Of a stretch of DNA of 64,000 bases, positions 1 to 64,000 are shown one piece after another (within the stretch, counting starts at the first letter, position 1; the number at the start of each line of letters is the position of its first letter). Location: assembly GCA_002297365.1 (NCBI GenBank), contig DBKT01000013.1, forward strand, positions 1,601 through 65,600. Direction: 5' to 3'. The translations under genes and the position numbers were made by a program. The DNA comes from Bacillales bacterium UBA743. GTDB lineage: Bacteria; Bacillota_I; Bacilli_A; RFN20; CAG-826. The notes under the pieces are model-generated. The model was not told the origin of the DNA. It searched no databases and saw only the letters and a list, made by a program, of their open reading frames with translations.

Positions 1-1089
1 AGCTTGGCCATCCAACAAGGAAACGTTATCTCCAATCACAGCGCCCATAGAGAAAATGAGAGCGGCTGATTCACCGATAATTCTGCCGATAGAAAGAAGG
101 GTGGCGCTTAAAATGCCCGGTAACGAATTAGGGAGAGTTACCTTAAAAATAGTCTGAACTTTGCTCGCACCCAAAGCCAAAGAAGCTTGAGAGAGAGAAG
201 CAGGAACCACTTTGATAGACTCTTCTACGGTTTTGACGATTGTAGGCAATAACATAATCGCCAAAGTAAGGGATCCAGAGAAAATAGAACCGCCCGTATG
301 CCCGGTAATGCCGTTTATAAAAGGAATGAATATCAACGCGCCAGCTAAACCAAAAATGATAGAAGGTATGCCGCTTGTGACATCAATAAGCGTTCGTATC
401 CCTCTTGTAATCTTGTTGTCTTTTGCGTAAATGGCTAAATAGATTGCTCCGCCAATGCCTAAAGGCAAGGCAAATAACAAAGAGAAGCCAATCAAACAAA
501 GGGTGGTCAATAAGGATCCGCGAATCCCCTTGCCCTGGCTCGTTAAAGTCCCATCGTAAATGGAAAAAGCTTTTTCCAAGCCTTCGGATAAAGCTTTCGC
601 TCCTTCTTTTGCGCCATATACGCTCATATCCCCATCATCATCATAAGTCATTAATGAAGAGAGAAAATATTCCGTATTAATCGACATTTTCGCACCGGTT
701 GAATCGACTAAATCATTAAATGGCGAATCTTCATGAATCGAAACGATATAAATAACGCTTTCTTCTCCGTTTTTGCCATCTTCGAAGCCGATTCCCCAAC
801 GATGGGAATACGCATCCACATTATCCGTATTCTCAAAATAAGAAGTGACAGGCACATTGTTTCCGTCTTTGCTTCGAATCGTATAAGAATGCTGATTGTA
901 ATCGCCGGTTATAAAATCCCAGGTTAAATATTGGGCGCCATTCTGCACAACGTATACGACCATCCAAATCAAAATTGCAAAAGTGAAAAGAGAGAAAAGA
1001 ACGGTCGTGAAGTAAGAGCCAAAATCTTTGGCTCTCCTCAAATGGATTCTCTTTTTTAGAGAGGGGGCCATCATTTCTTTATTTTCCAT
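1..1089 (-). CDS. pstA: Phosphate ABC transporter permease PstA. It is partial because the C-terminus runs off the window start.
   Basis: The minus-strand ORF starts at an ATG at 1087-1089, preceded by a GGAGG RBS, and overlaps the pstC stop. Its translation has a PstA-like C-terminal permease signature (…LPNSLPGILSATLLSIGRIIGE…). It sits in pstS-pstC-pstA order. Confidence 0.75.
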   Translation of the reverse strand, partial: MENKEMMAPSLKKRIHLRRAKDFGSYFTTVLFSLFTFAILIWMVVYVVQNGAQYLTWDFITGDYNQHSYTIRSKDGNNVPVTSYFENTDNVDAYSHRWGIGFEDGKNGEESVIYIVSIHEDSPFNDLVDSTGAKMSINTEYFLSSLMTYDDDGDMSVYGAKEGAKALSEGLEKAFSIYDGTLTSQGKGIRGSLLTTLCLIGFSLLFALPLGIGGAIYLAIYAKDNKITRGIRTLIDVTSGIPSIIFGLAGALIFIPFINGITGHTGGSIFSGSLTLAIMLLPTIVKTVEESIKVVPASLSQASLALGASKVQTIFKVTLPNSLPGILSATLLSIGRIIGESAALIFSMGAVIGDNVSLLDGQA

Positions 1090-2086
1090 CTGAAGTTACC
1101 TCCTTCTTTCTAAAAAGAGATTTTATTTTGTAGAAGAAAGAATCTTCTTTTTTGTAATTTGGGTTAATTCTTTCCTTTATGGCTGAAAGCAACGAGGAAA
1201 CAGCAAGAATCACCAAAATTAAAACAAGCCCAAGAGAGAAACGGGTATCATAACCAATGCCAGCGGCTTCGCCAATACCGGCCAACATGGCGCTTGTTAA
1301 GGTGTTTCCTGGAGCAAAGACATTATAGAAAGAAGTCCCTAAGGAGTTGTTTCCGATAACCATTTGGACAGCGGTCGCTTCGCCAAGAGCCCTGCCAATG
1401 CCCAAAATAATTCCGGCAAAGATGCCAGACGTAGCTGTCCCAATGACGATTTTGAAATTGGTTTGGGCGTTGCTTGCTCCTAAAGCGATAGAAGACTGTA
1501 TGAGTTTTTGATCCACCGCTTCCATCGCATTCATAGAAAGCGTCGTCATCGTCGGAATCGACATCATCGCCAAGACAATCACGCCCGAAAGAATGGATCT
1601 GCCTCCATAGGTATCTACTCCTAGAGAAGCGACAATTGGGCAAATTACGCCCGTTCCAAACAAACCATAAATAACAGAAGGGATGGAAGCCAACAAATCC
1701 ACAGCGCTTTGAAGAATGCTTTTTAAAAACTTAGGAACGATTCTTACCAAAAGCAAAGCGGTAAAAATGGACGTAGGGACGGAGATAACCAAGCTCAATA
1801 AAGTCGTATAAAGCGTGGTAAGCAGTAAGAAAAACATGCCGCCCGTCCCATCGTATAACCACCTCGTATTGGTGAAAAATTTCCCAATGTCTTGGTGAAT
1901 ATAATTCCCTTCAACCAACGAATAGTTGTGAAAAAATGGATAGATTCCTTTGTAAGTAATAAAGACCGCGATAAAAATTACAAAGGAAGCGCATACCAAA
2001 GCCAAAAAAAAGAAAAAGTACTTCACGACTTGGTCGAGAAGCCTTTTTCTTTCGTAGATGTTTTTCTTTTTCTCTAACGAGTCCAT
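1079..2086 (-). CDS. pstC: Phosphate ABC transporter permease PstC
   Basis: A 335-aa polytopic membrane protein with a binding-protein-dependent permease motif. It lies immediately downstream of pstS and overlaps the pstA start. Confidence 0.8.
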   Translation of the reverse strand: MDSLEKKKNIYERKRLLDQVVKYFFFFLALVCASFVIFIAVFITYKGIYPFFHNYSLVEGNYIHQDIGKFFTNTRWLYDGTGGMFFLLLTTLYTTLLSLVISVPTSIFTALLLVRIVPKFLKSILQSAVDLLASIPSVIYGLFGTGVICPIVASLGVDTYGGRSILSGVIVLAMMSIPTMTTLSMNAMEAVDQKLIQSSIALGASNAQTNFKIVIGTATSGIFAGIILGIGRALGEATAVQMVIGNNSLGTSFYNVFAPGNTLTSAMLAGIGEAAGIGYDTRFSLGLVLILVILAVSSLLSAIKERINPNYKKEDSFFYKIKSLFRKKEVTSDGK

Positions 2087-2088
2087 TC

Positions 2089-3102
2089 TTATTTCGCTAA
2101 AGCAGGATACTTTGCTTGTTGAATTTCAGACCAGCTTTTAGCGGTGGCTAAACCAGAGATGATGCCACCAGCAGATTTAATGGTTGCAAGGCCTTCTTTG
2201 GTGGTCATGAAATCAACGAAAGCGTTGACAGCGATCTTTGTATTAGAGTCTTCTGGATAGTCTCCACGAATGACATAGTTAAAGTTACGGCTTAATTTAT
2301 AAGTTCCATCGTTAACTGTATCTTCAGAAGCGGCGACGCCCTCGAAAGTAAGCCCTTTGACATTTTCTGCATTAGAAAGCGAATCTAACGAGCAATAGCC
2401 GATGCCTTTAGGATCTGCTCCAATGGCATTCATCATATCGCCGTTGGTAGCTTGGCTAGATACCGTCAAGCCAGAAACCCACTTATCTTCGGCTTTAACA
2501 TCGCTATAGCCAATGCCCTCAAAGAAACATTCTCTGGTTCCAGATCCTGCTTCTCTTGAATAGAGTTTGACTGCTTCGCTAGCTAAGTTAGCATCAACAT
2601 CTTTCCAAGTCTTCTTTTCGCCTTTATACAAAGCAACCAAGGTCGCTTTGTCGGTAGCAGAATAGGCGTTTGCAGAATTCACGATTGGGACAACGGCGTC
2701 TTTGCAAATTCTTCCAGTCTTATTTGCTTCCGTAAGAGCGGTTTTTTCAGAGTCTTTAATTTCTCTAGATAAGAAACCAATATCATATTTGGTATTATTT
2801 TTTCCGGTGGTAACACCAGTAGTAGCGTCTCCACTACCATGTTGATCTTTCTTTAATGTAACTTTGTTGCCAGTTAAATCCGCAAATTTAGACCCAAGAT
2901 AGGTAATGACTTTGTCAACGGATGTAGAACCGCAAGATTTTAATTCGACAGCGGTAAATTCATTGTTTACGCTTTCATTGCTTTTTGAGGAGGATTCGTT
3001 TTGTTCTTGGCTTTTTGAGGAGGATTCGTTTTGTTCTTGTCCGCAGCTGAATAAGGTTAAGCTAGCAAGGGCAAGAATCATTGTTTTTAATGTTTTTTTC
3101 AT
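2089..3102 (-). CDS. pstS: Phosphate-binding lipoprotein PstS of the ABC transporter
   Basis: Lipoprotein signal peptide with a lipobox (LFSCG) and a PBP-like fold. It is the first gene of the pst operon. It contains an in-frame 30-bp tandem duplication in the N-terminal linker. Confidence 0.8.
   Translation of the reverse strand: MKKTLKTMILALASLTLFSCGQEQNESSSKSQEQNESSSKSNESVNNEFTAVELKSCGSTSVDKVITYLGSKFADLTGNKVTLKKDQHGSGDATTGVTTGKNNTKYDIGFLSREIKDSEKTALTEANKTGRICKDAVVPIVNSANAYSATDKATLVALYKGEKKTWKDVDANLASEAVKLYSREAGSGTRECFFEGIGYSDVKAEDKWVSGLTVSSQATNGDMMNAIGADPKGIGYCSLDSLSNAENVKGLTFEGVAASEDTVNDGTYKLSRNFNYVIRGDYPEDSNTKIAVNAFVDFMTTKEGLATIKSAGGIISGLATAKSWSEIQQAKYPALAK
2981..3040 (-). repeat. Perfect 2x30-bp in-frame tandem duplication inside pstS. 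It encodes SKSQEQNESS twice in the lipoprotein linker.
   Basis: The sequence gctttttgaggaggattcgttttgttcttg occurs twice, back to back. Confidence 0.9.
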
Positions 3103-3154
3103 ACTTTTTGCCTTTCAAACACCAACATTCTAAAAAGACGCGGCGAAACGTTAT

Positions 3155-3181
3155 ACCATATACTTGTAAAAGAATGTAAAG
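3155..3181 (-). promoter_or_regulatory. Candidate Pho boxes, about 55-80 nt upstream of pstS. These are three direct TTTACA repeats (on the minus strand) with a 10-11 bp periodicity.
   Basis: The plus strand reads TGTAAAagaaTGTAAAggaatTGTAAG, which is the complement of the TTTACA PhoP/PhoB-type half-sites. It lies between the divergent response regulator and the pst operon. Confidence 0.5.
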
Positions 3182-3271
3182 GAATTGTAAGGCTTTTCAA
3201 AAAGGGGGCAAAAAGCCTAAAAGAGCAAAAATAAAGGGATATAATGCAGTCGTTGTGATTTTGTTTGAACT

Positions 3272-3937
3272 ATGAACCAACCATTGATTTATTGCATAGA
3301 TGATGAAGAAAACATCCGTTCCTTATATGAAGACGCTCTAAGCGTTGGAGGCTTCCAGTGCGTTACTTTTCAAGATGGAGCCTCTTTCCTTGCAGAATTA
3401 AATAAGAAGCAGCCGGATTTGATTGTTTTGGATGTGATGCTGCCAGGAATGAGTGGCTTAGAAATCCTTGAGAATCTAACCCATGGTCCCTATTCCACCA
3501 TCCCCGTCATTATGGTTTCTGCAAAGGGCGGAGAAAGCGATGTGGTCAAAGGACTGAATCTCGGTGCATCCGATTATATCGCTAAGCCTTTTGGCGTAAT
3601 GGAATTGTTGGCTCGAATCAAAGCCAATCTTCGAAAGAACGGCTTTAGCAATACCATCACTTATAAAGAGCTGACGCTAAACAAACCGATGCACACCTTT
3701 TATTTAAATGGCGAACCTCTTTCTTTATCTTTAAAGGAATATGATCTTTTGGAATATCTTCTTAAGAACGCCGAAAAAATGGTTACCAAGGAAGAGCTTT
3801 TATCTAAAATATGGGGAATAAATTGCGAGATTGAAACACGAACCATTGATATGTTTATCTCTCGCGTAAGAAAGAAAATATCCTCCTCAAATATTCGAAT
3901 TGAAACCCTTAGAGGGGTTGGTTACATCCTCCGTTAA
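3272..3937 (+). CDS. OmpR-family response regulator (PhoP/PhoB-like), with a receiver domain and a winged-helix DNA-binding domain
   Basis: The receiver carries the acidic pocket (IDDEE), the phospho-acceptor Asp (LIVLDVMLPGMSG), a conserved Ser (VSAKG) and Lys (YIAKPF). A winged HTH is at the C-terminus (…RGVGYILR). No histidine kinase gene is adjacent. Confidence 0.85.
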   Translation: MNQPLIYCIDDEENIRSLYEDALSVGGFQCVTFQDGASFLAELNKKQPDLIVLDVMLPGMSGLEILENLTHGPYSTIPVIMVSAKGGESDVVKGLNLGASDYIAKPFGVMELLARIKANLRKNGFSNTITYKELTLNKPMHTFYLNGEPLSLSLKEYDLLEYLLKNAEKMVTKEELLSKIWGINCEIETRTIDMFISRVRKKISSSNIRIETLRGVGYILR

Positions 3938-6793
3938 TTATTTCAGATATATATCTAGCACGTGCTCCCCTGAGGCTTTTTCATCGAAATTGAAAATCAG
4001 GGTTTCTTTTCCATCTATTTTGAATTTATGGATATGGGTCGCATACTTTCCGATTTCTTTATGCAAATGAACGGAATATTTCGCCTGATATGTTGAATAG
4101 ACATAGGATAATTCTCCTACGCTTTTTTCAAGCAAAGGCAATATTTTCTTCTTATCGCTAAAAAAGGGGATCCCCACACTTTCTTTGATAGCCAATAAAA
4201 GCCATGTTGCCGTTCCGGAAAGAATTGGCCCTATGTCCTCTTTCGTAAACGGATTCGCATATTGGCAACAGAAACGCGGATTCCCTTTTTTGATATACGG
4301 GTCAAGTATGTCGCCATATGGATAGGTTTTCCTCATCATGAAAAAAGCATCATCTAGCATTTTTTCTCTTAAAGAATCCGAAGAAACGCGTTTCGCTCCA
4401 ACAAGAAGAGATTCCACGAACATCATGCCAGCATGTTTAAAAACGCCGCCATTTTCTCTATCGCCAGGGAAATAATGGCTTGTTGCGGAGTCTTTGCTTC
4501 CTAAAATGGTAAGATCCCCTTCTGTCGTTAAACGATACCCTACATCCGTTTTTAAATAGCGGTCTACGAGAGGCAGCATTTTAGCGATTTCTTCCTCATT
4601 GGCGATTCCAGAAAGAACGCTCCAAGAAAAGGAATTCAAATACAGGGTTCCGTTATTTAGTTCAGGATTTTCTGACAAACCATCTCCGAGGGACCCCACA
4701 TAAGAAGACTTCCCTCTATTTGAATTCAGCAGCACTCTTGCATAAAACCCATTAATCCATGCGTGCTTACGGATATTTCTTTCTAATCTCGTTTTTATTT
4801 CTTGATAAAAAAGCACCTCATTTTCCATAAGCGCATTTGTCTCCAAAAGAGAACGTATGCCAGCCAAAAGCAGAAAAGCATTCATAACCGATTCCGAATA
4901 GTCGCTAATGAAAGGGTCTCCATAATGAATAAAGCCCTTTTCGATCTGCTTTTTGTATTCCCTTTCTTTTTCGGGACCCGTTAAAGGAGACGAGTCAATC
5001 TTTAGACAATCGTTCCAATCTGCTCTATCAAGCAAAGGCAAGCCATGTTTCCCAATCGAGATGCACCCGGAATACATAACAATCGCTTTTAATGTATCTC
5101 TCAGCTTTCTTTTTGAATTTCCCTCGGCCACAGGAAATTCTTCCTCTAAGATATCAATATCGCTGCTCTCATGCATATATTCGCTTACCGCTAATAAAAG
5201 CCACAGAGAGTCGTCGCTGCATTGCCCCGCTTCTTTCCCTTCATAGTAGAAATTATGGTTAGCGTAACCAAAGGAATAGACGTTTCTTATCCAATTGGCC
5301 AAAAGATTCTTTGCCAAATCCTTTTGCCCATTGGCAAGAAAATAAGGGATAGACGCATATAGATCTTGAATTTCTCTGAATCCAATCTCACGATAGCCTT
5401 TTTGAGTTTGAGCGAAACTCCTGCTAACGAAGCTTTGATAAAGATTTTGGAATGGAAGGTTTCTGGAAGCTAAAGAATTGAATTCTTTGTCTTTCGAGGT
5501 GATGGCGAAAGAAGATGCGTATCTTTGAAAAGATCTTTCTCTTTCCAACAAAGCGTCCTTCATGGCGCCAATGTCTTTTTTGTCTTCCAGAAATCTCTTT
5601 AATTTGGATAAGAAATCCTTCTCATTTTCCAAATCCGCGAACCCCGTGTAACTATATAGATGTTTTTCTTTGTTTTTCTTCAAAGACACGTTTTTCTTTA
5701 AAGCAAAAAACGAAGCTCCTTTTTTCTTTAACGCGCTATCTAAATGATATATGCCTTGAGGATTTTCGATATTTCCATTGCCTAAGAAAGAGGCGGCATC
5801 GTTGCTGAAGGCGGTTGGAAATGAATCTCCATCTCGAAAGCCGAAAAATCTTCTTTTGCTTGAAAAATAATGCGGATAATAATGTGGCGAATAGGCTACT
5901 ATTTCTTCTTTTTCATTTCTAATGATGGAACTTTCTTGTATGACTGTTTGATAAATCACGTCATTTTCCATACAAGAAGGATTTGAGAAACCAAACATGC
6001 CTGTGAAACATATCTCTAGATTCCTATCTGTTGGAGAAAAGAGATTGACTATTTGTATTTCTAGCGCTTCAGGCTCTCCTTTTTTATAGGAGGGCAAGAA
6101 AAAGATTCTTTCAATTTGAAGGCCGTCTTTCAAAAGATAACGAATGGTTGTTTTATTGACGGAATGGACGCATTCGGCTTTTTCGACGTTTTGAGATATG
6201 CTGGCGCTATAGAAAATTATCTTCCCATCTTCAACCAGATAAAATTGCCTGTTGAACGGGTTGCCATTTTCCTCAGGAAGAATATCCCATCTCGTGGCCA
6301 ATATCTGATAACCGGCTGGGCCGCGAAAAGAGCCTCTTGCAAAGGAGTCGAGCACGCTTTTGGGGGTGCTTAACAAGCAATCGGAAACGTTTGTCCTGTC
6401 TCCTAAAAGAAGGTTCACGCCATAATGAGGCCCAACTTCGCCACTTTTTAAATCCAAATGAAGAGAGCCATCGTTGTCCAAATATCCACCATATGATTCT
6501 AATTTCTTCAAAGCCGAAAAAATAACGTCTTCTATTTCCTTGGAAATTCTTTTGCCTTGCAAGGAAACAACGCCATTTTCAATTTGAAATAAATATGTGT
6601 CTCCATCCAAATTTGAAACATAGTTAGCAAAAATCGGCTCGTTTCTTAAAAAAGATAACAAGGGGACGGAGCGGAAAGAACCTGCGAAACCAACATATTT
6701 ATGGGAGGAGGTAAGATATCCTTCATCTTTTAAAGAAGGAACGTCTTGAAAGGGCGATTGAAAATCCCTGGCATTGGTAAGCTTTAAAAACAT
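3938..6793 (-). CDS. GH94-family glycoside phosphorylase, 951 aa, similar to cellodextrin or laminaribiose/beta-glucan phosphorylases
   Basis: Its length and the conserved RADWNDCL catalytic-region motif are shared with the 807-aa GH94 paralog in this window. It is the last gene of the sugar ABC operon. Confidence 0.7.
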   Translation of the reverse strand: MFLKLTNARDFQSPFQDVPSLKDEGYLTSSHKYVGFAGSFRSVPLLSFLRNEPIFANYVSNLDGDTYLFQIENGVVSLQGKRISKEIEDVIFSALKKLESYGGYLDNDGSLHLDLKSGEVGPHYGVNLLLGDRTNVSDCLLSTPKSVLDSFARGSFRGPAGYQILATRWDILPEENGNPFNRQFYLVEDGKIIFYSASISQNVEKAECVHSVNKTTIRYLLKDGLQIERIFFLPSYKKGEPEALEIQIVNLFSPTDRNLEICFTGMFGFSNPSCMENDVIYQTVIQESSIIRNEKEEIVAYSPHYYPHYFSSKRRFFGFRDGDSFPTAFSNDAASFLGNGNIENPQGIYHLDSALKKKGASFFALKKNVSLKKNKEKHLYSYTGFADLENEKDFLSKLKRFLEDKKDIGAMKDALLERERSFQRYASSFAITSKDKEFNSLASRNLPFQNLYQSFVSRSFAQTQKGYREIGFREIQDLYASIPYFLANGQKDLAKNLLANWIRNVYSFGYANHNFYYEGKEAGQCSDDSLWLLLAVSEYMHESSDIDILEEEFPVAEGNSKRKLRDTLKAIVMYSGCISIGKHGLPLLDRADWNDCLKIDSSPLTGPEKEREYKKQIEKGFIHYGDPFISDYSESVMNAFLLLAGIRSLLETNALMENEVLFYQEIKTRLERNIRKHAWINGFYARVLLNSNRGKSSYVGSLGDGLSENPELNNGTLYLNSFSWSVLSGIANEEEIAKMLPLVDRYLKTDVGYRLTTEGDLTILGSKDSATSHYFPGDRENGGVFKHAGMMFVESLLVGAKRVSSDSLREKMLDDAFFMMRKTYPYGDILDPYIKKGNPRFCCQYANPFTKEDIGPILSGTATWLLLAIKESVGIPFFSDKKKILPLLEKSVGELSYVYSTYQAKYSVHLHKEIGKYATHIHKFKIDGKETLIFNFDEKASGEHVLDIYLK

Positions 6794-6798
6794 GCCAT

Positions 6799-7683
6799 CT
6801 ATCCCTTCACGCTGCCTTCAGTCGTTCCGGCAACAATAAATTTAGAGAGGAAAAGATAAACGATAACAAGAGGTATGATGGCAAAGCCAATCAAAGCATA
6901 TACCTTGCCCATATCAAAGGAAGAAGGATCCGAGGCCTTAACGGCAGCAATGATAAGCGGCAGCGTTTTCTTTTGGTTATCGCTGATTAAAAGAGCGGGG
7001 ATAAAGAAGTTATTCCAGTTGCTGACAAAAGCAAAAATAAGTTGAACAGCTAAAGCCGGTTTGATGATAGGCAAGGCCATTTGATTAAAGATGCGGAATT
7101 CCCCCGCCCCATCGATGCGGGCCGCTTCAATCATTTCTAACGGAAGAACGGATTCCATGTATTGTTTCATATAGAAAAAAGTGACGGGTGAAGCAATGGA
7201 AGGGATGATAAGTGGCCAAAGCATATCAGATTGGCCCATATTCGTAAGCATCCTCGCAAGGCCGACGCCGGATATGGTCGTTGGGATCATCATGATAACC
7301 AAAATGAACTTGAAGATGATTTCACGCCCTTTGAATTGATAAACCTCAATCGCATAAGCGGTCAAGGCGGAGAAATAAACGCAAAGCAACGACCCGAATA
7401 CGGAGACAACAACGCTGTTACCTAAAGCGGAAAGAACGGGCAAGTGATCATCAGAGAAAACATTTTTCATGTTCTCGAAGAAATTGTTGCCGAACCAAAA
7501 AGAGAAACTTGTGGCAATTTGGCCATTGTTCCGAGTCATGTTGACAAGCAATGTCCAAATGGGGAACAGACAAAGGAAGGTTAATATGATTAAAATGATA
7601 TAAACGCAAATTCTACGCGTTCTTAAGATAGCCGACATGCCCAAGAGGCTCTTTTTCTTACTCATGTTTTTGTTTTCTCTCAT
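6799..7683 (-). CDS. Carbohydrate ABC transporter permease (MalG-like)
   Basis: Six-TM permease with the EAA-like loop (…EAARIDGAGEFRIF…). The start is placed at the internal ATG, just after the upstream stop. Confidence 0.75.
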   Translation of the reverse strand: MRENKNMSKKKSLLGMSAILRTRRICVYIILIILTFLCLFPIWTLLVNMTRNNGQIATSFSFWFGNNFFENMKNVFSDDHLPVLSALGNSVVVSVFGSLLCVYFSALTAYAIEVYQFKGREIIFKFILVIMMIPTTISGVGLARMLTNMGQSDMLWPLIIPSIASPVTFFYMKQYMESVLPLEMIEAARIDGAGEFRIFNQMALPIIKPALAVQLIFAFVSNWNNFFIPALLISDNQKKTLPLIIAAVKASDPSSFDMGKVYALIGFAIIPLVIVYLFLSKFIVAGTTEGSVKG

Positions 7684-8768
7684 AAGCTTTCTCCCCTTTG
7701 ACGCGCAATTTCTTTTTCTGTTTCTTTGCAACCAGCATAAGTTCTAAAACGCTTGTTGCGGCAATGGCGAATTTCTTTTTCCATGTTCTTTGTGTGGTAA
7801 TTGGAAAAATAGACGCCGCAAGACAAAATCAAAGTAATGATGAAGAGAACGATGCTAAGCGCGCCCGCTTGCCCGTAGTTATGTTTTACGGTCACAAGAT
7901 TATAGAGGTACATCATGACCGTTTCCGAACTCTTTAAATATCCGCCTGTCGTCTGAGTGAAAATTTGAGCGATGTCGAAAAGCTGGACGCCGCCAATCAT
8001 CGATGTGATAAAAACATACAAGAAGATTGGTTTCAACAGAGGCATTGTGATGCTCCAGAAGGTTTTTTGAGCACCCGCCCCATCGATGCGGGCCGACTCA
8101 AAGATCGATTCATCGATGCCCATGATGCCAGACATAAGCAATAACGTCGTGTTTCCAAACCACATTAAGCAATTTAAACCGGCGATAATGATATGCGTCC
8201 ACATCTCGTTATTAGCAACGTTAATCAAATTATTCTCATCAACCCATCCCCAAGATATCAAAAGCTGGAAAATAGGGCCGTTCGTTGCAAAAATCATTAA
8301 GAAGAGCATGCCGAAAGCCGAAGCCATAATAAGGTTAGGCATATACATAACCGTCTTCCAGAAACGCTGGCCGCGGATCTTCAAACGAGCATCGGTAAAC
8401 CAAACCGCCAAAGCTAAAGAGATGATAATTTGGGGAATGAAACCGATAATCCAAATCACCATCGTGTTCATCAAATAATAAAGGAAGGTTGGAATGTGGG
8501 CGTTTGCGGTGAATGTATGATTAAAGAAGGTGATCGATGTTGCATCCTCCACGCCCGATTGGAAGATATATTTAAAATTATCGAATCCGCACCAATTAGG
8601 ACCGACGGTGTCTAGCAAATCATCATAGTATTCTTGAAAAGCATAAAGAAACGTTTTCCCTAAAGGAACTAATTGGAACAGAACGAAAGCGACAAAAAAA
8701 GGAACAAGGAACAAATAGCCCCATTTATCATAACGAACGCTCTTTCTCTTTCGTTTTTGGTTATTCAT
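7680..8768 (-). CDS. Carbohydrate ABC transporter permease (MalF-like)
   Basis: Permease with the EAA motif (ESARIDGAGAQKTF). The start is placed at MNNQKRK, preceded by an AGGGAG RBS. Confidence 0.75.
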   Translation of the reverse strand: MNNQKRKRKSVRYDKWGYLFLVPFFVAFVLFQLVPLGKTFLYAFQEYYDDLLDTVGPNWCGFDNFKYIFQSGVEDATSITFFNHTFTANAHIPTFLYYLMNTMVIWIIGFIPQIIISLALAVWFTDARLKIRGQRFWKTVMYMPNLIMASAFGMLFLMIFATNGPIFQLLISWGWVDENNLINVANNEMWTHIIIAGLNCLMWFGNTTLLLMSGIMGIDESIFESARIDGAGAQKTFWSITMPLLKPIFLYVFITSMIGGVQLFDIAQIFTQTTGGYLKSSETVMMYLYNLVTVKHNYGQAGALSIVLFIITLILSCGVYFSNYHTKNMEKEIRHCRNKRFRTYAGCKETEKEIARQRGESL

Positions 8769-8836
8769 TTTTTTCTCCCTTTCTGATGAAGGGGCAGCGC
8801 CTAAGCGCCACCCCTCAATTTTTTGATAATCAGGAA

Positions 8837-10315
8837 TTAAAGCGTTTTGCCATCCCATGCATCCCATTCAGAGGAGAACTTGAGATTGTTGGCTTTTTCT
8901 TCAACGGTCCTCTTGAAAGCGGCAAGAGCATTAGCATAAGTCGTCGTTTCATTGAAGAAATAGGCCTCGAAGGAATTTTGAATGCCTTCATTCAACGTCT
9001 GGTCATATGGACCAGCATTGCTCATGTCAATCTTTTCTGCGCTTTCTTTGAATAGAGCGATGTGATTCTGCCCACCAAGGAACTCAGAGCCATAGCTTGC
9101 ATCGTTAGCGAGTTTGTTCATGGCTGTCTTGTTGTTGGTATAGTCTTGGGTTTCACGAGTGATGTTTTCGGCAATCGTTGCGTCGCAGGTCAGCTTCTTC
9201 ATAATGTCTTTGATTTCTTCTTTGTTGTCCGTGCCTTTGGCTGCGCAAAGCCAGCTGCCGCCCCAATACCAGGATGCCGGTCCTTTGCAAACCGCATAGT
9301 CACCATAAAGAGTCTTGGTTGTGTCAATGGAACCATCTGGATTCTTTGCTTCATTCATCTTTTTGGCATATCCGTCTGGATCGGCATTCCCAGCGAGGGT
9401 GAAGTTAATTCCCCAAGTGCTATAGAAGAAGCCGAAGGTCTTCTTGCCGGTTGCGGTAACATTGCCTTTTTCATCTTTCAAAGCATGTCCGTCTGGTCCT
9501 TGGTCGGCTTGCCATTGAGCGCTCCAAAGAGGAGCGTCATCAATATATTTTTTATCAGCGTAATCTTTGGTGTTGACAATCCATTTTTTGATTTCTGGAT
9601 CAAGGCGGATGGTATTGTCGTTTGTTACCCATTTATCCGTCATGTTATTGGAGTATGGGCGGTAATTGTCAGCAAAACCAGAAAGCATTTTGACGTTAGC
9701 GGTCTTCATTTGAGCCGCGACTTCATTGAATTTTGTCCAATCGGAAATCTTTTCCTGAACTCGGGCTGGATCATCTGTCCCCAAAACAGATTTCGCAATA
9801 TCGCGACGATAAGCAAAAAGCCCAGGGGTGGCTTGCCAGCTTGTCGCCTTTAAATGGCCATCATAAGTAACAATATCTTGAGTGTATTTGTATTGGTCGG
9901 CAAGATCTTCTGCGGTTAAACCGATGTCTGTCTTTAAGTCCAGAGTATAAGATGTCTTGGTGTATTTTGTCGCATAGTCTGCTTCGATAAGGAACATATC
10001 AACCTTATCATCGGCAGCGGCCTTATCTTGGCCTTTTAATTTTTCGTCTAATTTGTTTTGATAATTGTTGTTGTCGTTTGGCTCAATAACGAATTTAACC
10101 TCAACGCCATTCTTTAAGGTGTAGGTCTTTTTGGTCCCTTCTCCCTTAATGGTTACATCAGGGTAGAAGCCTTCAAAACGTTCTTGGAATTCCGTATTCC
10201 AGCACATAATGTTAAGGACCTTACCGTTTTCCTCTGTTTTTGTTTCGGAACAACCAGCTAACGCTAAGAGCCCGGTTGTAGAGATGGCGAGTGCCGCAAG
10301 CATTGATTTTTTCAT
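8837..10315 (-). CDS. Sugar ABC transporter substrate-binding lipoprotein
   Basis: Lipoprotein signal (LLALAGCSE). It is about 490 aa with a family-1-like solute-binding protein architecture, and a GGAGG RBS precedes MKKSMLAAL. Confidence 0.75.
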   Translation of the reverse strand: MKKSMLAALAISTTGLLALAGCSETKTEENGKVLNIMCWNTEFQERFEGFYPDVTIKGEGTKKTYTLKNGVEVKFVIEPNDNNNYQNKLDEKLKGQDKAAADDKVDMFLIEADYATKYTKTSYTLDLKTDIGLTAEDLADQYKYTQDIVTYDGHLKATSWQATPGLFAYRRDIAKSVLGTDDPARVQEKISDWTKFNEVAAQMKTANVKMLSGFADNYRPYSNNMTDKWVTNDNTIRLDPEIKKWIVNTKDYADKKYIDDAPLWSAQWQADQGPDGHALKDEKGNVTATGKKTFGFFYSTWGINFTLAGNADPDGYAKKMNEAKNPDGSIDTTKTLYGDYAVCKGPASWYWGGSWLCAAKGTDNKEEIKDIMKKLTCDATIAENITRETQDYTNNKTAMNKLANDASYGSEFLGGQNHIALFKESAEKIDMSNAGPYDQTLNEGIQNSFEAYFFNETTTYANALAAFKRTVEEKANNLKFSSEWDAWDGKTL

Positions 10316-10345
10316 GAAATTAATTCCTCCTTTCAATGTCGCAAT

Positions 10346-11371
10346 TTATTTTTCCGATGTTGTTTCACCGGTTGAAACCTGAATGGTTCCTCCTTTTTGA
10401 AGAAAGCCTTTTACTTTGATTGTTTTCGGAACAAAGAGCTTTGGTTCCTCGATGCGTGAGACAAGCTCTTCCACGGCAAAGCGGCCGATTTTATCACTGT
10501 CTTGGCAATAAGTGGTTAGAGATGGTTCAATCATTCTAGAAAGAGAGATGCCGTCATACCCCGCTATAGAAACGCCTCTTACGTAGGTGGCGTTCTTCGA
10601 GCTAAGCAAAGCAAGCGCGCTGATATCATCCGGACAAAGAACGCAGGTTGGTTTCTCTCTAAGGGAGACAAGCTCTTTGAAAGCAAGACGCACAGAATCA
10701 GGGTCGTGGTAACGAGCTGGAAGAAGATATTTGTCGTTTATCTCCAGGCCTAATTCGCGAAGGGCTCTAAGATAACCGGCAATTCTTTTATGGGTAACGC
10801 CCGTATCCTCGCCATGAATGAAAGCGATTCTCCTATGGCCTTGTTGATAAGCGTATTTTACAAGCTCATAGCTCCCATCCTCGTTGTCCGACATAATAGA
10901 AGAGCATCCTTCAAACATATGATCGATGCTGACAACAGGAATGCCACTATAAGCGAGCTCAGAAACATCTGGATCAAAGAAATCCACGGATGTGATAACC
11001 ACGCCATCAATTCCTCTTGATTTCACATGTTGGAGATAAGAAGGCGTCAATCCAGAATAATTTCCGTTATTAATAAAGGTCAAATCATAGCCTTTTGCTT
11101 CTGCAGCAACTTTTAGCGAGTTAAGGATAGAAGAGAAATATTCATGCCTAAGACCACTACCTGTTTCGTCAACGAAAAGAACACCTATGGTGAAAGATCT
11201 ATGCATTTTAAGCGTTCTAGCGAAACTGGATGGAACATAGCCCATCTCTCGCGCCGCGTCTTTGACAAGCTTTTGAGTAGTTTGAGAAATCTCTTTGCTG
11301 CCATTTAAAGCTTTGGACACGGTCGCATTGCTAAGATTTAGTCTTTTTGCAATATCAGAAATCTTTGCCAT
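10346..11371 (-). CDS. LacI-family transcriptional regulator
   Basis: N-terminal HTH (IAKRLNLSNATVSKALNG) followed by a periplasmic-binding-fold sugar-binding domain. Confidence 0.85.
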   Translation of the reverse strand: MAKISDIAKRLNLSNATVSKALNGSKEISQTTQKLVKDAAREMGYVPSSFARTLKMHRSFTIGVLFVDETGSGLRHEYFSSILNSLKVAAEAKGYDLTFINNGNYSGLTPSYLQHVKSRGIDGVVITSVDFFDPDVSELAYSGIPVVSIDHMFEGCSSIMSDNEDGSYELVKYAYQQGHRRIAFIHGEDTGVTHKRIAGYLRALRELGLEINDKYLLPARYHDPDSVRLAFKELVSLREKPTCVLCPDDISALALLSSKNATYVRGVSIAGYDGISLSRMIEPSLTTYCQDSDKIGRFAVEELVSRIEEPKLFVPKTIKVKGFLQKGGTIQVSTGETTSEK

Positions 11372-11448
11372 TGCCTTTTTCCTAACTACGAAATCGTTTT
11401 CGTTATCTCAATGCTAATTTTCTAAAATTTGCTTGTCAAGCCAAAATT

Positions 11449-11462
11449 TGTAAGCGTTTACA
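11449..11462. promoter_or_regulatory. cre-like, LacI-family-type operator TGTAAGCGTTTACA, in the divergent promoter region between lacI and the GH94 gene
   Basis: It matches the catabolite-responsive-element consensus TGWAANCGNTNWCA at every position. It is a near-palindrome. Confidence 0.5.
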
Positions 11463-11674
11463 TTTCGATTTTTCCTATACTTTAGATAGGGTGTAATCTT
11501 TTCGTTGTTTTTTCGTAACAGAAAATTTTTTTCGGCTTGTAATCGATACTTTTTGCTTTAGAATGAAAATATAACGAAAACGTTTAAGCGTCGATATTGC
11601 CTATATTATCGTCCTTGTGAATACGTATGCGTTATTATTAATAACTTTTAATCAGTAAAAATGAGGAAAAATTT

Positions 11675-14098
11675 ATGAAATATGGATATTTTGACGACAA
11701 AAACAAAGAGTATGTCATTGAAACGCCACGAACTCCTTCCCCTTGGATAAACTACTTAGGCCAAGATCATTTCTTTTCTCTCATTTCCAATACTGCTGGA
11801 GGATACAGCTTTGATACAGATGCCAAATTAAGACGCATTACGCGTTATAGATACAATGACGTTCCAAGAGATTTCGATGGACGCCATTTTTACGTCAATG
11901 AAAAAGGCGTTATTTGGTCTCCAACATATCTTCCTAGTAAGACGCAGCTCGATTTCTATGAATGTAGACATGGGTTGGGGTATAGCGTCATTACGGGAAA
12001 GAAAAACGGCCTTGCAATTCGTTGCACCTTCTTTGTTCCGAATGATGCTCATTGTGAAATTCAATACATTCAGTTAAGAAACGAAACCAACGAGAAGAAA
12101 ACCTTCTCCTTCTTCGCTCAAGAGGAATGGTGTTTATGGAATGCGAGCGACGATGGAGAAAACTTTCAAAGAAACCTCTCCACCGGTGAAGTCGAATGCT
12201 ATAACGGCATCATCTACCATAAAACGGAGTTCAGAGAAAGAAGAAACCACTACGCCTTCTATTATGTGAATCATGAGACCAGCCATTTCGAATCTGATCG
12301 CGATTCTTTTTTGGGTATGCATAATGGGTACGATCATCCAGAAGAAGTCTTTAAAAATAAATTAGGGGACCATGTGGCATCAGGCTGGCATCCGATTGCC
12401 GCTCATCAAATCGATTTGGAGCTCCAAGCGAATGAAGAAAAGAGCTTAATTTTCATTCTCGGCTATTGCGAAATCAAGGAAGGAGAAAAGAAATTTATTG
12501 CCCCTGACGTCATCAATAAAAAACCGGCTGAAGATATCATCGAGCAATTCAATTCCGATGAAAAAGTAATACACGCCCTCGCTCTTTTGAAGAAAAAGAT
12601 GAATTCCTTCCTAGAGATTTACCATGCTGAAACCGGAAACGAGAAACTTGACCGCATGGCAAACATTTGGAATCCATACCAAAGCATCATCACTTATTGC
12701 ATGTCGAGAAGCGCATCTTATTACGAATCCGGGATCGGAAGAGGGATGGGTTTCCGGGATTCTTGCCAAGATTTGCTCGGCTTTGTTCATATGATTCCTT
12801 TAAAAGCAAGACAAAGAATCCTTGATATTGCAGCCATTCAAAAAGAAGATGGCTCCACTTACCATCAATACCAGCCGTTAACCAAAAAGGGAAATTCCGC
12901 TATCGGCGGAGGCTTTAACGACGATCCTTTGTGGTTGGTTGCCGCAACAAGCGCATATATAAAAGAAACGGGTGATTATTCCATCTTAAAAGAAGAAGTT
13001 TCTTTCGATAATAAAGCGGGAAGTGAGAAGCCGTTATTGGAACATCTTAGACGCTCCATCCATTTTACGATGAATAATTTGGGCCCACATAAGCTCCCGC
13101 TCATTGGAAGGGCGGATTGGAACGATTGCTTGAATTTAAACTGTTTTAGCACAACTCCAGGAGAATCTTTCCAAACCACAGAGAATAAAGGCTCAGGAAA
13201 AGTCGCAGAATCCGTCTTTATTGCAGGCATGTTTGTCTTATATTCGAATGAATACGCAAGGATTCTTTCTCATTTGGGTTTGAAAGAAGAAGAAAAAGAA
13301 ATCCTCGAAGCAAAAAAGAAAATGGAAGAGGCAACCATCAAATACGGCTTTGATGGTGAGTATTTCCTTCGTGCCTATGACGCTTCGGGAAAGAAAGTTG
13401 GTTCCCACGAAAACGAAGAAGGGAAAATTTTTATAGAACCGCAGGGTTTCTGCGTCATGGCTGGAATCGGCCACAACTTAGGATACGGCAAGAAGGCGTT
13501 GGCGAGCGCTAAGAAGTATCTAGGGTGTAAATATGGCTTAGAGCTTCTTTCCCCCGCATACCACACCTACCACGTGGAATTGGGGGAAATCTCCTCTTAC
13601 CCGCCAGGATATAAAGAAAACGGGGCAGTTTTTAACCATAACAACCCATGGGTGACGATCGCTCATTGCATAGAAAAAGAAGCGGAAGAAGCATATGCTC
13701 TTTATATCAAAAACTGCCCTGCTTTCATTGAAGAGGAAAGCGATATCCATTACACAGAACCCTATGTCTATTCTCAAATGATCGCAGGTCATGAAGCAAT
13801 CCATTATGGGCAGGCTAAGAATAGCTGGTTGACAGGTTCTGCTTCTTGGTCTTTGGTGGCCTTGCAAGAATACCTTCTTGGGATTCGTGCGGATTATGAC
13901 GGCTTGATTGTGGACCCGTGCTTACCCAATAAGAAATTTCCGTACCTACACATCCAAAGAAAGTTCCGTGGAAACACCTATGATATTGAAATCCATAACG
14001 TAAAAAACGCTTCTTTGTACGTGGATGGGGAAAAGATAGAAGGGAACCTTATCCCCTTTAAACCGCAAAAGGAGATAATACGTGTAATAATGAAATGA
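11675..14098 (+). CDS. Cellobiose phosphorylase (GH94), or a closely related member
   Basis: It is 807 aa, with the classic N-terminus MKYGYFDD…[18 protein letters not shown] and the [10 protein letters not shown] motif. Confidence 0.85.
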
Positions 14099-14360
14099 TA
14101 GTGCGTGACTTATTCGTAGAAATAGCGCTGAAAAACATTGCTTTGGCTGCAGATTTCTATGAATGCATGCTATTTATTATTTATTTTTCCATGAAAGAAA
14201 ACGATTAATCTCTATTGGCGTTAGCAACATGAAAAGAACGTCTTCTCAAAAGCCGATTTCGACGTTCAAAAATGCGCGATCTCCTTATTGCTCAAAGCTT
14301 TTAAGCGCAAGAAAACTCAAAAACTTATTCTACAAATTTAAGTGATGTTCCAAGCTTAGA

Positions 14361-14669
14361 TTATTCAACAAAGAAAGTGTGTTTCGTAACCCACTTCTTC
14401 ATTTTGATTGTAACCCAAAGGCCATAAATGCCAAACGTAATAACGGTAAGCAAAAGCCATTTAATCCAATTTCCAAATAATTGTAAGGCATTCCCGTCAA
14501 AACGAAGTCTTTTTCCTTCAATCACCGTATGTTTTACTTCCCAGTTAACCAACATACATTTTGCCCAAGGAAAGCAAATTCCTAAGGTGCAAACGGTGAT
14601 AATCGTTCCAAGAATGCACCAACCGATTTGTTGCAAAAGGCCACCATCAAAATAAGATTCTTTTTCCAT
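14361..14669 (-). CDS. Small membrane protein, YjgN/DUF898-like
   Basis: The C-terminal segment FGNWIKWLLLTVITFGIYGLWVTIKMKKWVTKHTF resembles the DUF898 repeat. The start is placed at MEKESYF, downstream of a GAGGGGG RBS. Confidence 0.45.
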   Translation of the reverse strand: MEKESYFDGGLLQQIGWCILGTIITVCTLGICFPWAKCMLVNWEVKHTVIEGKRLRFDGNALQLFGNWIKWLLLTVITFGIYGLWVTIKMKKWVTKHTFFVE

Positions 14670-15003
14670 AATTTCCCCCTCACTTTTTATTAACGGCATC
14701 TTCATTATATAAAAAGCGTTCCTATTCGCAATAACTAAAAAACAACAGCACCTATCGTTCCATAGGAATATACAAAAAATCTGGCACATTTTGTATCAAA
14801 CCTATGCTTTTATTATGCGTCCGGTTGCCTATTTTAAAACGATTTGCGTACATCTCTTGCAAAGTGCATACGGTTGAAAAGAAAAAACCTGGCTCCGTAA
14901 CTTTTAATGGGGATGGCAAAATCGCCATCCCCATCCATCCCCATAAATCCAACCCCATAAAAAGTTAGAAAGCCCAGAATTTTGGGGGACGTTTCATACA
15001 CAT

Positions 15004-15101
15004 TGATGGAGTCGAGGGGAATTGAACCCCTGTCCGAAGAATCTCCCGCAAGGACCTCTACAGTTTAGGTCCTATCATGATTTGACCAATTGGCACGATA
15101 A
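15004..15101 (-). repeat. A 98-bp degenerate copy of the tmRNA 3' end. It is the att-like direct repeat (remnant) of the ssrA integration.
   Basis: It is about 93% identical to 16444-16541. The CCA end has decayed (tgatgg here versus tggtgg in the intact gene). Confidence 0.85.
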
Positions 15102-15121
15102 AACGAAAGCGTTACCAAACA

Positions 15122-15340
15122 TTAACACAATTTTTCGTATTCCCAGCTTTTATAAAGGACAAGGGCAAAAGGCATGCTGTTCGGCGTTTCAATCAAGATC
15201 GAACCGTCTTCATATATTTCACACACCAGTCCAATGGTTTCTTTTGGGACATGTATCGACTCATTGCCATAAAACGTGTCCTTATCAATCAAGGTTTTGA
15301 TGCTGCTTCCCATCTTTATTCCCATTTTTTGTCTCCTCAT
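15122..15340 (-). CDS. Hypothetical 72-aa protein, second gene of the islet operon
   Basis: An ATGA start/stop overlap with the upstream 172-aa ORF. It ends exactly at the repeat boundary. Confidence 0.4.
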   Translation of the reverse strand: MRRQKMGIKMGSSIKTLIDKDTFYGNESIHVPKETIGLVCEIYEDGSILIETPNSMPFALVLYKSWEYEKLC

Positions 15341-15855
15341 GGTATTAAAGTTAGTAGTCTAACTCGTCCATCTTTCTGTATTTGCCAAGCCGTGGTAACA
15401 ACGCAATTGTTAAGGGTTGTTTTTGCTTCCGCATTAAATGTGTATTGATTTATGGATTTGAAAGAAAGGGTGCAAAAATCGGTATTAAATTTTATATCAT
15501 TGATCAATTTTTGCTCATTGCTTTCGGAATAACCTAATTTTTTTAGAAAAACACTTTTATCTCTCCCAATTTGTTTTGTCAAAAGATACGTAATTTTGGA
15601 AGGTTCAATTAGCGCATCTTCGCTTTTAAGAAATTTTCTAAAATATTTTACAAACATTTCGCAATATTCTGCTTCATGAATTCTATAGTCGGGAAAATGT
15701 ATCTTTAAATCAAGATCATCCATTCCAAACACATATATTAGAACGAGATTCCGCATGTCCCTTTCTTTCAAATCCAACAAAGAAGCTTTTCTGTATCGGC
15801 CGTCATTTGGATCGTAAGTTTGTAAATGGTCGCCTCCACCAATTTTTAAATTCAT
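15337..15855 (-). CDS. Hypothetical 172-aa protein of the islet
   Basis: A long ORF that is translationally coupled to the 72-aa ORF. No recognisable motif. Confidence 0.45.
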   Translation of the reverse strand: MNLKIGGGDHLQTYDPNDGRYRKASLLDLKERDMRNLVLIYVFGMDDLDLKIHFPDYRIHEAEYCEMFVKYFRKFLKSEDALIEPSKITYLLTKQIGRDKSVFLKKLGYSESNEQKLINDIKFNTDFCTLSFKSINQYTFNAEAKTTLNNCVVTTAWQIQKDGRVRLLTLIP

Positions 15856-15947
15856 GCTTTTCTCCTTTGTTATTGGACTATTTAATTGTCATTGAAATTA
15901 CTCTTTTCTTCAATTATATTTTATTCGTTAAACTTTTATTTAGTTTT

Positions 15948-16382
15948 ATGATTAAAAATTGGAATCTCCGTTTGAAAGAAAAAAGGTTACAAGCGAGTCT
16001 AACGCTAAGCCAAGTAAGCGAAATGAACAGCAAACATCTATCTCAGCAATCCCTTATCAAATACGAAAAAGGGCAAATCTGCCCACAAATTGATACTCTA
16101 GAAGAGCTATGCCAAATCTATAAAACAGACATTAATTATATTATGTATGGTTCGGAGAATCTAAATATCGCAATCAACAAAAGCGATATGTTAATTACCA
16201 TTTGGTATCTGATGGTCTCAAATCAAATTGAGCTCATTGGCGATACTTTGGCTATCAAAAACGAAAGCCTAAAAAAACAGATTTTTTGCTTAAATGTATT
16301 TGTTGAAGAAAAAGGTATTTCATCCATGAAAGACCTATACAGCTTAATAGCGGGGATCAAAAACATGAAGCAGGATGTGTAA
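15948..16382 (+). CDS. XRE-family (Cro/CI-type) HTH transcriptional regulator
   Basis: HTH segment LRLKEKRLQASLTLSQVSEMNSKHLSQQSLIKYEKG. The start is placed at MIKNWNL, because the longer ORF would overlap the convergent gene. Confidence 0.55.
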   Translation: MIKNWNLRLKEKRLQASLTLSQVSEMNSKHLSQQSLIKYEKGQICPQIDTLEELCQIYKTDINYIMYGSENLNIAINKSDMLITIWYLMVSNQIELIGDTLAIKNESLKKQIFCLNVFVEEKGISSMKDLYSLIAGIKNMKQDV

Positions 16383-16443
16383 TAAAGCATCGTGAATTTA
16401 CATCCCGATACGAAAAGCCCTGTTGAAGTAATTAAAATACACA

Positions 16444-16843
16444 TTGGTGGAGTCGAGGGGAATTGAACCCCTGTCCGAAGAATCTCCCACAAGGACCTCT
16501 ACAGTTTAGGTCCTATCATGATTTAACTAACTGGTACGATAAGGCCAAGTCCAATTAGCGAGGCTAAGAGGGTTTTCGTCGCCTTTCCCTAGCCAAGGAT
16601 TGGCGCTTATCACCTTATTTAGCGCCCTGACCGTTAGTAAGGTGCGAAACTAACGGAGGACGTGCTCCTCCTAGACGATGCTAGGAAACCCGTAGGTTAC
16701 TGATTAAGCGGCAGCATACGAAACGCGTTGAGCGCGGTTCGCATAGATATAACTGTTGTCAGTTATTGTTTTTCGATGTTAAAGCTCATCACGCTACTGC
16801 AGTCCAGGCAAGATCGGTTCCCCGTCAAAACCAGAACGACCCC
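16444..16843 (-). ncRNA. ssrA: tmRNA (ssrA)
   Basis: The minus-strand 5' end reads GGGGTCGTTCTGGTTTTGACGGGG. The 3' tRNA-like end reads …GGGGTTCAATTCCCCTCGACTCCACCA. An internal ORF resumes at GCG and ends …TATGCTGCCGCTTAA. The predicted tag, approximately ANRAQRVSYAAA, is a low-confidence call. Confidence 0.85.
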
Positions 16844-16995
16844 ATAAGCTCAAATCATTTTGAGCCTTTGTAGTATATGTCAAAAATCAGCAGAAATACA
16901 TTCCTTTCTTGTCTCTTAGAGACAATAGGAGCGGTTTCCTTTGTATAATCGTCTCATTTGTTGTAAAGTTTCAATGCTTAAACAAAGGATAAACT

Positions 16996-18096
16996 ATGGC
17001 AAAGGCAAAACCAATTAAACAAAAAAAGCAAAATAAATTTCTTCAACAATTGAAGTTTTTACTGAAATCCCTCTTTTCTAATGACGCTTGCGTTACAGGA
17101 AGAGAACACAAATGGTATGGACCGGTTATCGTGGCAATCGTTGCCGCTCTTATCGCAACCATTCCGACCATGGTTGGATATTTCACAACAAAGGCATCGG
17201 ATTTCTTCACGAGCGGATATACCTATGATTACGAAAATGCTCTTGTGGCTTTTCAAAAGGAAACGTCCGATGTGAGCATGAAAATCGAAAATGGGGCTTT
17301 GACATTAGATGAAGCGGCTTGGAAAAAGAAATGCGTAAATCCAAACGGAGAAGACGTTTCCTATTGGGGCTATTATTACAAAGTTCCGGTTTCCATTACG
17401 GAAGAGAAGCCAGCCGATGAAAATAATTCTTCCACTTCCTCCCAAGCGGCTGGCATGATCACCGCCAAAGATCAATGGCATTGTGGCTTAGCCGTTTATT
17501 ATTGCGGCGATGAAAATCCTTATAAGTTCGCCACAAATAAATTCTCTAATCTTCAAAACGATCCAAACGCTCAATTAGGGCAAACTCTGGAAAGTTATAG
17601 CACCAATACCATCGTTATAGGAAAAGATGCCATTTACCTTGCCAAAGGGGTCAAAGGTAGTCAAGTCACCAAAAACGTACAAGTAAAATATGATTATAAA
17701 GGCTTTGACGGAAAGGATTTGCACACCATCCTCGCCCCAGAAGAAAATCAAACAATCATCGACACTTGGTGCAATTTCTTAGAGAATGGCTATGTCTCAA
17801 CCCGTAACACCCTTGCTTGGGAATATAGCGGAATCATGCTTGCCATCTCAGTCGGTATCATCTTCTTAATGGGCCTTCTTGTCTTTATCATGACAAGAGG
17901 AAGAAACAATCCATTTAGAATCTATACCTTCTGGCAATGCCAAAAGATTGGCTATTACGCATCCTTGTGCCCTGCCCTGCTTGGCCTACTCGCTTTCGTT
18001 CCATCCTTCTCGGGAATGACGATGTTCCTCTTCCCAATGATGTACATCCTTAGAATTACTTGGATGTCGATGAGAAACCTTCGTCCGCAGGCTTAA
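16996..18096 (+). CDS. Hypothetical membrane protein (366 aa), with an N-terminal TM, a Cys/Trp-rich extracellular region and C-terminal TMs
   Basis: A long ORF with hydrophobic segments and no recognised domain. Confidence 0.5.
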   Translation: MAKAKPIKQKKQNKFLQQLKFLLKSLFSNDACVTGREHKWYGPVIVAIVAALIATIPTMVGYFTTKASDFFTSGYTYDYENALVAFQKETSDVSMKIENGALTLDEAAWKKKCVNPNGEDVSYWGYYYKVPVSITEEKPADENNSSTSSQAAGMITAKDQWHCGLAVYYCGDENPYKFATNKFSNLQNDPNAQLGQTLESYSTNTIVIGKDAIYLAKGVKGSQVTKNVQVKYDYKGFDGKDLHTILAPEENQTIIDTWCNFLENGYVSTRNTLAWEYSGIMLAISVGIIFLMGLLVFIMTRGRNNPFRIYTFWQCQKIGYYASLCPALLGLLAFVPSFSGMTMFLFPMMYILRITWMSMRNLRPQA

Positions 18097-18156
18097 TTGC
18101 CTAGATATGAAAAATCCTCGTTTCCGATTAAAACGAGGATTTTCTTTTACTTCTTG

Positions 18157-18495
18157 TTAATCTCCGTAATCACTGCCGCGGCTCTTATCTTCGACATATA
18201 TTTTCAAAGGATCGGAAATGTCAGAAATCTCACGGTAAATGAAACCGTCTTTTTCCATAAACGGAGAATCATAAGACCAAGTGAAGATTACCTTCTCATT
18301 CTTTTGAATAACATCAAAGATGCCATTTAAAAGATCTTGGTAACGTTCTTCTCTTTTTTCCTTAAAACCTTGCATGCCCGCATAAAAACCCGGTTCAACA
18401 TAGAATATATGGCCTTCTTTGGTTTTGTAGGCATTGCAATAAGGGTTTGCTGGATCAACGAAGGACTCAAATTGTTCAAATTCAGGATAAATCAT
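18157..18495 (-). CDS. Hypothetical protein (112 aa)
   Basis: ORF only. Confidence 0.4.
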   Translation of the reverse strand: MIYPEFEQFESFVDPANPYCNAYKTKEGHIFYVEPGFYAGMQGFKEKREERYQDLLNGIFDVIQKNEKVIFTWSYDSPFMEKDGFIYREISDISDPLKIYVEDKSRGSDYGD

Positions 18496-18516
18496 AATAA
18501 CTATATATTACTCCTA

Positions 18517-18996
18517 TTACTTATGATAAGGCTCATTCCTAAGAATCTTGAAGGAGCGGTATATTTGCTCAAGAAGAATGATTCTTGTCATTTGATGGGT
18601 GAAAGTTAAGGAAGATAACGTCAAAGTCGCATTAGCCCTATTTCTTATTTCCTGGGATAAGCCAAGAGAGCCGCCAATAACGAAAGTCAAATTGCTGCCG
18701 GACAGTTCCATCCATTTGGAGAGCTTCTTGGCTAATTCCGGGGAGGTCATTTCTTCTTTCCCTAAATCCAAAAGCACCAGGAAGTCGCTTGGCTTTAATT
18801 TCATGAGAACCTCTCTTCCTTCTTTGAGTTTTATTTCCTCTTCTTCTTTCAAAGACGCGCCCTCTCTCGAAGGAAGGTCATTACACTCGATGACCTCTAT
18901 TTTGCTATATGGGTTAAGTCTTTTTAAATATTCTTGCTCAGCAGCTCTCCAGTAGCTTTCCTTGAGCTTGCCAATGGCAATGATTCGTATTTTCAT
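18517..18996 (-). CDS. rlmH: 23S rRNA (pseudouridine1915-N3)-methyltransferase RlmH
   Basis: It is 159 aa with a SPOUT fold and the signature …LTFVIGGSLGLSQEI…. It is typical of YbeA-family proteins. Confidence 0.8.
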   Translation of the reverse strand: MKIRIIAIGKLKESYWRAAEQEYLKRLNPYSKIEVIECNDLPSREGASLKEEEEIKLKEGREVLMKLKPSDFLVLLDLGKEEMTSPELAKKLSKWMELSGSNLTFVIGGSLGLSQEIRNRANATLTLSSLTFTHQMTRIILLEQIYRSFKILRNEPYHK

Positions 18997-19751
18997 TTAT
19001 CTCCTCCTAACAAAGGCTCACTTGCGGGGGCTGCTCTTAAATTGTATTTGGAAACGGATAAGCCTCTTTCTTGAAATACTTTGTCCCAAGTTTCGAGGGC
19101 TTTTTGCGGGGTGTTGCATTCTAAGGAAAGATGGGCGAGAGTGATTTCTTTCGTTTTTTCTCCGACAAGATCAGCAAAATAACGAGCGGATTCCTCATTG
19201 GAGAGATGCCCATGCTTGGAATGGATTCTCTTTTTTAGAATCAGGGGTCGATTCGATTCTCGAAGCATCTCCAAATCATGATTGGATTCCACGATATAGA
19301 AATTCGCATTCTCCATATAAGGAAGACTTTCCTCGGGAATATAACCCGTATCTGTCATATAGACGAGCTTTTCTTTCCCTTGGATGAAAACAAAACCGAG
19401 CGGATGTTTTGCATCATGTGAAGTGCGAATGGGAATAACCGTAAAATCGCCGATATCGAAAGAAGACTCTTCTTCCACGATGTGGGTCGGCTCTTTTAAG
19501 GTTCCTTCTCCCGCATAGGTGTCTATCTTAAGACGTTTGTAACAAGATAAAGACAATCCCTTTATGTGATCGGAATGTTCATGGGTGATTAAAAGAGCTT
19601 GGATGTCTTCCAATCGATAAGGAGTCAAAGATATGGCTTTCTTAAGCGCATTTAAAGTAACTCCCATATCAACCTGAATGAGAGTTCTCTCGGAATAAAT
19701 GAAAGCGGCGTTCCCCTTGGAAGAGGAAGAAACCATTACGTAACGTATCAT
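18993..19751 (-). CDS. MBL-fold metallo-hydrolase (YycJ/WalJ-like)
   Basis: It carries the HEHSDH metal-binding motif and lies next to dnaB. Confidence 0.75.
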   Translation of the reverse strand: MIRYVMVSSSSKGNAAFIYSERTLIQVDMGVTLNALKKAISLTPYRLEDIQALLITHEHSDHIKGLSLSCYKRLKIDTYAGEGTLKEPTHIVEEESSFDIGDFTVIPIRTSHDAKHPLGFVFIQGKEKLVYMTDTGYIPEESLPYMENANFYIVESNHDLEMLRESNRPLILKKRIHSKHGHLSNEESARYFADLVGEKTKEITLAHLSLECNTPQKALETWDKVFQERGLSVSKYNLRAAPASEPLLGGDK

Positions 19752-21217
19752 TCTTCGTCTGAAGGATATCCTTCTTCGCCGTTTAGCCTTCGCTCTTCGT
19801 CTTCCGCTTCTAAGGAGAAGTTGTCAAAATGCTGAATGGCTTTAGAAAACATTAAAGAAACCTTGCCTGTTTGACCATTACGGTTTTTCGTGACGCTAAT
19901 TGTGGTCACCGAGCCAGAGTCTTTATTTGGACCGGCTTGTTTTGCTTTTTCCACTTGAGCATCCATCTTTTGTTCATAAGCGGATTGTCCTTTAACAATA
20001 CGTTTGCCCTGGTTATCATAATAATCTTTGCGGTACATGAGCATAATGATGTCGGCATCTTGCTCAATAGAGCCAGAGTCTTTTAAATTGGCCATGCTAG
20101 GGACGCCGTTTTCGTTTTTATCCGCATCACGGTTAACCTGAGCAAGAGCGATTACCGGTATTTTTAAAGTACGTGCCAATTCTTTTAGGGAAGAGGTGAT
20201 TTCTGCGACTTCCAATGAACGAGATTCAAATGTTTTTTCCGTATGAATAATATTGATGTAGTCAATAAAAATGGCGCAAAGATTCGGCTCGCTGTTTTTT
20301 AATTTGATGGATTTGGCGATAATATCGCCTAATTTTGGGTTGGGTTTATCGTCGATATAAAGATTCATGCGTTCGACTTCGCTAACAGCAAGGGCGATCT
20401 TCCCTAAATCTCGATCCGTCAATGTTTCGTTTCCTGAAAGGGAAACGCGGGAGATGGAAGAAAGGATACGTTTCATAACCAATGTAGAATCCATTTCTCC
20501 AGAGAAGAAAGCAACAGGTTCTCCCTTATAAGAGGCAGCATTGACCGCTAAATTTAAAGCGAATGCGGTTTTGCCAACGGAAGGACGGGCAGCCAAAACA
20601 ATAAGGTCGCCCGCTTGCCAACCATGAGTAAGCTTATTAAGACCGCGAAATCCCGTATCCACGCCTGTCAAAGAGCGATTGGAACGTTTCGCTTCAGCGA
20701 TGATTTTGAGCTTTACCTCTTTCGCGATCTCCCCTCCCTTACGGAAACCGCCAACCGATCTTCGATTGGTGATAGCCGTTAAGGTTTGCTGAGAATTCGC
20801 CAAAAAATCTCCGATATCGGAGATTTTCCCTTCCGCATAGTCTTTTTGAATATCTTGAAGCTCTAAAAGAAACTCCCTCAAAACTTGTTGGTCTTTGACA
20901 ATTCCAACATAATGTTCGACATTCTCTGGGTTAATGACGCTATTCATCAATTCCAAAAGATAGGAAGAATCCCCTGCCGCGCTTAAAAGGTTGGTGTTGA
21001 TAAGTTCGTTCGTTACCGTTTGGGGATCTATGATTTGTTCGTGCTGACTAAGATTTTCCATCGCATGGAAGATGATCTTATTTCTAGGGTCGACATCGGA
21101 AAAAGAATCTTCCGTCAAAGAAGCAATGGCAATGTTGCAAGCATTGGCAGACAAAAGCATGGCGCCCAAAACAGAGCGCTCCGCCTCAACATTAGAAGGA
21201 AGAGATACTTTCGGCAT
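19748..21217 (-). CDS. dnaB: Replicative DNA helicase DnaB
   Basis: Walker A (ARPSVGKTAFALN), the RecA-like C-terminal domain and an N-terminal helical domain. It is in the rplI-dnaB arrangement. Confidence 0.9.
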   Translation of the reverse strand: MPKVSLPSNVEAERSVLGAMLLSANACNIAIASLTEDSFSDVDPRNKIIFHAMENLSQHEQIIDPQTVTNELINTNLLSAAGDSSYLLELMNSVINPENVEHYVGIVKDQQVLREFLLELQDIQKDYAEGKISDIGDFLANSQQTLTAITNRRSVGGFRKGGEIAKEVKLKIIAEAKRSNRSLTGVDTGFRGLNKLTHGWQAGDLIVLAARPSVGKTAFALNLAVNAASYKGEPVAFFSGEMDSTLVMKRILSSISRVSLSGNETLTDRDLGKIALAVSEVERMNLYIDDKPNPKLGDIIAKSIKLKNSEPNLCAIFIDYINIIHTEKTFESRSLEVAEITSSLKELARTLKIPVIALAQVNRDADKNENGVPSMANLKDSGSIEQDADIIMLMYRKDYYDNQGKRIVKGQSAYEQKMDAQVEKAKQAGPNKDSGSVTTISVTKNRNGQTGKVSLMFSKAIQHFDNFSLEAEDEERRLNGEEGYPSDEE

Positions 21218-21678
21218 TATTTTTCCTCAGAGATATGAACGTTAACAGTGCCGACAACCTCGCCAGCGCTGCCTTTATAAAGTTCGATTTTCAAACGGGT
21301 GTATCCCAAAGCGTTGGCAGGATATTTATCGATGAACTTACGCTTATCGATAGTGATATTCCATTGAGCTTTTAAGCCTTCTTCGATTTGCTTTGGGGAA
21401 ATAGCGCCGAACATCCTCCCATCGCTTCCGACTTTGGCCTTAAATTCAACGTTAATGTGTTCAAGACGCTCTGCTAATTCTTCCGCTTCTTTTTTTAAAG
21501 TTTGTTGTCTTGCATCCTCTTCGGCATTGTTCTTTGCTAAAATCTTTTGATTGCTATCCGTGGAAATAACAGCTAAACCACGTGGAATAAGGAAATTCTT
21601 AGCAAAACCGTCTTTAGCATCAACGGTCATTCCTTTTTTGCCTACGCCTTTAACATCGGCTAATAAAATGATTTTCAT
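21217..21678 (-). CDS. rplI: 50S ribosomal protein L9
   Basis: N-terminus MKIILLADVKGVGKKG…FLIPRGLA. Confidence 0.9.
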   Translation of the reverse strand: MKIILLADVKGVGKKGMTVDAKDGFAKNFLIPRGLAVISTDSNQKILAKNNAEEDARQQTLKKEAEELAERLEHINVEFKAKVGSDGRMFGAISPKQIEEGLKAQWNITIDKRKFIDKYPANALGYTRLKIELYKGSAGEVVGTVNVHISEEK

Positions 21679-23726
21679 ACATTGTTTCCTCCCGCAGTGA
21701 CGTTTACTTTTGAAGCGTCTAAGTAATCATTCAAACATTCTAAGAGCTTCTTTTCCGCTTCATCGACATGAGTGACATTCGGAACCTTTGGATTTGGGAA
21801 TAAGGTTGCAGCCATCGTTAAGTGGCCTCCACCCCCTAATTGTTCCATAAGAAGCTGGACAGACACTGTTCCATCGCTTCTTGCGGATATGCTTATTTGC
21901 TTATCGGCCGTTCTTCCAATAACGAAGGAAGCGTGCACATCTCTAAGAGAAAGAAGGGAATTGGCCACCTTGGCAAGAGCGCTTCTTTCGACAATATCAT
22001 TATCCTCTGAAACGCAATAGAGAACTCCATAAGATGGGGTCTTCATTGTTCCAAGTATTTTATTCGTCAAAGCGAATTCCTCGTAATCGTCTTTGAGATA
22101 TTCGTCCGCAAGGGTGTTTTCAGCGCCGTATTCTTTCAAGATTTCGGCTGCTTCGAAAGTTCTCATGCCTACAGATTTGCTTTTGAAATATTGTGAATCC
22201 ATGAAGATGCCAGACAGCATAATCGTGGCATAAGACGGTTTTAAATCAATACGAGGGTTTGCAGCCGCATAACGAATCATCTCCGTAATCAATTCGCAAG
22301 CGCTAGAAGCGGAAGGCTCGATATAAGATAAAGATGGTCTTTCAATAAAGGAATCGCCGCGACGATGGTGATCGATAACAACGACCTTTCTAGCTAAATC
22401 AAGAATCTTAGGAGCCATGACATTCCTTGGAACAGAAACATCCACGACAACAACGAGCGATGTTTCTTTAATTTGAGACGCAGCCTGTTCTGGAGTTACG
22501 GTCAGTTGGTCCAAAGCATCTTTCGAGAAAGCGCTCGTGAAAGCAAGCCTGGCCTTCTTTTCCGTTCGCTTAGGGGAATAGATAATCTTCGCTGGTTTTT
22601 TGCACCAATCGCAAATTGCCTTAACGCCCAAACAGCTTCCTAAAGCGTCCATATCCATTTCGGTATGTCCCATAATAAAGACAGCGCTGGAATCCTTGAT
22701 TAATTTAGCAAGCCCCCCAACCATAGAACGGACCTTAACTTTAGAGGTGTTTTCAATGGCAGCGGATTTCCCGCCAAAGAAACGAAGTTCCTTGCCATAT
22801 TGCGAAACAACAGCCTGGTCACCGCCACGTGCCAAAGCGGTATCAATCGCCTCTTCTGTCATTTCATATAGTTTTCCCACATCGGGGAAATCATGGGCAA
22901 AGCCAATGGATAAAGTCAGCGGAGTGTCTTCTTTGTCTTGTTTTTCACGCACTTTATCCATCACAGAGAAACCGTCTTTCTCCATTTGATCAAGAGCATT
23001 GAAATTGCAGACCGCGAAATAACGGTCTTGCTTTACTTGAGTGAGAAGAACTTTATATTGGCGGAAATAATCACGGAGAATAGCGCGAACATTCATGACC
23101 GCGTCCGCCACTTCATCCGTATCTGAAGCAACATCGTTAAAGTTATCGATCATGACAACGCCTAAAGCGATGGCTTGTTCCTTAGAATAATTGACAACGT
23201 TATCATATTCAGTCACATCTTTGAAAACAAACAACCTTGGCTCGCTTAAGAAACGAACTTCATATGATTTTCCCTTCATATCAAGATGGACAGCCTTATC
23301 GCTTTTGAGCTTGACTAGTTCTTTCAAAGCAGGAAAGGTTTGGAAAATATCCGTGTCAACCAAATCCAATTGCCTTTCGTTAAATAAACTGTTGCTCCAA
23401 AGCACAAGGCCGCTTTCATCGATAGCCAATAAGCCGATTTGATTGAAGTTATAGGCCATTTGAATATCATTGCCAATAAGAGAGGCCACTTCTATATCAT
23501 TGCTTTGCCTTTTCCTAGAAAGAAAAGCCAAGGCAAGCCAGGTAAAAAGGATATCGGCTAGGCAAAGAACGACAAAACCCAGAAATATATATTCCTCTAT
23601 ATCTTTAATATCACGGATGCCAAAAGTGTTATAAACCCAGAAAAAGGTAAGGGTTCCAATAAGGATTAGCTCTATTAGAGCAAAGACGAAGGTGATGTTG
23701 CGAAACTTCTTAATGGATGCGTTCAT
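21675..23726 (-). CDS. gdpP: GdpP/YybT-family DHH phosphoesterase (cyclic-di-AMP phosphodiesterase-like)
   Basis: Two N-terminal TMs, a degenerate GGDEF region, then DHH (…VIDHH…) and DHHA1 (GGGH) domains. It is in the conserved gdpP-rplI-dnaB order. The start is placed at MNAS, downstream of the rpsR terminator. Confidence 0.75.
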   Translation of the reverse strand: MNASIKKFRNITFVFALIELILIGTLTFFWVYNTFGIRDIKDIEEYIFLGFVVLCLADILFTWLALAFLSRKRQSNDIEVASLIGNDIQMAYNFNQIGLLAIDESGLVLWSNSLFNERQLDLVDTDIFQTFPALKELVKLKSDKAVHLDMKGKSYEVRFLSEPRLFVFKDVTEYDNVVNYSKEQAIALGVVMIDNFNDVASDTDEVADAVMNVRAILRDYFRQYKVLLTQVKQDRYFAVCNFNALDQMEKDGFSVMDKVREKQDKEDTPLTLSIGFAHDFPDVGKLYEMTEEAIDTALARGGDQAVVSQYGKELRFFGGKSAAIENTSKVKVRSMVGGLAKLIKDSSAVFIMGHTEMDMDALGSCLGVKAICDWCKKPAKIIYSPKRTEKKARLAFTSAFSKDALDQLTVTPEQAASQIKETSLVVVVDVSVPRNVMAPKILDLARKVVVIDHHRRGDSFIERPSLSYIEPSASSACELITEMIRYAAANPRIDLKPSYATIMLSGIFMDSQYFKSKSVGMRTFEAAEILKEYGAENTLADEYLKDDYEEFALTNKILGTMKTPSYGVLYCVSEDNDIVERSALAKVANSLLSLRDVHASFVIGRTADKQISISARSDGTVSVQLLMEQLGGGGHLTMAATLFPNPKVPNVTHVDEAEKKLLECLNDYLDASKVNVTAGGNNV

Positions 23727-23780
23727 ATTTAAATTATAATTTAACCCCTTATGGGTTAAAAGGGGAAAGAAACGAAACGT

Positions 23781-23812
23781 ATATAAGAAAAGCCTCACAG
23801 TTAAGTGAGGCT
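23781..23812 (-). terminator. Rho-independent terminator after rpsR
   Basis: The inverted repeat AGCCTCAC-N6-GTGAGGCT is followed by a T-rich tract on the minus strand. Confidence 0.5.
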
Positions 23813-23831
23813 AAAGACGTAATAATTTCGC

Positions 23832-24062
23832 TTAATTGGCGCCAACTTCTGGGAGCAATCCCATATAACGGGCGTTTTTGATTGCTTTCGCTAATTGACG
23901 TTGATATTTAGCACAGGTACCAGTGCTGCTTCTTGGCATGATTTTTCCATCCGGTGTGATGAATCTTTGAAGAAGCTCAACGTTCTTATAATCGATATGT
24001 TTAATATGATTCTTAGTGAAATAGCAAACTTTACGTCTGGATCTCATTTTTCTGAAAGCCAT
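23832..24062 (-). CDS. rpsR: 30S ribosomal protein S18
   Basis: …[23 protein letters not shown]…. Confidence 0.9.
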
Positions 24063-24079
24063 AATAAATTTCCTTTCTA

Positions 24080-24523
24080 TTAGAATGGTAGATCGTCGTC
24101 TACAACATCAATGGCATCTAAATTACCGCTATCTGGTTGTGGGGCTGGGGCTGGGGCGGCTTCTGGTTGAGAAGCATATCCGTTTGCCTCCGCTGAAGCT
24201 GAGCCTTTCGTATCCAAGAAATCAAAGTTATCAACGATTGTTTCGACAACCGTGACTTGAACACCGGCTTTGTTCGTGTATTTTCTTTGTTGAAGTCTGC
24301 CTTCAATAGAAACCATCGAACCTTTGTGGGTGTATTTGGCGAATGTATCAGCACGCACACCGAATAATGTGCAGTTCATGAACAAAGTGTTTTTTGTTCC
24401 ATCCGGATTTTTGCGGGAATCATCTACTGCAAGCGAGAAGGACACGACAGAGAGATTAGAGGCGGTCTTGCGTAACTCAGGGTCACGGGTAAGACGGCCG
24501 ATTAGAATGACACGATTTAACAT
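24080..24523 (-). CDS. ssb: Single-stranded DNA-binding protein
   Basis: An OB fold ([18 protein letters not shown]…), a Pro/Ala-rich linker and the acidic tail DDDLPF. Confidence 0.9.
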
Positions 24524-24562
24524 ATTTTACGATCCTCCAATGTTTTTCGTATAAAACGATGA

Positions 24563-24850
24563 TTAGTCTTGGTCAATCGTAATCAAGAAACGAAGAACGT
24601 TTTGATCAAGTTTCGCTTGACGGCTCCACTCATTAAGGCCAGCAATCTCGCCATTCACTTTAAGAACGACATAGTAGCCTTTGAGTTGCTTTTTAATTGG
24701 CGTAGCGAAATCTTTCATGCCTAATTCTTGGGTATTGGCGACTTTAACTTTGTTAGCTTCCAAAATCCCTTGAAGTTTGGCGATTTCATCTTTCCTAGCT
24801 TGTTCTTCAAGAACGCTATTCAAGATGTACATGATCTCATACTTTTTCAT
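24563..24850 (-). CDS. rpsF: 30S ribosomal protein S6
   Basis: MKKYEIMYIL… in the rpsF-ssb-rpsR order. Confidence 0.9.
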   Translation of the reverse strand: MKKYEIMYILNSVLEEQARKDEIAKLQGILEANKVKVANTQELGMKDFATPIKKQLKGYYVVLKVNGEIAGLNEWSRQAKLDQNVLRFLITIDQD

Positions 24851-25187
24851 GTTAGCACCTCCTAAATTTGGTCTAATGGATCGTATCGAGTACGACCATA
24901 AGAGAATGTTGCTTCTTCCTTCTAAAGAAGCCTAAGAATTATACACGAGAAAAAAGCAGTCTTCAAATGATGATTACGACAAGATTCGGGACATCGTAAA
25001 ACCCAACGGAAAGGAAATGGTTTTCAGAGACGAAAACAGATACACGTCCCCTTATTTTCCGTTAAAAACAAAGGGATTAGGAATTTAGACTATTTTGATT
25101 ATCTTTTGCCTCCCACTTATAGAAAGACGGGGAAAAAGAAAAAATGCCAAAAAAATCGAAAAAGATTAATCAGGAAACCACGATCAA

Positions 25188-26189
25188 TCAAAAAGAAAAA
25201 GATGTTTTTTCTTTTGTTTCTTTGTTATGGAAAATGACGGCTTTCTTAAATTGATTCTTTTTAATGAGGGTTTCGGCTTCTAAATGGGTTTGATGAACGT
25301 TTATTCTTTGGAAAAATGTATTCTTCCTCGTTCCTAAGAGATAGCTTGAAACGCTTCCTTCATCAACCGTGCCGGTGAATATCAAAGAGAAGGATGGATG
25401 TTTAGCGACAATATCCTGACTTTCCTTCTTTTTTAATTGAGGGTCAGCGACAAGCAATATGTTTGAATTATCAGAAGGCCTTATATCCACTTTCTTTTTT
25501 AAATAATCGTTTTCTTCTTCGTGAAAAAAAGGTTCCCCCACGATGCTATAAGGAATTCCATGGTCATTGAAAATAGAAATGACCTCTATACCTCTACCGT
25601 TTTTTGGAAGAGGGAGAATAATATTCTTCCCCAAGGAGGTAATCAATTTCAAAAACGCGGATTTATTATCTTCCATGCATTTCTCATCCGCAGGATATGC
25701 TCCATCGACAATAGCCACGTCTCTTTCTAAATTTCTAATTTCATCGCAGGAAAAAATGCTATCTTCGAGATAATCGCCAGTATAAATGATCGTTTTCTCT
25801 TCCATACGGATATCATATCCAAATGCGCCAAAACAATGCCCACTGCGAAAAGCTTTCACGCTTAGCCAGTCAAAAACATCTCTCTTTTCTTGATAGTGAA
25901 GAAAGAAAGGCTTGAAATTGGTTAAACCGATGCAATCATATGTGGGTTTTGATAAAAACACCTGCCCATGAAAACCTCTTTTAAATAATTCGCCGACCGC
26001 TCCGGTGTGGTCCAAATGAGAATGCGATAAAAAAAGCGCATTGAGAGTGGAAACGTCAATTTTAGAAAAATCAGGCAGTTCCCCTTTTTCTCCCAAACCG
26101 CAATCTAACAAAATCTTATGATGAGGGCTTTCTATTAAAAAAGCGTTTCGCCCATGTTCATTGATTCCGCCTAGCGAAAGAAATTTCAT
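25188..26189 (-). CDS. MBL-fold metallo-hydrolase. It is the last gene of the ABC importer operon.
   Basis: HSHLDH motif. Its start overlaps the ATPase stop. Confidence 0.65.
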   Translation of the reverse strand: MKFLSLGGINEHGRNAFLIESPHHKILLDCGLGEKGELPDFSKIDVSTLNALFLSHSHLDHTGAVGELFKRGFHGQVFLSKPTYDCIGLTNFKPFFLHYQEKRDVFDWLSVKAFRSGHCFGAFGYDIRMEEKTIIYTGDYLEDSIFSCDEIRNLERDVAIVDGAYPADEKCMEDNKSAFLKLITSLGKNIILPLPKNGRGIEVISIFNDHGIPYSIVGEPFFHEEENDYLKKKVDIRPSDNSNILLVADPQLKKKESQDIVAKHPSFSLIFTGTVDEGSVSSYLLGTRKNTFFQRINVHQTHLEAETLIKKNQFKKAVIFHNKETKEKTSFSF

Positions 26190-27205
26190 TAGCGAACCTC
26201 TCTTATGTCTTCTTCGCTAAAATAGATTGTCAAGGTTTTACCAATTTCTAGCGCTTTTTCATCAAAGAAACAGAAAACACGCCCGTTTGTATCCTTTGCT
26301 TCAATGAAATAGTTGCCGCCTTTACATTGAACGTGCTCCACAGTCACGGATATTTTTTCTTTCTTTTTGCTAAAGCTCAACGATATATCCTCTGGACGCA
26401 AAAAATGGTTAGGGTCCAGGAAAGAAGCCTTGCCGATGAATTCACTGACAAATTTGCTTTTCGGATGCCAATAAATTTCTTCCGGAGTTCCTTGTTCTAC
26501 GATCTTTCCTTTGTTCATAACGATTATCGAATCGGAAATAGACATTGCCTCCTCTTGATCGTGCGTCACAAATATGGCCGTCATTTTCAGTGTCTTAACA
26601 AGGTTCCTTATCTCCATTCGCATTTCTTCACGAAGAAGAGCATCCAGCGCACTTAAAGGTTCATCAAAAAGAATCAAAGATGGGTCAATCGCAATTGCCC
26701 TTGCAATAGCTACTCTTTGTTTTTGCCCACCGCTAAGTTCACTTGGCAAACGATTCGCATAGGCGTCCATTCGAACCATTTTTAGGCATTCCATGGCCTT
26801 GGTTTTGATTTTTTCTTTTCTTTCTTTATGTTTTTTCCAAAATGAAGTTACGGTCTCTTTGAGAGAAAGAGGAGGCATTTTGCTGTCTAAACCAAATTCT
26901 ACGTTCTGGAGAACGCTCATATTTGGCCAAAGAGCAAAATCCTGAAATACGAATCCGACATTCCTTTTTATCGGGGTTTCGTTTATCTTCTTTTCTGCAT
27001 CAAAAACCACTTTGTCGCCTAAAGAAATAGAGCCCGTATCGCTTGTTTCTAAGCCAGCAATGATTCTTAATAGAGTCGTTTTCCCACAACCGGATAAGCC
27101 AAGAAGGGTCGTTAAGCTGCCACTAGGAATCACAATGGATAAATCTTCGAGAACGTGTGTTTTATGGTCGAAGGATTTTGAAATATTATTGACTTTAACA
27201 TCCAT
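26189..27205 (-). CDS. ABC transporter ATP-binding protein (PotA/FbpC-like, with a C-terminal TOBE-like domain)
   Basis: Walker A (GLSGCGKTT), the signature LSGGQKQR and Walker B (ILFDEP). The start is placed at MDVKV, overlapping the permease stop. Confidence 0.8.
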   Translation of the reverse strand: MDVKVNNISKSFDHKTHVLEDLSIVIPSGSLTTLLGLSGCGKTTLLRIIAGLETSDTGSISLGDKVVFDAEKKINETPIKRNVGFVFQDFALWPNMSVLQNVEFGLDSKMPPLSLKETVTSFWKKHKERKEKIKTKAMECLKMVRMDAYANRLPSELSGGQKQRVAIARAIAIDPSLILFDEPLSALDALLREEMRMEIRNLVKTLKMTAIFVTHDQEEAMSISDSIIVMNKGKIVEQGTPEEIYWHPKSKFVSEFIGKASFLDPNHFLRPEDISLSFSKKKEKISVTVEHVQCKGGNYFIEAKDTNGRVFCFFDEKALEIGKTLTIYFSEEDIREVR

Positions 27206-27206
27206 T

Positions 27207-28910
27207 TTAAGCTCTCCCTTTCTTTTTTGTGGAAATATATTCAAGCGGCAATAACAACGCCAAGGTGATGCCGACGGAAACTACAGCCAAAGCCATGGCG
27301 GCTTGCTGATTCCCTTGTTCAAATTGAGAATCGATGAACAAAGAAATTGTATAAAATGCTGGTGGTTGAAGTAATTTTGCCGTCACTAATTCTCTTAAAG
27401 CCACAATCAAAGTCATCGCAAAGCCGTAGAAAGCTCCGCCAAGAGCCTGAGGCAAGAGGATTTTCAAATCTACTTTCATTTCATTTTTTGAATAGACCCT
27501 TCCCGCTTCAAGGAGGGATGAAGGCATCTGAACCAAGGAATTCTTGATATAAGAAACCATCCCTGGCAAAAAGACAACGCTATAGCCGATAATCAACATC
27601 CAAACCGTTCTATATGCAGGGAAAAACTTATAGATGGTGTTAAAGAACATAATCATGCCTATGCCCGTGACAATATTCGGAATCATTTGCGGCAACATAT
27701 CCAAAAATTCAACGCTTTTTGCCAAGACTCTTTTTTTGTTCTTGTGGCTATAGAAAGCAAAGAACAACCCCAAAAGAAGAACGATAAAAGAAGAAGCGAT
27801 GCCAACGAGAAACGAATTTCCAATCGCTTCGAATCCCGTCCCGAATCCCGTATCATCTCCAAAAGCGATTTGATAGTTCTCCCAAGTAAAATTCCCGGGC
27901 TCAAAAACGTTTTTGTATAAAATCTTTTTGAAGGAAGATACCACAATTGTAAACAAAGGTATAAAAGCAGAGAAAAAGAACAAAACGAGTAAGAAAACAG
28001 ACCCTATCGTTGTCAAAAAAATGCTTTTTGAATAGCGCCCTTCTCCCTCATTTTTTAAATTAACCGCTTTCTTATCTATGATGATCATTTGCAACATCCA
28101 AAGAAGCATGCAAATAAAAACAAGAAGGGACGCTAACGAAGCGGCCGAACCAAAATCAATCGGAGCGATTTGCATCCTATCCGTTATCATCGTCGTGAAT
28201 GTGAAAACCCCGATCGCCGGTCCAAAAGTAGCAGGAGTCCCATATTCGCTTAAAGCTTTGACGAATACTAAGAATGCGCCAATGAAAAAATTCGGCAGCA
28301 AAATTGGCATATAAACCTTAAAAAACCTTTTAATGCGGCTTTTCTGGTAAACATCATTTGCATCATCAAGGCTCTTCGGAAAGGAAAGAAAAGCGCTTTT
28401 TAGCATTGTCATTAAAAATGGAGAGGTATGCATAGACATAATCCAAACCATGCCAAAAAACGAATAAAAAGAAGAAGCCAGCGGTCTTAAAAAAGGCAAA
28501 TTCCTCCACAAAATCCCATTCCTTTGCATAAATAACATCCAGCCCATGGAATTGATGTAGGGTGGGACCATGAAGGGAATTATGAGAATAAGATCAAGCC
28601 ACCAAAGTTTTCTTAAGCGCGTCTTTGCTAATAAGTAGGCTTCGGGTACCGCAATTAAAGTAGATAACCCCGTAACAGAGATAGCCAACAATAAGGAATC
28701 CCATATTGCCTTCCCCGTATCTTCGTTAGAAAAAGCATTCACGTAATTTTGAAAAGTGAATGCGCCGTTTTCGTTCATAAGCGATTGGCTAAAAACAAAA
28801 ACGATTGGACAAACGATAAAAAAGATTAAAAAAACGCAAATAAGGATACCCTTGGTTAGGTATCCTAATTTTTGTCGGTTTTTGATGAAAGATAAAAACT
28901 GCGTACTCAT
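27207..28910 (-). CDS. ABC transporter permease, a fused two-domain type (FbpB/AfuB-like)
   Basis: It is 567 aa, about 12 TMs, with two EAA-like loops. Confidence 0.75.
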   Translation of the reverse strand: MSTQFLSFIKNRQKLGYLTKGILICVFLIFFIVCPIVFVFSQSLMNENGAFTFQNYVNAFSNEDTGKAIWDSLLLAISVTGLSTLIAVPEAYLLAKTRLRKLWWLDLILIIPFMVPPYINSMGWMLFMQRNGILWRNLPFLRPLASSFYSFFGMVWIMSMHTSPFLMTMLKSAFLSFPKSLDDANDVYQKSRIKRFFKVYMPILLPNFFIGAFLVFVKALSEYGTPATFGPAIGVFTFTTMITDRMQIAPIDFGSAASLASLLVFICMLLWMLQMIIIDKKAVNLKNEGEGRYSKSIFLTTIGSVFLLVLFFFSAFIPLFTIVVSSFKKILYKNVFEPGNFTWENYQIAFGDDTGFGTGFEAIGNSFLVGIASSFIVLLLGLFFAFYSHKNKKRVLAKSVEFLDMLPQMIPNIVTGIGMIMFFNTIYKFFPAYRTVWMLIIGYSVVFLPGMVSYIKNSLVQMPSSLLEAGRVYSKNEMKVDLKILLPQALGGAFYGFAMTLIVALRELVTAKLLQPPAFYTISLFIDSQFEQGNQQAAMALAVVSVGITLALLLPLEYISTKKKGRA

Positions 28911-29977
28911 TATTTGAGCAAATCAACGAAATTTTTGGCAATTTCTGTCCCGTTAGCAGCCATATTATCCCAATTAAGGTTCTCAAATTGTTTGATTTGG
29001 CTATAGCCCAAGCGGGAAGAATCAGCACTCACATCTTCTCTTCCAGGAAGAAGGAAAGCATCGGCCACAAGTTTTTGAGCGCCATCTGAGCACAGATAAT
29101 CCATAACCTTTTTTGCTGCGTTTTTATGGGTTGCGGTATTCATAATCATTGCAGGACGCGCATTAACAACCGTTCCGCCTTTTGGATAATAGATATCGAT
29201 TGGCTTGTCTTTTTTCTTATCTGCATAGGCATTATAGTCAACACCAGCAACAAGAATATCAACACTGCCACTTTCTACTGCAGCAAGAGCTGGTTTGTTT
29301 CCGCCGCCATTCTTTAATCCGGCACTGGCCCATCCATTGAAGTCGGTCCAAGCACTCTCTCCTTTGCTTGAAACATATCCAGCCAAGAAATCCTTGCAAG
29401 CACCGGATTTCGTTGGATCAGGAATGGAAATGGCTGCTTCTCCCGTTTCTTTTAAAGTCCCATTAACTTTGTCTTTATTGGCAAAATCCGTCCAATCGAG
29501 TTTTTCAATTTCTTCTTTCTTCACCTTATCGGTATTGTATAAAACACCGACCGCGGAAGCGCTAGTTCCCCAAATCTTGTTGCTCGAATGTTTGAATGGG
29601 GTAGCTAATTTGTCTCCATTAACTGGAGTGTATTCCATTAAATCAAGTTTGGATAAAGAATTAATTCCATCGCTCCAGGAAGCAAGAATTAACACATCGC
29701 AAATAGGATTTGTTTTTTCCGCTTCAATTTTGGCAAGCAATTCTCCGGTTGTCCCAGAGGTAACTTTCATATCAACTCCCGGATATGCCGCTTCAAACCC
29801 TTTTTCTAAAGCTGTTTGCAAACCAGCAGGTGAAGGCATATAAACATTCACAGTCTTTTCAATAGTTTCACCACTATTAGATTGGTTTTCATTTGAGGAA
29901 GCATCATTGTTTCCACATGCAGATAAGGCCGCCATAAGCATAAAGGCGAAGCCAAGTTTTAGATTTTCTTTCTTCAT
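28910..29977 (-). CDS. ABC transporter substrate-binding lipoprotein (Fbp/Afu-type)
   Basis: Lipobox (LSACGN). The start is placed at MKKENLK after a GGAG RBS. Confidence 0.7.
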   Translation of the reverse strand: MKKENLKLGFAFMLMAALSACGNNDASSNENQSNSGETIEKTVNVYMPSPAGLQTALEKGFEAAYPGVDMKVTSGTTGELLAKIEAEKTNPICDVLILASWSDGINSLSKLDLMEYTPVNGDKLATPFKHSSNKIWGTSASAVGVLYNTDKVKKEEIEKLDWTDFANKDKVNGTLKETGEAAISIPDPTKSGACKDFLAGYVSSKGESAWTDFNGWASAGLKNGGGNKPALAAVESGSVDILVAGVDYNAYADKKKDKPIDIYYPKGGTVVNARPAMIMNTATHKNAAKKVMDYLCSDGAQKLVADAFLLPGREDVSADSSRLGYSQIKQFENLNWDNMAANGTEIAKNFVDLLK

Positions 29978-30195
29978 TTTTTTAACTCCGCTATTTATTG
30001 TATTTTTAAAAATGTCGCACAAATGTAAAGGATTGTAAATGTTCATGAAGGAACTCTATTGTTTTCCTTTACGTTCAGAGAATTTCTTTTTAAATACGGA
30101 GAAAATGGAAAATAATTAAAAACGGACGTTTTCTTTTTGTCGAAACAAGCCATTAAACAATTTACGATGAATAGACACATATTCATTGGGAGCCA

Positions 30196-30232
30196 AAGAG
30201 AAAAGCGACTCCATTTTAGAGTCGCTCTTTTG
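30196..30232 (-). terminator. Rho-independent terminator after lysS
   Basis: AGCGACTC-loop-GAGTCGCT with flanking A and T runs. Confidence 0.55.
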
Positions 30233-30248
30233 ATAAATGATTTATCGC

Positions 30249-31733
30249 TTATTTTTCATCCTTCATGGTTGGGAAGAGAAGAACTTCACGGATGGTTGGT
30301 TGTTCAGTAAGCAACATACAAAGACGATCGATACCAACGCCAATGCCACCCGCTGGTTGCATGCCATATTCCATGGCTTCAAGGAAACTATAGTCAATGA
30401 CGTTTGCTTCATCGTCTCCTCTATCTCTTGCAGCCATCTGAGCTTCAAAACGCTCTTTTTGGTCAAATGGGTTGTTAAGTTCGGAATAAGCGTTTCCGAA
30501 TTCGAAACCGCCAATGAAAAGCTCGAAACGATCAACGAAACGAGGGTCGCTTGTTTTCTTGGTTAATGGAGAGACTTCAATCGGATAGGTCGTGATGAAA
30601 GTTGGCTGAATTAAAGTTGGTTCAACAAATTCATCAAAGAAGGCTTGCATGATATATCCGGTGGAATTCCAGGCTTTTTCAAGCGGGACTTTATGTTCTT
30701 TAGCAAGCTCTACCGCTTTTTCGAATGGAATGTCGTCTGTGAAATCAATGCCTGTCTTCTCTTTGATGGCTTCTGCCATAGTAATGACTTTAAACGGCTT
30801 AGCAAGATTGATCTTGTTGCCATTCCAGTCGTATTCCTCTTTGCCTACGACTTTATCAGCAACATAATGCATCATGCCTTCAACCCATGCCATCATGTCT
30901 CTTAAATCGCCATAGGCTTGATAAAGCTCAATGGTCGTGAATTCTGGGTTATGGCGATTGTCCATTCCTTCATTACGGAAGATACGGCCAATTTCATAAA
31001 CGCGGTCAATTCCGCCGATCATACATTTCTTAAGATTTAATTCCGTAGCAATACGTAAATAGAAATCCTTATCTAACGCATTATGATGGGTGATAAATGG
31101 ACGAGCATTTGCTCCGCCTGCAATCGGGGAAAGAACGGGAGTTTCCACCTCAGTGAAACCAAGGGAATCGCAATAATCGCGGATGCCTTTGACAATGGCT
31201 GGACGAAGAATAGCGGTTCTTCTGCTTGTCTCATTCATGATTAAATCAAGATAACGACGACGGCAACGATCTTCCAAATCGGTTAAGCCGTGGTATTTCT
31301 CAGCAAGTGGCTTTAGGCATTTAGAAAGGTGGGTGAATTTGCTGCAACGGATCGTCAATTCACCCGTGCGGGATTTCATCAACGTTCCTTGCACGCCACA
31401 AATATCGCCAACATCTTCCAATTTGAAAATCTTGTAGTTATCTTCTCCGACGACGTTCTTGCCAATCCAGACTTGAATGGTGCCGAATTCATCTTTCACG
31501 TTAAAGAATGCAGCCTTCCCCATATCACGGATAGCCATGATACGTCCGGCAATATCAACGTGGACTTCTTTGGTGGAAAGTTCTTCCGCATCCACTTCTC
31601 CATATTCTTTACGGATATCACGGATTTGATTTTTCCAATCATATTTTTGACCGAATGGGTCAACACCTAGTTCTTTATACTTTGGAAGCTTGGCGCGTCT
31701 GGCTAATTCTTGGTCTGTTAATTTCTCTTCCAT
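30249..31733 (-). CDS. lysS: Lysine--tRNA ligase (class II)
   Basis: A class II aaRS with motifs 2 and 3 (FRNEGMDNRHNPEFTTIELYQAY; GGIGVGIDRL) and an N-terminal OB anticodon-binding domain. Confidence 0.9.
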   Translation of the reverse strand: MEEKLTDQELARRAKLPKYKELGVDPFGQKYDWKNQIRDIRKEYGEVDAEELSTKEVHVDIAGRIMAIRDMGKAAFFNVKDEFGTIQVWIGKNVVGEDNYKIFKLEDVGDICGVQGTLMKSRTGELTIRCSKFTHLSKCLKPLAEKYHGLTDLEDRCRRRYLDLIMNETSRRTAILRPAIVKGIRDYCDSLGFTEVETPVLSPIAGGANARPFITHHNALDKDFYLRIATELNLKKCMIGGIDRVYEIGRIFRNEGMDNRHNPEFTTIELYQAYGDLRDMMAWVEGMMHYVADKVVGKEEYDWNGNKINLAKPFKVITMAEAIKEKTGIDFTDDIPFEKAVELAKEHKVPLEKAWNSTGYIMQAFFDEFVEPTLIQPTFITTYPIEVSPLTKKTSDPRFVDRFELFIGGFEFGNAYSELNNPFDQKERFEAQMAARDRGDDEANVIDYSFLEAMEYGMQPAGGIGVGIDRLCMLLTEQPTIREVLLFPTMKDEK

Positions 31734-32547
31734 ATTATCGTTTCCTTCCACTAATAAAACATGGATAGTTTAACGCGAATAAAGCGTTATTGCACCTTTT
31801 ATAGAAGAGAGAATGTTACCTAATATAAAAGGATAATCGTATGTAGACGGATAAAAGCCGCACGAAACAAAAGTCAAACAGTTCATGCGATCCTTTGTGT
31901 TTCAAAACCTTTGATTCTGAATTATGAAGTCTATCTCCAAATCACCAAATTCGTTTTAAATACGTTTCTCTTTCGTATAAATGTTTCATGAATCAAATTC
32001 CTATCTGAAAGCAACCGTGAAAATCCATAGTTAATAGATATTTTTTAAGTTTTCTTGTTTTTTCTCTATTAACTTACACTTTTAGGAAACATTCTCTTCA
32101 CCATCTAGAGATAAGATAAACTTGACCGTATGATGTGTGATAAACCTTTTACGCCGTTGAAAATCAACGATTCGATTGATGAAGTTTACGAGTAATAAGC
32201 GCTTTGCATTTTATTCCCGTTAAAGAACTTAATGAGATAATTTTCTTCGCCTTTCAATCATCATTAAGTAAAACATTGCATATAGGCCTCTTCTCAACAT
32301 AGAAATGGCTTTTAAACCATCATTAAATCTAAATGTTCTGCCGTTTGACACTCTCCAAGACGCATCAAATCGGCATGTAAAAAAAGAAATACCCTACTAA
32401 TTTAAAGTTAAAGTGGATTTAGAAAAGTTTCAAAACGTCGGATTTAAATCCTTCATTTCGTCGGTTTGTTTTGTTTCAAAACGTCGGTTTCATTGTTTAC
32501 TTCTTTGGTTTTTGCTGATTAAATAGAATCAAGCGAAGGAGCGAAGC

Positions 32548-33837
32548 ATGCCTTTTGAATACAGAAAACGTTTAGCAGAGAACATATTGAATGAAAAATT
32601 AAATTCTTCCGGATGTGTTTTAGTCACCGGTCCGAAATTCTGTGGAAAGACTACACTTTGTCAAAGATTTGCCAAATCAAGCATTTCTTTAAAAAACGGA
32701 AATACGATTGCTTTAGCAAATTCCGATCCAAAAGGAATTTTACAAGGAGAATATCCTCGTCTTATCGACGAATGGCAGAAAGCCCCGGAACTATGGAATG
32801 AAATAAAAGCCGACTTAGATGAAGAGTATCAGTTTGGCAAATACATCATTACCGGAAGCACTACTCCCATTGATCCGTCTAAAATTCAACACTCTGGGGC
32901 TGGACGCATTTCTACAATGAACTTGAAGCCGTTCTCTCTTTATGAATCTGGAGAATCGTCCGGATTGATCTCTTTATCTGAATTGTTTCAAGCAAAAGAT
33001 GCAAGGGAAGACCTTAACTACGTATTAGACAACTCAATTGGCTTAAAAGATATCGCTTATATGCTTTGTAGAGGAGGCTGGCCAATCTCTCTTATGGCAA
33101 AGAGGGAATATGCCATAGCCACCACGGAAAACTACTATGAAGGACTTTTTAGAATAGAAAAAGAAAGTGATGATTTTGCTCTTTTTCTTAAGAACAAGGA
33201 CGTTTCGCTTCTTGTTCTCATTTTGAAGTCTTTTGCAAGAAACGTCTCCACTCAAGCAAAAAGATCCAGCATGAGAAAAGATATATTAGAGTCCAGCATC
33301 CGCGAAACGTTGGATGACGAGACCTTCTCTTCCTATGAAAGGACTCTAAAAGATTTGTTCATTATCTATGATATGCCGGCTTGGGATTTGAATCTTAGAT
33401 CGACCATCGCCATAAGAAGCACACCAACACATCACTTTGTCGACACTTCGATGGCTACATGTGCTTTAGGGATTGAGCCGTCTGATTTAATCAATGATCT
33501 CCACTCCTTTGGCTTTTTCTTTGAAGATTTGGCAGTCAGGGATCTTTCTATATATGCGGATTCTCTTCAAGCAAAATTAAAACATTATCGCGATAGCGCA
33601 GGTCGAGAAGTAGACGCCATTGTAGAACTAAGAAACGGGAACTATGCCGCGATTGAAATCAAAATCTATAGCGATAAAAACATAAAAGACGCATTCGCTT
33701 CTTTAAATAAATTTGAGAAAGCCTTAAAACAAGATGGGTTAAAGCTCCCTCAATTCAAGATGGTTCTCACTAGCCATGGCCCTTGTTACCGTAAAGATGG
33801 AATATATGTCGTACCGATCACAATGCTAAAAGATTAG
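32548..33837 (+). CDS. AAA_14/DUF4143-type ATP-binding protein
   Basis: A Walker A (GPKFCGKTT) is near the N-terminus in an approximately 430-aa protein. This is the architecture typical of the PF13173/PF13635 ATPase family. Confidence 0.7.
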   Translation: MPFEYRKRLAENILNEKLNSSGCVLVTGPKFCGKTTLCQRFAKSSISLKNGNTIALANSDPKGILQGEYPRLIDEWQKAPELWNEIKADLDEEYQFGKYIITGSTTPIDPSKIQHSGAGRISTMNLKPFSLYESGESSGLISLSELFQAKDAREDLNYVLDNSIGLKDIAYMLCRGGWPISLMAKREYAIATTENYYEGLFRIEKESDDFALFLKNKDVSLLVLILKSFARNVSTQAKRSSMRKDILESSIRETLDDETFSSYERTLKDLFIIYDMPAWDLNLRSTIAIRSTPTHHFVDTSMATCALGIEPSDLINDLHSFGFFFEDLAVRDLSIYADSLQAKLKHYRDSAGREVDAIVELRNGNYAAIEIKIYSDKNIKDAFASLNKFEKALKQDGLKLPQFKMVLTSHGPCYRKDGIYVVPITMLKD

Positions 33838-33851
33838 TAACGTTTCACCAT

Positions 33852-35135
33852 CTATAAACAAAACAACGCATAAAGTGGAATAGACTTAATGCCATTTTCG
33901 TAACCAAAATTTTTAGAAGACAACCGAATAGAATATTTTGGTGAGTATTTTTCAACGTAAACTCTTAAACTTTTAGCGCGAACATTGTCCGCAGATTTAA
34001 CTTCAAGAGGAATGGCAGAGTCATCTTTTCTTAGAACAAAATCCACCTCTGCCTTGCCATTAGATTCCCGATAGTTTAAGCGATAGCCACATGATACAAG
34101 TTGTTCTGCAACATAGTTTCCTGCCAAAAGGCCTCTTGCCTTATCGGATATTGCACTTTCGACAAGAATATCTTGAGGCATAATTCCAGATTTGAAGCAA
34201 AGAAGTCCAACGTCAGAATAATAAATCTTGAATGCATCTAGCTGTTCATACAAAGAAAGCGGCAATTTCCCTTCACTCACTTTAACGTTTTCCAAGACCG
34301 CATTTGCGGCCTTAAGCCATTGAAGGGACAGTTCATAGTCTTTCGCACGAGCGTTGCTTTTAATTGAGGCGTAAATGAACTTCGTGTTCTCTTTTGCCAA
34401 TTGAGATGAAAGAGTATTGAAAATGGCTATGCTTTTGATGGTTTCATTTGGCGAAGCATACTTGGCCATATCAGCAATATAAGAATCGGAAATATTGGCC
34501 TGCATCGAACGTACGGAATCAAAATCATTTGTGTCAAGAAAGTTTTCAATGACCGCTGGATAACCACCAATAACCAAATATTTTCCATAAAGATCCAATG
34601 CGAGTTGATGATAAACCTCGGGGAGAGGAGAAAAAGCAGCGTAGGATTCGCGTATTTTTTCTATTAATGCATCATTATTGTTCGCCAATAAGAACTCTTC
34701 AAAAGAAAGAGGAAACATCGTTAACATATTTACCTTTCCGACAGGGAAAGAGAAGTTTCCTCTGTCAATACTGAGACCTAAAAGGTTCCCAGCAGCGACG
34801 ATATGATATTCATTCGCTTCTTCGGCAAAATATTTCAAAGATGTCAAAGCTCTTTCGGATGCTTGTATCTCGTCAAAAATAATCAAAGTCTTGCCCGGCA
34901 ATATCGTTTGTTTTGTATAGGCTGAAATCTCTTGGATGATACGCCTAGGATTTAAATCGGGAGAAAAGATTTTAGTAAGTGTTCCTGCGTCCCCTTCAAA
35001 ATGTAAATAAACAACGTTTTCATAATACGTCTTGCCAAAATCTAATAACGTATATGTTTTACCGACTTGCCTTGCGCCCTTTAATAAAAGCGGTTTACGC
35101 TGTTGCGATTTTTTCCATTCTAGAAGCGAATTCAT
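33852..35135 (-). CDS. AAA_14/DUF4143-type ATP-binding protein. It is a paralog of the previous gene.
   Basis: Walker A (GARQVGKTY), Walker B (IFDEIQ) and the same length class. Confidence 0.7.
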   Translation of the reverse strand: MNSLLEWKKSQQRKPLLLKGARQVGKTYTLLDFGKTYYENVVYLHFEGDAGTLTKIFSPDLNPRRIIQEISAYTKQTILPGKTLIIFDEIQASERALTSLKYFAEEANEYHIVAAGNLLGLSIDRGNFSFPVGKVNMLTMFPLSFEEFLLANNNDALIEKIRESYAAFSPLPEVYHQLALDLYGKYLVIGGYPAVIENFLDTNDFDSVRSMQANISDSYIADMAKYASPNETIKSIAIFNTLSSQLAKENTKFIYASIKSNARAKDYELSLQWLKAANAVLENVKVSEGKLPLSLYEQLDAFKIYYSDVGLLCFKSGIMPQDILVESAISDKARGLLAGNYVAEQLVSCGYRLNYRESNGKAEVDFVLRKDDSAIPLEVKSADNVRAKSLRVYVEKYSPKYSIRLSSKNFGYENGIKSIPLYALFCL

Positions 35136-35151
35136 TATTAAACGTCTTATT

Positions 35152-35700
35152 GGACTGCTAATCTTTAAGTAGACAGTGCATTACAATTTTGCATGCAGAT
35201 TGCAATGCTCTGTAGACAAGGAGGTTACAAAAATGAAACTAACGAAAGAAGAAAGGCTCCCGGTCGGCAAGATGCTGCACGAAGGGAGCCTTTCCTACAA
35301 GGACTGCATGGAAAAATACGGCGTTTCCAGATCCGCATGCTCCAACTGGGTGAGGGAATACAGGCAAATCAACGGAATCCCCCCAAAAGCCCCCATGGGG
35401 GCTCGCGCCGGCATGGGCCAAAGCGATTACGGATCGATGACAAAGAGCCAGCTCCTCGTTGAGCTGATGCGCAAGGACATCGAGGTCGCGAGACTAAAAA
35501 AAGGTATGCGGTGAAAGGGGGTGGTCGAAAAAAGGAATTCGTTTCTATAAGCGGCTCGAGTACCAAGTGATAATGGAGCTTTCCGGAAAATGGCCGGTCG
35601 TAGCCCTCTGCAGGGTGGACATAGCAAAAGTATACAAATCAATCAAACATTTCTTATCCGCCATGGTCATCTTATAAATCGGCATTGAAACTCCGCGGTC
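35152..35700 (+). mobile_element. Truncated IS3-family element, comprising the left inverted repeat, orfA and only about 50 codons of orfB
   Basis: The IRL reads TGGACTGCTAATCTTTAAGTAGAC. OrfA is a HTH protein (MKLTKEERLP…) with a GGAGG RBS. A frame-shifted orfB start (…WPVVALCRV…) stops after about 55 codons. The segment is GC-rich relative to its surroundings. Confidence 0.7.
35233..35514 (+). CDS. IS3-family transposase OrfA (HTH)
   Basis: See the mobile-element entry above. Confidence 0.65.
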   Translation: MKLTKEERLPVGKMLHEGSLSYKDCMEKYGVSRSACSNWVREYRQINGIPPKAPMGARAGMGQSDYGSMTKSQLLVELMRKDIEVARLKKGMR

Positions 35701-35916
35701 TAAGTAATATCCACCACCTTTGCCGTGTTTCGTTTCAATGTTAAAAGAATAACGTTCGTCTGTTGAAACTTTATCCAATTCCCTTTTATATTCAAGAATA
35801 TTCCTTTCTTTAGTGCCCAATTCTTCAGCTAACTCTTTTATGGAATGAACCCTTCCGTCATTCAAACACCGTAGCATTTCAATGCATTTTGCTGCTTTTC
35901 CTTTTTCTTTTTCCAT
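35545..35916 (-). pseudogene. HTH-WYL-type regulator truncated by the IS3 insertion. Only the N-terminal HTH survives.
   Basis: The N-terminus MEKEKGKAAKCIEMLRCLNDG…ELAEELGTKERNILEYKREL is homologous to the two full-length WYL regulators in this island. The C-terminal approximately 20 residues are read from the IS remnant on the opposite strand. Confidence 0.5.
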
Positions 35917-35968
35917 AATAACACACTCCAAAATATACAAAATCAATAGGCTTTGGGTTAACTTGCTG

Positions 35969-36676
35969 TTAAATTTTCCTTAATCCTTTTTTCCAAAAAA
36001 AGCACGAGGATGGATGGGCGCTTGCAACAAGTCGAAGCCCCCTTCTAATCAAACACTCCGTAACCTTTCCGTTCAGATCATTTGGATTTTTCACATTTTG
36101 AAAACCGCCAGTGCACGAATTTATAATTAGTGAAGGCTTATATTTTACAATACGTTTCAAAAATTCCTTTTTCCCACCGCAAGCCCACACATCCGAAAAA
36201 ACTATATCTCTCGCTTTTTTATTGCCATTCAGCTTCAAATTGCTTGCATTGCTACATTGATACGATACGGCATTAACAAGAAGCAATCGATAAATTCCGT
36301 CTCTCAAATGAATTATTTTACTCGCGATAGCCATATTAAGAACGGGCAATAAGTATTGCTCCAAGTTTCTTCCTGTAGTGGACAAGGCTGGCCCAAGAGG
36401 GGTTGATCCATGATATTCATATTTATGAGGCGATTCCAAAACGATGCAAATCACAGGGCACATCATTCTCTTAAATGTGTCAGTTATTTCTTTTGGCCTT
36501 TTCTTTCCACCAAAATAAATGCACTCGTTTTTGCCAAAAACACAGATACCATTTCTTATCCGAATAATTGCAACGTATTCATCATTAACGGGTCTTGGAG
36601 GAAGACCAGTTCTCATGGTTTTGCAGTTTCCATAATTCCTTATACAGCTTTTTTGAAAGACTAGGCCGAGGTACAT
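35969..36676 (-). CDS. Hypothetical Cys-rich protein (235 aa)
   Basis: It has a GGAG RBS. It contains several Cys and His residues and has no assignable family. Confidence 0.4.
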   Translation of the reverse strand: MYLGLVFQKSCIRNYGNCKTMRTGLPPRPVNDEYVAIIRIRNGICVFGKNECIYFGGKKRPKEITDTFKRMMCPVICIVLESPHKYEYHGSTPLGPALSTTGRNLEQYLLPVLNMAIASKIIHLRDGIYRLLLVNAVSYQCSNASNLKLNGNKKARDIVFSDVWACGGKKEFLKRIVKYKPSLIINSCTGGFQNVKNPNDLNGKVTECLIRRGLRLVASAHPSSCFFWKKGLRKI

Positions 36677-37398
36677 ATACTTTCTCCTTTTTTATTATTT
36701 TCTCACAAGAATCGTTTTGTTTAAAAGCCAGTAAGAAACAGGATTATTTATTTTGATTTGTTAGTTATCAATTGATATGAAGCATTTGAGAAGCCCGGGG
36801 CATCCAATCTCGAACTTATTTTGTATCGGCCTTCTCATCCCTTCAACTTGATTCGGGGACTGAGGATCAACGTAATTCTCAGTGCATCATAATGTTCTTT
36901 GTTTCATCTCACGTCGCAGAGTAAGAGTCGAAATGAGCAAAAACTCAGCCTCCTTTAGATTTTTTCCTGATTGACCCTGTGCAATCTCTCGGTCTTCCGC
37001 TGTATGCGGAGTGATAAAAGCAACTTATTTTCACTTTTTGACAATGTGGTTTTTACAAATTTTGCATCGACCCTTGAAGAATTTCTCCTCTTCTTTCATT
37101 TTGTATGATGGGATTATCATTTTGAATATTTGCAAGTAGTACAGCAAGCGGTCAAACATCACGATCATAATGATGGAATTTAAAAGGGTGGCTACATACC
37201 TTTCATTTCTAAGATTTTTTGTAAAAATGGCTTATGCTAAATGCATGCTATTTTAAAATCTAAAAATCCTTCTTTTGTAGTTTAAAGGCTGTAGTCCTTA
37301 CCCCTTATGCGGTGGTTAGCCGCAAAGATGAAATTGCTCTAAACAATCCGTATTTTTGTAATACTTCTAAAAAATTCAAAGCGACACAGTCAATGTCA

Positions 37399-38379
37399 TT
37401 AGTTCCCTTTTCTTATTCCTTTTTCTATTTGATGCGAGTTTCCGAGAATTTCTAATGCGTTTTCTTTAATTGCTTCCTTCAGCCAATAAGGTTCAAGTAC
37501 TTTGCAATCTCTTCCAAAGCCAAGAATAAAAGAAACGATATTTTCTCTAAAATGCATGGTCACTTCAAATACTGTGCTTCCATCTGGCAAATCTTCAACA
37601 ATTTGTTCCTTCCCATAGCAATAGTCCTTAGCGCGAACAGCGGAACGACCATAAAGCTGAAATTTGATTCTATACCATTCATCAGTTTTAATTTTAGTCA
37701 AACCGTATTTATTAAAGAAATCTCTAGGGTTAAAGAACGTATCGTAAACAAACTTTCTACCCGTTGAGGCATAATTTGAAATTCTACACAATTTAAAATA
37801 GCGATAATCTTTTGCAAGCTCGCAATAACCAATTAAATACCAAGATCCGCCCCAGGAAAAAAGATACATGGGTTGAACGTTTCTTTCTCTTATGACATTA
37901 TCATTGGATAGAAAAGACATTCTGATTACCTCACGTTTTGAAATCGCTTCTTGAAAAAACAAATAACGTTTATTGATTTCTTCCTTGGATAAAGCTGAAG
38001 GAAAATGGTCAATAAAAACGAATTCTTCTGAATCGTTTGAATGAATTATCGAGGATAATATTTTTCCCATCGCAAGTTCATATTCTTTTTGATGTGGGAA
38101 TATATTCTGGGGGCGATTCATCTGATAGGCTTCCATTAAAGCATCTTTTTCCTTTTCCGTTAGAAGAATGCTTGGAAAAATGCTGGTATTTTCTAATTTA
38201 TATCCGCCATATCTACCCGGAATGGAGACAATGCTATATCCTGAATCTTCGATTTCCTTTTTGTATTCCAAAATATTTCTAGGATTTGTCTCGAGAAGAT
38301 TCGCTAATTCTGAAATTTTATAGATGTTTCCTGTATTTAATATTTGAAGCATTTTGATGCAAGACGAAGTTTTACTCAT
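37399..38379 (-). CDS. HTH-WYL domain transcriptional regulator (YafY/BrxR-like)
   Basis: An N-terminal HTH_11-like segment (CIKMLQILNTG…ISELANLLETNPRNILEYKKEIE) and a C-terminal WYL-type region (…FSWGGSWYLIGYCE…). Confidence 0.7.
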   Translation of the reverse strand: MSKTSSCIKMLQILNTGNIYKISELANLLETNPRNILEYKKEIEDSGYSIVSIPGRYGGYKLENTSIFPSILLTEKEKDALMEAYQMNRPQNIFPHQKEYELAMGKILSSIIHSNDSEEFVFIDHFPSALSKEEINKRYLFFQEAISKREVIRMSFLSNDNVIRERNVQPMYLFSWGGSWYLIGYCELAKDYRYFKLCRISNYASTGRKFVYDTFFNPRDFFNKYGLTKIKTDEWYRIKFQLYGRSAVRAKDYCYGKEQIVEDLPDGSTVFEVTMHFRENIVSFILGFGRDCKVLEPYWLKEAIKENALEILGNSHQIEKGIRKGN

Positions 38380-38390
38380 ATCCGTTTTCT

Positions 38391-38891
38391 CTATAGTTTT
38401 TCATTCCATCGTGCCTGTCCATTGGATTGATAAAACGTTATAAATAAATGTTCTATAGTTTCTTTATAATACCATGGCGTTACTTCAATTACCTTGTAAT
38501 AGATCTTTTTCTTGTTTTGTCGCTTTCCCAAATAATCATAAACATTCTTTATTTGCGAATTGGTGCTTGAGGGTTTCCCATATTTCTCCCCCTCAAAATT
38601 GTCGTTTTTGACTAAGTGCTGCGTTAATCTTAAATGGACATTATTAGCCGTACCAACATATAAAACGTTATTTTGTTCGTCTCCTATAAGATAAAGATAA
38701 GCGGTTGTGAGGTTTCCGGCATCTTCGTCTTTTTCAAAAGACAAAATTTCATCAAGGCAGTCCAAGGAATAGATGCCCGTTTTAGGATCAAAGGATGGAT
38801 TACCATATCTAAGTTCTATCCAAGGGGCCTTTCTAATTTTATTCTCATAATGTAGTCTTAGCAAAAATGAGATTAATTTCATGATTGTCAT
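38391..38891 (-). CDS. GIY-YIG nuclease-domain protein
   Basis: It has the canonical motif YLYLIGDEQNNVLYVGTANNVHLRLTQH. It lies immediately upstream of the WYL regulator, within 12 bp of it. The start codon is uncertain (alternatives at 38924 TTG and 38882). Confidence 0.65.
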   Translation of the reverse strand: MTIMKLISFLLRLHYENKIRKAPWIELRYGNPSFDPKTGIYSLDCLDEILSFEKDEDAGNLTTAYLYLIGDEQNNVLYVGTANNVHLRLTQHLVKNDNFEGEKYGKPSSTNSQIKNVYDYLGKRQNKKKIYYKVIEVTPWYYKETIEHLFITFYQSNGQARWNEKL

Positions 38892-39024
38892 CTTTTTTGA
38901 ATAATTATTATTGCAATATAGCAATCAAAGACAATAATACGCATATTAAGAAACGGGTGAAAGCGTTGAGTAAGATTTTTCTTATTTTCCATTATTTCAG
39001 CAAAACTACATTGCTTTTAATGAA

Positions 39025-39225
39025 CTAGCTCAATAAGGTAAGGCATCCGAAAACAATCAATGTAGTTCCAAGCATAAAACTAAGCGCCATGAAGATGGCC
39101 CAACGAATAGAAGCGGCCTTCGAAAAATTCCATCCCTTTGGATTTCTAGCGATTCTAATAATTCCAAGGCTCAATGCCGCTACACAGCCGACAGTTCCAA
39201 TGATAATTTCAATAATTCCTAACAT
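39025..39225 (-). CDS. Small 2-TM membrane protein (66 aa). It is a divergent paralog of the two upstream small proteins.
   Basis: TM-(IRIARNPKGWNF)-TM topology. Confidence 0.45.
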   Translation of the reverse strand: MLGIIEIIIGTVGCVAALSLGIIRIARNPKGWNFSKAASIRWAIFMALSFMLGTTLIVFGCLTLLS

Positions 39226-39246
39226 ATTTATATCCTTTCTTTTTCT

Positions 39247-39423
39247 TCAGAATGCTGCAGCAATCAGTATGACCCCACCGACAAATCCAATGATGGAACA
39301 AACAGCAAACATGATTCCGTAGAAACCTCTGAGGTTGTCTGGGGTTCTAATAATGCAAACGACAGTTGCTGCAACTGCAAGCACGCAAAGAACAATACCG
39401 ATAATTAACATAATTAAGTTCAT
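39247..39423 (-). CDS. Small 2-TM membrane protein (58 aa)
   Basis: MNLIMLIIGIVLCVLAVAATVVCIIRTPDNLRGFYGIMFAVCSIIGFVGGVILIAAAF. It shares the loop TPDNLRGFYGIMF with the next ORF. Confidence 0.55.
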   Translation of the reverse strand: MNLIMLIIGIVLCVLAVAATVVCIIRTPDNLRGFYGIMFAVCSIIGFVGGVILIAAAF

Positions 39424-39525
39424 AAATTTTCTCCTTTTTAGCTTTTATAAGCCTTTTGAATATTTGGCAAATGTTATTTGAGAAGGCAACATTTTCGCCA
39501 GTATTTGTTGTCCTTTCGATTTCCT

Positions 39526-39702
39526 CTAAAGCGAGAAGACAATCAAAGCGACCCCTGCGGCAAGTCCTACTACTGCACAAATTCCAAACATGATTCCATA
39601 GAAACCTCTGAGGTTGTCTGGCGTCTTGATGACACAGCCAATTGGCAACCCAATGGCAAATAAGCAAAGAATAATTCCAACGACTAATGTGACTAAATTC
39701 AT
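39526..39702 (-). CDS. Small 2-TM membrane protein (58 aa)
   Basis: MNLVTLVVGIILCLFAIGLPIGCVIKTPDNLRGFYGIMFGICAVVGLAAGVALIVFSL. It starts 12 bp after the FtsH-like gene. Confidence 0.55.
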   Translation of the reverse strand: MNLVTLVVGIILCLFAIGLPIGCVIKTPDNLRGFYGIMFGICAVVGLAAGVALIVFSL

Positions 39703-39713
39703 AATTTTCTCCT

Positions 39714-41039
39714 TTAATTTTTATTTTCAAATACGTCATGTATTTCCTTAGATGAGAGAGATGTTTTCTCAAGCAATCTTGCGGCTAATTTCTCGATTTT
39801 TTCTTTTCCTTCTTCAAGAATTTCTACAGCTCTCTTTGACAACCCTTCTATAATTTCTGTTCCTTTAGCCTGTCTTTCATCCATTATTGTCATACTAAAC
39901 GGTCCACTGTATTCGGGATTCTCAAGAACGATATAATCAAAACCATAGAAGCCTTCATTGAGCATCGCTGAGATCGTTTTTTTCGCTTTTTCAAAGTCGT
40001 CTTGATTGCCCCCAAAGCATTTTCCCGTCATGACCTTTACGGATAAGAAACCAGCTAAGGCTATCATGCAGGTTTCTTCTCCACTTTTAAGTGTGAAAGA
40101 TTCTTGTCCTGTAGATACTGTTTCAGTGGAACCACTTGATTCCCCTTGTTGAAGAAGAGAAACGCTTCCAAGCTTTTCTGGGATAAGGCGGTAAATCATA
40201 TAAGCATGCCCCGCTTCATGATAAGCGGTTAGCTTTTGTTCTTCTTTTGAGCAAGCGGATTCTCTTGGCAAATCCTTAAAGGCAACACGCCGAATCGCAT
40301 ATGTGAAGTCTTGAATAGAAAGAGATTGTTCTCGTTTGGAAACAGCTTGAATGATGACTTCGTTAACAACGCATTCTATATCCGCCCCAGAGAATCCGCT
40401 TGTCATTTTTGCGATTTCATCAACGCTTACTCCCAAAGGCAGGTCCGTTTTTTCCAAGAAGTGTTCAATGATCAATTTTCTTTCTAAATCATTGGGAAGG
40501 GGAAACACAATCTGCCTATCAAACCTTCCGGAACGGCTTAACGCATCTCCTAAATATTTTCTTTCATTGCAAGTTGCAATCACGATGACGCCTTCTTTAG
40601 AGCTGATTTTGTCCAACTCATGTAGAAGAATCTTCTGGTTTTTAAGATTTTCCGTTATTTCGTAAGCATACTTACGGTAGCCTGCAATTTTCTCAATCTC
40701 ATCAATAAATAAAATGGCGCGATCGTTTTCATGTGCCCTTTTGAAGCCGTGATAGATGTCTTCTTCTACGCTCAATTTCCTTTCGATGGCATCTGAAACG
40801 CTAATTTCAATAAGAGGAATATCCAAATACTCCGCAATATCCATCACCAGGCGAGATTTGCCAGTGCCTGGCTGCCCATAAAAGAGCCAGCCTTTTGGAT
40901 AATGGGCTCCTCTTTCGAGATAAAGTTTCTCATTTTGGAATAAATCCACGATTTGAGCCGCTTCTTCCCTTATTTCCCTATATCCAGCGATATGAGGAAA
41001 CATTTTTTGTAATGTAGTTTCGTTAATTTTTTCAGTCAT
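39714..41039 (-). CDS. FtsH-like AAA+ ATPase/M41 zinc metalloprotease that lacks the transmembrane and periplasmic regions
   Basis: Walker A (GQPGTGKSRL), Walker B (ILFIDEIE), the SRH (…LSRSGRFDRQI…) and HEAGH (TAYHEAGHAYMIY). The protein starts only about 50 aa before the Walker A, so it has no N-terminal TM hairpin. Confidence 0.75.
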   Translation of the reverse strand: MTEKINETTLQKMFPHIAGYREIREEAAQIVDLFQNEKLYLERGAHYPKGWLFYGQPGTGKSRLVMDIAEYLDIPLIEISVSDAIERKLSVEEDIYHGFKRAHENDRAILFIDEIEKIAGYRKYAYEITENLKNQKILLHELDKISSKEGVIVIATCNERKYLGDALSRSGRFDRQIVFPLPNDLERKLIIEHFLEKTDLPLGVSVDEIAKMTSGFSGADIECVVNEVIIQAVSKREQSLSIQDFTYAIRRVAFKDLPRESACSKEEQKLTAYHEAGHAYMIYRLIPEKLGSVSLLQQGESSGSTETVSTGQESFTLKSGEETCMIALAGFLSVKVMTGKCFGGNQDDFEKAKKTISAMLNEGFYGFDYIVLENPEYSGPFSMTIMDERQAKGTEIIEGLSKRAVEILEEGKEKIEKLAARLLEKTSLSSKEIHDVFENKN

Positions 41040-41076
41040 ATCTCCTCCTTTCGGAACAAGATTATCTTAAAAGCCA

Positions 41077-41108
41077 TTCCTACATTATTTATGTATGAAT
41101 TCATTTTT
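41077..41108 (-). promoter_or_regulatory. Shared dyad motif, copy A (CTACATtatttATGTAT), 40-60 nt upstream of the FtsH-like gene
   Basis: See finding 3. Confidence 0.55.
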
Positions 41109-41142
41109 ATTAAAAATAATTTAGAAACTTAAAAACGTTATA

Positions 41143-41640
41143 TTACTTTTTGATGGTCAAAGTTCGACGAAGCATATGAGCCTTGATTTTGAGTTTCTCT
41201 TTTTGCTTTGTATAGAAACGCCCGTATTCGTCCACATATAGACCAGTGACAACGCTCGTATTAAGAAAATCCCAGACAATTAAGTGAACGTTCTTGCCGA
41301 ACTTAACTTTCCCATCGAAAATAATCTTTGTTGGAACGAGGCCGTTGTCTGAGTATTCAGGAACGGGGCAAAACTTTCTTAATTTTTCTACAGCATATTC
41401 TAAAGTTCCAGTTACTTGGTTTCCAGAAAAGGTAATGCGTTGAAAATCAGAATCGTAGAAATTTCCTTGATTGTCCTTATATGCGCCTTCAAGAACAATA
41501 GAAGAACCGTCTTTTTTAACATGTTCAAACCTGCAATAAGACAAAGATGGTCTTATTTGATTTACGCCTGTAAAAGGGAGGCTTATCGTTGTATATGTTA
41601 ATTCGACAAAATTATTTTTTTCATTTAAATGTAGTTTCAT
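41143..41640 (-). CDS. Hypothetical protein (about 165 aa)
   Basis: The ORF overlaps the LemA stop. Confidence 0.45.
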   Translation of the reverse strand: MKLHLNEKNNFVELTYTTISLPFTGVNQIRPSLSYCRFEHVKKDGSSIVLEGAYKDNQGNFYDSDFQRITFSGNQVTGTLEYAVEKLRKFCPVPEYSDNGLVPTKIIFDGKVKFGKNVHLIVWDFLNTSVVTGLYVDEYGRFYTKQKEKLKIKAHMLRRTLTIKK

Positions 41641-41641
41641 A

Positions 41642-42148
41642 CTAAATATCGTTATCATCGAATCCGGCTAGTTTTGTACTAGAATCTAGATTTTGGGAAT
41701 CTATATATTTAGCGTTTTTGAAACGAAAGATCGTTTTTAAAATAACGTTCGGAAATTCATTGATGTATTGATTGTAATCATTCACCAACTTATTAAGTTC
41801 TAATTGAGAATTTTGGTAAGCATCTGCTAAAGAGAGAACGAGATTTCCTGCTAAGGTAAAATGCGAAGATATCTTTCCTGTCGCCCCTCCAATCAACCTT
41901 CCTCCTTGATAAGAAGAATTAGCCACCTTATAAGCGTTCCCTTGCGAAGAATCCGCATCTATGGTTGCAGTTCCTGTCTTTCTCAAAACTTGAAGGTATT
42001 TTGCTTTTGCAATACGCACATTGCTTTGGGCATCACGAATATTTTCTCTTTTGCGGATCACCATATTTCGAAAGCCAATAATCCATCCGATTAACCAGCA
42101 AAAAGCTATAAAACCTAATGCCAATAACATCCATCCCCACCATCTCAT
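41642..42148 (-). CDS. LemA-family protein
   Basis: An N-terminal TM, then …FRNMVIRKRENIRDAQSNVRIAKAKY…, and a C-terminal FPNVILKTIFRFKNAKYI. This matches the LemA pattern. Confidence 0.65.
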   Translation of the reverse strand: MRWWGWMLLALGFIAFCWLIGWIIGFRNMVIRKRENIRDAQSNVRIAKAKYLQVLRKTGTATIDADSSQGNAYKVANSSYQGGRLIGGATGKISSHFTLAGNLVLSLADAYQNSQLELNKLVNDYNQYINEFPNVILKTIFRFKNAKYIDSQNLDSSTKLAGFDDNDI

Positions 42149-43701
42149 AAATTTGATTCCTTGTATTTCAATACATTTATTGCATTTTTTACCTTTTCTA
42201 GATTCACTTTGTGCTTAAACTCGTTCTTCTCTCTATCTGTAAAAACGCATCCATCCTCAATGAGCTTGTTCATGTATTCCCCCGCTTTAGGGAAGCCAAT
42301 AGAACAATGTCTTTGAATGTCGCTTATACCAACTGTTGGCATATTCTCACAATAGAGTAATACTGTAAGATAAGTCACGTCATTTGAATTAGAAACAGGA
42401 GCATTGCCACTTTTTACTTCACCATTTGGAACGAAAGTGTCTGTTTTCGGAGACTCTTTTTTCTTAGCCTTTAATTCAGTGAAGGCGCCCTCCGGCTTCT
42501 TAGAACAGCGCTCGGGATTGATATAGCCTTCTTCGCAAAGACGGTTGAATAAACGACCAGCAACCGGAAAGCCGATGGAATATTTCCTTTGAATAGTACT
42601 GATGCTAATGAATTCATCGTTTTCACAATCTTGGATCAATTCCTGATAAATGATATCCGTTGATTTTTGCTGAGTTTGATTTGAGTTTGTAAGCCCTTCG
42701 GCGTTTTTATTCGTCTGCTCTGGTTTAAGCTCTTTATTCGCCATCTCTGGTTTAAACTTTCTGTTGGATTTCAGAATCTTTCTTCCAATCGTCATTAATT
42801 TATCCCGGAGGATTTGAGGAGAAAGCACTTCGCATTCTCCCTGAAAGTCGAGAATAGCCCTAAGTGTTCCTTCTAAATCCTCTGTATCAAATTTCAAAAT
42901 GACAGAACCATCATCTAAAACCCTTTCCGATTGATTTGCCCCAAGCTCTCTTTTCCCAATGTAAGGGCATAAAGAGGACAAATGAAGTTCTACGTGATAT
43001 ACCTTTTCTTTAAGAAAGTTGAAATCCGTGTTATCAACGTAATCTTCATTGAAAAAATAATCTTTTGAAAAACCGATACCAGAAGTTTTGTATTCTTGAA
43101 TGTTATTTAATTTGATGCATTGATATTTCTTTTGGATTCGTGAATAGCAAAGAAGAAAAAGACTACCATCATCCATAATGAGTTTGTACGGTTCAACATC
43201 GTTTTCGATTGCTTTATGAATCGTGACCACGTAGACAATATGTGCTACAAGCCTCTTTTCAATGCATTTAACAAAGAAATCGTATCGTTCCTTTAACTCT
43301 TTGGTGGATAAAGCAAAACGACTACGGTCCGTTATTTTAACTTTGGGGGTTTCCTTTCCATCCCAACGGATAGCAGAGAAAATTTTGTTCATCGCCTTTT
43401 CAAAATCATCCCGGCAATAGATGGTTCCTTCATTGCTCACATACGAAGAAGCAAAAGCGAGAGAATCTCTTTCTTCCTTTGTAAAGCAAAGGGAGGGGAG
43501 CAAAACGGACTTCTTTAAACAAATCCCGCCATACCTTCCCGATGTAGATTCAAATTCATATCCACATTCTTGAAGTTCTTTCCTATATTCTGAGATGTTT
43601 CTTTCTTTAAAGCCCAAGGTGTTTGCCAATTCGGAGTTTTTATATTTCTTTCCCCCAGCGAGGGCTTGTAGCATCTTGATGCAATTTGCTGTTTTTCCCA
43701 T
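42145..43701 (-). CDS. HTH-WYL regulator fused to two C-terminal FtsK-gamma-like winged-helix domains
   Basis: The N-terminus CIKMLQALAGGKKYKNSELANTLGFKERNISEYRKEL is homologous to the other WYL regulators. The C-terminus carries SISTIQRKYSIGFPVAGRLFNRLCEEGYI and GISDIQRHCSIGFPKAGEYMNKLIEDGCV, which fit the FtsK gamma pattern S.S..QR…IGY.RA.R…LE..G.V. Confidence 0.65.
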   Translation of the reverse strand: MGKTANCIKMLQALAGGKKYKNSELANTLGFKERNISEYRKELQECGYEFESTSGRYGGICLKKSVLLPSLCFTKEERDSLAFASSYVSNEGTIYCRDDFEKAMNKIFSAIRWDGKETPKVKITDRSRFALSTKELKERYDFFVKCIEKRLVAHIVYVVTIHKAIENDVEPYKLIMDDGSLFLLCYSRIQKKYQCIKLNNIQEYKTSGIGFSKDYFFNEDYVDNTDFNFLKEKVYHVELHLSSLCPYIGKRELGANQSERVLDDGSVILKFDTEDLEGTLRAILDFQGECEVLSPQILRDKLMTIGRKILKSNRKFKPEMANKELKPEQTNKNAEGLTNSNQTQQKSTDIIYQELIQDCENDEFISISTIQRKYSIGFPVAGRLFNRLCEEGYINPERCSKKPEGAFTELKAKKKESPKTDTFVPNGEVKSGNAPVSNSNDVTYLTVLLYCENMPTVGISDIQRHCSIGFPKAGEYMNKLIEDGCVFTDREKNEFKHKVNLEKVKNAINVLKYKESNL

Positions 43702-43720
43702 ATAAATCCCCTTTCTTTTT

Positions 43721-44509
43721 TTAATAAATGACTGTACTCATGCAGACAACGGATGCTCTGTTTTTAACATTTCCAGACGTTAAGACAGAAGCGTTCGTGT
43801 AGTTTCCTTCCAAAACAACCTCGCCTGCCGCTTCAATTTGCAGAGTATCTAATGTGCAATTCGCTTTTACGGCTCCGTTCGTTTTTACGGATAAAACTTG
43901 AATAGAATTCAAGGCAATCTCAAAGAGGAAACTCCGTTTTTTAACTTTTTTTAGAGCATCCGCTTGAAAACTAAGATATAGTTCACCATTAGAATCTTTT
44001 TGAAAAATCAACGCATCATTTGGCAAATCATTGCCATTTCCATATATGGTGAAACAGCTCTTGTTTCTCGAAGCTGGATCCGCTCCACTATTTACGATCG
44101 TGATGTCTCCTGAAGGAATATCCAGGGACATGATTCTTGCATCCCCCAAAAAAATCTCCCTTCTCCTATTTAAGAGAATAACATCGGAGGAGAAATGAAT
44201 GGGGGCCTCTTTTGGCATACGGGCAGCAATGCTAGAGTTCTTTTTCACAAAAGGGGACAAGGCCTGAAATACGTCTTCTTTCGGATAAAACATGTTCTTG
44301 TTTGCTATACGGGTCAGCTCTTTTTCATCCAGAAGGGATGCGGGGTCCTCATCTTTTATCAAAGACGTAAGAACGTCAAGAAAGTGCTTTTGAGAGAGGT
44401 TGCCCCCTATAAAATCCGCCAAGAAGGAACACAGGTAGAGAGGTTGCTTGAATATCTGTTCTTTGTCTTCCCTATTAAGAATGATTTTAACTGCTTCAGC
44501 GTAAGTCAT
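43721..44509 (-). CDS. Hypothetical protein (262 aa) with a beta-rich repetitive C-terminal half
   Basis: The C-terminus has short degenerate repeats (VKTNGAVKAN / VLEGNYTNASVLTSGNVKN). Confidence 0.45.
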   Translation of the reverse strand: MTYAEAVKIILNREDKEQIFKQPLYLCSFLADFIGGNLSQKHFLDVLTSLIKDEDPASLLDEKELTRIANKNMFYPKEDVFQALSPFVKKNSSIAARMPKEAPIHFSSDVILLNRRREIFLGDARIMSLDIPSGDITIVNSGADPASRNKSCFTIYGNGNDLPNDALIFQKDSNGELYLSFQADALKKVKKRSFLFEIALNSIQVLSVKTNGAVKANCTLDTLQIEAAGEVVLEGNYTNASVLTSGNVKNRASVVCMSTVIY

Positions 44510-45344
44510 ATTTTGATTCTCCGATTGAATTTAGCAAAAAAAGAAAAAAGATGGTTATTCCAAAAATTATAATGGGAAGAAAGTAGGCTATAAGACTATA
44601 TGTGATAGATCCTTTTTCAGAAGGGAACGAAGATGCAGACACTGCAAAAGAAACGGATAATGCAGCTGCAACGCCAGTTGAATAAGGACGTAGATGAATA
44701 TTGTGTCGGTCACCCTTGTTTACTAAATGTTGATTCACAAAATAAAGAACAATTAAGATGGTTCCTGTAATTAAAGAGAACCAAAAGATATAAGAATCTT
44801 TTTTAAGAGCCCATCCAATCACGCCTCCCATAGTATTCATCAAAAACAAGATTCCATTGACGATGGCTGCGTGCTTTTTCCTGTGTTTCAAATGATTGAA
44901 ATTACTATATTTGTTCCATTTGTTTTCGATAACGGAGCTGAGGCACTGCACAAAGAAGGCGGCAACCCCTATAGCCAACATCATCCAGCAAGAGAAGAAA
45001 GAAGAAATGAAAAGCGCAATGAAAAACAAACAGACAAAAATAGTTAGAAAATAGGCATCATAGAAAATACTGGACTTGTTTTCATCATATTGAATATAGG
45101 ATGACTTATAACCCTCGACACCATGATTTTGATGAGGAACGTATCGATTAGAACGATTGAAGTTATGGGCGCCTCTAGCATTTTGCTTAGGACATTCCCC
45201 TCTCTTCTTTTTAGAAGTCTGAGCAATTCGTTGATTCGGAGGATTATTATCGCTAGAGGGAAAATGAACTATAAAAGGTGGTAGAGCGCCCTTCCTCCTG
45301 CTTCTTCTATTATTCATTTCGAAAGAATACTTATCTCGATTCAC
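44496..45344 (-). CDS. Hypothetical polytopic membrane protein with a basic N-terminal tail
   Basis: An N-terminal Arg/Lys-rich 80 aa is followed by 5-6 TMs. Confidence 0.45.
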   Translation of the reverse strand: MNRDKYSFEMNNRRSRRKGALPPFIVHFPSSDNNPPNQRIAQTSKKKRGECPKQNARGAHNFNRSNRYVPHQNHGVEGYKSSYIQYDENKSSIFYDAYFLTIFVCLFFIALFISSFFSCWMMLAIGVAAFFVQCLSSVIENKWNKYSNFNHLKHRKKHAAIVNGILFLMNTMGGVIGWALKKDSYIFWFSLITGTILIVLYFVNQHLVNKGDRHNIHLRPYSTGVAAALSVSFAVSASSFPSEKGSITYSLIAYFLPIIIFGITIFFLFLLNSIGESKYDLR

Positions 45345-45359
45345 GATATAACCTCCGCT

Positions 45360-46436
45360 CTAGTTTTCTCTAAGTGAAAGCATTCTTTGATAAAGGTATT
45401 GTAGATATTGTCGCATGTATTCAAGGTAATGGTAGATTTCCTCAGGGCAGTAAGATGGGTCCGATAAAATGGATTGTTTTTTCGATAAGTGAACATTGTT
45501 ACGAAGATCGTGAAATTTCTTTCTCATTTGGCCTTCCTTGCTTGAAGAGGGAACGTTAATAATCTTGTTTAGTTCAGCAATGCATTGACGATCCAAGGTC
45601 GGATCATGCTTCGCTGGGCGTTGAATTCCTAATAACATCGCTCCAATTTCAATTTCAATGGCTTCAATAACGCTATATGCTTGGGTAAAGATTTCACGAT
45701 AAATGGCTTTTTCAAGACTTGGATCTAATGCAGGATTAGCCGTGTTAACAAGATCCTTGTAAAAATACATTTCTCTAATGACGATTGCGATGTTATACAT
45801 CGATTCTTTACTTGTGGTTAGATAACGTAAGTTAAAGGCCTCGCAAATCTCATCTAACGTGAAATCGACAGCATTAAAGGAAAATCTAGTATATGGGTCC
45901 GTCATTTTAGGTTTTTGTTTGACAATATCGGAGGAGTTATTAACCATTGGCTGGATAGGCAATTCATTTGATAATCCAGGATTTTTCATGGCCGCCATTA
46001 AAATAGAAGTGGCGCATACTTGTTTTCTAATTCCGTCAAATTCAATTCTTTTCTGATGGGACAGACTTTCTTTTAAATCGTTTGAAAGACTGGCATTGTG
46101 GAAAGAAAATATGAAACCATAGAAAGAAACGTAAAGAACGTCTCCTTGATACTCATAGTAAAAATCAACGTCTTCCCTTTGCGCGCGGGTTTCGTACACG
46201 CATCGTTCTATTTTCCTTTTGAAGGAATAACCAATAGAACGATCTTTTTTTACAGCAAAATTCAAATAATTGAAAGAAGCCCAAACAAGGAAGGCATCCC
46301 CCAAGCTCTTTATTCTTAAATTTTCAATCGTAGAAAAACTACGTTTCACCAAACTATTGTCTACAGAGTTGTTATCAAATTGATGTTCTGCAGCATTTTT
46401 AAGAAGGGCGCTAAATATCGTTTGATAGTTATACAT
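45360..46436 (-). CDS. Hypothetical protein (about 358 aa)
   Basis: The start is placed at MYNYQ, abutting the upstream stop. No motif was recognised. Confidence 0.45.
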   Translation of the reverse strand: MYNYQTIFSALLKNAAEHQFDNNSVDNSLVKRSFSTIENLRIKSLGDAFLVWASFNYLNFAVKKDRSIGYSFKRKIERCVYETRAQREDVDFYYEYQGDVLYVSFYGFIFSFHNASLSNDLKESLSHQKRIEFDGIRKQVCATSILMAAMKNPGLSNELPIQPMVNNSSDIVKQKPKMTDPYTRFSFNAVDFTLDEICEAFNLRYLTTSKESMYNIAIVIREMYFYKDLVNTANPALDPSLEKAIYREIFTQAYSVIEAIEIEIGAMLLGIQRPAKHDPTLDRQCIAELNKIINVPSSSKEGQMRKKFHDLRNNVHLSKKQSILSDPSYCPEEIYHYLEYMRQYLQYLYQRMLSLREN

Positions 46437-46437
46437 A

Positions 46438-47040
46438 TTAAAACTCCGTCCAGCGAAAGCTGTTATTGTTTTCAGAATCATCTGGATTATTATTTTGTGC
46501 ACTAGAATAATCCCTTTCCGAAATCAGTTTTGTTTTGAGTTCAACTTTACTCGGTTCAAAAGAACGAACAACCGTCTTTGTCTTTCTTCCTAAGAAACCA
46601 TATTGAATGCAATGTATGTCACCAAGAACAAACTTTACAACAATTTGAATTTCTCCATCTTGGTTTAAATGTTGAGGCTGAAGAATGATTTCTTTTGTGA
46701 AATATCTTTTGTTTTCGAGCGGAATAACAGGTTCCCCTCCTAAATCAATTTGTTCATACTTATCATTGTCAAAATTTAAAGCGTATACTTTGATACTCAA
46801 TTGAGGCGTTTGAATTTCTTCTAAAAATGCATAAGTATTTTCGGAAGAAACCAATATGCCGTTTCCTTCATTAAACACGTCATAATCAATGTGGTCGAAG
46901 AAAACCCCCAAACGTACACCAATGGTCTTGTCATAGTGGTAAAGTCGGCATTGGTCCGAAATGTTGAAGTTGAATCTTTGATTGTGTTCGCTCACATACG
47001 CTTTAGATTCATTTTCGTCAAAAATATCAGAAACATTCAT
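46438..47040 (-). CDS. Hypothetical protein (200 aa). It is the first gene of the seven-gene unit.
   Basis: An ORF with the dyad motif upstream. Confidence 0.45.
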   Translation of the reverse strand: MNVSDIFDENESKAYVSEHNQRFNFNISDQCRLYHYDKTIGVRLGVFFDHIDYDVFNEGNGILVSSENTYAFLEEIQTPQLSIKVYALNFDNDKYEQIDLGGEPVIPLENKRYFTKEIILQPQHLNQDGEIQIVVKFVLGDIHCIQYGFLGRKTKTVVRSFEPSKVELKTKLISERDYSSAQNNNPDDSENNNSFRWTEF

Positions 47041-47097
47041 ATAATTCTCCTTTCTGAATGGATGACTTATTTTGTCATGGCTATTACTATAAAAATT

Positions 47098-47132
47098 ATT
47101 CCTACATCATTTATGTATGGATTAAATAAAAG
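47098..47132 (-). promoter_or_regulatory. Shared dyad motif, copy B (CTACATcatttATGTAT)
   Basis: See finding 3. Confidence 0.55.
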
Positions 47133-47141
47133 ATGAATTTA

Positions 47142-47936
47142 TTAAGAATCATCTTTCCAAAGAAGGCCCAAAGAAACATCGTCTCCGATTCCGATTTCTG
47201 TGCCCAATTTGAATACGAAGTCGACTATTTTTTCTTTTTTGCCCTTTTTTAGACTCTCTAAAATAGGTCTTACGCAAGAGGTGCAAAAATTATCAAAAGT
47301 TCTATACGGGTTTATGAAACCATCCGTAAAAACCATGGCTCCATCCACTTCCGAAATAGAAAGGATTTTAAGCCTTATATGTTGATAAGCGTCCGCTTGG
47401 CACATCGAGTACGTGATGTTTGCCACATTATCTTCCTCCTCCTGGAAGATTCTTTCGGCCGTGCCGTTCTTTAAAAGGAAGCAACCACCATCTCCTAAAG
47501 AAACACAAATCAACCTTTTTCCCAAGATCATTGCCCCATTTAAGGTAGTTCCGTATGCGATTTGAGGATCTTGAAGAATTAAAGTTCTTTCATCTTCATC
47601 TAGAATGGAGAGTTCTTTATCGGTGAAGGGGCGCTTAGAAATGTCTTCTTCGACAAGTCCATTCCATTTGCAGAGAATCGCAAGACGGATACGATTTTCC
47701 GCTCGGCTTTCGTTGAGTAAACGTTCCTCGTTTGTTTTCTTAAATACATATAGGATTGCATCGGAGGCAAATTTTGAGCCCCTGTCACTGCGAATATAGA
47801 GCTTTCCTCCATGGCCATCGCAAGAAGTAACAATGGTTCTTGTTTCATCATGATAAGAATCAGAATAGTCCTGACATATAATTCCGTTTTTTATATGAGA
47901 GTAACCAATAGATGTTGTTGTTAAATATTGAACCAT
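47142..47936 (-). CDS. PP2C-family Ser/Thr protein phosphatase
   Basis: N-terminal …GYSHIKNGIICQDYS…TSCDGHGG and C-terminal …MVFTDGF…. Confidence 0.7.
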   Translation of the reverse strand: MVQYLTTTSIGYSHIKNGIICQDYSDSYHDETRTIVTSCDGHGGKLYIRSDRGSKFASDAILYVFKKTNEERLLNESRAENRIRLAILCKWNGLVEEDISKRPFTDKELSILDEDERTLILQDPQIAYGTTLNGAMILGKRLICVSLGDGGCFLLKNGTAERIFQEEEDNVANITYSMCQADAYQHIRLKILSISEVDGAMVFTDGFINPYRTFDNFCTSCVRPILESLKKGKKEKIVDFVFKLGTEIGIGDDVSLGLLWKDDS

Positions 47937-47939
47937 AAG

Positions 47940-48671
47940 TTACCACTCCCAATCGTCTACTTCAGCAATCGCTTGTTGCACTAAACCCTTTATCTCTTCC
48001 GTTTGAGATGGTTTCTTTCCTTTTACTGATGAAGAACTCGATTTCACCTTGGAGGCTGTTATCACTATGATTTTGATGATTCGATTGAGCAAACGTGCGT
48101 CATAACATTCAATTACATCTCCGTTTCCCGAAACAAAATCGTTCAAGCAACGAATGGTTTTCTCATCATTTGATCCAACCGATATACCATATTTCAAAGC
48201 AATTTTGAACCATGGAAGTTTTTGCAAAGAAGACAATTCTGTTTTGATAGCTCCGTTACTAGGATGGCCATCGCTCATCAAGAGAATGATGGGAGCCAAT
48301 CCGCCAAAATCTGGCATGATTCCGCCTTGAGATTCTTTTTTTAAGATTTCGGAAAGAAACTTATAGGCAAGATGGATATTGCTTCGCCCTGCAGCCTTAA
48401 TGCCTTGAAAGCCAAATTTTTTCACTGGCAAGCATTTCTCGTCTTTATAAAACGAAGCTTGGGTGGAATATGTAATCAAGGTAATATAGAAATCAACATT
48501 GGTGTTTTCATCTTCCATCTTCGAAAGATAATCTTTAATTTCAAAAATGGCATCATTTACTTGTTCAATACGGGTACCCCGCATGCTTGAAGAAGTGTCC
48601 ACAAGCAAAATGATATTAAGTCTTTGCTTGGCGATGTTTCCTACAAAGACGTTACCAGTCTGTGTCGACAT
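47940..48671 (-). CDS. vWA-domain protein (TerY-like)
   Basis: MIDAS motif (LLVDTSSSM) and a …LMSDGHP… segment. The C-terminus is acidic (DDWEW). Confidence 0.7.
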   Translation of the reverse strand: MSTQTGNVFVGNIAKQRLNIILLVDTSSSMRGTRIEQVNDAIFEIKDYLSKMEDENTNVDFYITLITYSTQASFYKDEKCLPVKKFGFQGIKAAGRSNIHLAYKFLSEILKKESQGGIMPDFGGLAPIILLMSDGHPSNGAIKTELSSLQKLPWFKIALKYGISVGSNDEKTIRCLNDFVSGNGDVIECYDARLLNRIIKIIVITASKVKSSSSSVKGKKPSQTEEIKGLVQQAIAEVDDWEW

Positions 48672-49416
48672 CGTTCACTTCCTCTAAGTTATTGGCAATC
48701 TCTTTCTGAGCAACATCGTTATTATTAACAAGTCCGTTGCCATTTGAAGAGTTATCTCCGCTATTTGCATCGTTATAAGTTTTACTAGAGGAATTTGATT
48801 TAACTTTAGAGGCCGTTACCGCAATAACTTTGATTACTTTTCTTAAGGCTTCCGCTGTGTAAACCTTTAAAACGGTTTCACGGTTTCCCGTGAATTTAAC
48901 CAAGACGTCCATAGCTTCGTCGGTGTCAACGCCGATAGCAAGAGCGTATTTCAAGGCAACCTTGAACCAACCTTTTTTCTTTAATTCAGCAAGGCAATCT
49001 TCCCAATCAAAAGAAGTTGGATTTCCATCAGTCATTAAGATGATAATTGGGGCAACTCCGCCAATATCAGGCATTTGTCCACCATTACTCTTTTTCCTAA
49101 GCCATTTAGCTAATTCGTCATATGCAGCAGAAAGATTGGTTGCACCATCTATCGAAAGATCGTTCCATTTAAAATCCTCCACATTCTTTGGCTCAGAATA
49201 AATCCATTTAGCAGTATCGCTAAAAGCTAATGCAGAAATTTTAATCGTAGCATCGCTAGTATCCTCTTGAATCTCAGGCATGATACTCACAACGTCTCTG
49301 ATTGCATTATTGACTGCGCCAATCCTCTCCCCCTCCATGGAAGCGGAATTGTCAATCACAAACAGCAAGTTCAATTCTTGCCTTGCAACTCCATCACCTA
49401 AAACTACTTCAGACAT
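48652..49416 (-). CDS. vWA-domain protein (TerY-like). It is a paralog of the previous gene.
   Basis: MIDAS motif (FVIDNSASM) and …LMTDGNP…. The C-terminus is acidic (DVDTDW). Confidence 0.7.
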   Translation of the reverse strand: MSEVVLGDGVARQELNLLFVIDNSASMEGERIGAVNNAIRDVVSIMPEIQEDTSDATIKISALAFSDTAKWIYSEPKNVEDFKWNDLSIDGATNLSAAYDELAKWLRKKSNGGQMPDIGGVAPIIILMTDGNPTSFDWEDCLAELKKKGWFKVALKYALAIGVDTDEAMDVLVKFTGNRETVLKVYTAEALRKVIKVIAVTASKVKSNSSSKTYNDANSGDNSSNGNGLVNNNDVAQKEIANNLEEVNDVDTDW

Positions 49417-50705
49417 AATATTTCTCCCTTAACATTGTCATCAAATTCGATTTGTAGATTTTGAATCAATGGGATGACGCCATTTTTATCAATTTCTTTC
49501 GCAATTCCATTTTTATCCGTAATCTTGACATTCTTATCTAAAAAAAGACGTATCCCTAATAGCCCAGGGTTCTTCTTATTACGGATTACCCTTCCTTTTA
49601 TGGTTTGATAGTCCGAAGAATATTTGTCTAAATGACAAGCATAGATTTCTTTTCCTACATCTAAGACAATCTTGTTCTTTCCGAGTTCTAATACACACAC
49701 GTTCCCCTTACTTTTATGACAAGCAGGGCATTTTTCATAGGACTGTTTCTCTTCAAATCCGTAAATATATTGATAACCGCATTGTGGGCAAGTGATTAAT
49801 TCATCACGGTATTTTGTTAAAAGCCTTAACCACTCTAACTCAGTTGTTCTTTCGTTTTCCCTGTCTAACAATCCATTCACAAAAGTTCTATGGAAAGCCT
49901 CTTTGATATAAAGTGGCAAATACGCCCAACGCTTTAATACAGAAGTGTGATATCCACGGATCGGCCTGTTTGATTTATCCGTCTTGTGATAAATGAAAAT
50001 CGGATTGCTTCCATACATCTCATATTCGGCTTTTTCATCAATAAAGTCATAATCCTTCAACCTTTCCCCCTCAAAAGGATTCCCAAGGCAAAGGGCCATG
50101 AATAAGATAATCCCTAACGAGAAACGATCGGAATGAATGTCTGGCAAGCATTTCCCAGTCACAATTTCTGGGGCCATATATCTCATTTTTCCTAAGACGC
50201 CAAGATTTTTCTTATCTGCGGTCACGTTATCATTGTCACAAATGAGCAAGTCACCTGTCTTTGGATTCAAAAAGAAACTTCCATCATTTAGATCTTGATA
50301 AGAAAAACCTCTTTCGTGTAGAGCTTTGAAATCGGTGCATAAAGAGATACACCACTTCAGCAATAACGTTTGAGTATCAAAAGGATTCTTGCCATTTAAA
50401 TAGGAGATAAAGGAAACATATTCTTTTGGACGCAAATCCATAATGTATCCACTCGTTCCCTTATCATCTTGATAGATTTCTAATGGCCAAAGGAAATCGT
50501 CTGTAGGCCTTCCTTTTTCAATGTTGTGTTTGAGGTTAAAGAGGAAATCAGTGCTCATCTGGCTCTTATAAATTTTTAAAGCGAATTTATTTTTGCCATC
50601 GGATATCAAATAGACTTCACCCTGTCCCCCTTCTCCAAGTAAATCGACGACTTGATAAGTGTGGCCATCTTTAACGCTTATTTCATCGCCTTTTTTAAAA
50701 CGCAT
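49404..50705 (-). CDS. Ser/Thr protein kinase with a C-terminal zinc ribbon
   Basis: Gly-rich loop (LGEGGQGEVY), the invariant Lys (ALKIY), a catalytic YQDLNDGSFF segment, a DFG-equivalent region, and an APE motif (YMAPE). The C-terminus carries CPQCGY…CPACH. Confidence 0.8.
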   Translation of the reverse strand: MRFKKGDEISVKDGHTYQVVDLLGEGGQGEVYLISDGKNKFALKIYKSQMSTDFLFNLKHNIEKGRPTDDFLWPLEIYQDDKGTSGYIMDLRPKEYVSFISYLNGKNPFDTQTLLLKWCISLCTDFKALHERGFSYQDLNDGSFFLNPKTGDLLICDNDNVTADKKNLGVLGKMRYMAPEIVTGKCLPDIHSDRFSLGIILFMALCLGNPFEGERLKDYDFIDEKAEYEMYGSNPIFIYHKTDKSNRPIRGYHTSVLKRWAYLPLYIKEAFHRTFVNGLLDRENERTTELEWLRLLTKYRDELITCPQCGYQYIYGFEEKQSYEKCPACHKSKGNVCVLELGKNKIVLDVGKEIYACHLDKYSSDYQTIKGRVIRNKKNPGLLGIRLFLDKNVKITDKNGIAKEIDKNGVIPLIQNLQIEFDDNVKGEILCLK

Positions 50706-50747
50706 TTGTTAGCACCTCCTTTTAATGTGTTTTCAAGTATATGAAGG

Positions 50748-50775
50748 ATCCCTACATCATTTATGTGACGATAGG
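50748..50775 (-). promoter_or_regulatory. Shared dyad motif, copy C (CTACATcatttATGTGA)
   Basis: See finding 3. Confidence 0.5.
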
Positions 50776-51160
50776 ATTTTTTTAAAAAATAATTGCGACG
50801 TCCTTGAATATTGCTTTGTCCGTATAGCAAAAGGGTTGAAGAAAAGCAAAAATAGTCTTTTAGTTATGTCTCCTTATTTCTTAAAATTAATCGTTTTTCT
50901 TGCGCCTCCATTTAAATAAATGCACATATATTGCCAGAACAACCTTTTTTCCTTAAAAACAAACCCATTTTATCCCCCCCCGGAAAAGTCAATCTTTTTG
51001 ATATGAAGCATATCAATTTATTTGTCCCAAAATCACGTTATTCAAATGAAACACCCCCAAAACGCCAACGAAACTAATTAGGGGATTTTTTTGAAGAGCC
51101 CTTCCGTTCATCTAAAGCTTTTCTGGTGAATTCAACGTTTTGGCTAAATATTATGTTGAA

Positions 51161-51247
51161 AAAAGTATGAACGAGTATGAAAATATTATAAAAGTATGAA
51201 CGAGTATGAAAGGGTTTTAAAAGTATGAACGAGTATGAAAATAAAAA
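51161..51247 (+). repeat. 3 x 29-bp direct repeats (AAAAGTATGAACGAGTATGAAA + 7 nt). The third copy contains the real start codon of the downstream ATPase.
   Basis: The repeats are exact over 22 nt. Each carries ATGAACGAGTATGAA. The first two ATGs run into a TGA after 10 codons. Confidence 0.85.
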
Positions 51248-52295
51248 GAGCAATCCATTTACGCTATCTTTTGGGAAAAAGCCTTTTGAATATATCGGTA
51301 GGGAAGACAGCAAGAAAGAGCTGATTGGTCAAATTAGTTCCGATCCCGCCACTTCAAATTGTTATGTTATTACTGGCGTGAGAGGCTCAGGAAAAACGGT
51401 AATGCTTACGGCCGTCTCCAAATATTTTGAAACTGATAAAGACTGGATTGTAATCGATCTTAACCCAGAAGATGATTTACGTGAAGGCTTAGCCGCAAAG
51501 CTTTATACCGAAGCAAAAATTAAGCATCTCTTCATGGAAAAAAGTTTTAGCGTCTCCTTTCATGGTGTTTCCTTCAGCCTTTCTGGAAAAAATCCAATAT
51601 ACAACATTGATGATTTGCTAGAAAAAATGTTGGAAGAAATCAAAAGACAAGGGAAGAAGGTGTTGGTCACAATCGATGAAGCAACAAATAACGCCCACAT
51701 GAAGCAATTCGCCTTATCATTTCAATCTTTGATTCGAAAGGAGATTCCGATCGTCTTACTTGTAACGAGTTTGTACGAAAACATTTCCTCATTGGAAAAC
51801 GAGAAAAATATGACATTTCTTATTCGATCTCCAAAAATTTTTCTTTCTCCTCTTAGCATTCAAGCCATCACAAATTCTTATGAATCTAAGCTTGGATTGA
51901 AGTATGAAGAAGCATTAAAATGCGCAAAATTAACAAAAGGTTATGCGTTTGCTTTCCAGTTACTAGGATATCTTATGTTCAATAAAAATAAGAAAGAGGC
52001 GGATAAAGAAGTCTTATCCTCTTACGATCAATATTTAGAAGAATTTGCCTATGCAAAAATATGGTCCACCTTATCTGAGGTCGAAAGAAAGATTGTTATC
52101 TCCCTCCAGACAAATACATCAATTGGTGTATCCACAATATTGGAAAGAACGAACATGAAGAAAGAATATTTCTCCCGTTATAGGGATCGCCTCATCAAAA
52201 AAGGCATATTCCTTTCTCCAGCGAGAGGAAAGCTAATGTTCGCTCTTCCACGTTTTAAGGAATTCATCGATGTTGAGACGGCTTACGATTTCTAA
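51225..52295 (+). CDS. ATP-binding protein of the PF01637 (archaeal-type ATPase) family, with a C-terminal wHTH-like region
   Basis: …FEYIGREDSKKEL…CYVITGVRGSGKTVML… and Walker B (VTIDEA). Confidence 0.6.
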   Translation: MNEYENKKSNPFTLSFGKKPFEYIGREDSKKELIGQISSDPATSNCYVITGVRGSGKTVMLTAVSKYFETDKDWIVIDLNPEDDLREGLAAKLYTEAKIKHLFMEKSFSVSFHGVSFSLSGKNPIYNIDDLLEKMLEEIKRQGKKVLVTIDEATNNAHMKQFALSFQSLIRKEIPIVLLVTSLYENISSLENEKNMTFLIRSPKIFLSPLSIQAITNSYESKLGLKYEEALKCAKLTKGYAFAFQLLGYLMFNKNKKEADKEVLSSYDQYLEEFAYAKIWSTLSEVERKIVISLQTNTSIGVSTILERTNMKKEYFSRYRDRLIKKGIFLSPARGKLMFALPRFKEFIDVETAYDF

Positions 52296-52441
52296 CTTTT
52301 GAAAATTTAAAAAGAGCGGTTCTCCATCCCTAAACGCTTCAAACAGAGAAAGAAAATAAGAATTGAGACATAACGTTTTTATTGAAGGGCAATATAAGGC
52401 TTCCTTTAATCTATAAAAACATTCGATGTGGAGCCTATTTT

Positions 52442-52590
52442 TGACTGCCAACCCTTAAGTAGACGCGCATTACAATCTGCACGCAAAATTGTAATGCTTT
52501 GTGGACAGGGAGGCTACAAAGATGGAACTCACGAAAGAAGAAAGGCTCCCGGTCGGCAGGATGCTGCACGTTGAGAACCTTTCCTTGTTC
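52442..52590 (+). mobile_element. Second IS3-family left-end remnant, comprising the IRL and the first approximately 25 codons of orfA
   Basis: TGACTGCCAACCCTTAAGTAGAC…GGAGGctacaaagATGGAACTCACGAAAGAAGAAAGGCTCCCGGTCGGCAGGATGCTGCAC is about 80% identical to 35152-35290. It has the same orientation as the first copy. Confidence 0.6.
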
Positions 52591-52681
52591 TGGCATTAAT
52601 ATATGATAAAAGCATCTATAGAATGCTTATTTTGTCTTTTTTAGGCATTTTTTGATGCCATACTTTACACAAAACGGAACG

Positions 52682-54043
52682 TCAACAGGACACATTCTTT
52701 TTTCCTAAAGCAAAAACAAGGTAATATGGCAATGTCAATATTTCATTTTCATACCCAATGTTATAATCACCGAATTTAATCAGCCGAGTAATACCATAAT
52801 GTTCAGGATGCGCCATGACAGTTTTGCTTGATTTGGTATTTCCTGTTTTTGCTTTAGCTTCAATCAACGTAGATACACCATGATATGCAATCACGAAGTC
52901 GATTTGAAGGCCACTTTCTTTTGCGAAATAAAACGTTTGAATGCCCGCCTTATATAAAGAGTCTGCAACCGCCGCTTCAAAAACGTCGCCTTTATTCATC
53001 CCCATTTTTTCCTGCATTAATGAATTCAATGTATCAAAGCCACATAAAGTAATCATCGTCCCGATATCCGAATAATAAAGTTTGAAATCAGAATTGATTT
53101 TTCTTATCGCTAGAGGCAAAGATGGGTTTTCCACATTGTTCACCTTAAAAACAACGTTTGCGTTCAAAAGATAATCAACCGCATCATTTCTCTGATAGCT
53201 GTTCCCGTTTATTCTTGAAAGCACAAACCTCTTATTGTCCGTCAAAGAAAAAGCTAGTGTCAGATCGAAAGCTTTCTGAATTCTAGATATTTCAGTGACT
53301 GTATATAGGGGGTTTCCACCATAATCAACACGTTTAACCGGGTCTCCTTTGACATCAAAAATAAGACTTTCGTTTTTCTTATAAACAACTCCGAAGTTAT
53401 TCGAAGTCAAATATAGACTTACAGTTTCTGGATAGCCTCCAACACACATATATTCTTTGAAAAGAGTTTTCATTTTTTCATGAATCGCGGAAGGAATCGG
53501 CTTTTTTTCTTTGAGATAATTCAATAATTCACTCACTTGTTCTTCTGAATAGCCAGATGCCCAAAGGAATTCTTCAAAATCCATTGTTTTCATGCAAAAA
53601 ACATCTTCAGCACCATTTGGTAAGGGTGTATTTGCGTTTCTTTGCTGCTTTAAATTCAAACCGATATAAGAGCCACTGGCAATAACTTCAAATCTGCCAT
53701 CTTCTTTAAAACTTTTTAACGCTAGGCGAGAGCGCGGGCAATCTTGAATTTCATCCAAAAGGAAAATGGTCTTTCCCGGCTCATAATGGAAATCTTGAAA
53801 TTGAAAGGAAAGTTTTTTGATAATTTCATTTACGTCTAAAGAGCCATCAAAAGCATTCATAGCTTCTGGATTCGTCCAAAAATTAATCGAATTAACATAT
53901 TGAAAATGAGCATTAGCGAACTCTTGAATGCTCCTGGATTTTCCACATTGTCTTATCCCGTAAACCAGGGCAGGCGAATGTCCTTGTGTCTGGTACCAAT
54001 CAAGAAGAACTGTGTCAATTTTCCTTTTTAAATACTTACTCAT
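52682..54043 (-). CDS. AAA_14/DUF4143-type ATP-binding protein (third paralog)
   Basis: Walker A (GIRQCGKSR) and Walker B (FLLDEIQ). Confidence 0.7.
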   Translation of the reverse strand: MSKYLKRKIDTVLLDWYQTQGHSPALVYGIRQCGKSRSIQEFANAHFQYVNSINFWTNPEAMNAFDGSLDVNEIIKKLSFQFQDFHYEPGKTIFLLDEIQDCPRSRLALKSFKEDGRFEVIASGSYIGLNLKQQRNANTPLPNGAEDVFCMKTMDFEEFLWASGYSEEQVSELLNYLKEKKPIPSAIHEKMKTLFKEYMCVGGYPETVSLYLTSNNFGVVYKKNESLIFDVKGDPVKRVDYGGNPLYTVTEISRIQKAFDLTLAFSLTDNKRFVLSRINGNSYQRNDAVDYLLNANVVFKVNNVENPSLPLAIRKINSDFKLYYSDIGTMITLCGFDTLNSLMQEKMGMNKGDVFEAAVADSLYKAGIQTFYFAKESGLQIDFVIAYHGVSTLIEAKAKTGNTKSSKTVMAHPEHYGITRLIKFGDYNIGYENEILTLPYYLVFALGKKNVSC

Positions 54044-54095
54044 ATTTGTATTTTTATTTTATTTATGCTCTTATATTAAGTCAATCAAAATCTAT

Positions 54096-54154
54096 CCGCA
54101 CCAAAAAAGGGGGCGAGTTTTATATTGTTCCGCACCAAAAAAGGGGTGAGTTTT
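54096..54154. repeat. Two 25-26-bp direct repeats (CCGCACCAAAAAAGGGGGCGAGTTTT and CCGCACCAAAAAAGGGGTGAGTTTT) at the right edge of the island
   Basis: Read directly from the sequence. They lie about 50-110 nt upstream of the AAA_14 gene. Confidence 0.8.
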
Positions 54155-54335
54155 GCTAAAACTTGCACCAATTTTAATTACTCTAAAATTTAAAATAGGC
54201 TTTCTATCGATGTTTTATATTTCCTTACTACGATGAATTTAATTTTTTATTGGAACAGTCAATTAAAAATTGAAAGGTCTATTTAACTGGTCAATATTCA
54301 TTCTTCTGTATTTAAAGAAGATTTTTTAAGTAAAG

Positions 54336-54376
54336 AAAAACGCAAGGTTTCCCAAGAAGGTTGGCCTTGCGTTTTA
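54336..54376 (-). terminator. Rho-independent terminator after the ABC exporter operon
   Basis: AAACGCAAGG-N17-CCTTGCGTTT followed by a T run on the minus strand. Confidence 0.5.
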
Positions 54377-54379
54377 AAA

Positions 54380-56365
54380 TTAATCTTGTTGTTGGATGGC
54401 ATTGCCAGTATAGAGTTGGTAATACTTCCCTTTTTGCGCAAGAAGGTCATCATGCGAACCACGTTCAATAATATGCCCGTGATCAAGAACCATAATGACA
54501 TCTGAATTCTTAATCGTGGATAGACGATGAGCGATAACGAATACCGTTCTGCCTTCCATAATGGCATCCATGCCTTTGGTGACCATTGCTTCCGTACGAG
54601 AGTCGATGGAAGAGGTTGCTTCATCAAGAATGAGGACAGGAGGGTTTGCTATGGCCGCGCGGGCAATGGCAAGAAGCTGTCTTTGTCCTTGAGAAAGGGA
54701 TGTCCCGCCATTCTTTAAAACAGTGTTATATCCATCCGGTAATTGATTAATAAAGGTGTCTGCATTGGCTAATTTAGCAGCTGCATACACTTCTTCATCC
54801 GTTGCATCAAGTTTGCCATAACGGATATTCTCCATAACGGTCCCTGTAAATAATTTTGTATCTTGGAAGACCATTCCTAATGAACGACGCAAGTCCGCTT
54901 TCTTAATCTTATTGATGTTGATGTCATCATAACGAATCTTGCCATCCGCGATATCATAGAAACGATTCAAAAGATTGGTAATCGTTGTCTTGCCTGCGCC
55001 CGTAGGTCCAACGAAGGCAACCTTCTGTCCTGGCTCGGCATAGACGGTGATATCGTGAAGAACGATCTTATCGGGAGTATAGCCAAAATCAACATGGTTC
55101 ACGTTAATTTTGCCTTTTAGCCAGGTATAGGTTGTTTCTGATCCATCCGTATGAGGATGTTTCCAAGCCCATTTGCCCGTTCTTTCCTTTACTTCAATTG
55201 GATTGCCGTTTGCGTCTTCTTTTGCATTGACGAGTTCGACATACCCTTCATCAACTTCCGCAGGTTCATCAATGATGGCAAAGATACGAGAGGCACCAGC
55301 TAACGCCATAGTAACGGTGTTGAGTTGTTGGGCCATTTGTCCGATAGGTTGAACAAAGCTCTTCGAATAAAGAAGGAAGGAAATAATGATACCAATGGAA
55401 TAAGTGTGAGCAAAAGGAGGGAGCAAGGTGTAACCTTGAACGCTATTGATGACAAAAAGCCCACCGAGCAATGCAATAATGGCGTATTGAAGGTTTCCTA
55501 ATTGATTCACAGTTGGCATCAGTGTGTTTGCATAACGGTTAGCTTTCACGGATTCTTCATATAAGGCATCATTTACCTTCGTGAATCCTTCGATGTTCCT
55601 TTCTTCGTAGTTAAAGACCTTGACTACTTTTTGCCCTGAGACCATTTCTTCAACGTAACCGTTGGTTCTGCCCAGCTGGATTTGTTGCTGAACGAAGTGC
55701 CTTCCGGAATGGGAGGCAAAGAATTTCGTCAACATGAACATCACCAAGGCGAAAAGAACGACAACGAACATCAAATAAAGGTCGGTCATGATCATGATAA
55801 CAAGACAGGCGACCATAGCCATAAGGCTAGATAGCATCATTGGGATAGAACGGGCAAGCATCTCACGGAGAGAATCAACGTCGTTCGTGTATACCGACAT
55901 AATGTCGCCATGAGTATGCTTATCAAAATAAGAGACAGGCAAATCCTGCATATGGGCAAACATCTCATCACGGATTTTCTTTTGCAATCCTTGAGCGATG
56001 TATGCCATAAAAAAGTTGTATGAATATGACGCCAAAACACCCAAGGCAAAAACACCAACCATCACCCCAACCATCTCAAAGAAATGAAGATTGAAAACCG
56101 TGATTTCTTTGGTCATGATTTCATAGGCGCTGCCGACGCTTCCAAGAGGGTTTTTCAACGCAAATTGGTCCAAAGCAGGTTGGATGAATTGGTCAACAAG
56201 GATATTGCCGACGAAATAAGAGTTGGCAACGGACGCAAAAGAAACGATAAGCGTGGATAATATCACCAAAATGAAATACCCTGGGTAATATTTCCAGATC
56301 ATTTTGAAAAGACGGGCAAACGCCCCAGCTGTCTCTTCCTTGGTTGGTCTTTTATTCATGGACAT
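54380..56365 (-). CDS. ABC transporter ATP-binding/permease protein (type I exporter half-transporter)
   Basis: A six-TM domain, then an NBD with Walker A (GPTGAGKTT), the signature (LSQGQRQLLAIARA) and Walker B (ILDEATS). A GGAGGAGG RBS precedes MSMNKR. Confidence 0.85.
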   Translation of the reverse strand: MSMNKRPTKEETAGAFARLFKMIWKYYPGYFILVILSTLIVSFASVANSYFVGNILVDQFIQPALDQFALKNPLGSVGSAYEIMTKEITVFNLHFFEMVGVMVGVFALGVLASYSYNFFMAYIAQGLQKKIRDEMFAHMQDLPVSYFDKHTHGDIMSVYTNDVDSLREMLARSIPMMLSSLMAMVACLVIMIMTDLYLMFVVVLFALVMFMLTKFFASHSGRHFVQQQIQLGRTNGYVEEMVSGQKVVKVFNYEERNIEGFTKVNDALYEESVKANRYANTLMPTVNQLGNLQYAIIALLGGLFVINSVQGYTLLPPFAHTYSIGIIISFLLYSKSFVQPIGQMAQQLNTVTMALAGASRIFAIIDEPAEVDEGYVELVNAKEDANGNPIEVKERTGKWAWKHPHTDGSETTYTWLKGKINVNHVDFGYTPDKIVLHDITVYAEPGQKVAFVGPTGAGKTTITNLLNRFYDIADGKIRYDDININKIKKADLRRSLGMVFQDTKLFTGTVMENIRYGKLDATDEEVYAAAKLANADTFINQLPDGYNTVLKNGGTSLSQGQRQLLAIARAAIANPPVLILDEATSSIDSRTEAMVTKGMDAIMEGRTVFVIAHRLSTIKNSDVIMVLDHGHIIERGSHDDLLAQKGKYYQLYTGNAIQQQD

Positions 56366-58208
56366 CGAAATCACCTCCTCCTAATTGAGATTCATATAAT
56401 TCTTTGTAAACAGAGCAACGCTTCATTAACTCATCGTTATTGCCTTTGTCGACAATCTTGCCTCCGCTTTCTAAGACAAGGATGGTGTCGCAATCCTTAA
56501 TGGAAAGAACGCGTTGGGCGATGATGAATTTCGTAACGTTTGGCTTTGTTTGAGCCAATCCTTTGCGAATTAAGGAATCCGTATGGGTGTCGCAAGCGCT
56601 TGTAGAGTCGTCCAAAATCAAAATCTTAGGATTCTTTAGAAGGGCTCTGGCGATGCAAAGACGTTGTTTTTGCCCACCTGAAACGTTCGTTCCTCCTTCG
56701 GTGATTTGGGTGTCCAATCCTTTAGGAAAGGTATGAAGGAATTCGCTAGCTTGGGCAAGATCGCATGCTTCCCATATCTCTTCATCACTCGCATTCTCAT
56801 TGCCCCATTTGAGGTTATCGCGAATTGTCCCAGTGAAAAGAACGTTCTTTTGAAGAACAACGGATACGGCATCACGCAAGGTTTTGATGTCGTAATCACG
56901 AACGTCAATTCCTCCGATTTGCACATTTCCTTCATTTACATCATATAGACGCGCCATAAGGGAAACCAAGCTGGTCTTGCTAGAGCCCGTCGGGCCAATG
57001 ATGCCTACGGTTTCTCCTTGTTTAAAATGAAGATCGACATCATTTAAGACATATTTCCCTGGAACATATCCAAAAGACACATGGTTGAAATCCACATTGC
57101 CATTAGGGACTTCCATAATCGGGTGGTCATTATTACGAATATCTGGCACCTCATCAAGGATTTCCACAATACGCTCAGCGCTATTCCTTGCGATAGTAAT
57201 CATGACATAAACCATAGAAACCATCATGAGGGCCATAAAAATCATCATAACGTAGGTAAATAAAGAGGAAAGGGATTCCACTGTGAGATTGATTGGAGAA
57301 GCAACCAAACCATTAAGCCCCTCTACGACTTCAACGTTCGAAGTAATGATTTTTGCGCCTAAAATCGAGATCAGGATCATAGCCGCAAAAATAGCGAGAT
57401 TCATGAATGGGTTATTGAAAGAGAGAAGTTTTTCGTTCGCAACATAGTTCTTGTAAATGAAGTCAGAAACCTTATTGAAACGAGAAACATGGTAGTTCTT
57501 TCTATCAAAAGACTTCACGACACGGATGCCATCCACATCTTCTTCCACCGATTCGTTCAAAGCGTCATAGGTGTTAAAGATAAGAACGAATCTTCGATGG
57601 GCTTTAGAAGCAATAAAAAGCAAAACAAAAAGAATCAGCGGAATGATGATGAGGAAAATCCAAGCCAGTCCCGGAGCCATGATGAAGCACATAATCAAAG
57701 CAAAGAGCATCATCAATGGAGCCCTAAGAACCATGCGGATCGTCATCATGAAAGAGAATTGAACATTGGTCACATCCGTCGTTGTTCTTGTAACGATGGA
57801 AGAAGGAGAAAATTTATCGATGTTCTTAAAAGAGTAATCCTGTATCTTCTCAAACATGGATTGGCGTAAGTTACGCCCAAATCCAGCTGAAGCGCTAGAA
57901 GCCCAATAACCAGCTAAGATACCGAGAACTGCCGCTAAAACAGCCATCCCCGCAATAATGCAAGCCCAAAGAATGATTCCGTTGATATCATTAGCACGCA
58001 CTTGCTCTAATAAAAATTGAATAAAGAAAGCGATCAATATCTCCAAGGCGGTTTCAAAAATGACGCAGGTCCAAGTCAAAATGGAATCTTTCCAAAATCC
58101 TTTGATATGTTTGCTTAAAATCTTTAAGGTGTGCGAAGGCGAATATTTACGTGTTTCGCCGCTCAACGTCTTTCGTATTTTCTTTTCTTTTGTTTTTTCC
58201 ATATACAT
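56352..58208 (-). CDS. ABC transporter ATP-binding/permease protein. It is the partner half-transporter.
   Basis: A TMD plus an NBD (GPTGSSKTS; VSGGQKQRLCIARA; ILDDSTSA). It overlaps the downstream gene. Confidence 0.85.
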   Translation of the reverse strand: MYMEKTKEKKIRKTLSGETRKYSPSHTLKILSKHIKGFWKDSILTWTCVIFETALEILIAFFIQFLLEQVRANDINGIILWACIIAGMAVLAAVLGILAGYWASSASAGFGRNLRQSMFEKIQDYSFKNIDKFSPSSIVTRTTTDVTNVQFSFMMTIRMVLRAPLMMLFALIMCFIMAPGLAWIFLIIIPLILFVLLFIASKAHRRFVLIFNTYDALNESVEEDVDGIRVVKSFDRKNYHVSRFNKVSDFIYKNYVANEKLLSFNNPFMNLAIFAAMILISILGAKIITSNVEVVEGLNGLVASPINLTVESLSSLFTYVMMIFMALMMVSMVYVMITIARNSAERIVEILDEVPDIRNNDHPIMEVPNGNVDFNHVSFGYVPGKYVLNDVDLHFKQGETVGIIGPTGSSKTSLVSLMARLYDVNEGNVQIGGIDVRDYDIKTLRDAVSVVLQKNVLFTGTIRDNLKWGNENASDEEIWEACDLAQASEFLHTFPKGLDTQITEGGTNVSGGQKQRLCIARALLKNPKILILDDSTSACDTHTDSLIRKGLAQTKPNVTKFIIAQRVLSIKDCDTILVLESGGKIVDKGNNDELMKRCSVYKELYESQLGGGDFDVHE

Positions 58209-58221
58209 ATCTCTCCTTTCG

Positions 58222-58683
58222 CTATTTCACTTCTGCTTTTTGATTGTTTTGAATATGCTCTCTAAGCTTCTTCATTAAGAAATGAAGCTCTTCCAGCTCC
58301 TTTTGGCTAAAAGCCTCTTTAAAGAAACGATCGGCGTCGTTTAAAGCCTTATCGATGTCCTCTTCCAGGCTCTGTGCTTTCTTTGTAAGGAGGATTCTTT
58401 TAACGCGCCCATCTTCAGGCCATTCTTCAAATTCAATCAATCCTTTGCGGATCAAAGAGGCAAGGGTTTGAGACATCGTCGCTTTTGAGACGCCGATAAC
58501 TTCCATCAAATCTTTTGAAGAAACGATTTTGTCTCTATGGTTATAAACATGATGAAGAATGATTCCTTCGGTCGTGGAAATTTTTACTTGATGCTCATTT
58601 AAATTGTCGCAAATGAGTTTCCCTATATGCGCTTTGATAACTTTTGCCGTCTGTCTAAATTCAATCCCTAAGCTCTCGTCCAT
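58222..58683 (-). CDS. MarR-family transcriptional regulator
   Basis: A 153-aa winged HTH (…SKDLMEVIGVSKATMSQTLASLIRKGLI…). It lies upstream of the exporter pair. Confidence 0.8.
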   Translation of the reverse strand: MDESLGIEFRQTAKVIKAHIGKLICDNLNEHQVKISTTEGIILHHVYNHRDKIVSSKDLMEVIGVSKATMSQTLASLIRKGLIEFEEWPEDGRVKRILLTKKAQSLEEDIDKALNDADRFFKEAFSQKELEELHFLMKKLREHIQNNQKAEVK

Positions 58684-58720
58684 AAAAATCTCCTAAATAG
58701 TTAGGATACGAACATTCTAA

Positions 58721-58737
58721 ACATTTTTAAAAAATGT
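58721..58737. promoter_or_regulatory. Perfect palindrome ACATTTTTAAAAAATGT, about 40 nt upstream of marR. It is a candidate MarR operator.
   Basis: Read directly from the sequence. Confidence 0.4.
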
Positions 58738-58771
58738 GTAAGCCTAACTTCATTGAAAGCGTTTCCCACTT

Positions 58772-59755
58772 TTATAATTTGTTTCTCATCTTGATTCCGT
58801 TAAGGATTCTCTCGACGTCAGAATAACTCTTTATGTTCATCGAGATTTCCGCACGGATCTTTTTATAGCCTGGAAAACCCGTGAAGAATTTAGGAAGAAG
58901 CCCTCTTAACATCATGGCTCCATCTCTTTCTCCAAGATAATCACAAAGTTTACGTGCAAATTGCAAGGCATAATCCGCATCCTGATAAATGCTTGGCGGG
59001 GGCAACTGCTCTTCGCCGTTTATCAAGCGGTTGATATTTGTAACCAGCTCTGGATTGCCTACTCCCCCGCGGGCAACCATAACCAGTTTAGCCCCTGTTA
59101 TTTTCATTGCATTCAATGCGGCTTCCGGGGTAAAAATGTCCCCAGAAACACATAATGGGATGCTTAATTCATTTCCTAATCCGCGAATCTTTTCATAATC
59201 GGGCACACCCGTGTAGCCTTGAACGGAGGTTCTTGCATGGATGGTTATCATCCTCACGCCAATCTCTTCCATGCGTTTGGCTAATTCCACGCAGTTAATA
59301 TGCTCTGAATCCCAGCCAAGTCTCATCTTGATGGTCACTGGTTTAGAAGATTTCTCGATGACCTTTTTGGTATATTCCACCATTTCATCCGGACGTTTCA
59401 TCCAAGCGGATCCAGCGCCTGTTTTGCAAACCTTGGGCACTGGGCAGCCAAAATTCAAATCCAGGATATCGTAATCTGCATATTTTTCTAAAACTTCAAT
59501 CGCTTTCTCCGTGTTTTTAAAATCAAAGCCAAAGAGCTGAAGGCCGACAGGTCTATCATCTTTTGCCGTGCGGAAATACGTGAGAGTCTTGTTGTTCGAA
59601 TAATAAAGCCCGCAGTCAGAAATCATCTCGGAATAGGAAAGGGCTACGCCAAAAGGCTTCATAAACTCACGGTAAGCAAGCGTTGTCACTCCTGCCATTG
59701 GGCCAAGAACGACTCGACCATTTAATTCAATATCACCAATTTTTATCTTTTCCAT
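58772..59755 (-). CDS. dusB: tRNA-dihydrouridine synthase (DusB-like)
   Basis: A TIM barrel with …LGPMAGVT…, …NFGCP… and the catalytic Cys/Lys context. Confidence 0.85.
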   Translation of the reverse strand: MEKIKIGDIELNGRVVLGPMAGVTTLAYREFMKPFGVALSYSEMISDCGLYYSNNKTLTYFRTAKDDRPVGLQLFGFDFKNTEKAIEVLEKYADYDILDLNFGCPVPKVCKTGAGSAWMKRPDEMVEYTKKVIEKSSKPVTIKMRLGWDSEHINCVELAKRMEEIGVRMITIHARTSVQGYTGVPDYEKIRGLGNELSIPLCVSGDIFTPEAALNAMKITGAKLVMVARGGVGNPELVTNINRLINGEEQLPPPSIYQDADYALQFARKLCDYLGERDGAMMLRGLLPKFFTGFPGYKKIRAEISMNIKSYSDVERILNGIKMRNKL

Positions 59756-59765
59756 AAAATAGAGA

Positions 59766-59796
59766 AAGAGGGTCTCTTAAACATGAGACCCTCTTC
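59766..59796 (-). terminator. Rho-independent terminator after ftsH
   Basis: GAGGGTCTC-N8-GAGACCCTC followed by a T-rich tract on the minus strand. Confidence 0.55.
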
Positions 59797-59808
59797 ATTA
59801 GAACGAAA

Positions 59809-61992
59809 CTATTTGTCTTCTTTCTTATCTTCCGTTTTCGTTTCCGAAGGTTTTTCTGAAGAAGAATCAGAAGCTGAAGTAGAAGGCTGTTCGATGTCAC
59901 GTTTTGTCGGAGAAGAGACGATTTTATTCAATTTCTCTTTTGTTTCCTCCGAGATAGCATCGGTTTCTTGCACTTCGGCAACGACCTTCGTCGGAAGCTT
60001 GCCAGTCTTCACCAAAGATTCAATTTCTTCAGCCGTGATGGTTTCCTTTTCGAGCAAGGTTTCCGCGATTAAGGTCACATCGGCTTTATGCTCCTCAATG
60101 ATCTTACGTGCTTCTTCGTGACAGGAATCAATGATTTCGCGAACGGCTTTATCAATCTCATAGGCGATTTGCGTAGAGAAGTTCTTGTTCGTATTCGTGT
60201 AATCTCTTCCTAAGAAGACAGAGCCACCCGCTTGTTCGTATTGGATTGGCCCTAAATCGGACATGCCATATTCAGTAACCATGCTACGAGCTAAGCGTGT
60301 TGCTTGTTGAATATCGTTGCTTGCACCGCTAGAAACATCGTCAAAGAAAATCTCTTCAGAGCTTCTTCCGCCAAGAAGGCCCGTAATCATGGCGAGCATT
60401 TCTTTCTTAGTCATTAAGAAACGGTCGTCATCCGGAGTCATCAAGACGTGACCACCCGTATTCCCACGAGGGATGATGGTAATCTTTTGGACCTTTTCGG
60501 CATGAGGGAGAACAAGGCCAATGATGGCGTGTCCGGCTTCATGGAAGGCAACCTGTTTCCTTTCCGTAGGAGACATGCCTTTACTGGATTTTGCGGGTCC
60601 GGCGATCCTTCTATCGATAGCTTCATCAATTTCAGGCATGCCGACGCTTTCTTTATGGAAGCGGACGGCGAGGATAGCGGCTTCATTTAAGATGTTATCG
60701 ATATCTGCACCAGAGAACCCGACAGTGCGTTTTGCCAAGGCATGGAAATCAACAGATGGGTCAATCTTCTTGTTTCTTGCATGGACTTTGAAGATGGCTT
60801 CTCTTCCTTCCGTGTTTGGAAGTCCGACGGTAATGACACGGTCAAAACGCCCTGGACGCAACAACGCTGGATCAAGAACGTCGTCACGGTTTGTAGCGGC
60901 GATAACCAAAATACCGGAGTTATATTCAAAGCCGTCCATCTCAACGAGAAGTTGGTTTAAGGTTTGTTCCCTTTCATCGTTTCCACCGCCTAAGCCAGCT
61001 CCTCTTTGACGGCCGACGGCATCGATTTCATCAATGAAAACGATGCATGGTGCGGTTTGTTTCGCTTTTTTGAACAAATCCCTAACACGTCCTGCGCCAA
61101 CACCGACAAACATCTCAACGAAATCAGAGCCGGAAATGCTATAGAAAGGAACCCCTGCTTCTCCTGCAACAGCTTTTGCAAGCAAGGTCTTACCCGTTCC
61201 TGGCGGGCCGATTAAAAGGGCACCCTTTGGTAAACGTGCACCATATTTGGAATATTTCTTTGGATCTTTGAGGTAGTCAACCATTTCGACCATTTCGGCT
61301 TTCTCTTCATCGCATCCAGCGACATCGGAGAAACGAACCTTTGAAGATTCAACACGAGCGGGAGAGCGATTGAAATCCATCGCTTGGCGATTTGCGCCAC
61401 CCACAGAGGCGTTCAACCTCCAAAGAAGGAATCCGACAAAGAGAAGAATCAAAGCGGATTGGATAATGGTTGGTCCCCATGTGTCCCAGAAAGAAACAGC
61501 ATAGGGGTCAACGGCAACAATATAGGCAAAATCGCCATATGTCTTGTCATTTCCGGAAGCAGACCATAAATCCGTCGCCGTTTTGAAAATGCTGTAATAC
61601 GATGCGTGAACTGGGAAAGTTCCGTCTGTTGAGGCATTCGCATCATAGCTAAATTCTTCATTCCAGTGGTCGTATTGAATAACAACCGTGAAATCACGAC
61701 GATCGGTCTTGGGTTTTTCCTTGTTGTAACGACGACCATTCACCACTACAACCGAATTGTTCTTATTGGTAAAAGAGACGTGAGAAACATAATATTGAGA
61801 CTCTTCAACCGTGGTTTGCTTTGTGTTCACATTGTAACCAACATACGTATCAATATCGCTTTCATTCCACGTTTCAACGGGATTGGAAAATTGTCCAACA
61901 ATAAGCCAAACGATTAAAACGATTAAAACGGTAGTCAGCAAATAAGGCAAAATATACGAGATCTTGCTTTTCTTTGGTTTTTGTTCGTTCAT
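59809..61992 (-). CDS. ftsH: ATP-dependent zinc metalloprotease FtsH (the canonical, membrane-anchored form)
   Basis: Two N-terminal TMs, the AAA module ([13 protein letters not shown]; DEIDAV), HEAGH and a C-terminal acidic tail. The start is placed at MNEQKPKK after a GGAGG RBS. Confidence 0.9.
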
Positions 61993-62272
61993 GTTTTCCT
62001 CCTTTTCATTCAAATAAAAAATTAACGTCTATTAAAAACGCTATCAACAACATACACCCTTTAAGGGTGAAAAGGAAAGGATTTTGCATTAATTTGTTTT
62101 GATGCGAACTATCATCTAGTAATTATGCGCATCTTCCAACATATACAGAGACCTCATAATTGTCGGAACACTCATATGAGCGAACCTTGATTAAATTGTG
62201 AAGCAGAATATTGAAGAATTCGATTTTAAAAAGAAATGCACATCAAGACAAAAAGATAAATTGAAAAGACCG

Positions 62273-62539
62273 TTAAGATAAGATTTCCCTAACCTCATCG
62301 GAAAGAATCTCATACATCTCTTTGGCTTCATCTTTCTTCGCATAAGGCTTAGCCGCAAGGATTTTGGCTGTTATTTTATGTCTTCCCATGGTGAGAGTGA
62401 GGATGTCTCCAACACAAACTTCTGAAGACGCTTTAGCAACTTTGTTATTAAGTAATACGTCTCCATCATCACAGAGTTCTTTCGCCACTTCTCTTCTTTT
62501 CGTTAGACGTGACACCTTTAACCATTTATCAATTCTCAT
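62273..62539 (-). CDS. S4-domain RNA-binding protein (YabO/Hsp15-like)
   Basis: MRIDKWLKVSRLTKRR… is an S4 fold, and the gene lies between mfd and ftsH as in many Firmicutes. Confidence 0.7.
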   Translation of the reverse strand: MRIDKWLKVSRLTKRREVAKELCDDGDVLLNNKVAKASSEVCVGDILTLTMGRHKITAKILAAKPYAKKDEAKEMYEILSDEVREILS

Positions 62540-64000
62540 AAGATATTATCCCCTTCATTTTTTCTTTTTGTATATAGCTCATCGATTGTTTGAAGAATAC
62601 GATATAGCTCATCGATCCAGTCATCTTTCTTGTTGCGTTTTAGACGAACGTGGACTTTCTTGTCCACGAAATTCACTTTGATTTCATTCATAAATGGCAA
62701 AAGAGCGTTAAATAAGTCCACGGCTATATGTGAGACGCTCGTAAAAGAATCGCTCAAAAGAATGTCAACATAGGCATCCATTTGCTCTATCTTGAAGAAT
62801 TCTTCTTTCTCCATCAAGAAATTGATGCGCTTTTGCAAGATAAGCAGTTCCACCTGATGAGGCATTTTTCCATACACGTCTCGCATATGTGAGGCAACTT
62901 TCTTAAGCTCTTCTTCATTTTTGGCATTCTCTAAATCTTGATAGAGCTCAATCTTATCGGAAGCAATCGCATAGCTTTTTGGAATATAGGCGTCGATATC
63001 GAAAAGAGTTCGAGATTTGGGTGGGGCTTTCTTAATGCCCGTCTTTTTCTCTTCAATGGCTTCGTTAAGCAGCTGCATATATAAGTCCAAACCCACCGAA
63101 TCGATAAATCCGGCTTGTTCGGGACCGAGGATATCCCCTGCCCCGCGGATCATCAAATCACGTTGGGCAATCTTATATCCAGAGCCTAATTCAGTGAAGT
63201 CCTGTATGGCTTTTAGACGTTTAACGGCATCCTGGTTCATCTTCTTATGGGGTTTATACATTAAATAAGCGTAGGCAACCCTGTCCCCTCTTCCAACGCG
63301 GCCCTTAATTTGATAAAGCTGAGATAAGCCAAAATGATCGGCATCCTCTACGATAATCATGTTGGCATTCGGAACATCAATGCCGTTTTCAACAATGGAT
63401 GTCGCGACTAAAACGTTAAGCTCGCCATCATAGAATTTTTGCATCACGTCCTCGATATCTTCTTTTTCCATTTGGCCATGGACCACACCTACTTTAGCAT
63501 CCGGGAGGTGGCGAGAGATTTTGCTTCCGATTTCATAGATTGTCGAAATCGTATTGTGGATAAAGAAAACCTGCCCAGAACGAGCAAGCTCTCGCTTAAT
63601 TAATTCATATACGACATTATCTTCGTAAGGCGTAACGTAGGTTTGAATGGGGGTCCTCGCCTCAGGAGGAGTATTGATCGTAGACACGGGCCTTATGCCA
63701 ATTAAGGACATTTGCAAGGTTCTAGGTATTGGCGTAGCGGAAAGAGTCAAAACATCCACGTCCTTTTTCATTTCTTTGATTTTTTCTTTTTGGGCAACGC
63801 CAAAACGTTGCTCTTCATCGACGATAAGAAGGCCAAGATTCTTAAAACGAACCTCTTTGGATAAGAGTTTATGAGTGCCAATTACAAAATCGATGGTTCC
63901 TTTTCCCAACCCCTCCAAAATCAATTTGACTTCATGAGCAGAAACCATGCGGGAAAGCAAAGCGATATGCACCCCAAAAGTTTGAAAACGCTCTGTTGCC
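62536..64000 (-). CDS. mfd: Transcription-repair coupling factor Mfd. It is partial because the N-terminal part lies beyond the window end.
   Basis: Superfamily 2 helicase motifs (DEEQRFGV; TATPIPRT; helicase C, QLYQIKGRVGRG) and a C-terminal TRCF domain. The ORF is open to the window edge. Confidence 0.85.
   Translation of the reverse strand, partial: ATERFQTFGVHIALLSRMVSAHEVKLILEGLGKGTIDFVIGTHKLLSKEVRFKNLGLLIVDEEQRFGVAQKEKIKEMKKDVDVLTLSATPIPRTLQMSLIGIRPVSTINTPPEARTPIQTYVTPYEDNVVYELIKRELARSGQVFFIHNTISTIYEIGSKISRHLPDAKVGVVHGQMEKEDIEDVMQKFYDGELNVLVATSIVENGIDVPNANMIIVEDADHFGLSQLYQIKGRVGRGDRVAYAYLMYKPHKKMNQDAVKRLKAIQDFTELGSGYKIAQRDLMIRGAGDILGPEQAGFIDSVGLDLYMQLLNEAIEEKKTGIKKAPPKSRTLFDIDAYIPKSYAIASDKIELYQDLENAKNEEELKKVASHMRDVYGKMPHQVELLILQKRINFLMEKEEFFKIEQMDAYVDILLSDSFTSVSHIAVDLFNALLPFMNEIKVNFVDKKVHVRLKRNKKDDWIDELYRILQTIDELYTKRKNEGDNIL

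Follow-up and report, generated by a model that had tools for sequence, protein, structure and literature searches.

What kind of DNA separates a tmRNA gene from a second copy of its own 3′ end, and by which route did it arrive? This question is raised by a locus in an uncultured gut bacterium labelled Bacillota/'Mollicutes', which we analyzed within a stretch of 64,000 nucleotides (here, the window). An original prediction had read the duplication as the scar of a genomic island or prophage that integrated into the end of ssrA and later shed the integrase along with most other genes. The features of the locus are collected in Table 1.

Table 1. Features at the ssrA locus of the window
Feature	Coordinates	Strand	Basis and remarks
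DUF898 membrane protein gene	14361..14669	-	Pfam DUF898; conserved right-hand flank of the hotspot, outside the islet
Extra DNA (~180 nt) between distal copy and native flank	14816..14995	.	Alignment with L026 and L019
Distal repeat copy	14996..15101	-	ssrA 3′-end fragment, nonfunctional, CCA to TCA; 20 nt past the immunity stop codon
Putative immunity (antidote) gene, 67 aa	15122..15325	-	SH3/KOW-like beta-barrel
Putative toxin gene, truncated 172-aa allele	15337..15855	-	GGA to TGA at 15337-15339 (base 15339)
Putative divergent promoter/operator, XRE-toxin intergenic region	15856..15947	.	Inferred; conserved block
XRE-family regulator gene, 144 aa	15948..16382	+	Pfam HTH_3, E 9e-8; PHROG transcriptional repressor families
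Proximal repeat copy	16437..16542	-	Final 98 nt of ssrA and the next 8 nt (ATGTGTAT)
ssrA (tmRNA), intact	16445..16843	-	ARAGORN and Rfam RF00023; 3′ terminus CCACCA

The duplicated tmRNA 3′ end and its boundaries

The ssrA gene matches Rfam RF00023 over its full length (model positions 1 to 374; 136.1 bits, E 8e-54; gathering score, 47) and encodes the tag peptide DNSYIYANRAQRVSYAAA (ARAGORN tag ending in SYAAA*). A repeat search identified one direct repeat of 106 nt and 94% identity (14996-15101 versus 16437-16542), the 40-nt core of which occurs exactly twice in the window, compared to an expectation of 0 from shuffles. The two copies are spaced 1441 nt apart and enclose 1335 to 1343 nt, consistent with the 1.3 kb given previously. 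Base-by-base comparison revealed mismatches at 6 positions: four fall within 11 nt at the 5′ edge of the repeat (repeat positions 8 to 18), one lies at position 54, and one changes CCACCA to CCATCA, the terminal CCA becoming TCA in the distal copy. The predicted recurrence of the last 98 nt of ssrA with about six substitutions and loss of the CCA end was thus borne out, although its limits shifted: the gene ends at 16445 rather than 16444, and both copies run 8 nt (ATGTGTAT) beyond the CCA. These 8 nt are non-native and identical after the two copies, and the 5′ part of the proximal copy matches the native ssrA of a relative in which the site is empty (L026). In Rfam, the distal copy gave a fragment match to tmRNA only (27 bits).

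Variation within the species was compared across nine assemblies, with contigs from JGI, ENA, and Logan. Only 2 sites in 399 nt were polymorphic in ssrA, against 4 in the 106 nt of the distal copy (the highest polymorphism density in the region), suggesting relaxed constraint on the distal copy. Only the window strain has the mismatch at position 54, and this position toggles between the two copies across strains. The NCBI contig L004 terminates inside the distal copy. Short-read assemblies often break at the ssrA repeat, several of them exactly there, as might be seen if the second copy had been produced by mis-assembly. However, eight assemblies besides the window (L002, L003, L005, L006, and L036 to L039) cover the distal copy, showing the same layout and the same copy-specific substitutions in different samples and with different assemblers, contigs of 105 to 245 kb included; in addition, the related species L007 shows a duplication of its own. 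Therefore, the second copy is present in independent assemblies, as the original prediction had required, and an assembly artefact, which we credit with virtually no chance, is ruled out. Each of the 22 contigs read for the species carried the islet, i.e., it is fixed, and none showed an empty site; hence, there is no sign of mobility at present.

The ssrA loci of relatives, proposed earlier as a check, were informative in this respect. In the sister species L026, ssrA is followed by 106 nt and then directly by the DUF898 gene. Relative to this empty site, the window carries an insertion of ~1.63 kb (14816 to 16444), located exactly at the ssrA end and composed of a 1.34-kb three-gene cassette, the 98-nt copy of the ssrA 3′ end, which is decaying, and ~180 nt of unrelated DNA. 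At the same ssrA junction, L019 (98.8% identical to L026 in the neighboring membrane protein) carries a different island of 4.3 kb with ThsB_TIR, and L016 has an orphan immunity gene at the hotspot, preceded by the last codons of a toxin gene (GGDKKWK*). The DUF898 gene follows these unrelated islands in L019 and L016. GC content is 31 to 34% within the islet versus 39 to 44% in its flanks. Together, the empty site, the different cargo in L019 and L016, and the low GC content support the earlier interpretation of the duplicated ssrA 3′ end as the mark of DNA gained horizontally at a hotspot for integration into ssrA. The islet therefore resembles a genomic island in its base composition, its empty site, and the direct repeat of the gene's 3′ end at its far boundary; it differs in that no integrase lies beside the att site and the distal repeat does not directly abut the native flank.

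This last point bears on the clean attL/attR pair that had been proposed, which did not survive alignment. The native flank, AA(G/T)AAAAGCAT(A/G)GGTTTGATAC, resumes at ~14815 in alignments with L026 and L019, i.e., only after ~180 nt of further DNA. Given this stretch beyond the distal copy and the non-native 8 nt shared by both copies, at least two events are needed, and a one-step attB × attP recombination cannot explain the anatomy. Within the ~180-nt stretch, GGGGWTGG occurs three times and a 9-bp hairpin is present; blastn and tblastx detected no similarity to any fetched locus or to the other cassettes. Its origin as a second tandem unit, as in L007, was considered and set aside: alignment with the XRE-proximal flank was unconvincing, and blastn and tblastx found nothing.

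The genes of the cassette

The original prediction described an XRE repressor gene divergent from a coupled two-gene operon of 172 and 72 aa. An XRE gene divergent from the toxin gene is present, but the two lengths and their coupling describe a mutant allele of ancestral 179-aa and 67-aa genes. The 172-aa ORF exists in the window strain as the product of a nonsense change that deletes GGDKKWK from an ORF ancestrally extending to 15316, for which other strains encode 179 aa; this truncated toxin is the commonest allele in the species. The ATG of the 72-aa ORF, thought to be coupled through ATGA, was created by the nonsense change, and the conserved gene encodes 67 aa. We rejected an alternative genetic code (TGA read as Trp) as an explanation of the deposited 179-aa protein, since other strains have GGA at this codon. 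The 179-aa and 67-aa ORFs overlap by 10 nt, and the latter is preceded by a GGAGGAG Shine-Dalgarno sequence.

Homology and structure searches, which had been suggested for both proteins, pointed to a DUF6883/BECR-Tox3 domain in the larger one and to an SH3-like fold, with a weak likeness to DUF4926, in its partner. DUF6883 corresponds to BECR-Tox3, which has a downstream DUF4926 gene as partner and is often fused to Phage_Mu_F (bioRxiv 10.64898/2026.08.28.747851). Toxin residues 1 to 77 constitute a conserved domain with no detectable relatives, and residues 78 to 172 constitute the RNase-fold domain, which is of the colicin-D-like BECR type. The window toxin itself scored below the Pfam cutoff for PF21814 (DUF6883; 22.6 to 23.1 bits versus 27), and 42 of the 64 members of its HMM family matched DUF6883 (best E 3.9e-20). 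In structure, the toxin is closest to proteins that cut tRNA acceptor stems. Its R166 and T169 align with R252 and T255 of Kp342, which cleaves uncharged tRNA-Ile and uses these two residues (PMC9086364); among the 64 family members, position 166 is R or K in 48, T169 is conserved in 57, and K100 in 62, and no counterparts of Kp342 K157, Y160, and H170 were established in the islet toxin. The toxin dN/dS between species is 0.13. The protein, with its colicin-D/CdiA-CT-type RNase fold, would most likely act as a tRNase that arrests translation. It has no recognizable secretion or delivery domain, and the module for this reason probably acts within its own cell.

A partner gene overlapping the toxin gene was always present, and its dN/dS between species is 0.23. 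DUF4926 matches were obtained for just 9 of 42 homologues and were weak (E 0.021 to 1). The 67-aa SH3-like protein, translationally coupled to the toxin, would bind and neutralize it. Orphan immunity genes are more numerous than toxins (41 immunity clusters versus 6 toxin clusters in a word-index search), and toxins are often truncated or frameshifted where the immunity gene is intact. Around one such orphan (L013), no direct repeats of the tRNA-Lys end were found. Between L007 and L016, the immunity gene dS exceeds that of core genes, suggesting separate acquisitions.

The XRE regulator consists of an N-terminal HTH_3 domain and a C-terminal domain of ~75 aa, and its gene converges on ssrA and diverges from the toxin gene. 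A full-length homologue stands divergently beside the toxin gene in seven contexts. In PADLOC, its HTH domain alone matched regulators of defense systems. The intergenic region contains a block with TTTAAC...TATAAT that is conserved across seven cassettes, the proteins of which are only 38 to 80% identical, and a sigma-70-like site (15892 to 15920, plus strand) faces the XRE gene. The XRE protein would act as a repressor that controls a divergent promoter here. Domain, fold, and partner-gene analyses thus agree with the earlier suggestion of a toxin-antidote type of cargo under an XRE regulator. The islet is decaying piecemeal: the window strain carries the toxin nonsense change together with two immunity variants, G61W, which alters a nearly invariant Gly, and E2G, and its XRE gene is intact; in L002 to L004 the XRE gene is frameshifted at an A-run at ~16271.

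Origin of the islet

The XRE, toxin, and immunity genes recur in the same order and orientation in seven independent contexts. Two species carry the cassette at tmRNA, and a third (L010) carries it at tRNA-Ala, directly after the tRNA gene. There, 14 of 15 nt of the flanking repeat are identical, inside a degenerate ~27-nt copy of the segment from the T-loop to the 3′ end, in the same orientation as in the window. The sequence TCCACCAAAA is common to this tRNA-Ala end and the native ssrA end. Since the same three genes recur as a unit free of phage or island genes, we read the cassette as the whole element: it looks like a complete non-autonomous, CIME-like element rather than a prophage leftover, contrary to the claim that an integrase and the bulk of an element have gone. 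We therefore consider it reasonably probable that a small islet without a recombinase was acquired horizontally at the tmRNA 3′ end and that it carries a self-contained toxin-immunity module and arrived in a CIME-like manner. Arrival would have involved recombination within a copy of the tRNA-like 3′ end carried by the element, with a recombinase supplied in trans, or the element may have accreted beside an earlier insertion; either route would be CIME-like behavior. Inside its own cell, the module may work as an addiction or abortive-infection-type toxin-antidote system. In this way it would stabilize its own presence at a recombination hotspot; protection against related toxins, for example those fused to phage MuF, might be a further role of the immunity gene.

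That the 1.3 kb is instead the survivor of a prophage or large island, integrated at ssrA and then stripped of its integrase and most genes, seems unlikely to us, yet several loci speak for such a history. In L007, the XRE 3′ end is present once more, in truncated form, after the distal ssrA copy, and represents a tandem second unit that was deleted down; L016 shows that deletions inside the cassette do happen; and the ~180 nt past the distal copy in the window are orphan DNA. In L029, the cassette lies ~0.7 kb from a large serine recombinase, near restriction-modification-like genes, so that some copies are cargo of larger elements. This is the one context of the seven in which a recombinase was seen beside the cassette, and none was detected in the 64-kb window by a crude search (regex motif scans, and Pfam on 10 unannotated ORFs). 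Against such a remnant stands the bounded three-gene unit itself, which occurs at two different tRNA-like genes and in five further contexts, free of attached phage or conjugation genes. IMG/VR contained no relatives of the toxin or of the immunity protein, searches of INPHARED (tblastn) and PLSDB with the toxin gave no matches, and a phage or plasmid origin was rejected on these grounds; one marginal fold match was obtained in BFVD. No residual phage genes were present at the locus, and phage protein families (PHROG) were matched by the XRE protein alone.

The dimensions of the repeats raise a different doubt, namely, whether site-specific recombination took part at all. Homologous recombination (through a Campbell-type circle with an ssrA-like segment, unequal crossing-over, or tandem duplication) would make the repeats the recombining homology, and their length indeed varies with context and exceeds that of normal att sites: 106 nt in the window, 279 nt at 99% identity in L007 (174 nt of which are not ssrA sequence), and ~440 to 470 nt in L027, for which no identity was found in Rfam or PLSDB. 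The L007 and L027 repeats are too long for att sites and thus point to homologous recombination; so do, in the window, the 8 nt beyond the gene that are common to both copies and the toggling of position 54 among strains, as from gene conversion. Two hallmarks of site-specific events make this account improbable nonetheless. The two independent islands of the window and L019 meet the native flank within ~2 nt of the ssrA CCA end, and the L010 cassette is bounded by just ~15 to 27 nt of the tRNA 3′ end; moreover, the mismatches clustered at the 5′ edge of the window repeat resemble element-borne att arms. Still less probable, indeed a long shot, is the idea that the cassettes make up a family of their own, of miniature, non-autonomous integrative elements that would home specifically to the DNA of acceptor ends in tRNA-Ala-like genes (tmRNA and tRNA-Ala; shared core TCCACCAAAA) and whose choice of site would be functionally tied to their cargo. 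In that case, the toxin would target the acceptor stem of tRNA-Ala or tmRNA and be modulated by a co-transcribed tRNA-like fragment, or the N-terminal 77 aa of the toxin or the C-terminal domain of the XRE protein would aid integration of the element. We regard as very remote the idea that the distal fragment and the G-rich 180 nt form a functional RNA, be it a tRNA-like 3′ untranslated region, a decoy or RNA antitoxin against an acceptor-stem-cleaving toxin, or a permuted tmRNA-like gene. The position of the fragment on the same strand, just past the immunity stop codon, means that it is probably co-transcribed. Cleavage of acceptor stems by the toxin's closest structural relatives also speaks for this idea, as does a match to the Rfam tmRNA_permuted model (28.3 bits, E 0.014) in which a GGGGUUG downstream can pair with CGACUCC, G3-U70 pair included. 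However, this match lies below the gathering threshold and derives mostly from the genuine tmRNA fragment, and a 7-nt complement would arise ~0.2 times by chance in 180 nt (an estimate). The mutated CCA and the density of polymorphisms in the fragment also argue against function, as does the lack of a homologue of the 180 nt in other cassettes. We therefore retain the CIME-like islet as our preferred reading.

Relation to known systems

The islet is a fairly ordinary though instructive mobile-DNA scar, composed of known kinds of system and constituting no new category. It exemplifies a three-gene toxin-immunity cassette that occupies tRNA and tmRNA hotspots without its own recombinase. Islets of this type usually go unannotated, and all three genes are unannotated in the deposited MAG; accordingly, its practical value lies mainly in annotation and in a model pair for substrate specificity. 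For the newly defined BECR-Tox3/DUF6883 family, it offers what is probably a free-standing, tractable member with a natural allelic series (full-length and truncated toxin, the G61W immunity variant, and the frameshifted repressor). Empty, occupied, and decayed sites across sister species show how such a module is gained, duplicated, and eroded, the toxin being lost first and immunity last.

CIMEs are by definition elements that have lost their integration and transfer genes and kept attL and attR (PMC6323972), and some of the tandem ssrA islands of Dehalococcoides have been proposed to be CIMEs (PMC3146451). Like these, the islet consists of foreign DNA next to the 3′ end of ssrA, with the gene on one side and a direct repeat of that end on the other, and is free of integration and transfer genes; tandem units are evident in L007. 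Both repeat copies are present, the distal one with 5 to 6 substitutions, including the CCA, and polymorphic. In contrast to those islands, the islet is far smaller (1.3 to 1.6 kb, three genes), its repeat is 98 to 106 nt rather than 20 nt, the distal copy of the repeat carries mutations and is set apart from the native flank, and the islet is fixed in the species with no cognate ICE, IME, or integrase identified.

In its cargo, the islet is related to the BECR-Tox3/DUF6883 toxins and to the CdiA-CT tRNases of Kp342 and EC3006 (PDB 6CP9 and 6CP8): the toxin C terminus probably belongs to the DUF6883 sequence family and keeps an R..T pair that aligns with that of Kp342 (R252, T255), and the toxin gene is followed, as at BECR-Tox3 loci, by a small, weakly DUF4926-like gene. 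Unlike those toxins, however, it is free-standing, fused to neither Phage_Mu_F nor CdiA, has a conserved 77-aa N-terminal domain, and is invariably accompanied by a dedicated XRE regulator. The immunity protein of the islet also differs in fold from the CdiI proteins of Kp342 and EC3006. As in orphan CDI, Rhs, and MuF modules, immunity genes outnumber toxins, and toxins are often broken where immunity is intact, but the islet has no upstream delivery protein, shared pre-toxin repeat, or neighboring secretion system.

The islet also departs from classical type II toxin-antitoxin systems, with the toxin gene first, an antidote that is a 67-aa beta-barrel without HTH or RHH, and a separate XRE gene. 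The paaR2-paaA2-parE2 locus of E. coli O157:H7 is a three-component toxin-antitoxin system with a separate regulator. The islet shares with it a small toxin of the RelE/ParE-colicin (BECR) fold class (predicted), a small antidote that does not bind DNA, a separate HTH regulator, and a location in horizontally acquired DNA. The two systems have no sequence relationship, and they differ in that the islet places the toxin before the antidote, carries its regulator divergently outside the operon, and has an SH3-like barrel as antidote where that of paaR2-paaA2-parE2 is intrinsically disordered.

Duplication of the tmRNA gene 3' end

The window carries one tmRNA gene (ARAGORN), whose Rfam match spans the full model (136 bits). 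The original prediction held that the 3' end of this gene, ssrA, is duplicated on the far side of a small islet; a repeat search and base-by-base comparison confirmed this description apart from small coordinate details. The two copies form the only long direct repeat in the window (106 nt, 94% identity, spacing 1441 nt), and a 40-nt core occurs exactly twice, compared to no occurrences in 100 shuffles. Read in tmRNA-sense orientation, the copies differ at six positions, four of which are transitions inside an 11-nt stretch at the 5' edge (repeat positions 8 to 18), and they stay identical for 8 nt (ATGTGTAT) past the gene end. The change from CCACCA to CCATCA in the distal copy destroys the encoded CCA. 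The mismatch at position 54 (16489 versus 15048) is specific to the window strain (T in ssrA, C in the distal copy). Among strains, this position is polymorphic in both copies: the bases are swapped in the conspecific contigs L036 and L039 (C in ssrA, T in the distal copy), and the remaining strains have T in both, suggesting occasional gene conversion or a mutational hotspot. Within the region, polymorphism is densest in the distal copy (4 sites in 106 nt), as expected of a functionless fragment.

Features of the window discussed here
Feature	Coordinates	Strand	Details
Distal repeat copy	14996-15101		fragment of ssrA 3' end
Immunity gene	15122-15325	minus	67 aa, conserved; GGAGGAG upstream
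Toxin gene	15337-15855	minus	172 aa in window; 179 aa in other strains and species
XRE gene	15948-16382	plus	HTH_3 domain (Pfam) and uncharacterised C-terminal half
Proximal repeat copy	16437-16542		at ssrA itself
ssrA (tmRNA)	16445-16843	minus	tag DNSYIYANRAQRVSYAAA
WYL+WCX regulators	37399-38379; 42145-43701		Pfam
GIY-YIG nuclease	38391-38891		Pfam
FtsH-like AAA+M41 protease	39714-41039		Pfam
Ser/Thr-kinase-like protein	47142-50705		by eye only
STAND-like ATPase	51225-52295		Pfam

Elsewhere in the window, 32500 to 54100 resembles a conflict or defence island, in which three AAA_14/DUF4143-type ATPases, two vWA-like proteins, and a PP2C-like protein were also recognized, by eye only.

Many public contigs were found to encode the toxin protein, or the flanking DUF898 protein, in exactly the form seen in the window. 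The species comparison comprised nine assemblies, among which the NCBI contig L004 ends inside the distal copy. The duplication is no assembly artefact: the distal copy and the substitutions particular to it are present in eight assemblies other than that of the window (L002, L003, L005, L006, and L036 to L039; from JGI, ENA, and Logan, with contigs of up to 245 kb). Logan assemblies built from short reads are interrupted precisely at the repeat. The islet is fixed within the species, with no empty site in 22 contigs read. Records label the organism "Firmicutes/Bacillota bacterium" and a sister species "uncultured Mollicutes bacterium UMGS237."

Occupied and empty sites at ssrA

A search for the ssrA 3' end in genomes representing individual species yielded eight loci. 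The empty site sought in relatives was found in L026 (ssrA, 106 nt, DUF898 gene), where the neighbouring 366-aa membrane protein is 90.5% identical to that of the window. In the relative L019 (same protein 90.8% identical to the window's and 98.8% to that of L026), a 4.3-kb island (3101 to 7390) lies exactly at the ssrA end and encodes a membrane-anchored ThsB_TIR protein (3130 to 4374) and two large secreted proteins; no long ssrA repeat was found there. A third relative, L016 (82.2%), has kept at ssrA the immunity gene alone, still preceded by the last toxin codons (GGDKKWK and stop), followed by a DUF3990 (232 aa) and HTH_3 (217 aa) pair that may be another toxin-antidote cassette (8001 to 9795), and by DUF898.

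The native flank, AAAGAAAAG, directly follows CCA in L026 and three other compared loci (L020, L023, and L025). In the window, it (AATAAAAGCATAGGTTTGATAC) resumes only at ~14815, so that the insertion spans 14816 to 16444 (~1.63 kb), made up of a 1.34-kb cassette, the 106-nt distal repeat, and ~180 nt of extra DNA. These ~180 nt showed no similarity to any compared locus. GC content is 31 to 34% in the cassette and 39 to 44% around it. Just past the distal copy (14900 to 15040) are three GGGGWTGG motifs, a 9-bp hairpin, and an Rfam match to tmRNA_permuted that stays below threshold (28.3 bits, E 0.014); it would allow pairing of GGGGUUG with CGACUCC of the ssrA fragment, probably by chance. 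Separately, L025 contains a tmRNA of a different lineage (4477 to 4872; tag DKTVKPWMIGSSNRVLARA) whose last 65 nt are ~98% identical to the ssrA 3' end of the window clade; its 3' flank is nearly the same as in L023, and IS66-family genes lie downstream. Either a mobile element supplied this 3' end or the contig is chimeric.

A recurring cassette of XRE, putative toxin, and putative immunity genes

Genes of 172 and 72 aa had been predicted between the repeats. Both open reading frames exist in the window, but the conserved genes encode 179 and 67 aa in other strains, where they overlap by 10 nt. A single base change (GGA to TGA at 15339) both shortens the toxin and creates the ATG of the 72-aa frame. 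The 172-aa allele is genuine, since 19 contigs carry the exact protein (versus five for full-length forms) and it is found in L036 to L039. The small protein of the window strain also carries G61W, replacing a glycine that is nearly invariant. In L002 to L004, a 1-nt deletion in an A-run (16266 to 16277; six A versus seven in the window) frameshifts the XRE gene, truncating the C-terminal domain of the repressor in strains with full-length toxin.

Word-indexed searching retrieved no more than six clusters for the 179-aa protein, whereas a full HMM search recovered 89 representatives, many covering just residues ~78 to 179. DUF6883 is matched by 42 of 64 members of the family (best E 4e-20) and PBECR4 by one, and a fusion to a phage minor-capsid/MuF-type domain occurs in one; the window toxin's own DUF6883 score is below the Pfam cutoff. 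An AlphaFold2 model built with the family alignment reached pLDDT 92. By HMM alignment, the family motif R-x-x-T-L-x-P falls on HRFITTIP of the CdiA-CT tRNase Kp342 (PDB 6CP9), an enzyme that acts on uncharged tRNA-Ile and whose listed active-site residues include R252 and T255. The most conserved positions, K100 (62/64), W157 (62/64), T169 (57/64), and R166 (R or K, 48/64), are all retained by the nonsense allele, which loses the terminal helix only. In a 2026 preprint, DUF6883 was independently placed in a "BECR-Tox3" family, whose members commonly have a DUF4926 gene next downstream and are often Phage_Mu_F fusions. Residues 1 to 77 (GGGxHxQxY...GxY, FP, H60, Y64-C65) are conserved among full-length members and matched nothing. 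The immunity protein is modelled as an SH3/KOW-like barrel (pLDDT 95), with weak DUF4926 matches in 9 of 42 homologues.

The order XRE (reverse)-toxin-immunity, together with the XRE-toxin intergenic block, was kept in seven independent contexts (window, L007, L009, L010, L027, L028, and L029; the three proteins served as tblastn queries against all compared loci), with protein identities down to ~38 to 43%. L007, a related species with a cassette at the same ssrA locus (proteins 65 to 80% identical), has a 279-nt repeat (99% identity), 174 nt of which belong to the XRE 3' region, indicating a tandem second unit, since truncated. In L010, the cassette lies directly 3' of tRNA-Ala(cgc) and ends in a repeat identical at 14 of 15 nt (TTAGGTCCACCAAAA / TTAGGTTCACCAAAA; spacing 1777 nt; orientation as in the window) inside a degenerate ~27-nt copy of the T-loop-to-3'-end; TCCACCAAAA is common to this tRNA end and the native ssrA end. 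A ~470-nt duplication flanks the cassette of L027 and is absent from L029 (96.7% identity over 3.2 kb), where a large serine recombinase is encoded ~0.7 kb past the immunity gene. In these two loci (L027, 5000 to 19700; L029, 1100 to 3200), dispersed 115- to 170-nt repeats without a match in Rfam or PLSDB separate successive gene cassettes (Fic, DUF4417, XRE-toxin-immunity, AAA_14 ATPase).

Toxin genes are often damaged, by frameshift (L010 and L034), N-terminal truncation (L030 and L031), or nonsense mutation (window), and the immunity gene is intact in every case. Orphan immunity genes lie beside tmRNA (L016), beside tRNA-Lys (L013), and elsewhere (L032). Comparison of the window species with L007 gave dN/dS values of 0.13 (toxin) and 0.23 (immunity gene), with dS 0.86, indicating purifying selection on both; flanking core genes have dS of 1.3 to 2.9 and dN/dS of 0.03 to 0.07. 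Either the cassette is old or lineages have exchanged it. Immunity gene divergence between L016 and L007 exceeds that of core genes, which suggests separate acquisitions.

Origin and likely function

The layout of the locus agrees with capture of foreign DNA at a tRNA-like integration hotspot. A single clean attB x attP event does not fit, because the same 8 non-native nt follow each copy and the native flank does not adjoin the distal one. Two events at a minimum, or else tandem accretion with subsequent deletion (compare L007), are required. Homologous recombination remains a rival origin of the direct repeat, and the long repeats in L007 and L027 indicate that it clearly contributes. No recombinase was found in a limited search of the 64-kb window. 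The original prediction also regarded the islet as what is left of a larger element. We do not accept a prophage stump: the three-gene unit recurs alone at two tRNA-like genes, with no phage or conjugation genes attached, and we therefore regard it as a complete, non-autonomous unit.

We infer an intracellular toxin-antidote module, in which the XRE repressor would control a BECR-fold RNase toxin, probably a tRNase, with the SH3-like immunity protein as its tightly coupled partner. Such a module would stabilise itself and may confer abortive-infection-type protection or immunity to related toxins.

The predicted islet is thus real and was interpreted correctly in outline, although it is not exceptional: earlier work has described ssrA islands, att-flanked islets that lack an integrase, and the pairing of DUF6883 with DUF4926. 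New are the three-gene cassette family, the unannotated N-terminal toxin domain, the recurrence at tmRNA and tRNA-Ala ends, and the natural allelic series. The cassette is comparable to cis-mobilizable elements as defined previously (PMC6323972), and it likewise resembles the integrase-less units included in the tandem ssrA islands of Dehalococcoides (PMC3146451).

Follow-up and report, generated by a model that had tools for sequence, protein, structure and literature searches.

A rare TerY-P-linked gene cluster, probably a previously undescribed conflict cluster, in a strain-variable island of a human-gut Bacilli lineage

The junction between an ABC exporter and lysS in an uncultured human-gut Bacilli lineage raises the question of which genes occupy it and whether an undescribed system sits among them. 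We analysed a stretch of 64,000 nucleotides from Bacillales bacterium UBA743 (contig DBKT01000013.1), referred to as the window; all coordinates refer to it, and the loci compared with it carry L numbers. At ~31.8-54.4 kb, the junction holds an accessory, strain-variable block. An initial annotation of the sequence had proposed an accessory island of ~22.5 kb here, which is upheld by an empty site in sister species and by deleted forms in other strains.

Extent and edges of the island

The order ftsH-dusB-(marR)-ABCa-ABCb-lysS is kept among the 62 GTDB species representatives that have both genes of the junction, and the gap between ABCb and lysS is shorter than 400 nt in 33 of them. None of the species with such a short gap contains genes of the 35.6-50.7 kb core. 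The accessory claim had been set against the possibility of one gene order throughout the genus, and it withstood this comparison across the 62 species. In five sister species (L013, L014, L015, L017 and L018; LysS 93-95% identical) the site is empty, with the ABC exporter abutting lysS instead of the 22.6-kb island (window ~31,799-54,384). Homology to sister species stops on the left at 31737-31798, which places the island edge at ~31738-31799, and is back on the right only at ~54385-54396, just past the ABC-exporter stop. The GC content is 37.0% in the island versus 40.6% and 42.4% in the flanks. The features at the two edges are:

31752..32547, no strand: AT-rich, ORF-free spacer from lysS to the first ATPase gene (796 nt, 32.4% GC)
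54096..54146, plus strand: two direct repeats with a 17-nt exact core, CCGCACCAAAAAAGGGG, at a spacing of 34 nt
54147..54384, no strand: last stretch of the island on the right, reaching the ABC-exporter stop codon, missing from sister species

The spacer corresponds to the AT-rich, ORF-free tract of ~800 bp noted earlier after lysS. Its GC content ranks at the 0.6th percentile among all windows of 796 nt, no frame stays free of stops for more than 55 codons, and Rfam gave no match in it. The direct repeats (exact cores at 54096-54112 and 54130-54146, ~25 nt counting flanks) are also present as first described, but they do not mark the island end, as homology resumes only beyond them. Because L091 has the repeats without the adjacent ATPase gene, we regard them as an internal cassette junction; homology between the window and L091 ends at 54076.

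Ribosomal or metabolic genes were not detected in the island with Pfam, NCBIfam or PHROGs, in agreement with the initial annotation. In more distant species, glyA, aminotransferase, glycosyltransferase or surface-protein genes occupy the same site. Such unrelated cargo indicates a general variable spot and not a dedicated defence hotspot.

ATPases, regulator stump and IS3 remnants around the core

The island is a nested composite that includes an older resident gene, rather than a single insertion. Its parts are a resident STAND-like ATPase, three AAA_14/DUF4143 ATPases, two IS3 left-end remnants and a core of ~13 kb. The genes outside the core are:

32548..33837, plus strand: AAA_14/DUF4143 ATPase #1 (Pfam; PADLOC PDLC04790 at 1.2e-63, candidate PDC-S01)
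33852..35135, minus strand: AAA_14/DUF4143 ATPase #2 (PADLOC PDLC04786 at 1.4e-157, PDC-S01)
35151..35615, plus strand: IS3-family left-end remnant A (terminal inverted repeat TGGACTG..., orfA HTH_28), truncated at 35615
35545..35916, minus strand: stump of a WYL-family regulator that retains only the HTH and was cut by the IS (PADLOC WYL at 1.6e-5)
35969..36676, minus strand: 235-aa protein without a family match in Pfam, PADLOC, NCBIfam and PHROGs
51156..52305 (CDS 51225-52295), plus strand: STAND-like ATPase_2 gene (Pfam PF01637)
~52432..52585, plus strand: second IS3-family left end, remnant B, with 84-87% identity to remnant A
52682..54043, minus strand: AAA_14/DUF4143 ATPase #3 (PADLOC at 3.4e-102, PDC-S01)

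The STAND-like ATPase_2 is the oldest resident of the site. It is intact in the sister species L016 and L079 and decayed in L011, L012 and L014. Its previous assignment to PF01637 was confirmed, though borderline (34.0 bits versus a cut-off of 33.2), and three 29-nt tandem repeats (51161-51247) overlie its start.

The AAA_14/DUF4143 ATPases had been described as three paralogues. Their common architecture was recovered (Pfam; PADLOC 1e-63 to 1e-157), while recent paralogy was not: ATPases #2 and #3 share 25% identity, and neither shows similarity to ATPase #1 at the BLAST level. Each of the three rides in its own unrelated cassette. ATPase #1 is truncated in L009 and L010, and ATPase #3 is present in L003, L006, L009 and L010 and absent from L091 and L002. 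All three match models of the PADLOC candidate PDC-S01 over their full length, although the copies here are mutually very distant. PDC-S01 is a guilt-by-association candidate for which we know of no experimental test. The PADLOC search suggested at the outset yielded these candidates; across the island it returned candidate families and generic domain matches only, and no complete validated defence system.

The WYL stump (123-133 aa) shares 40% identity with the N-terminus of a 326-aa WYL protein of the core and ends precisely at the IS junction 35615/35616. Together with the 326-aa protein and a 518-aa protein it makes up the three WYL regulators, one of them truncated by an IS, that had been counted before. 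A homologue of the 235-aa protein (36% identical) adjoins the cluster in L093.

Both IS3-type left ends were found in one orientation, as initially annotated. Among contigs with 100% identical LysS, both the full form and two or more deleted forms are found, with the IS terminus TGGACTG at each deletion junction. In other strains the IS end of remnant A has the opposite orientation and is fused to 50747 or to 54193 (the latter in L002 and L008), and the insertion point 50747 abuts the operator palindrome of promoter 1. The N-terminal part of ATPase #2 (34399-35135) is deleted in L002, L003, L006 and L008. The active end of this IS3 element made the deletions of other strains.

The core cluster and its putative operator

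The core (37.4-50.8 kb, ~13 kb) is one rare conserved gene cluster of 17 genes in three co-oriented operons. These are listed here in operon order, each after its operator; the kinase, vWA and phosphatase genes of operon 1 form a TerY-P triad.

Operon 1
50751..50767, minus strand: operator palindrome of promoter 1, CACATAAATGATGTAGG
49404..50705, minus strand: Ser/Thr kinase with C-terminal CxxC...CxxC zinc ribbon and tail domain of ~90 aa (Pfam Pkinase)
47940..49416, minus strand: two TerY-like vWA proteins, 48652-49416 and 47940-48671 (Pfam VWA and VWA_2)
47142..47936, minus strand: PP2C phosphatase of the TerY-P triad (Pfam PP2C_2 at 4.3e-26)

Operon 2
47101..47117, minus strand: operator palindrome of promoter 2, TACATAAATGATGTAGG
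46438..47040, minus strand: u200 (from cluster comparison)
45360..46436, minus strand: u380, two-domain protein with HEPN-like C-terminal domain
44496..45344, minus strand: u282, multi-pass membrane protein with basic N-terminal tail (hydrophobic segments)
43721..44509, minus strand: u262, no family match of its own
42145..43701, minus strand: WYL-FtsKγ, 518-aa HTH-WYL-WCX regulator fused to two FtsK gamma winged-helix domains (Pfam)
41642..42148, minus strand: LemA-like protein with N-terminal TM anchor (Pfam LemA 9.2e-5, below cut-off)
41143..41658, minus strand: u171, with homology to the N-terminal domain of a DUF4097 (Toastrack) protein in L089

Operon 3
41079..41095, minus strand: operator palindrome of promoter 3, TACATAAATAATGTAGG
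39714..41039, minus strand: TM-less FtsH-like AAA+ / M41 zinc protease (Pfam AAA and Peptidase_M41)
39025..39702, minus strand: three tandem small two-TM protein genes, 58 aa (39526-39702), 58 aa (39247-39423) and 66 aa (39025-39225) (gene calls in L001, translations, repeat)
38391..38891, minus strand: small GIY-YIG nuclease-like protein (Pfam GIY-YIG at 4.5e-6)
37399..38379, minus strand: WYL+WCX transcription regulator, 326 aa (Pfam)

In operon 1, the kinase is 70-83% identical across alleles, and both vWA proteins, which share 35% identity, carry the DxSxS MIDAS motif. In operon 2, u200 lies invariably directly upstream of u380, with a 1-nt gap or a 4-nt overlap. The stretch RNNVHLSKKQ is invariant in the HEPN-like domain of u380, whose conserved motif is Rx3H, versus the canonical Rx4-6H, and stands next to a low-confidence loop. 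The N-terminal alpha/beta domain of u380 is also found stand-alone or fused to STAND NTPases. The most divergent cluster component is u282 (27-45% identity). As a guess, u262 may adopt a beta-solenoid fold, the sole hint being a weak FapA solenoid match (0.0021) of its L089 orthologue. WYL-FtsKγ has orthologues in every extended cluster, and the LemA-like protein (TM segment at residues 3-27) is 82-87% identical in L091 and L096. The protease of operon 3 retains intact Walker A, Walker B and HEAGH motifs, contains no hydrophobic segment and belongs to a rare clade of its own, in which 15 clusters score 405-968 bits before the score falls to 199 bits for housekeeping FtsH. An orthologue of the 66-aa TM protein is kept in L089 and L096, and the GIY-YIG protein is allele-specific, with no counterpart in L089, L091 and L096. 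Orthologues of the 326-aa regulator (38-50% identity) adjoin the cluster in L089, L091 and L097.

A palindrome, TACAT-N5-ATGTA(GG), precedes all three operons 54-76 nt before the start codon, with a -10-like hexamer 11 nt downstream of its GG. Three sites were observed in the window versus 0.01 expected, and background loci totalling 1.3 Mb contain a single strict palindrome. Across seven loci we found 17 sites at equivalent positions, where the flanking intergenic DNA has diverged. Stand-alone AAA-M41 genes that lack WYL or TerY-P neighbours are not preceded by the palindrome.

A search of 5.8 billion protein clusters yielded only 10 homologues of u380 at E <= 0.001. The kinase, vWA and PP2C genes adjoin u380 in five of its six lineages; the sixth (L103) is without the triad. 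This gene order is found again in L091/L097/L100, L096/L099 and, at greater distance, L089/L093/L101/L102. In L094, the u200-u380 pair and the triad lie beside type III CRISPR-Cas, and in L103 and L106 u380 or the AAA-M41 protease is found amid AAA_14/DUF4143, KAP NTPase and methylase genes. The rare conserved cluster with its own operator upholds the earlier expectation of an undescribed system in this region, for which we infer a role in defence.

Relation to known systems and possible function

The core is probably a previously undescribed TerY-P-linked conflict cluster. Adjacent genes for MIDAS vWA, PP2C and zinc-ribbon Ser/Thr kinase proteins characterise the TerY-P triad (Anantharaman, Iyer & Aravind 2012; Gao et al. 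2020), a module that docks onto other conflict systems according to the literature. Here, however, the vWA gene is duplicated and the triad makes up one operon out of three that are co-regulated in a 17-gene cluster, whereas the variant validated by Gao et al. has a kinase-OB fusion and works alone; the PADLOC TerY-P model had no match from this cluster. CoCoNuT Type II / III-A systems (Bell et al., eLife 2024, PMC11090510) likewise link a TerY-P triad tightly to a HEPN-domain protein with predicted RNA targeting and are multi-gene, with accessory ATPases and a defence-island context. In contrast, this cluster lacks the McrB-like GTPase, McrC, the coiled-coil nuclease and the UPF1-like helicase; its partners are u200, membrane proteins, WYL-FtsKγ and the AAA-M41 protease, and its motif is Rx3H. 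The HEPN modules RnlA/LsoA, HEPN-MNT and the AbiA C-terminal domain have no sequence-level relationship to u380, which differs in its non-canonical motif and novel N-terminal domain; u200 is predicted to be all-beta and not MNT, in an AF2 model that is unreliable (pLDDT 44).

Like BrxR (BREX), CapW (CBASS), PafBC and DriD, the regulators of the core have the HTH-WYL-WCX architecture and are encoded within the system they presumably control, with a palindromic operator at the promoter. Here, by contrast, the cluster encodes two complete WYL proteins, of which one carries a fusion to two FtsK-gamma domains, and a single putative operator is common to three promoters. IetAS (AAA ATPase and S8 protease) also combines an AAA+ ATPase with protease activity, and PADLOC IetA models match the AAA part of the protease (6e-30). 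The peptidase of the core, however, is of the M41 zinc type and joined to its ATPase in FtsH style, IetS is missing, and NCBIfam IteA_antiphage reached 86.9 bits against a cut-off of 510. Validated defence HMMs matched no core gene, and PADLOC returned nothing for the vWA, PP2C, u200, u380, u262 and u282 proteins.

We consider it reasonably likely that the core is an undescribed inducible conflict system of the anti-phage, abortive-infection type. A cluster-encoded WYL regulator would sit on the operator, covering the -35/spacer region at each of the three promoters, and would answer to an infection or DNA-damage ligand. The kinase/phosphatase pair would toggle the vWA proteins and thereby gate effectors, of which the HEPN-like u380, as a putative RNase with its coupled partner u200, would be the most likely. 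The membrane proteins and the soluble FtsH-like protease may be accessory effectors or a protein-turnover arm. TerY-P modules protected against T7-like phages in the work of Gao et al. (2020), according to the account in PMC7699616, and go with HEPN proteins of CoCoNuT systems (PMC11090510).

A rather unlikely alternative is that the core is a stress-response regulon for DNA damage and/or envelope stress and not an immune system, with WYL regulators sensing damage like PafBC and DriD, the triad acting as a metal/stress phospho-switch as in tellurite-resistance loci, and the LemA/Toastrack-type and small TM proteins repairing or remodelling the membrane with the FtsH-like protease. Relatives of the WYL, LemA and Toastrack proteins are also found in regulons for DNA damage and envelope stress. 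The WYL regulators, the LemA-like protein, the link of u171 to DUF4097 and the GIY-YIG nuclease fit such a function. TerY-P was first tied to tellurite resistance and metal sensing (PMC11090510), and a vWA-STK-PP2C operon is reported to be a Deinococcus DNA-damage signalling module. Yet a housekeeping set would hardly be missing from sister species and most conspecific strains, and the rarity of u380 is equally unexpected. So is the divergence of the cluster in close relatives, where ABCb of the flanking exporter is 95.5% identical and the cluster proteins of their allele are only 30-88% identical. The HEPN-fold protein and the CRISPR and other defence-type neighbours suit a conflict system better.

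It is distinctly improbable that the site is a recombination and IS-decay spot piling up unrelated, largely non-functional genes with no coherent function. Such a spot would account for the two IS remnants, the truncated WYL gene, the multiple deletion variants, the long non-coding spacers (796, 722 and 519 nt), the pseudogenised ATPase_2 of L011, L012 and L014 and the unrelated cargo elsewhere, as well as for decaying alleles such as the truncated kinase in L097 and the fused vWA-PP2C gene in L098. Against this stand the 17 of 17 core ORFs that are intact in the window, with readable catalytic motifs preserved, and the gene order and operator shared by lineages with u380 identity as low as 46%. 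Very unlikely, finally, is a mobile-element remnant (composite transposon, ICE or prophage) that brought its cargo in one step with the IS ends as borders. Remnants A and B do bracket 35.6-52.4 kb in the same orientation, the GC content is ~4 points below the flanks and FtsK-gamma domains are present. However, Pfam and PHROGs revealed no integrase, relaxase or phage structural/packaging gene in the island, which also holds no tRNA target, and neither 72,556 plasmid records nor 50,697 phage records contain u380. In L091, L097 and L100 the cluster occupies the same site and nothing matches these IS remnants, and the identity of only 84-87% between the two remnants, which were truncated independently, also speaks against common borders. 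Moreover, the bracketed segment holds ATPase_2, which is resident in sister species without the rest.

A hypervariable site between an ABC exporter and lysS

Between the ABC exporter gene ABCb and lysS, the window carries an island of about 22.6 kb, for which the initial annotation had listed ATPases, insertion sequence (IS) ends and regulators. All of the listed elements were recovered by ORF listing and domain scans: besides the AAA_14/DUF4143 ATPases, there are a PF01637-type ATPase, two left ends of IS3 type and three regulators of WYL type, of which one is cut by an IS. The following features are referred to below.

32548-33837: ATPase #1 (AAA_14/DUF4143)
33852-35135: ATPase #2 (AAA_14/DUF4143)
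35151-35615: IS remnant A, an IS3-family left end
37.4-50.8 kb: core, a cluster of 17 genes
51225-52295: ATPase_2, a STAND-like gene
about 52432-52585: IS remnant B, an IS3-family left end
52682-54043: ATPase #3 (AAA_14/DUF4143)

The three AAA_14/DUF4143 ATPases, initially described as paralogous, share a common architecture but are not close kin, as their identity is 25% or undetectable. The ORF-free AT-rich tract of roughly 800 bp beside lysS measures 796 nt, with a longest reading frame of 55 codons and a GC content of 32.4% (0.6th percentile of the window). The end of lysS next to it is given as 31733/31751; an exact-protein look-up of LysS matched the version from the ATG at 31733 and none from the GTG start. 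The island as a whole has a GC content of 37.0%, compared to 40.6% and 42.4% in its flanks. Two 25-nt repeats near 54.1 kb, at which the island had been thought to end, are indeed present, but nucleotide alignment to sister species places the island edges at about 31738-31799 and about 54385-54396. A search with Rfam over 30-55 kb detected no RNA family, thus none of the long spacers is a known riboswitch or ncRNA. A consensus scan for promoters and terminators was uninformative, with the same counts as in shuffled sequence.

Two copies of GTTTCAAAACGTCGG, 45 nt apart, are located at 32427-32486 immediately upstream of ATPase #1. This arrangement parallels the direct-repeat pair at 54096-54146 upstream of ATPase #3, with a different sequence, and both pairs may be iterated operators of AAA_14/DUF4143 cassettes.

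The lineage belongs to uncultured gut Bacilli, and its best match is the metagenome-assembled genome UMGS237 (LysS 99% identical). Of 80 species-representative loci examined, 62 contained lysS as well as the distal ABC-exporter gene, with a conserved gene order of ftsH-dusB-(marR)-ABCa-ABCb-lysS. The gap between ABCb and lysS is shorter than 400 nt in 33 of these 62 species and filled with 0.6-8.6 kb in the other 29, compared to 22.6 kb in the window. The site is hypervariable. In more distant species it holds glyA, an aminotransferase, a glycosyltransferase or surface proteins, which indicates a general variable spot rather than a dedicated defence hotspot.

The proposed accessory status was upheld by the gene order in close relatives, as sister species with 93-95% LysS identity are empty at this site or contain ATPase_2 only. 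In the aligned sister species, the site contains nothing but the ATPase_2 gene (window 51156-52305), intact or decayed; ATPase_2 is therefore an old resident, and everything else was added on both of its sides. Three head-to-tail 29-nt repeats (AAAAGTATGAACGAGTATGAAAAT...) at 51161-51247 extend across the ATPase_2 start codon, so that each unit offers a potential ATG start; in one sister species (L014), ATPase_2 is reduced to a fragment of this repeat region. Another close relative, L009, contains neither the core nor ATPase_2. In L010 (LysS 97%), genes for a 415-aa multi-transmembrane protein and a 1152-aa collagen-like surface protein with GDKGD repeats (2113-6805) occupy the place of the core between the same two flanking ATPases.

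Contigs with a 100% identical LysS occur in three forms. The first, including L001, resembles the window and is full. In L003 and L006, positions 34399-35150 and 35616-50746 are missing, while in L002 and L008 the loss reaches 54192. The region is an accessory island with presence/absence polymorphism within the species. According to our reading of the junctions, every deletion begins at the terminal TGGACTG of an IS3 left end. In the deleted strains, this end sits at 50747, is reversed relative to the window copy and retains 70 nt more of the IS; the variants therefore go back to separate IS insertions with subsequent deletions next to the IS. A single truncation point common to remnant A and L003 is ruled out by these additional 70 nt; the truncations were independent. 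It is common for core genes to be separated by variable islands, and an accessory island is as such a known category. Hence, the island itself is ordinary, whereas its core is not.

A conserved cluster with one shared operator

The core is a conserved gene cluster in an accessory region and encodes a serine/threonine kinase (STK), two von Willebrand factor A (vWA) proteins, a PP2C phosphatase, WYL regulators, an AAA-M41 protease and several proteins without a named family, which we number by their length in amino acids. It was found neither in the searchable literature nor in PADLOC, NCBIfam, Pfam or PHROGs. We place it among the TerY-P-linked conflict systems as a new variant.

One version of the TerY-P triad has been shown to defend against phages. 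In the Gao variant, the kinase is fused to an OB fold in place of a zinc ribbon. The triad genes of the core are contiguous or overlapping over 47142-50705. Both vWA proteins match Pfam VWA/VWA_2 and carry the MIDAS motifs DNSAS and DTSSS, and adjacent to them are the phosphatase (PP2C_2, 4.3e-26) and the kinase (Pkinase, 3.8e-14). The kinase ends in a tail of about 90 aa and contains a CPQC...CPAC (CxxC...CxxC) zinc ribbon around residues 305-330, with a weak Cys_rich_CPCC match. This agrees with the published definition of the triad, in which vWA and PP2C are joined by an STK with a fused zinc ribbon (PMC11090510). In CoCoNuT systems, HEPN proteins occur together with TerY-P modules (PMC11090510), and such modules protect against T7-like phages (Gao 2020, as cited in PMC7699616). 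In PADLOC, the kinase matched only the mad6, PD-T4-6 and Stk2 models, while the vWA and PP2C proteins had no match in a library that may not contain TerY-P models.

Next to the triad lie u200 and u380. The C-terminal domain of u380 is probably a HEPN domain. It forms the four-helix up-down bundle of this fold and has an invariant R312-N-N-V-H316 motif, yet this Rx3H spacing falls one residue below the canonical Rx4-6H range; together with the absence of significant matches in Foldseek against the PDB and in a PDB profile search, this makes the assignment probable rather than established. An exhaustive profile search retrieved 312 relatives, over 100 of them carrying the N-terminal domain of u380 on its own. 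This domain, which no Pfam family covers, also occurs within fusion proteins of 900-1800 aa (P0094 and relatives), one of which combines it with a cold-shock domain and an ATPase_2/nSTAND1 STAND NTPase. The structure model of u200 is poor (pLDDT 44). Searches of NCBIfam, PHROGs and Pfam at relaxed thresholds returned nothing for u171, u200, u262 and u282, nor for u235, encoded beside the core at 35969-36676; u171 has a counterpart in the N-terminal domain of a Toastrack (DUF4097) protein. The membrane proteins of the core are u282, a LemA-like protein and three small proteins.

The AAA-M41 protein, in which the Walker and HEAGH motifs are intact, lacks both a membrane segment and FtsH_ext. It reaches 248 bits with TIGR01241 (cut-off 600). 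Its clade is small and sharply separated from housekeeping FtsH (405-968 versus 199 bits), and was also found beyond this cluster in defence-like neighbourhoods. The core is not a member of FtsH proper or of IetAS, from which it differs by a score of 86.9 bits with NF042959 (cut-off 510) and by the lack of an S8 protease (IetS) in the island. FtsH-vWA-MoxR ternary systems require MoxR and a double-AAA FtsH-like protein without M41 (Kaur et al. 2020); as these components differ, the core is not such a system.

Homologues of u380 (358-380 aa) are rare: 5.8 billion protein clusters yielded only 10 with E <= 0.001. BLAST mapping revealed the order STK, vWA(, vWA), PP2C, u200, u380, membrane protein, u262, WYL-WCX-FtsKγ, (LemA-like and u171 or a u171-Toastrack fusion), AAA-M41 without transmembrane segments, small membrane protein and WYL in three further lineages. 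The farthest of these, with a u380 of 46% identity, comes from another taxon, where the locus lies within a contig of 520 kb. A lineage with a 36% identical u380 has u200-u380 without the triad, flanked by two AAA_14/DUF4143 ATPases, and in one with 32% identity the pair adjoins vWA-vWA-PP2C-STK and a type III CRISPR-Cas locus. At this most divergent locus (L094, 11669-16523), the CRISPR-Cas genes encode a Cas10 palm, RAMPs and Csx19, and upstream are a proteasome-like (PF00227) gene and a gene for a 368-aa protein resembling a u200-HEPN-like fusion.

A very close relative (L091, L097 and L100; ABCb 95.5% identical) carries the cluster at the same site with proteins that are 30-88% identical, which indicates rapid divergence or allele replacement. 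In alleles of this type, the kinase is truncated to 317 aa (L097, 6338-7291) and vWA2 and PP2C are fused into one protein of 508 aa (L098, 2820-4346), which suggests that the triad is still decaying or varies by frameshift. Genes for a DUF3990 protein and a small partner recur beside the TerY-P cluster in L091 (3906-5418) and L097, as well as beside AAA-M41 in another locus (L106, 8586-11338); these islands may thus share an additional mobile module. Proteins of 820 aa (L091) and 858 aa (L089) encoded downstream of the cluster are homologous neither to each other nor to the window.

A shared and conserved operator connects the genes of the core. The 17-nt element TACATAAAT(A/G)ATGTAGG, a TACAT-N5-ATGTA palindrome, occurs three times in the window (0.01 expected), about 55-76 nt before the start codons of the STK, u200 and AAA-M41 genes and with a -10-like hexamer 11 nt downstream. 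Every other allele has it at equivalent positions, and the distant lineage has it additionally before WYL genes, which brings the total to 17 sites in seven loci. In 1.3 Mb of unrelated loci, the strict palindrome appears once, and stand-alone AAA-M41 genes without WYL neighbours do not have it upstream. We read the element as the phylogenetic footprint of one operator that would control three promoters. Its most likely binder is a cluster-encoded WYL protein; the palindrome is conserved, and WYL genes co-occur with it.

Possible function of the core

It is possible, and we propose it tentatively, that the core is a previously undescribed multi-operon immune system under one WYL-controlled operator. 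Its arms would be a TerY-P switch of kinase, phosphatase and vWA proteins, a new HEPN-like RNase whose N-terminal domain is novel and widely dispersed, together with its obligate partner u200, and membrane proteins with a soluble FtsH-like protease. A signal of infection or damage might turn on the WYL-gated regulon, whose TerY-P phospho-switch would govern the HEPN-like RNase and u200, while the membrane proteins and the cytosolic protease could act as further arms. The result would be abortive infection. Published findings support this reading, namely the activity of TerY-P modules against T7-like phages and their association with HEPN proteins in CoCoNuT systems. With respect to the initial view of a defence island, PADLOC returned the candidate PDC-S01 three times, WYL models and partial matches to IetA and kinases, but no complete validated system. 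All three AAA_14/DUF4143 ATPases match PDC-S01 models over their full length (1.2e-63, 1.4e-157 and 3.4e-102); a literature search combining DUF4143/AAA_14 with defence was unproductive.

The main alternative is that the core is a regulon for DNA damage or envelope stress, against which the rarity of the cluster, its loss at the strain level and the divergence of its alleles all count. It is less likely that the region is a decay spot; remnants of IS elements and IS-adjacent deletions occur here, and gene order and operator are maintained in other lineages. Likewise less likely is a remnant of a mobile element such as a composite transposon, a prophage or an ICE. Two IS3 left ends are present, and the island contains no tRNA, integrase, phage or RNA-family signal. 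It is not an integrase-borne island, as neither Pfam nor PHROGs detected an integrase and no tRNA lies within it, and the 25-nt repeats are tandem and restricted to one side.

If the core is an immune system, a cytosolic AAA-M41 protease would for the first time be connected with phage defence. The core gives TerY-P triads a concrete, very rare set of partners with a readable regulatory logic of one operator and three promoters. Such a system persists, under active loss by IS-mediated deletion, in an uncultured gut lineage known only from metagenome-assembled genomes. The N-terminal domain of u380 is a new domain and may be a general module of conflict systems, and the membrane-free FtsH-like proteases are defined as a distinct clade. 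Public metagenomes contain natural strain variants that carry or lack the cluster, and a correlation with phage load could therefore be tested without culturing.

Observations elsewhere in the window

A tmRNA gene is located at 16445-16843 on the minus strand and encodes the tag peptide DNSYIYANRAQRVSYAAA. Genes for tmRNA are common integration sites of islands, and the adjacent 14000-16000, with 35-37% GC the lowest in the left half of the window, may therefore be a second accessory patch. Downstream of lysS, an ABC-transporter operon ends with a gene for a metallo-beta-lactamase-fold protein (about 25190-26190; L001 15545-16546), which has a weak precomputed match to the Anti-Pycsar Apyc1 family. 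Since the gene is conserved in all strains, it probably encodes a housekeeping hydrolase of this fold.

Follow-up and report, generated by a model that had tools for sequence, protein, structure and literature searches.

Does a small GIY-YIG nuclease gene that lies directly in front of a WYL regulator gene form a functional unit with it, or do the two genes merely adjoin? The question is raised by a locus in a 64,000-nt stretch of Bacillales bacterium UBA743 (contig DBKT01000013.1), hereafter called the window, in which a sequence-only reading had noticed two neighbouring open reading frames (ORFs) and had interpreted them as a minimal WYL-controlled nuclease module. Both ORFs are indeed found where that reading had placed them and on one strand, which it had left unnamed and which is the minus strand. 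The explanation we favour, at a little short of even confidence, is a co-inherited two-gene cassette of uncultured Bacillota, in which a GIY-YIG nuclease resembling phage T4 endonuclease II (EndoII) is controlled by the WYL regulator.

The longest ORF with the GIY-YIG signature (38391..38924, minus strand) encodes 177 aa from a TTG at 38924, the length originally given with the proviso that the protein might be shorter; gene callers pick either ATG 38891 (166 aa) or ATG 38882 (163 aa). Because the homology to a related locus, L002, begins exactly at ATG 38882, the true product is most likely the 163-aa protein (38391..38882, minus strand). The textbook motif is present (AYLYLIG...VLYVGTANNVHLRLTQH), and the protein consists of an N-terminal extension of ~60 aa (helix plus beta-hairpin) and a complete GIY-YIG core, which makes up the rest of the chain as far as the C-terminus. 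The Pfam GIY-YIG profile PF01541 scores 27.3 bits (cut-off 22.6; E 4.5e-6), in a match that spans only profile positions 3-36 of 78, i.e. the N-terminal half. In an alignment of 18 family members, the residues Y67, Y78, G80, R88, H92, E147 and N163 (166-aa numbering) are invariant or kept in at least 90% of the sequences; they make up the full catalytic residue set of GIY-YIG enzymes. The AF2 model (pLDDT 89.6) displays the GIY-YIG alpha/beta fold. With a dN/dS of 0.14-0.20 for the nuclease against its L002 homologue and of 0.12 for the regulator, both genes are under purifying selection. The possibility that the nuclease is a piece of a larger, disrupted gene, raised as a caveat at the outset, was ruled out: its homologues are stand-alone proteins of 145-189 aa with the same layout.

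Between the nuclease stop codon and the start codon of the regulator gene, WYL(A), lies the spacer AGAAAACGGAT (38380..38390, minus strand), which measures 11 nt and not 12 bp as first stated; the immediate adjacency on the same strand stands. As a spacing of 11 nt is typical of genes within one operon, it implies that nuclease and WYL(A) are almost certainly co-transcribed, and their translation is possibly coupled. Three lineages and two genomic contexts share the junction: the window and L002 have it, L097 retains a remnant, and in L002 and L097 the spacer is kept with 1-nt differences. The window and L002 share 78% nucleotide identity from the nuclease ATG at 38882 to position 37445 inside the WYL gene and nothing beyond; the neighbourhood of L002 differs from that of the window and has an ABC transporter upstream. 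The same ABC context is found in L097, whose WYL gene is 90% identical to that of the window and whose nuclease is a pseudogene remnant, with the last 134 nt and the spacer left and with in-frame stops. The L002 nuclease carries two frameshifts. Both indels lie in A-runs, and neighbouring ABC-transporter genes in the same contig are also split, which suggests sequencing errors; the in-frame fusion of nuclease and WYL that L002 displays was accordingly not accepted as evidence.

Synonymous distances from the window WYL gene amount to 0.46 for L097 and 1.03 for L002, both nuclease-linked, compared with 1.6-2.0 for the nuclease-less loci L012 and L013. By this measure, the WYL genes with a linked nuclease are most closely related among themselves, and we therefore regard the pair as a co-inherited cassette. 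In the syntenic loci L012-L014, an orthologous WYL gene (83% identical) occupies the same position without a nuclease. Thus, the regulator occurs without the nuclease (L012-L014) or with a dead one (L097), and the reverse is never seen in the clade of the window, L002 and L097. This one-way loss pattern fits a harmful gene in need of control. For the regulator, the nuclease is a passenger that is optional and can be lost. A survey of 80 loci with WYL relatives yielded a single GIY-like neighbour, and a weak one; this ORF, which follows the WYL gene in L025, was not counted (hhalign 80%, R88 and H92 unaligned). What counts against the cassette is that the junction is present in only three lineages, with the nuclease dead in one and frameshifted in another; as it stands, the gene pair is rare and partly decaying. 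The module as first proposed thus holds in its intact nuclease, its recurrent junction and the purifying selection; it is not self-contained, given the nuclease-less loci L012-L014 and the habit of the regulator to end a different gene cluster (see below).

The homology search suggested in the sequence-only reading, by which UvrC- or Slx1-like members were to be separated from homing-type members, points to neither group; the nearest known enzyme is T4 EndoII. In its confidently predicted structure, the nuclease is closest to EndoII and not to homing endonucleases, UvrC or Slx1, with the GIY-YIG domain of UvrC as the second-best fold match, and the family profile matches EndoII by sequence as well, N-terminal extension included (E 1e-3). 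A UvrC or Slx1 identity was rejected on the grounds that UvrB-binding, RNase H-like endonuclease and HhH domains are missing, as is the Slx1 zinc finger. GIY-YIG homing enzymes carry an N-terminal catalytic domain and C-terminal DNA-binding modules (NUMOD, IENR1, HTH). Unlike I-TevI or the T4 Seg enzymes, the nuclease has its catalytic core at the C-terminus and no such modules behind it, and Pfam, NCBIfam and PHROGs scans of the protein revealed no DNA-binding domain of the NUMOD, IENR1 or HTH type. The gene stands by itself between other genes of a bacterial chromosome; neither a group I intron nor an intein was found around it, with no Rfam match in 30000..46000 and none in L002 or L097, which dispels the second initial caveat, i.e. 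that of a homing endonuclease borne by an intron or intein.

The nuclease might still be selfish in another way, as a free-standing mobile endonuclease (seg/mob-like, as in T4) that entered the intergenic space before a conserved gene, spreads by cutting nuclease-less alleles and co-converting the flanking WYL gene, and serves neither host nor regulator. Co-conversion of the flank would account for the WYL allele travelling with the nuclease, and the presence/absence polymorphism at one intergenic site of syntenic loci, together with the decay in L097 (truncation and in-frame stops) and L002, would be in keeping with such an element. Some contexts of the wider nuclease family are, moreover, phage-like or mobile-looking: relatives lie in a phage-like contig with an adjoining HNH gene and beside a DUF927 protein. 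However, the DNA-binding module is missing (the EndoII-like N-terminal extension is all that the protein has besides the core, which ends it), intron and intein are absent, and I-TevI is less similar in fold than EndoII, UvrC and restriction enzymes are. Relatives are also lacking from phage and plasmid collections: tblastn returned none from 50,697 phage genomes, 72,556 plasmids or IMG/VR, and BFVD structures gave no match at an E of 1e-3 or better. Finally, with ~19 representatives among 1.84 billion, the family is far rarer than a successful selfish element should be. (Four hits of the representative search, P0008, P0013, P0015 and P0019, are long, repetitive proteins with spurious summed matches to a 30-residue stretch and were discarded as not kin.) A search of species-representative genomes with the single protein found no locus; with the family alignment it found one, L005, and the same family-alignment search found none in IMG/VR or JGI metagenomes. 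In L005, whose neighbourhood is NERD/UvrD-like, a WCX-domain protein is encoded two genes upstream of the family member; besides this locus, the wider family has no WYL gene in the available sequence, which for several contigs is very short. Altogether, we consider a selfish nuclease distinctly improbable and retain the cassette as the preferred reading.

The description of the second gene as a full-length HTH-WYL regulator proved accurate. WYL(A) (37399..38379, minus strand) encodes 326 aa with Pfam matches to WYL (3.4e-15, residues 143-202) and WCX (1.2e-12, residues 237-311) and a weak match to HTH_11 at residues 9-61, below cut-off. It matches the PADLOC WYL models at 1e-29 and has at least 271 homologues. 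Against PDB, the family profile finds PafBC (2.4e-16), BrxR (2e-8 and 8e-5, the former with BrxR_Efer and in the WYL domain only), CapW (2e-5) and DriD (4e-4), with PafC also matched. From these profile matches, WYL(A) can be assigned to the wHTH-WYL-WCX superfamily of transcription factors (YafY/PafBC/BrxR/CapW/DriD), and it appears nearer to PafBC than to BrxR or CapW.

The company that this regulator keeps elsewhere is different. In 9 loci (L012, L013, L014, L017, L018, L020, L022, L024 and L031), its relatives (38-83% identity) close a Ser/Thr kinase-vWA-vWA-PP2C-LemA cluster as the last gene, and the target of the regulator may therefore be the cluster or the cargo after the regulator. 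The older and wider tie of the regulator is to the end of this cluster and to a variable cargo slot. In 4 loci this slot is taken by UDG-fold or DUF1643 genes, and L018, L024 and L031 encode large, unrelated proteins there. In the window, WYL(A) is followed by a 722-nt stretch (36677..37398, minus strand) with no ORF longer than 47 aa and no Rfam match, and then by the gene of a 235-aa protein (35969..36676, minus strand). A good promoter-like site (36771..36743, minus strand; 10/12 matches) and a Shine-Dalgarno sequence precede this gene. Its product, with the motifs LESPH, AVSYQCSN, NSCTGG and HPSS, is by fold prediction a divergent member of the UDG superfamily. It matches no UDG Pfam model by sequence, and sequence comparisons of its family with DUF1643 and with a 263-aa protein of L013 gave no match; the UDG kinship emerged from the fold search alone. 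In Pfam, DUF1643 itself belongs to the UDG clan. In the window and in L002, where a full-length nuclease gene is present and the downstream gene is visible, a UDG-superfamily or DUF1643 gene follows the regulator, and the 235-aa gene is a possible second regulated or partner gene of the cassette. The whole region is variable and of lower GC, an island in which an IS remnant and three WYL genes are found.

The 142-nt intergenic region before the nuclease (38883..39024, minus strand) is the candidate site for a promoter or operator of the pair. Besides two weak sigma-70-like sites (38961..38934 and 38934..38907, minus strand), it contains two palindromes, a perfect one of 10 bp, TATTGCAATA (38909..38918), and an imperfect one of 27 nt (38882..38927). 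Promoter-like sites were no commoner than in shuffled sequence (25 vs 27 expected), and the terminator scan performed no better than on shuffled sequence. In the window, the palindrome TATTGCAATA is no more frequent than expected by chance, and L002, L012 and L013 lack it; the motif GTGATATYAT, common to the regions before WYL in L012 and L013, also has chance frequency in the window, and the intergenic regions of the compared loci have no informative 10-mers in common. No clear terminator was seen between the small membrane-protein genes of the upstream operon and the nuclease, and read-through from that operon is therefore possible. The initial proposal that WYL regulators control adjacent defence genes has its precedent in BrxR and CapW; at this locus, however, the nuclease lies upstream of the regulator, and neither an operator nor an above-chance promoter was found.

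These observations lend some weight to a reading in which WYL(A) is part of the kinase-vWA-PP2C-LemA-FtsH-like cluster or marks its boundary, and/or regulates the UDG-fold cargo, the nuclease being a further cargo gene that came to lie in the gap before WYL(A), is transcribed by read-through and has no specific regulatory tie to it. Its relatives directly follow the cluster; the cargo behind the regulator changes while the regulator stays; BrxR-type regulators act downstream (PMC9122601); and the missing terminator before the nuclease, like the promoter-like site and Shine-Dalgarno sequence of the 235-aa gene, agrees with this arrangement. On the other hand, the junction lies away from the cluster in L002 and L097, so it was the regulator, and not the cluster, that the nuclease moved with. 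The homology block that begins exactly at the nuclease start codon, the separate clade formed by the nuclease-linked regulators in synonymous distance and the operon-typical spacer also speak against a chance neighbour. We therefore rate this explanation as rather unlikely and continue to prefer a cassette in which the nuclease is specifically tied to WYL(A).

The gene order itself raises a further alternative. Toxin-antitoxin loci such as higBA and mqsRA have the toxin gene first, and here, too, the small nuclease comes first, with an HTH protein encoded 11 nt behind it. The nuclease could thus be a toxin that WYL(A) neutralises through repression of the shared promoter, perhaps also by direct binding; the persistence of the regulator where the nuclease is lost or dead and the weak ribosome-binding site at the nuclease start would both suit such a pair. 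However, WYL regulators are not known to act as antitoxins, 326 aa is large for an antitoxin, the regulator is widespread without any nuclease, and other nucleases of the family have no WYL partner in the available sequence. No sign of contact between the two proteins was seen; the in-frame fusion of L002 arises from indels in homopolymers, in a contig whose other genes are split too. We give this alternative little credence.

The cassette, as we prefer to read it, would work as follows. The observations cover the integrity of the genes, their fold and linkage, the selection on them and where they are present or absent; from these we infer co-transcription, repression, ligand and substrate. 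A dimer of WYL(A) would bind near the cassette promoter and hold its own expression and that of the nuclease low, until a ligand of the WYL domain frees or converts the regulator. PafBC and DriD suggest, by analogy, single-stranded DNA as a possible ligand, or else some other nucleic-acid signal that arises when phages attack or DNA is damaged. The nuclease would then be produced, possibly along with the downstream UDG-fold gene, and would nick or cut DNA with little regard for sequence, much like T4 EndoII, and so damage invading and/or host DNA; low specificity is proposed because the nuclease has no separate DNA-recognition domain. That the cassette serves in defence we infer, and purely infer.

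With the same parts, a role outside defence can be drawn up, in which a PafBC/DriD-like WYL activator switches on a damage-inducible repair set, i.e. a UvrC-like GIY-YIG incision nuclease and a UDG-fold glycosylase, for base or nucleotide excision repair. The profile of WYL(A), closest to PafBC and also matching DriD, the UvrC domain as runner-up in the fold comparison and the UDG-fold gene after the regulator in 4 loci would all suit such a set. Housekeeping repair genes, however, are unlike these three, which are patchy, rare and variable among close relatives; the nuclease lacks every other UvrC domain, and the surroundings, a variable island of lower GC that harbours an IS remnant and three WYL genes, are hardly where such genes would be expected. 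We hold a repair set to be the least probable of the readings. Hardly better is the standing of a three-part WYL-gated unit for base-excision restriction, made up of nuclease, regulator and UDG-fold gene, which we regard as a long shot. In such a unit, a nucleic-acid signal would lead the WYL protein to turn both other genes on, the glycosylase-like protein would strip a modified or unusual base from invading DNA, and the EndoII-like GIY-YIG enzyme would cut at or near the abasic sites.

If the mechanism proposed for the two-gene cassette is true, it would be among the smallest regulated nuclease cassettes, with a 163-aa effector and a sensor-regulator, and a simple system for studying what WYL domains sense and how a nuclease without a specificity domain stays safe. 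It would also provide a bacterial, host-side counterpart of T4 EndoII. Apart from the nuclease, the WYL family marks the end of the kinase-vWA-PP2C-LemA cluster and the start of a cargo-swap slot, which includes three different UDG-like families; this slot after WYL regulators could be mined for new defence genes.

Among known enzymes, T4 EndoII is a tetramer that nicks or cuts at loosely defined sites and spares hydroxymethylcytosine DNA. The likeness of the nuclease to this protein (DenA; PDB 2wsh) lies in the N-terminal extension before the core, the lack of an extra DNA-binding domain and the closest overall structure, at an identity of only 16%. In contrast to EndoII, which is phage-encoded and has no paired regulator, the nuclease is bacterial and chromosomal, is without relatives in phage collections and precedes WYL(A). 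PD-T4-3 (PDB 9u75; PMC12923530), a GIY-YIG nuclease with specificity for modified cytosine, acts against phages as a single gene. At 248 aa it is ~85 residues longer than the nuclease, shares 14% identity with it and, unlike it, has no WYL partner; its PADLOC model does not match the nuclease. A comparison of the nuclease with PADLOC-DB v2 gave no system match and only a weak, motif-level match to the candidate PDC-S14 (E 3e-4, 17.8 bits, 33 residues). For the downstream gene, the nearest parallels are the defence glycosylases Brig1 and Brig2 (PMC11078745; bioRxiv 10.1101/2025.10.29.685425), with which the 235-aa protein shares the predicted divergent UDG-superfamily fold and a variable, defence-like slot; it differs from them in matching no UDG Pfam model, and its tie to the nuclease is positional only.

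The closest precedents for the regulator are BrxR (PMC9122601) and CapW (PMC9122588), wHTH-WYL-WCX repressors of adjacent defence operons. WYL(A) has the same three-domain architecture, its neighbour is a candidate effector, and the region around them is variable, island-like and home to further WYL genes; the logic expected for it by analogy would be repression that is lifted by a ligand of the WYL domain. The host here belongs to the Bacillota, whereas 97% of BrxR homologues are proteobacterial (PMC9122601). Characterised BrxR regulators lie upstream of the genes they control and act on genes downstream of themselves (PMC9122601), with a promoter and an inverted-repeat operator just before the regulator. 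In the window, by contrast, the nuclease lies upstream of WYL(A), only 11 nt precede the regulator, and no inverted repeat of at least 20 bp was found upstream of its gene; the position rule of BrxR does fit the UDG-fold gene downstream. The cassette is a WYL regulator beside a candidate effector, a pattern that is already known, and the pairing with a nuclease is a variant of it.

The GIY-YIG nuclease ORF (38391..38924, minus strand; 177 aa counted from TTG) is followed 3' by the 326-aa ORF of the regulator WYL(A) (37399..38379, minus strand) after a spacer that measures 11 nt in the sequence, not the 12 nt of the sequence-only reading. Public gene calls for an identical nuclease protein start at ATG 38891 (166 aa) or ATG 38882 (163 aa); since the nucleotide homology to L002, a related locus with the same pair, opens exactly at ATG 38882, we take the product to have 163 aa. 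The host is an uncultured member of the Bacillota; glycosyltransferases encoded in the flanks match MAG proteins labelled 'Bacillota bacterium'. Over 20.5 kb the window agrees at 99.7% identity with L001, a metagenome contig of 118 kb. The nuclease matches Pfam GIY-YIG with 27.3 bits (curated cut-off 22.6), an alignment that covers just the front half of the profile, and the catalytic positions Y67, Y78-x-G80, R88, H92, E147 and N163 (numbered on the 166-aa form) are all conserved in the family alignment; with both ORFs in place, the observation of a GIY-YIG gene beside a WYL regulator is confirmed.

Among 1.84 billion representative proteins we found 23 matches to the nuclease, and as four of these are spurious (repetitive giant proteins) and were removed, the family amounts to about 19 clusters. 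Its members are stand-alone proteins, mostly of 145–189 aa, on which ground the fragment of a larger gene that the sequence-only reading had considered is rejected. Domain scans detected no DNA-binding module, the core extending to the C-terminus, and no intron RNA was found at the locus, so that a classical homing endonuclease was rejected as well; nor is the protein UvrC or Slx1. Relatives were absent from 50,697 phage genomes, 72,556 plasmids and IMG/VR, and among BFVD structures none matched with an E-value of 1e-3 or lower. AlphaFold predicts the structure with confidence (pLDDT 89.6, pTM 0.85), and the family profile matches phage T4 endonuclease II (EndoII) at the sequence level too, N-terminal extension included. 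Taken together, the motif, model, profile, domain and phage/intron search results therefore identify the protein as an intact EndoII-like small nuclease. Other family members adjoin HNH, ParB-methylase and SAM-synthetase genes on a phage-like contig (L006), DUF960, HU-like and DUF927 genes (L003) or unknown genes (L009–L011), or lie on short contigs (L004, L008, L098), varied contexts that weaken the reading as a minimal WYL-nuclease module. That the gene is a selfish mobile endonuclease gene we consider unlikely.

WYL(A), with at least 271 homologues, matches the Pfam families WYL (3.4e-15), WCX (1.2e-12) and, weakly, HTH_11, and also generic WYL models of PADLOC. Its family profile matches PafBC best (2.4e-16), followed by BrxR (2e-8 and 8e-5), CapW (2e-5) and DriD (4e-4); judged by these profiles, it is a member of the wHTH-WYL-WCX superfamily without a clear affiliation to BrxR or CapW in particular. 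A damage-inducible repair set is the reading to which we assign the least probability.

L002 is 78% identical to the window at the nucleotide level from the nuclease ATG to 37445 within the WYL gene, with no homology beyond either edge; its cassette lies between an upstream ABC transporter and a downstream DUF1643 gene. L097, in the same ABC-transporter context, encodes a WYL protein 90% identical to WYL(A). Of its nuclease gene the final 134 nt survive, followed by the spacer and the WYL gene; other sequence has taken the place of the 5' part, and in-frame stops interrupt what is left. The replacement of about 130 nt (L097 440..570) looks GC-rich in AT-rich surroundings and has no Rfam match. 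Between window and L002, dN/dS is 0.14–0.20 for the nuclease and 0.12 for the WYL gene; synonymous distances from the WYL(A) gene are 0.46 for L097 (the nearest), 1.03 for L002 and 1.6–2.0 for the syntenic, nuclease-less L012 and L013. From these junctions, rates and distances, the nuclease-linked regulators form, at the sequence level, a clade of their own, and the cassette has moved between genomic contexts as a unit. L002 contains two frameshifts, which may be sequencing errors because both fall in A-runs and the ABC-transporter genes of the same contig are also split. A toxin-antitoxin-like pair of nuclease and WYL(A) seems quite improbable to us.

The proposed minimal WYL-controlled nuclease module thus holds as to co-inheritance in L002 and L097, but L012, L013 and L014 share the large upstream operon with the window (WYL-FtsK-gamma, LemA-like, 171-aa protein, TM-less FtsH-like AAA protease and small membrane proteins) and then directly encode a WYL protein of 83% identity without a nuclease. 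It is further weakened by a neighbourhood survey of 80 metagenome loci with WYL(A) relatives, in which those of at least 38% identity mostly terminate a Ser/Thr kinase-vWA-vWA-PP2C-...-LemA cluster (nine loci, L012–L014 included), and the nuclease family HMM found a single GIY-like neighbour, weak and doubtful (L025). That the regulator serves this neighbouring cluster or downstream cargo, the nuclease being incidental cargo, is a possible though not a probable alternative. In the window the co-directional cluster (39025..50705, minus strand) runs from the Ser/Thr kinase (49404..50705) through two vWA proteins, a PP2C phosphatase, four unknowns, a WYL regulator of 518 aa that carries two FtsK-gamma domains (42145..43701), a LemA-like protein, a 171-aa unknown and a TM-less FtsH-like AAA+/M41 protease (39714..41039), also matched by PADLOC IetA models, to three tandem paralogous two-TM membrane-protein genes (39025..39702; 58, 58 and 66 aa), all on the minus strand. 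The latter contain an 85-nt direct repeat (39261–39345 and 39540–39624, 78% identical) and number one in L012, two in L013 and three in the window. Gut and rumen metagenomes repeatedly contain simpler versions, each closing with a WYL(A)-type regulator; the kinase-vWA-PP2C part resembles the 'TerY-P triad'.

The gene after the regulator differs among loci, a further point against a minimal module: it encodes a 235-aa protein in the window, whereas L013 has a homologue of 240 aa and three additional proteins. In L002 and, following two small ORFs, in L012 it is a DUF1643 gene; L018, L024 and L031 have large proteins there that are unrelated. UDG-like or DUF1643 genes occupy this slot in four loci. 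The 235-aa protein (35969..36676, minus strand) has no Pfam match and belongs to a small family (13 homologues, one in Acholeplasma laidlawii) marked by the motifs LESPH, AVSYQCSN, NSCTGG and HPSS and by a UDG-superfamily fold; a defence glycosylase of the Brig1 type is a possible identity. The 722 nt between it and WYL(A) (36677..37398) contain no ORF >47 aa and no Rfam match, and may consist of gene remnants, regulatory DNA or an uncharacterised RNA; behind the regulator of L002, L012 and L013 there are comparable gaps of 188–475 nt. A second, 330-aa WYL gene, WYL(B), comes later in L012 and L013, and the third WYL gene of the window (35545..35946, 133 aa) is its truncated copy, with homology ending at 35616 at an IS remnant (ORFs resembling IS transposase HTH, 35176..35514, plus strand). 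The match with L012 picks up again in the DUF4143 ATPase gene. Two convergent AAA_14/DUF4143 ATPase genes (32548..35135; 429 and 427 aa) directly adjoin the WYL region. The ruminal Bacilli MAG with locus L005 encodes in a row (7848..10318) a 374-aa WCX-domain protein, a 294-aa unknown and a short, 98-aa nuclease-family member, the last being two genes after the WCX-domain protein; NERD and UvrD-like genes adjoin them. Homology (27% identity, E 2e-11) links the 294-aa protein to the 318-aa protein after WYL(B) in L012 (12368..13324), which suggests another recurrent WYL-cargo pairing.

Ahead of the nuclease gene, a 142-nt region contains weak promoter-like sites, at chance frequency, and a 10-bp palindrome neither enriched nor conserved in the compared loci; no clear terminator separates the upstream operon from the cassette. 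As these signals are uninformative, we infer control of the nuclease by WYL(A) solely from operon-like spacing, co-inheritance, asymmetric loss and analogy to BrxR and CapW (PMC9122601, PMC9122588). The earlier interpretation is supported in part: the nuclease is intact and the pair is co-inherited; the module is not self-contained, and the search for an operator found none. The account we favour as most likely, if tentatively, is a co-transcribed, autoregulated cassette: it would be transcribed as one unit, the regulator acting on its own expression and on that of the nuclease, which would be a harmful, dispensable passenger.

Our literature search found no paper on a WYL/GIY-YIG pair. A WYL regulator beside a nuclease in a variable island would not surprise a specialist, and the pair occurs very rarely and shows partial decay. 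Among known systems, EndoII resembles the nuclease by sequence profile, its N-terminal extension included; BrxR and CapW share the superfamily of WYL(A), whereas its profile scores higher against PafBC.
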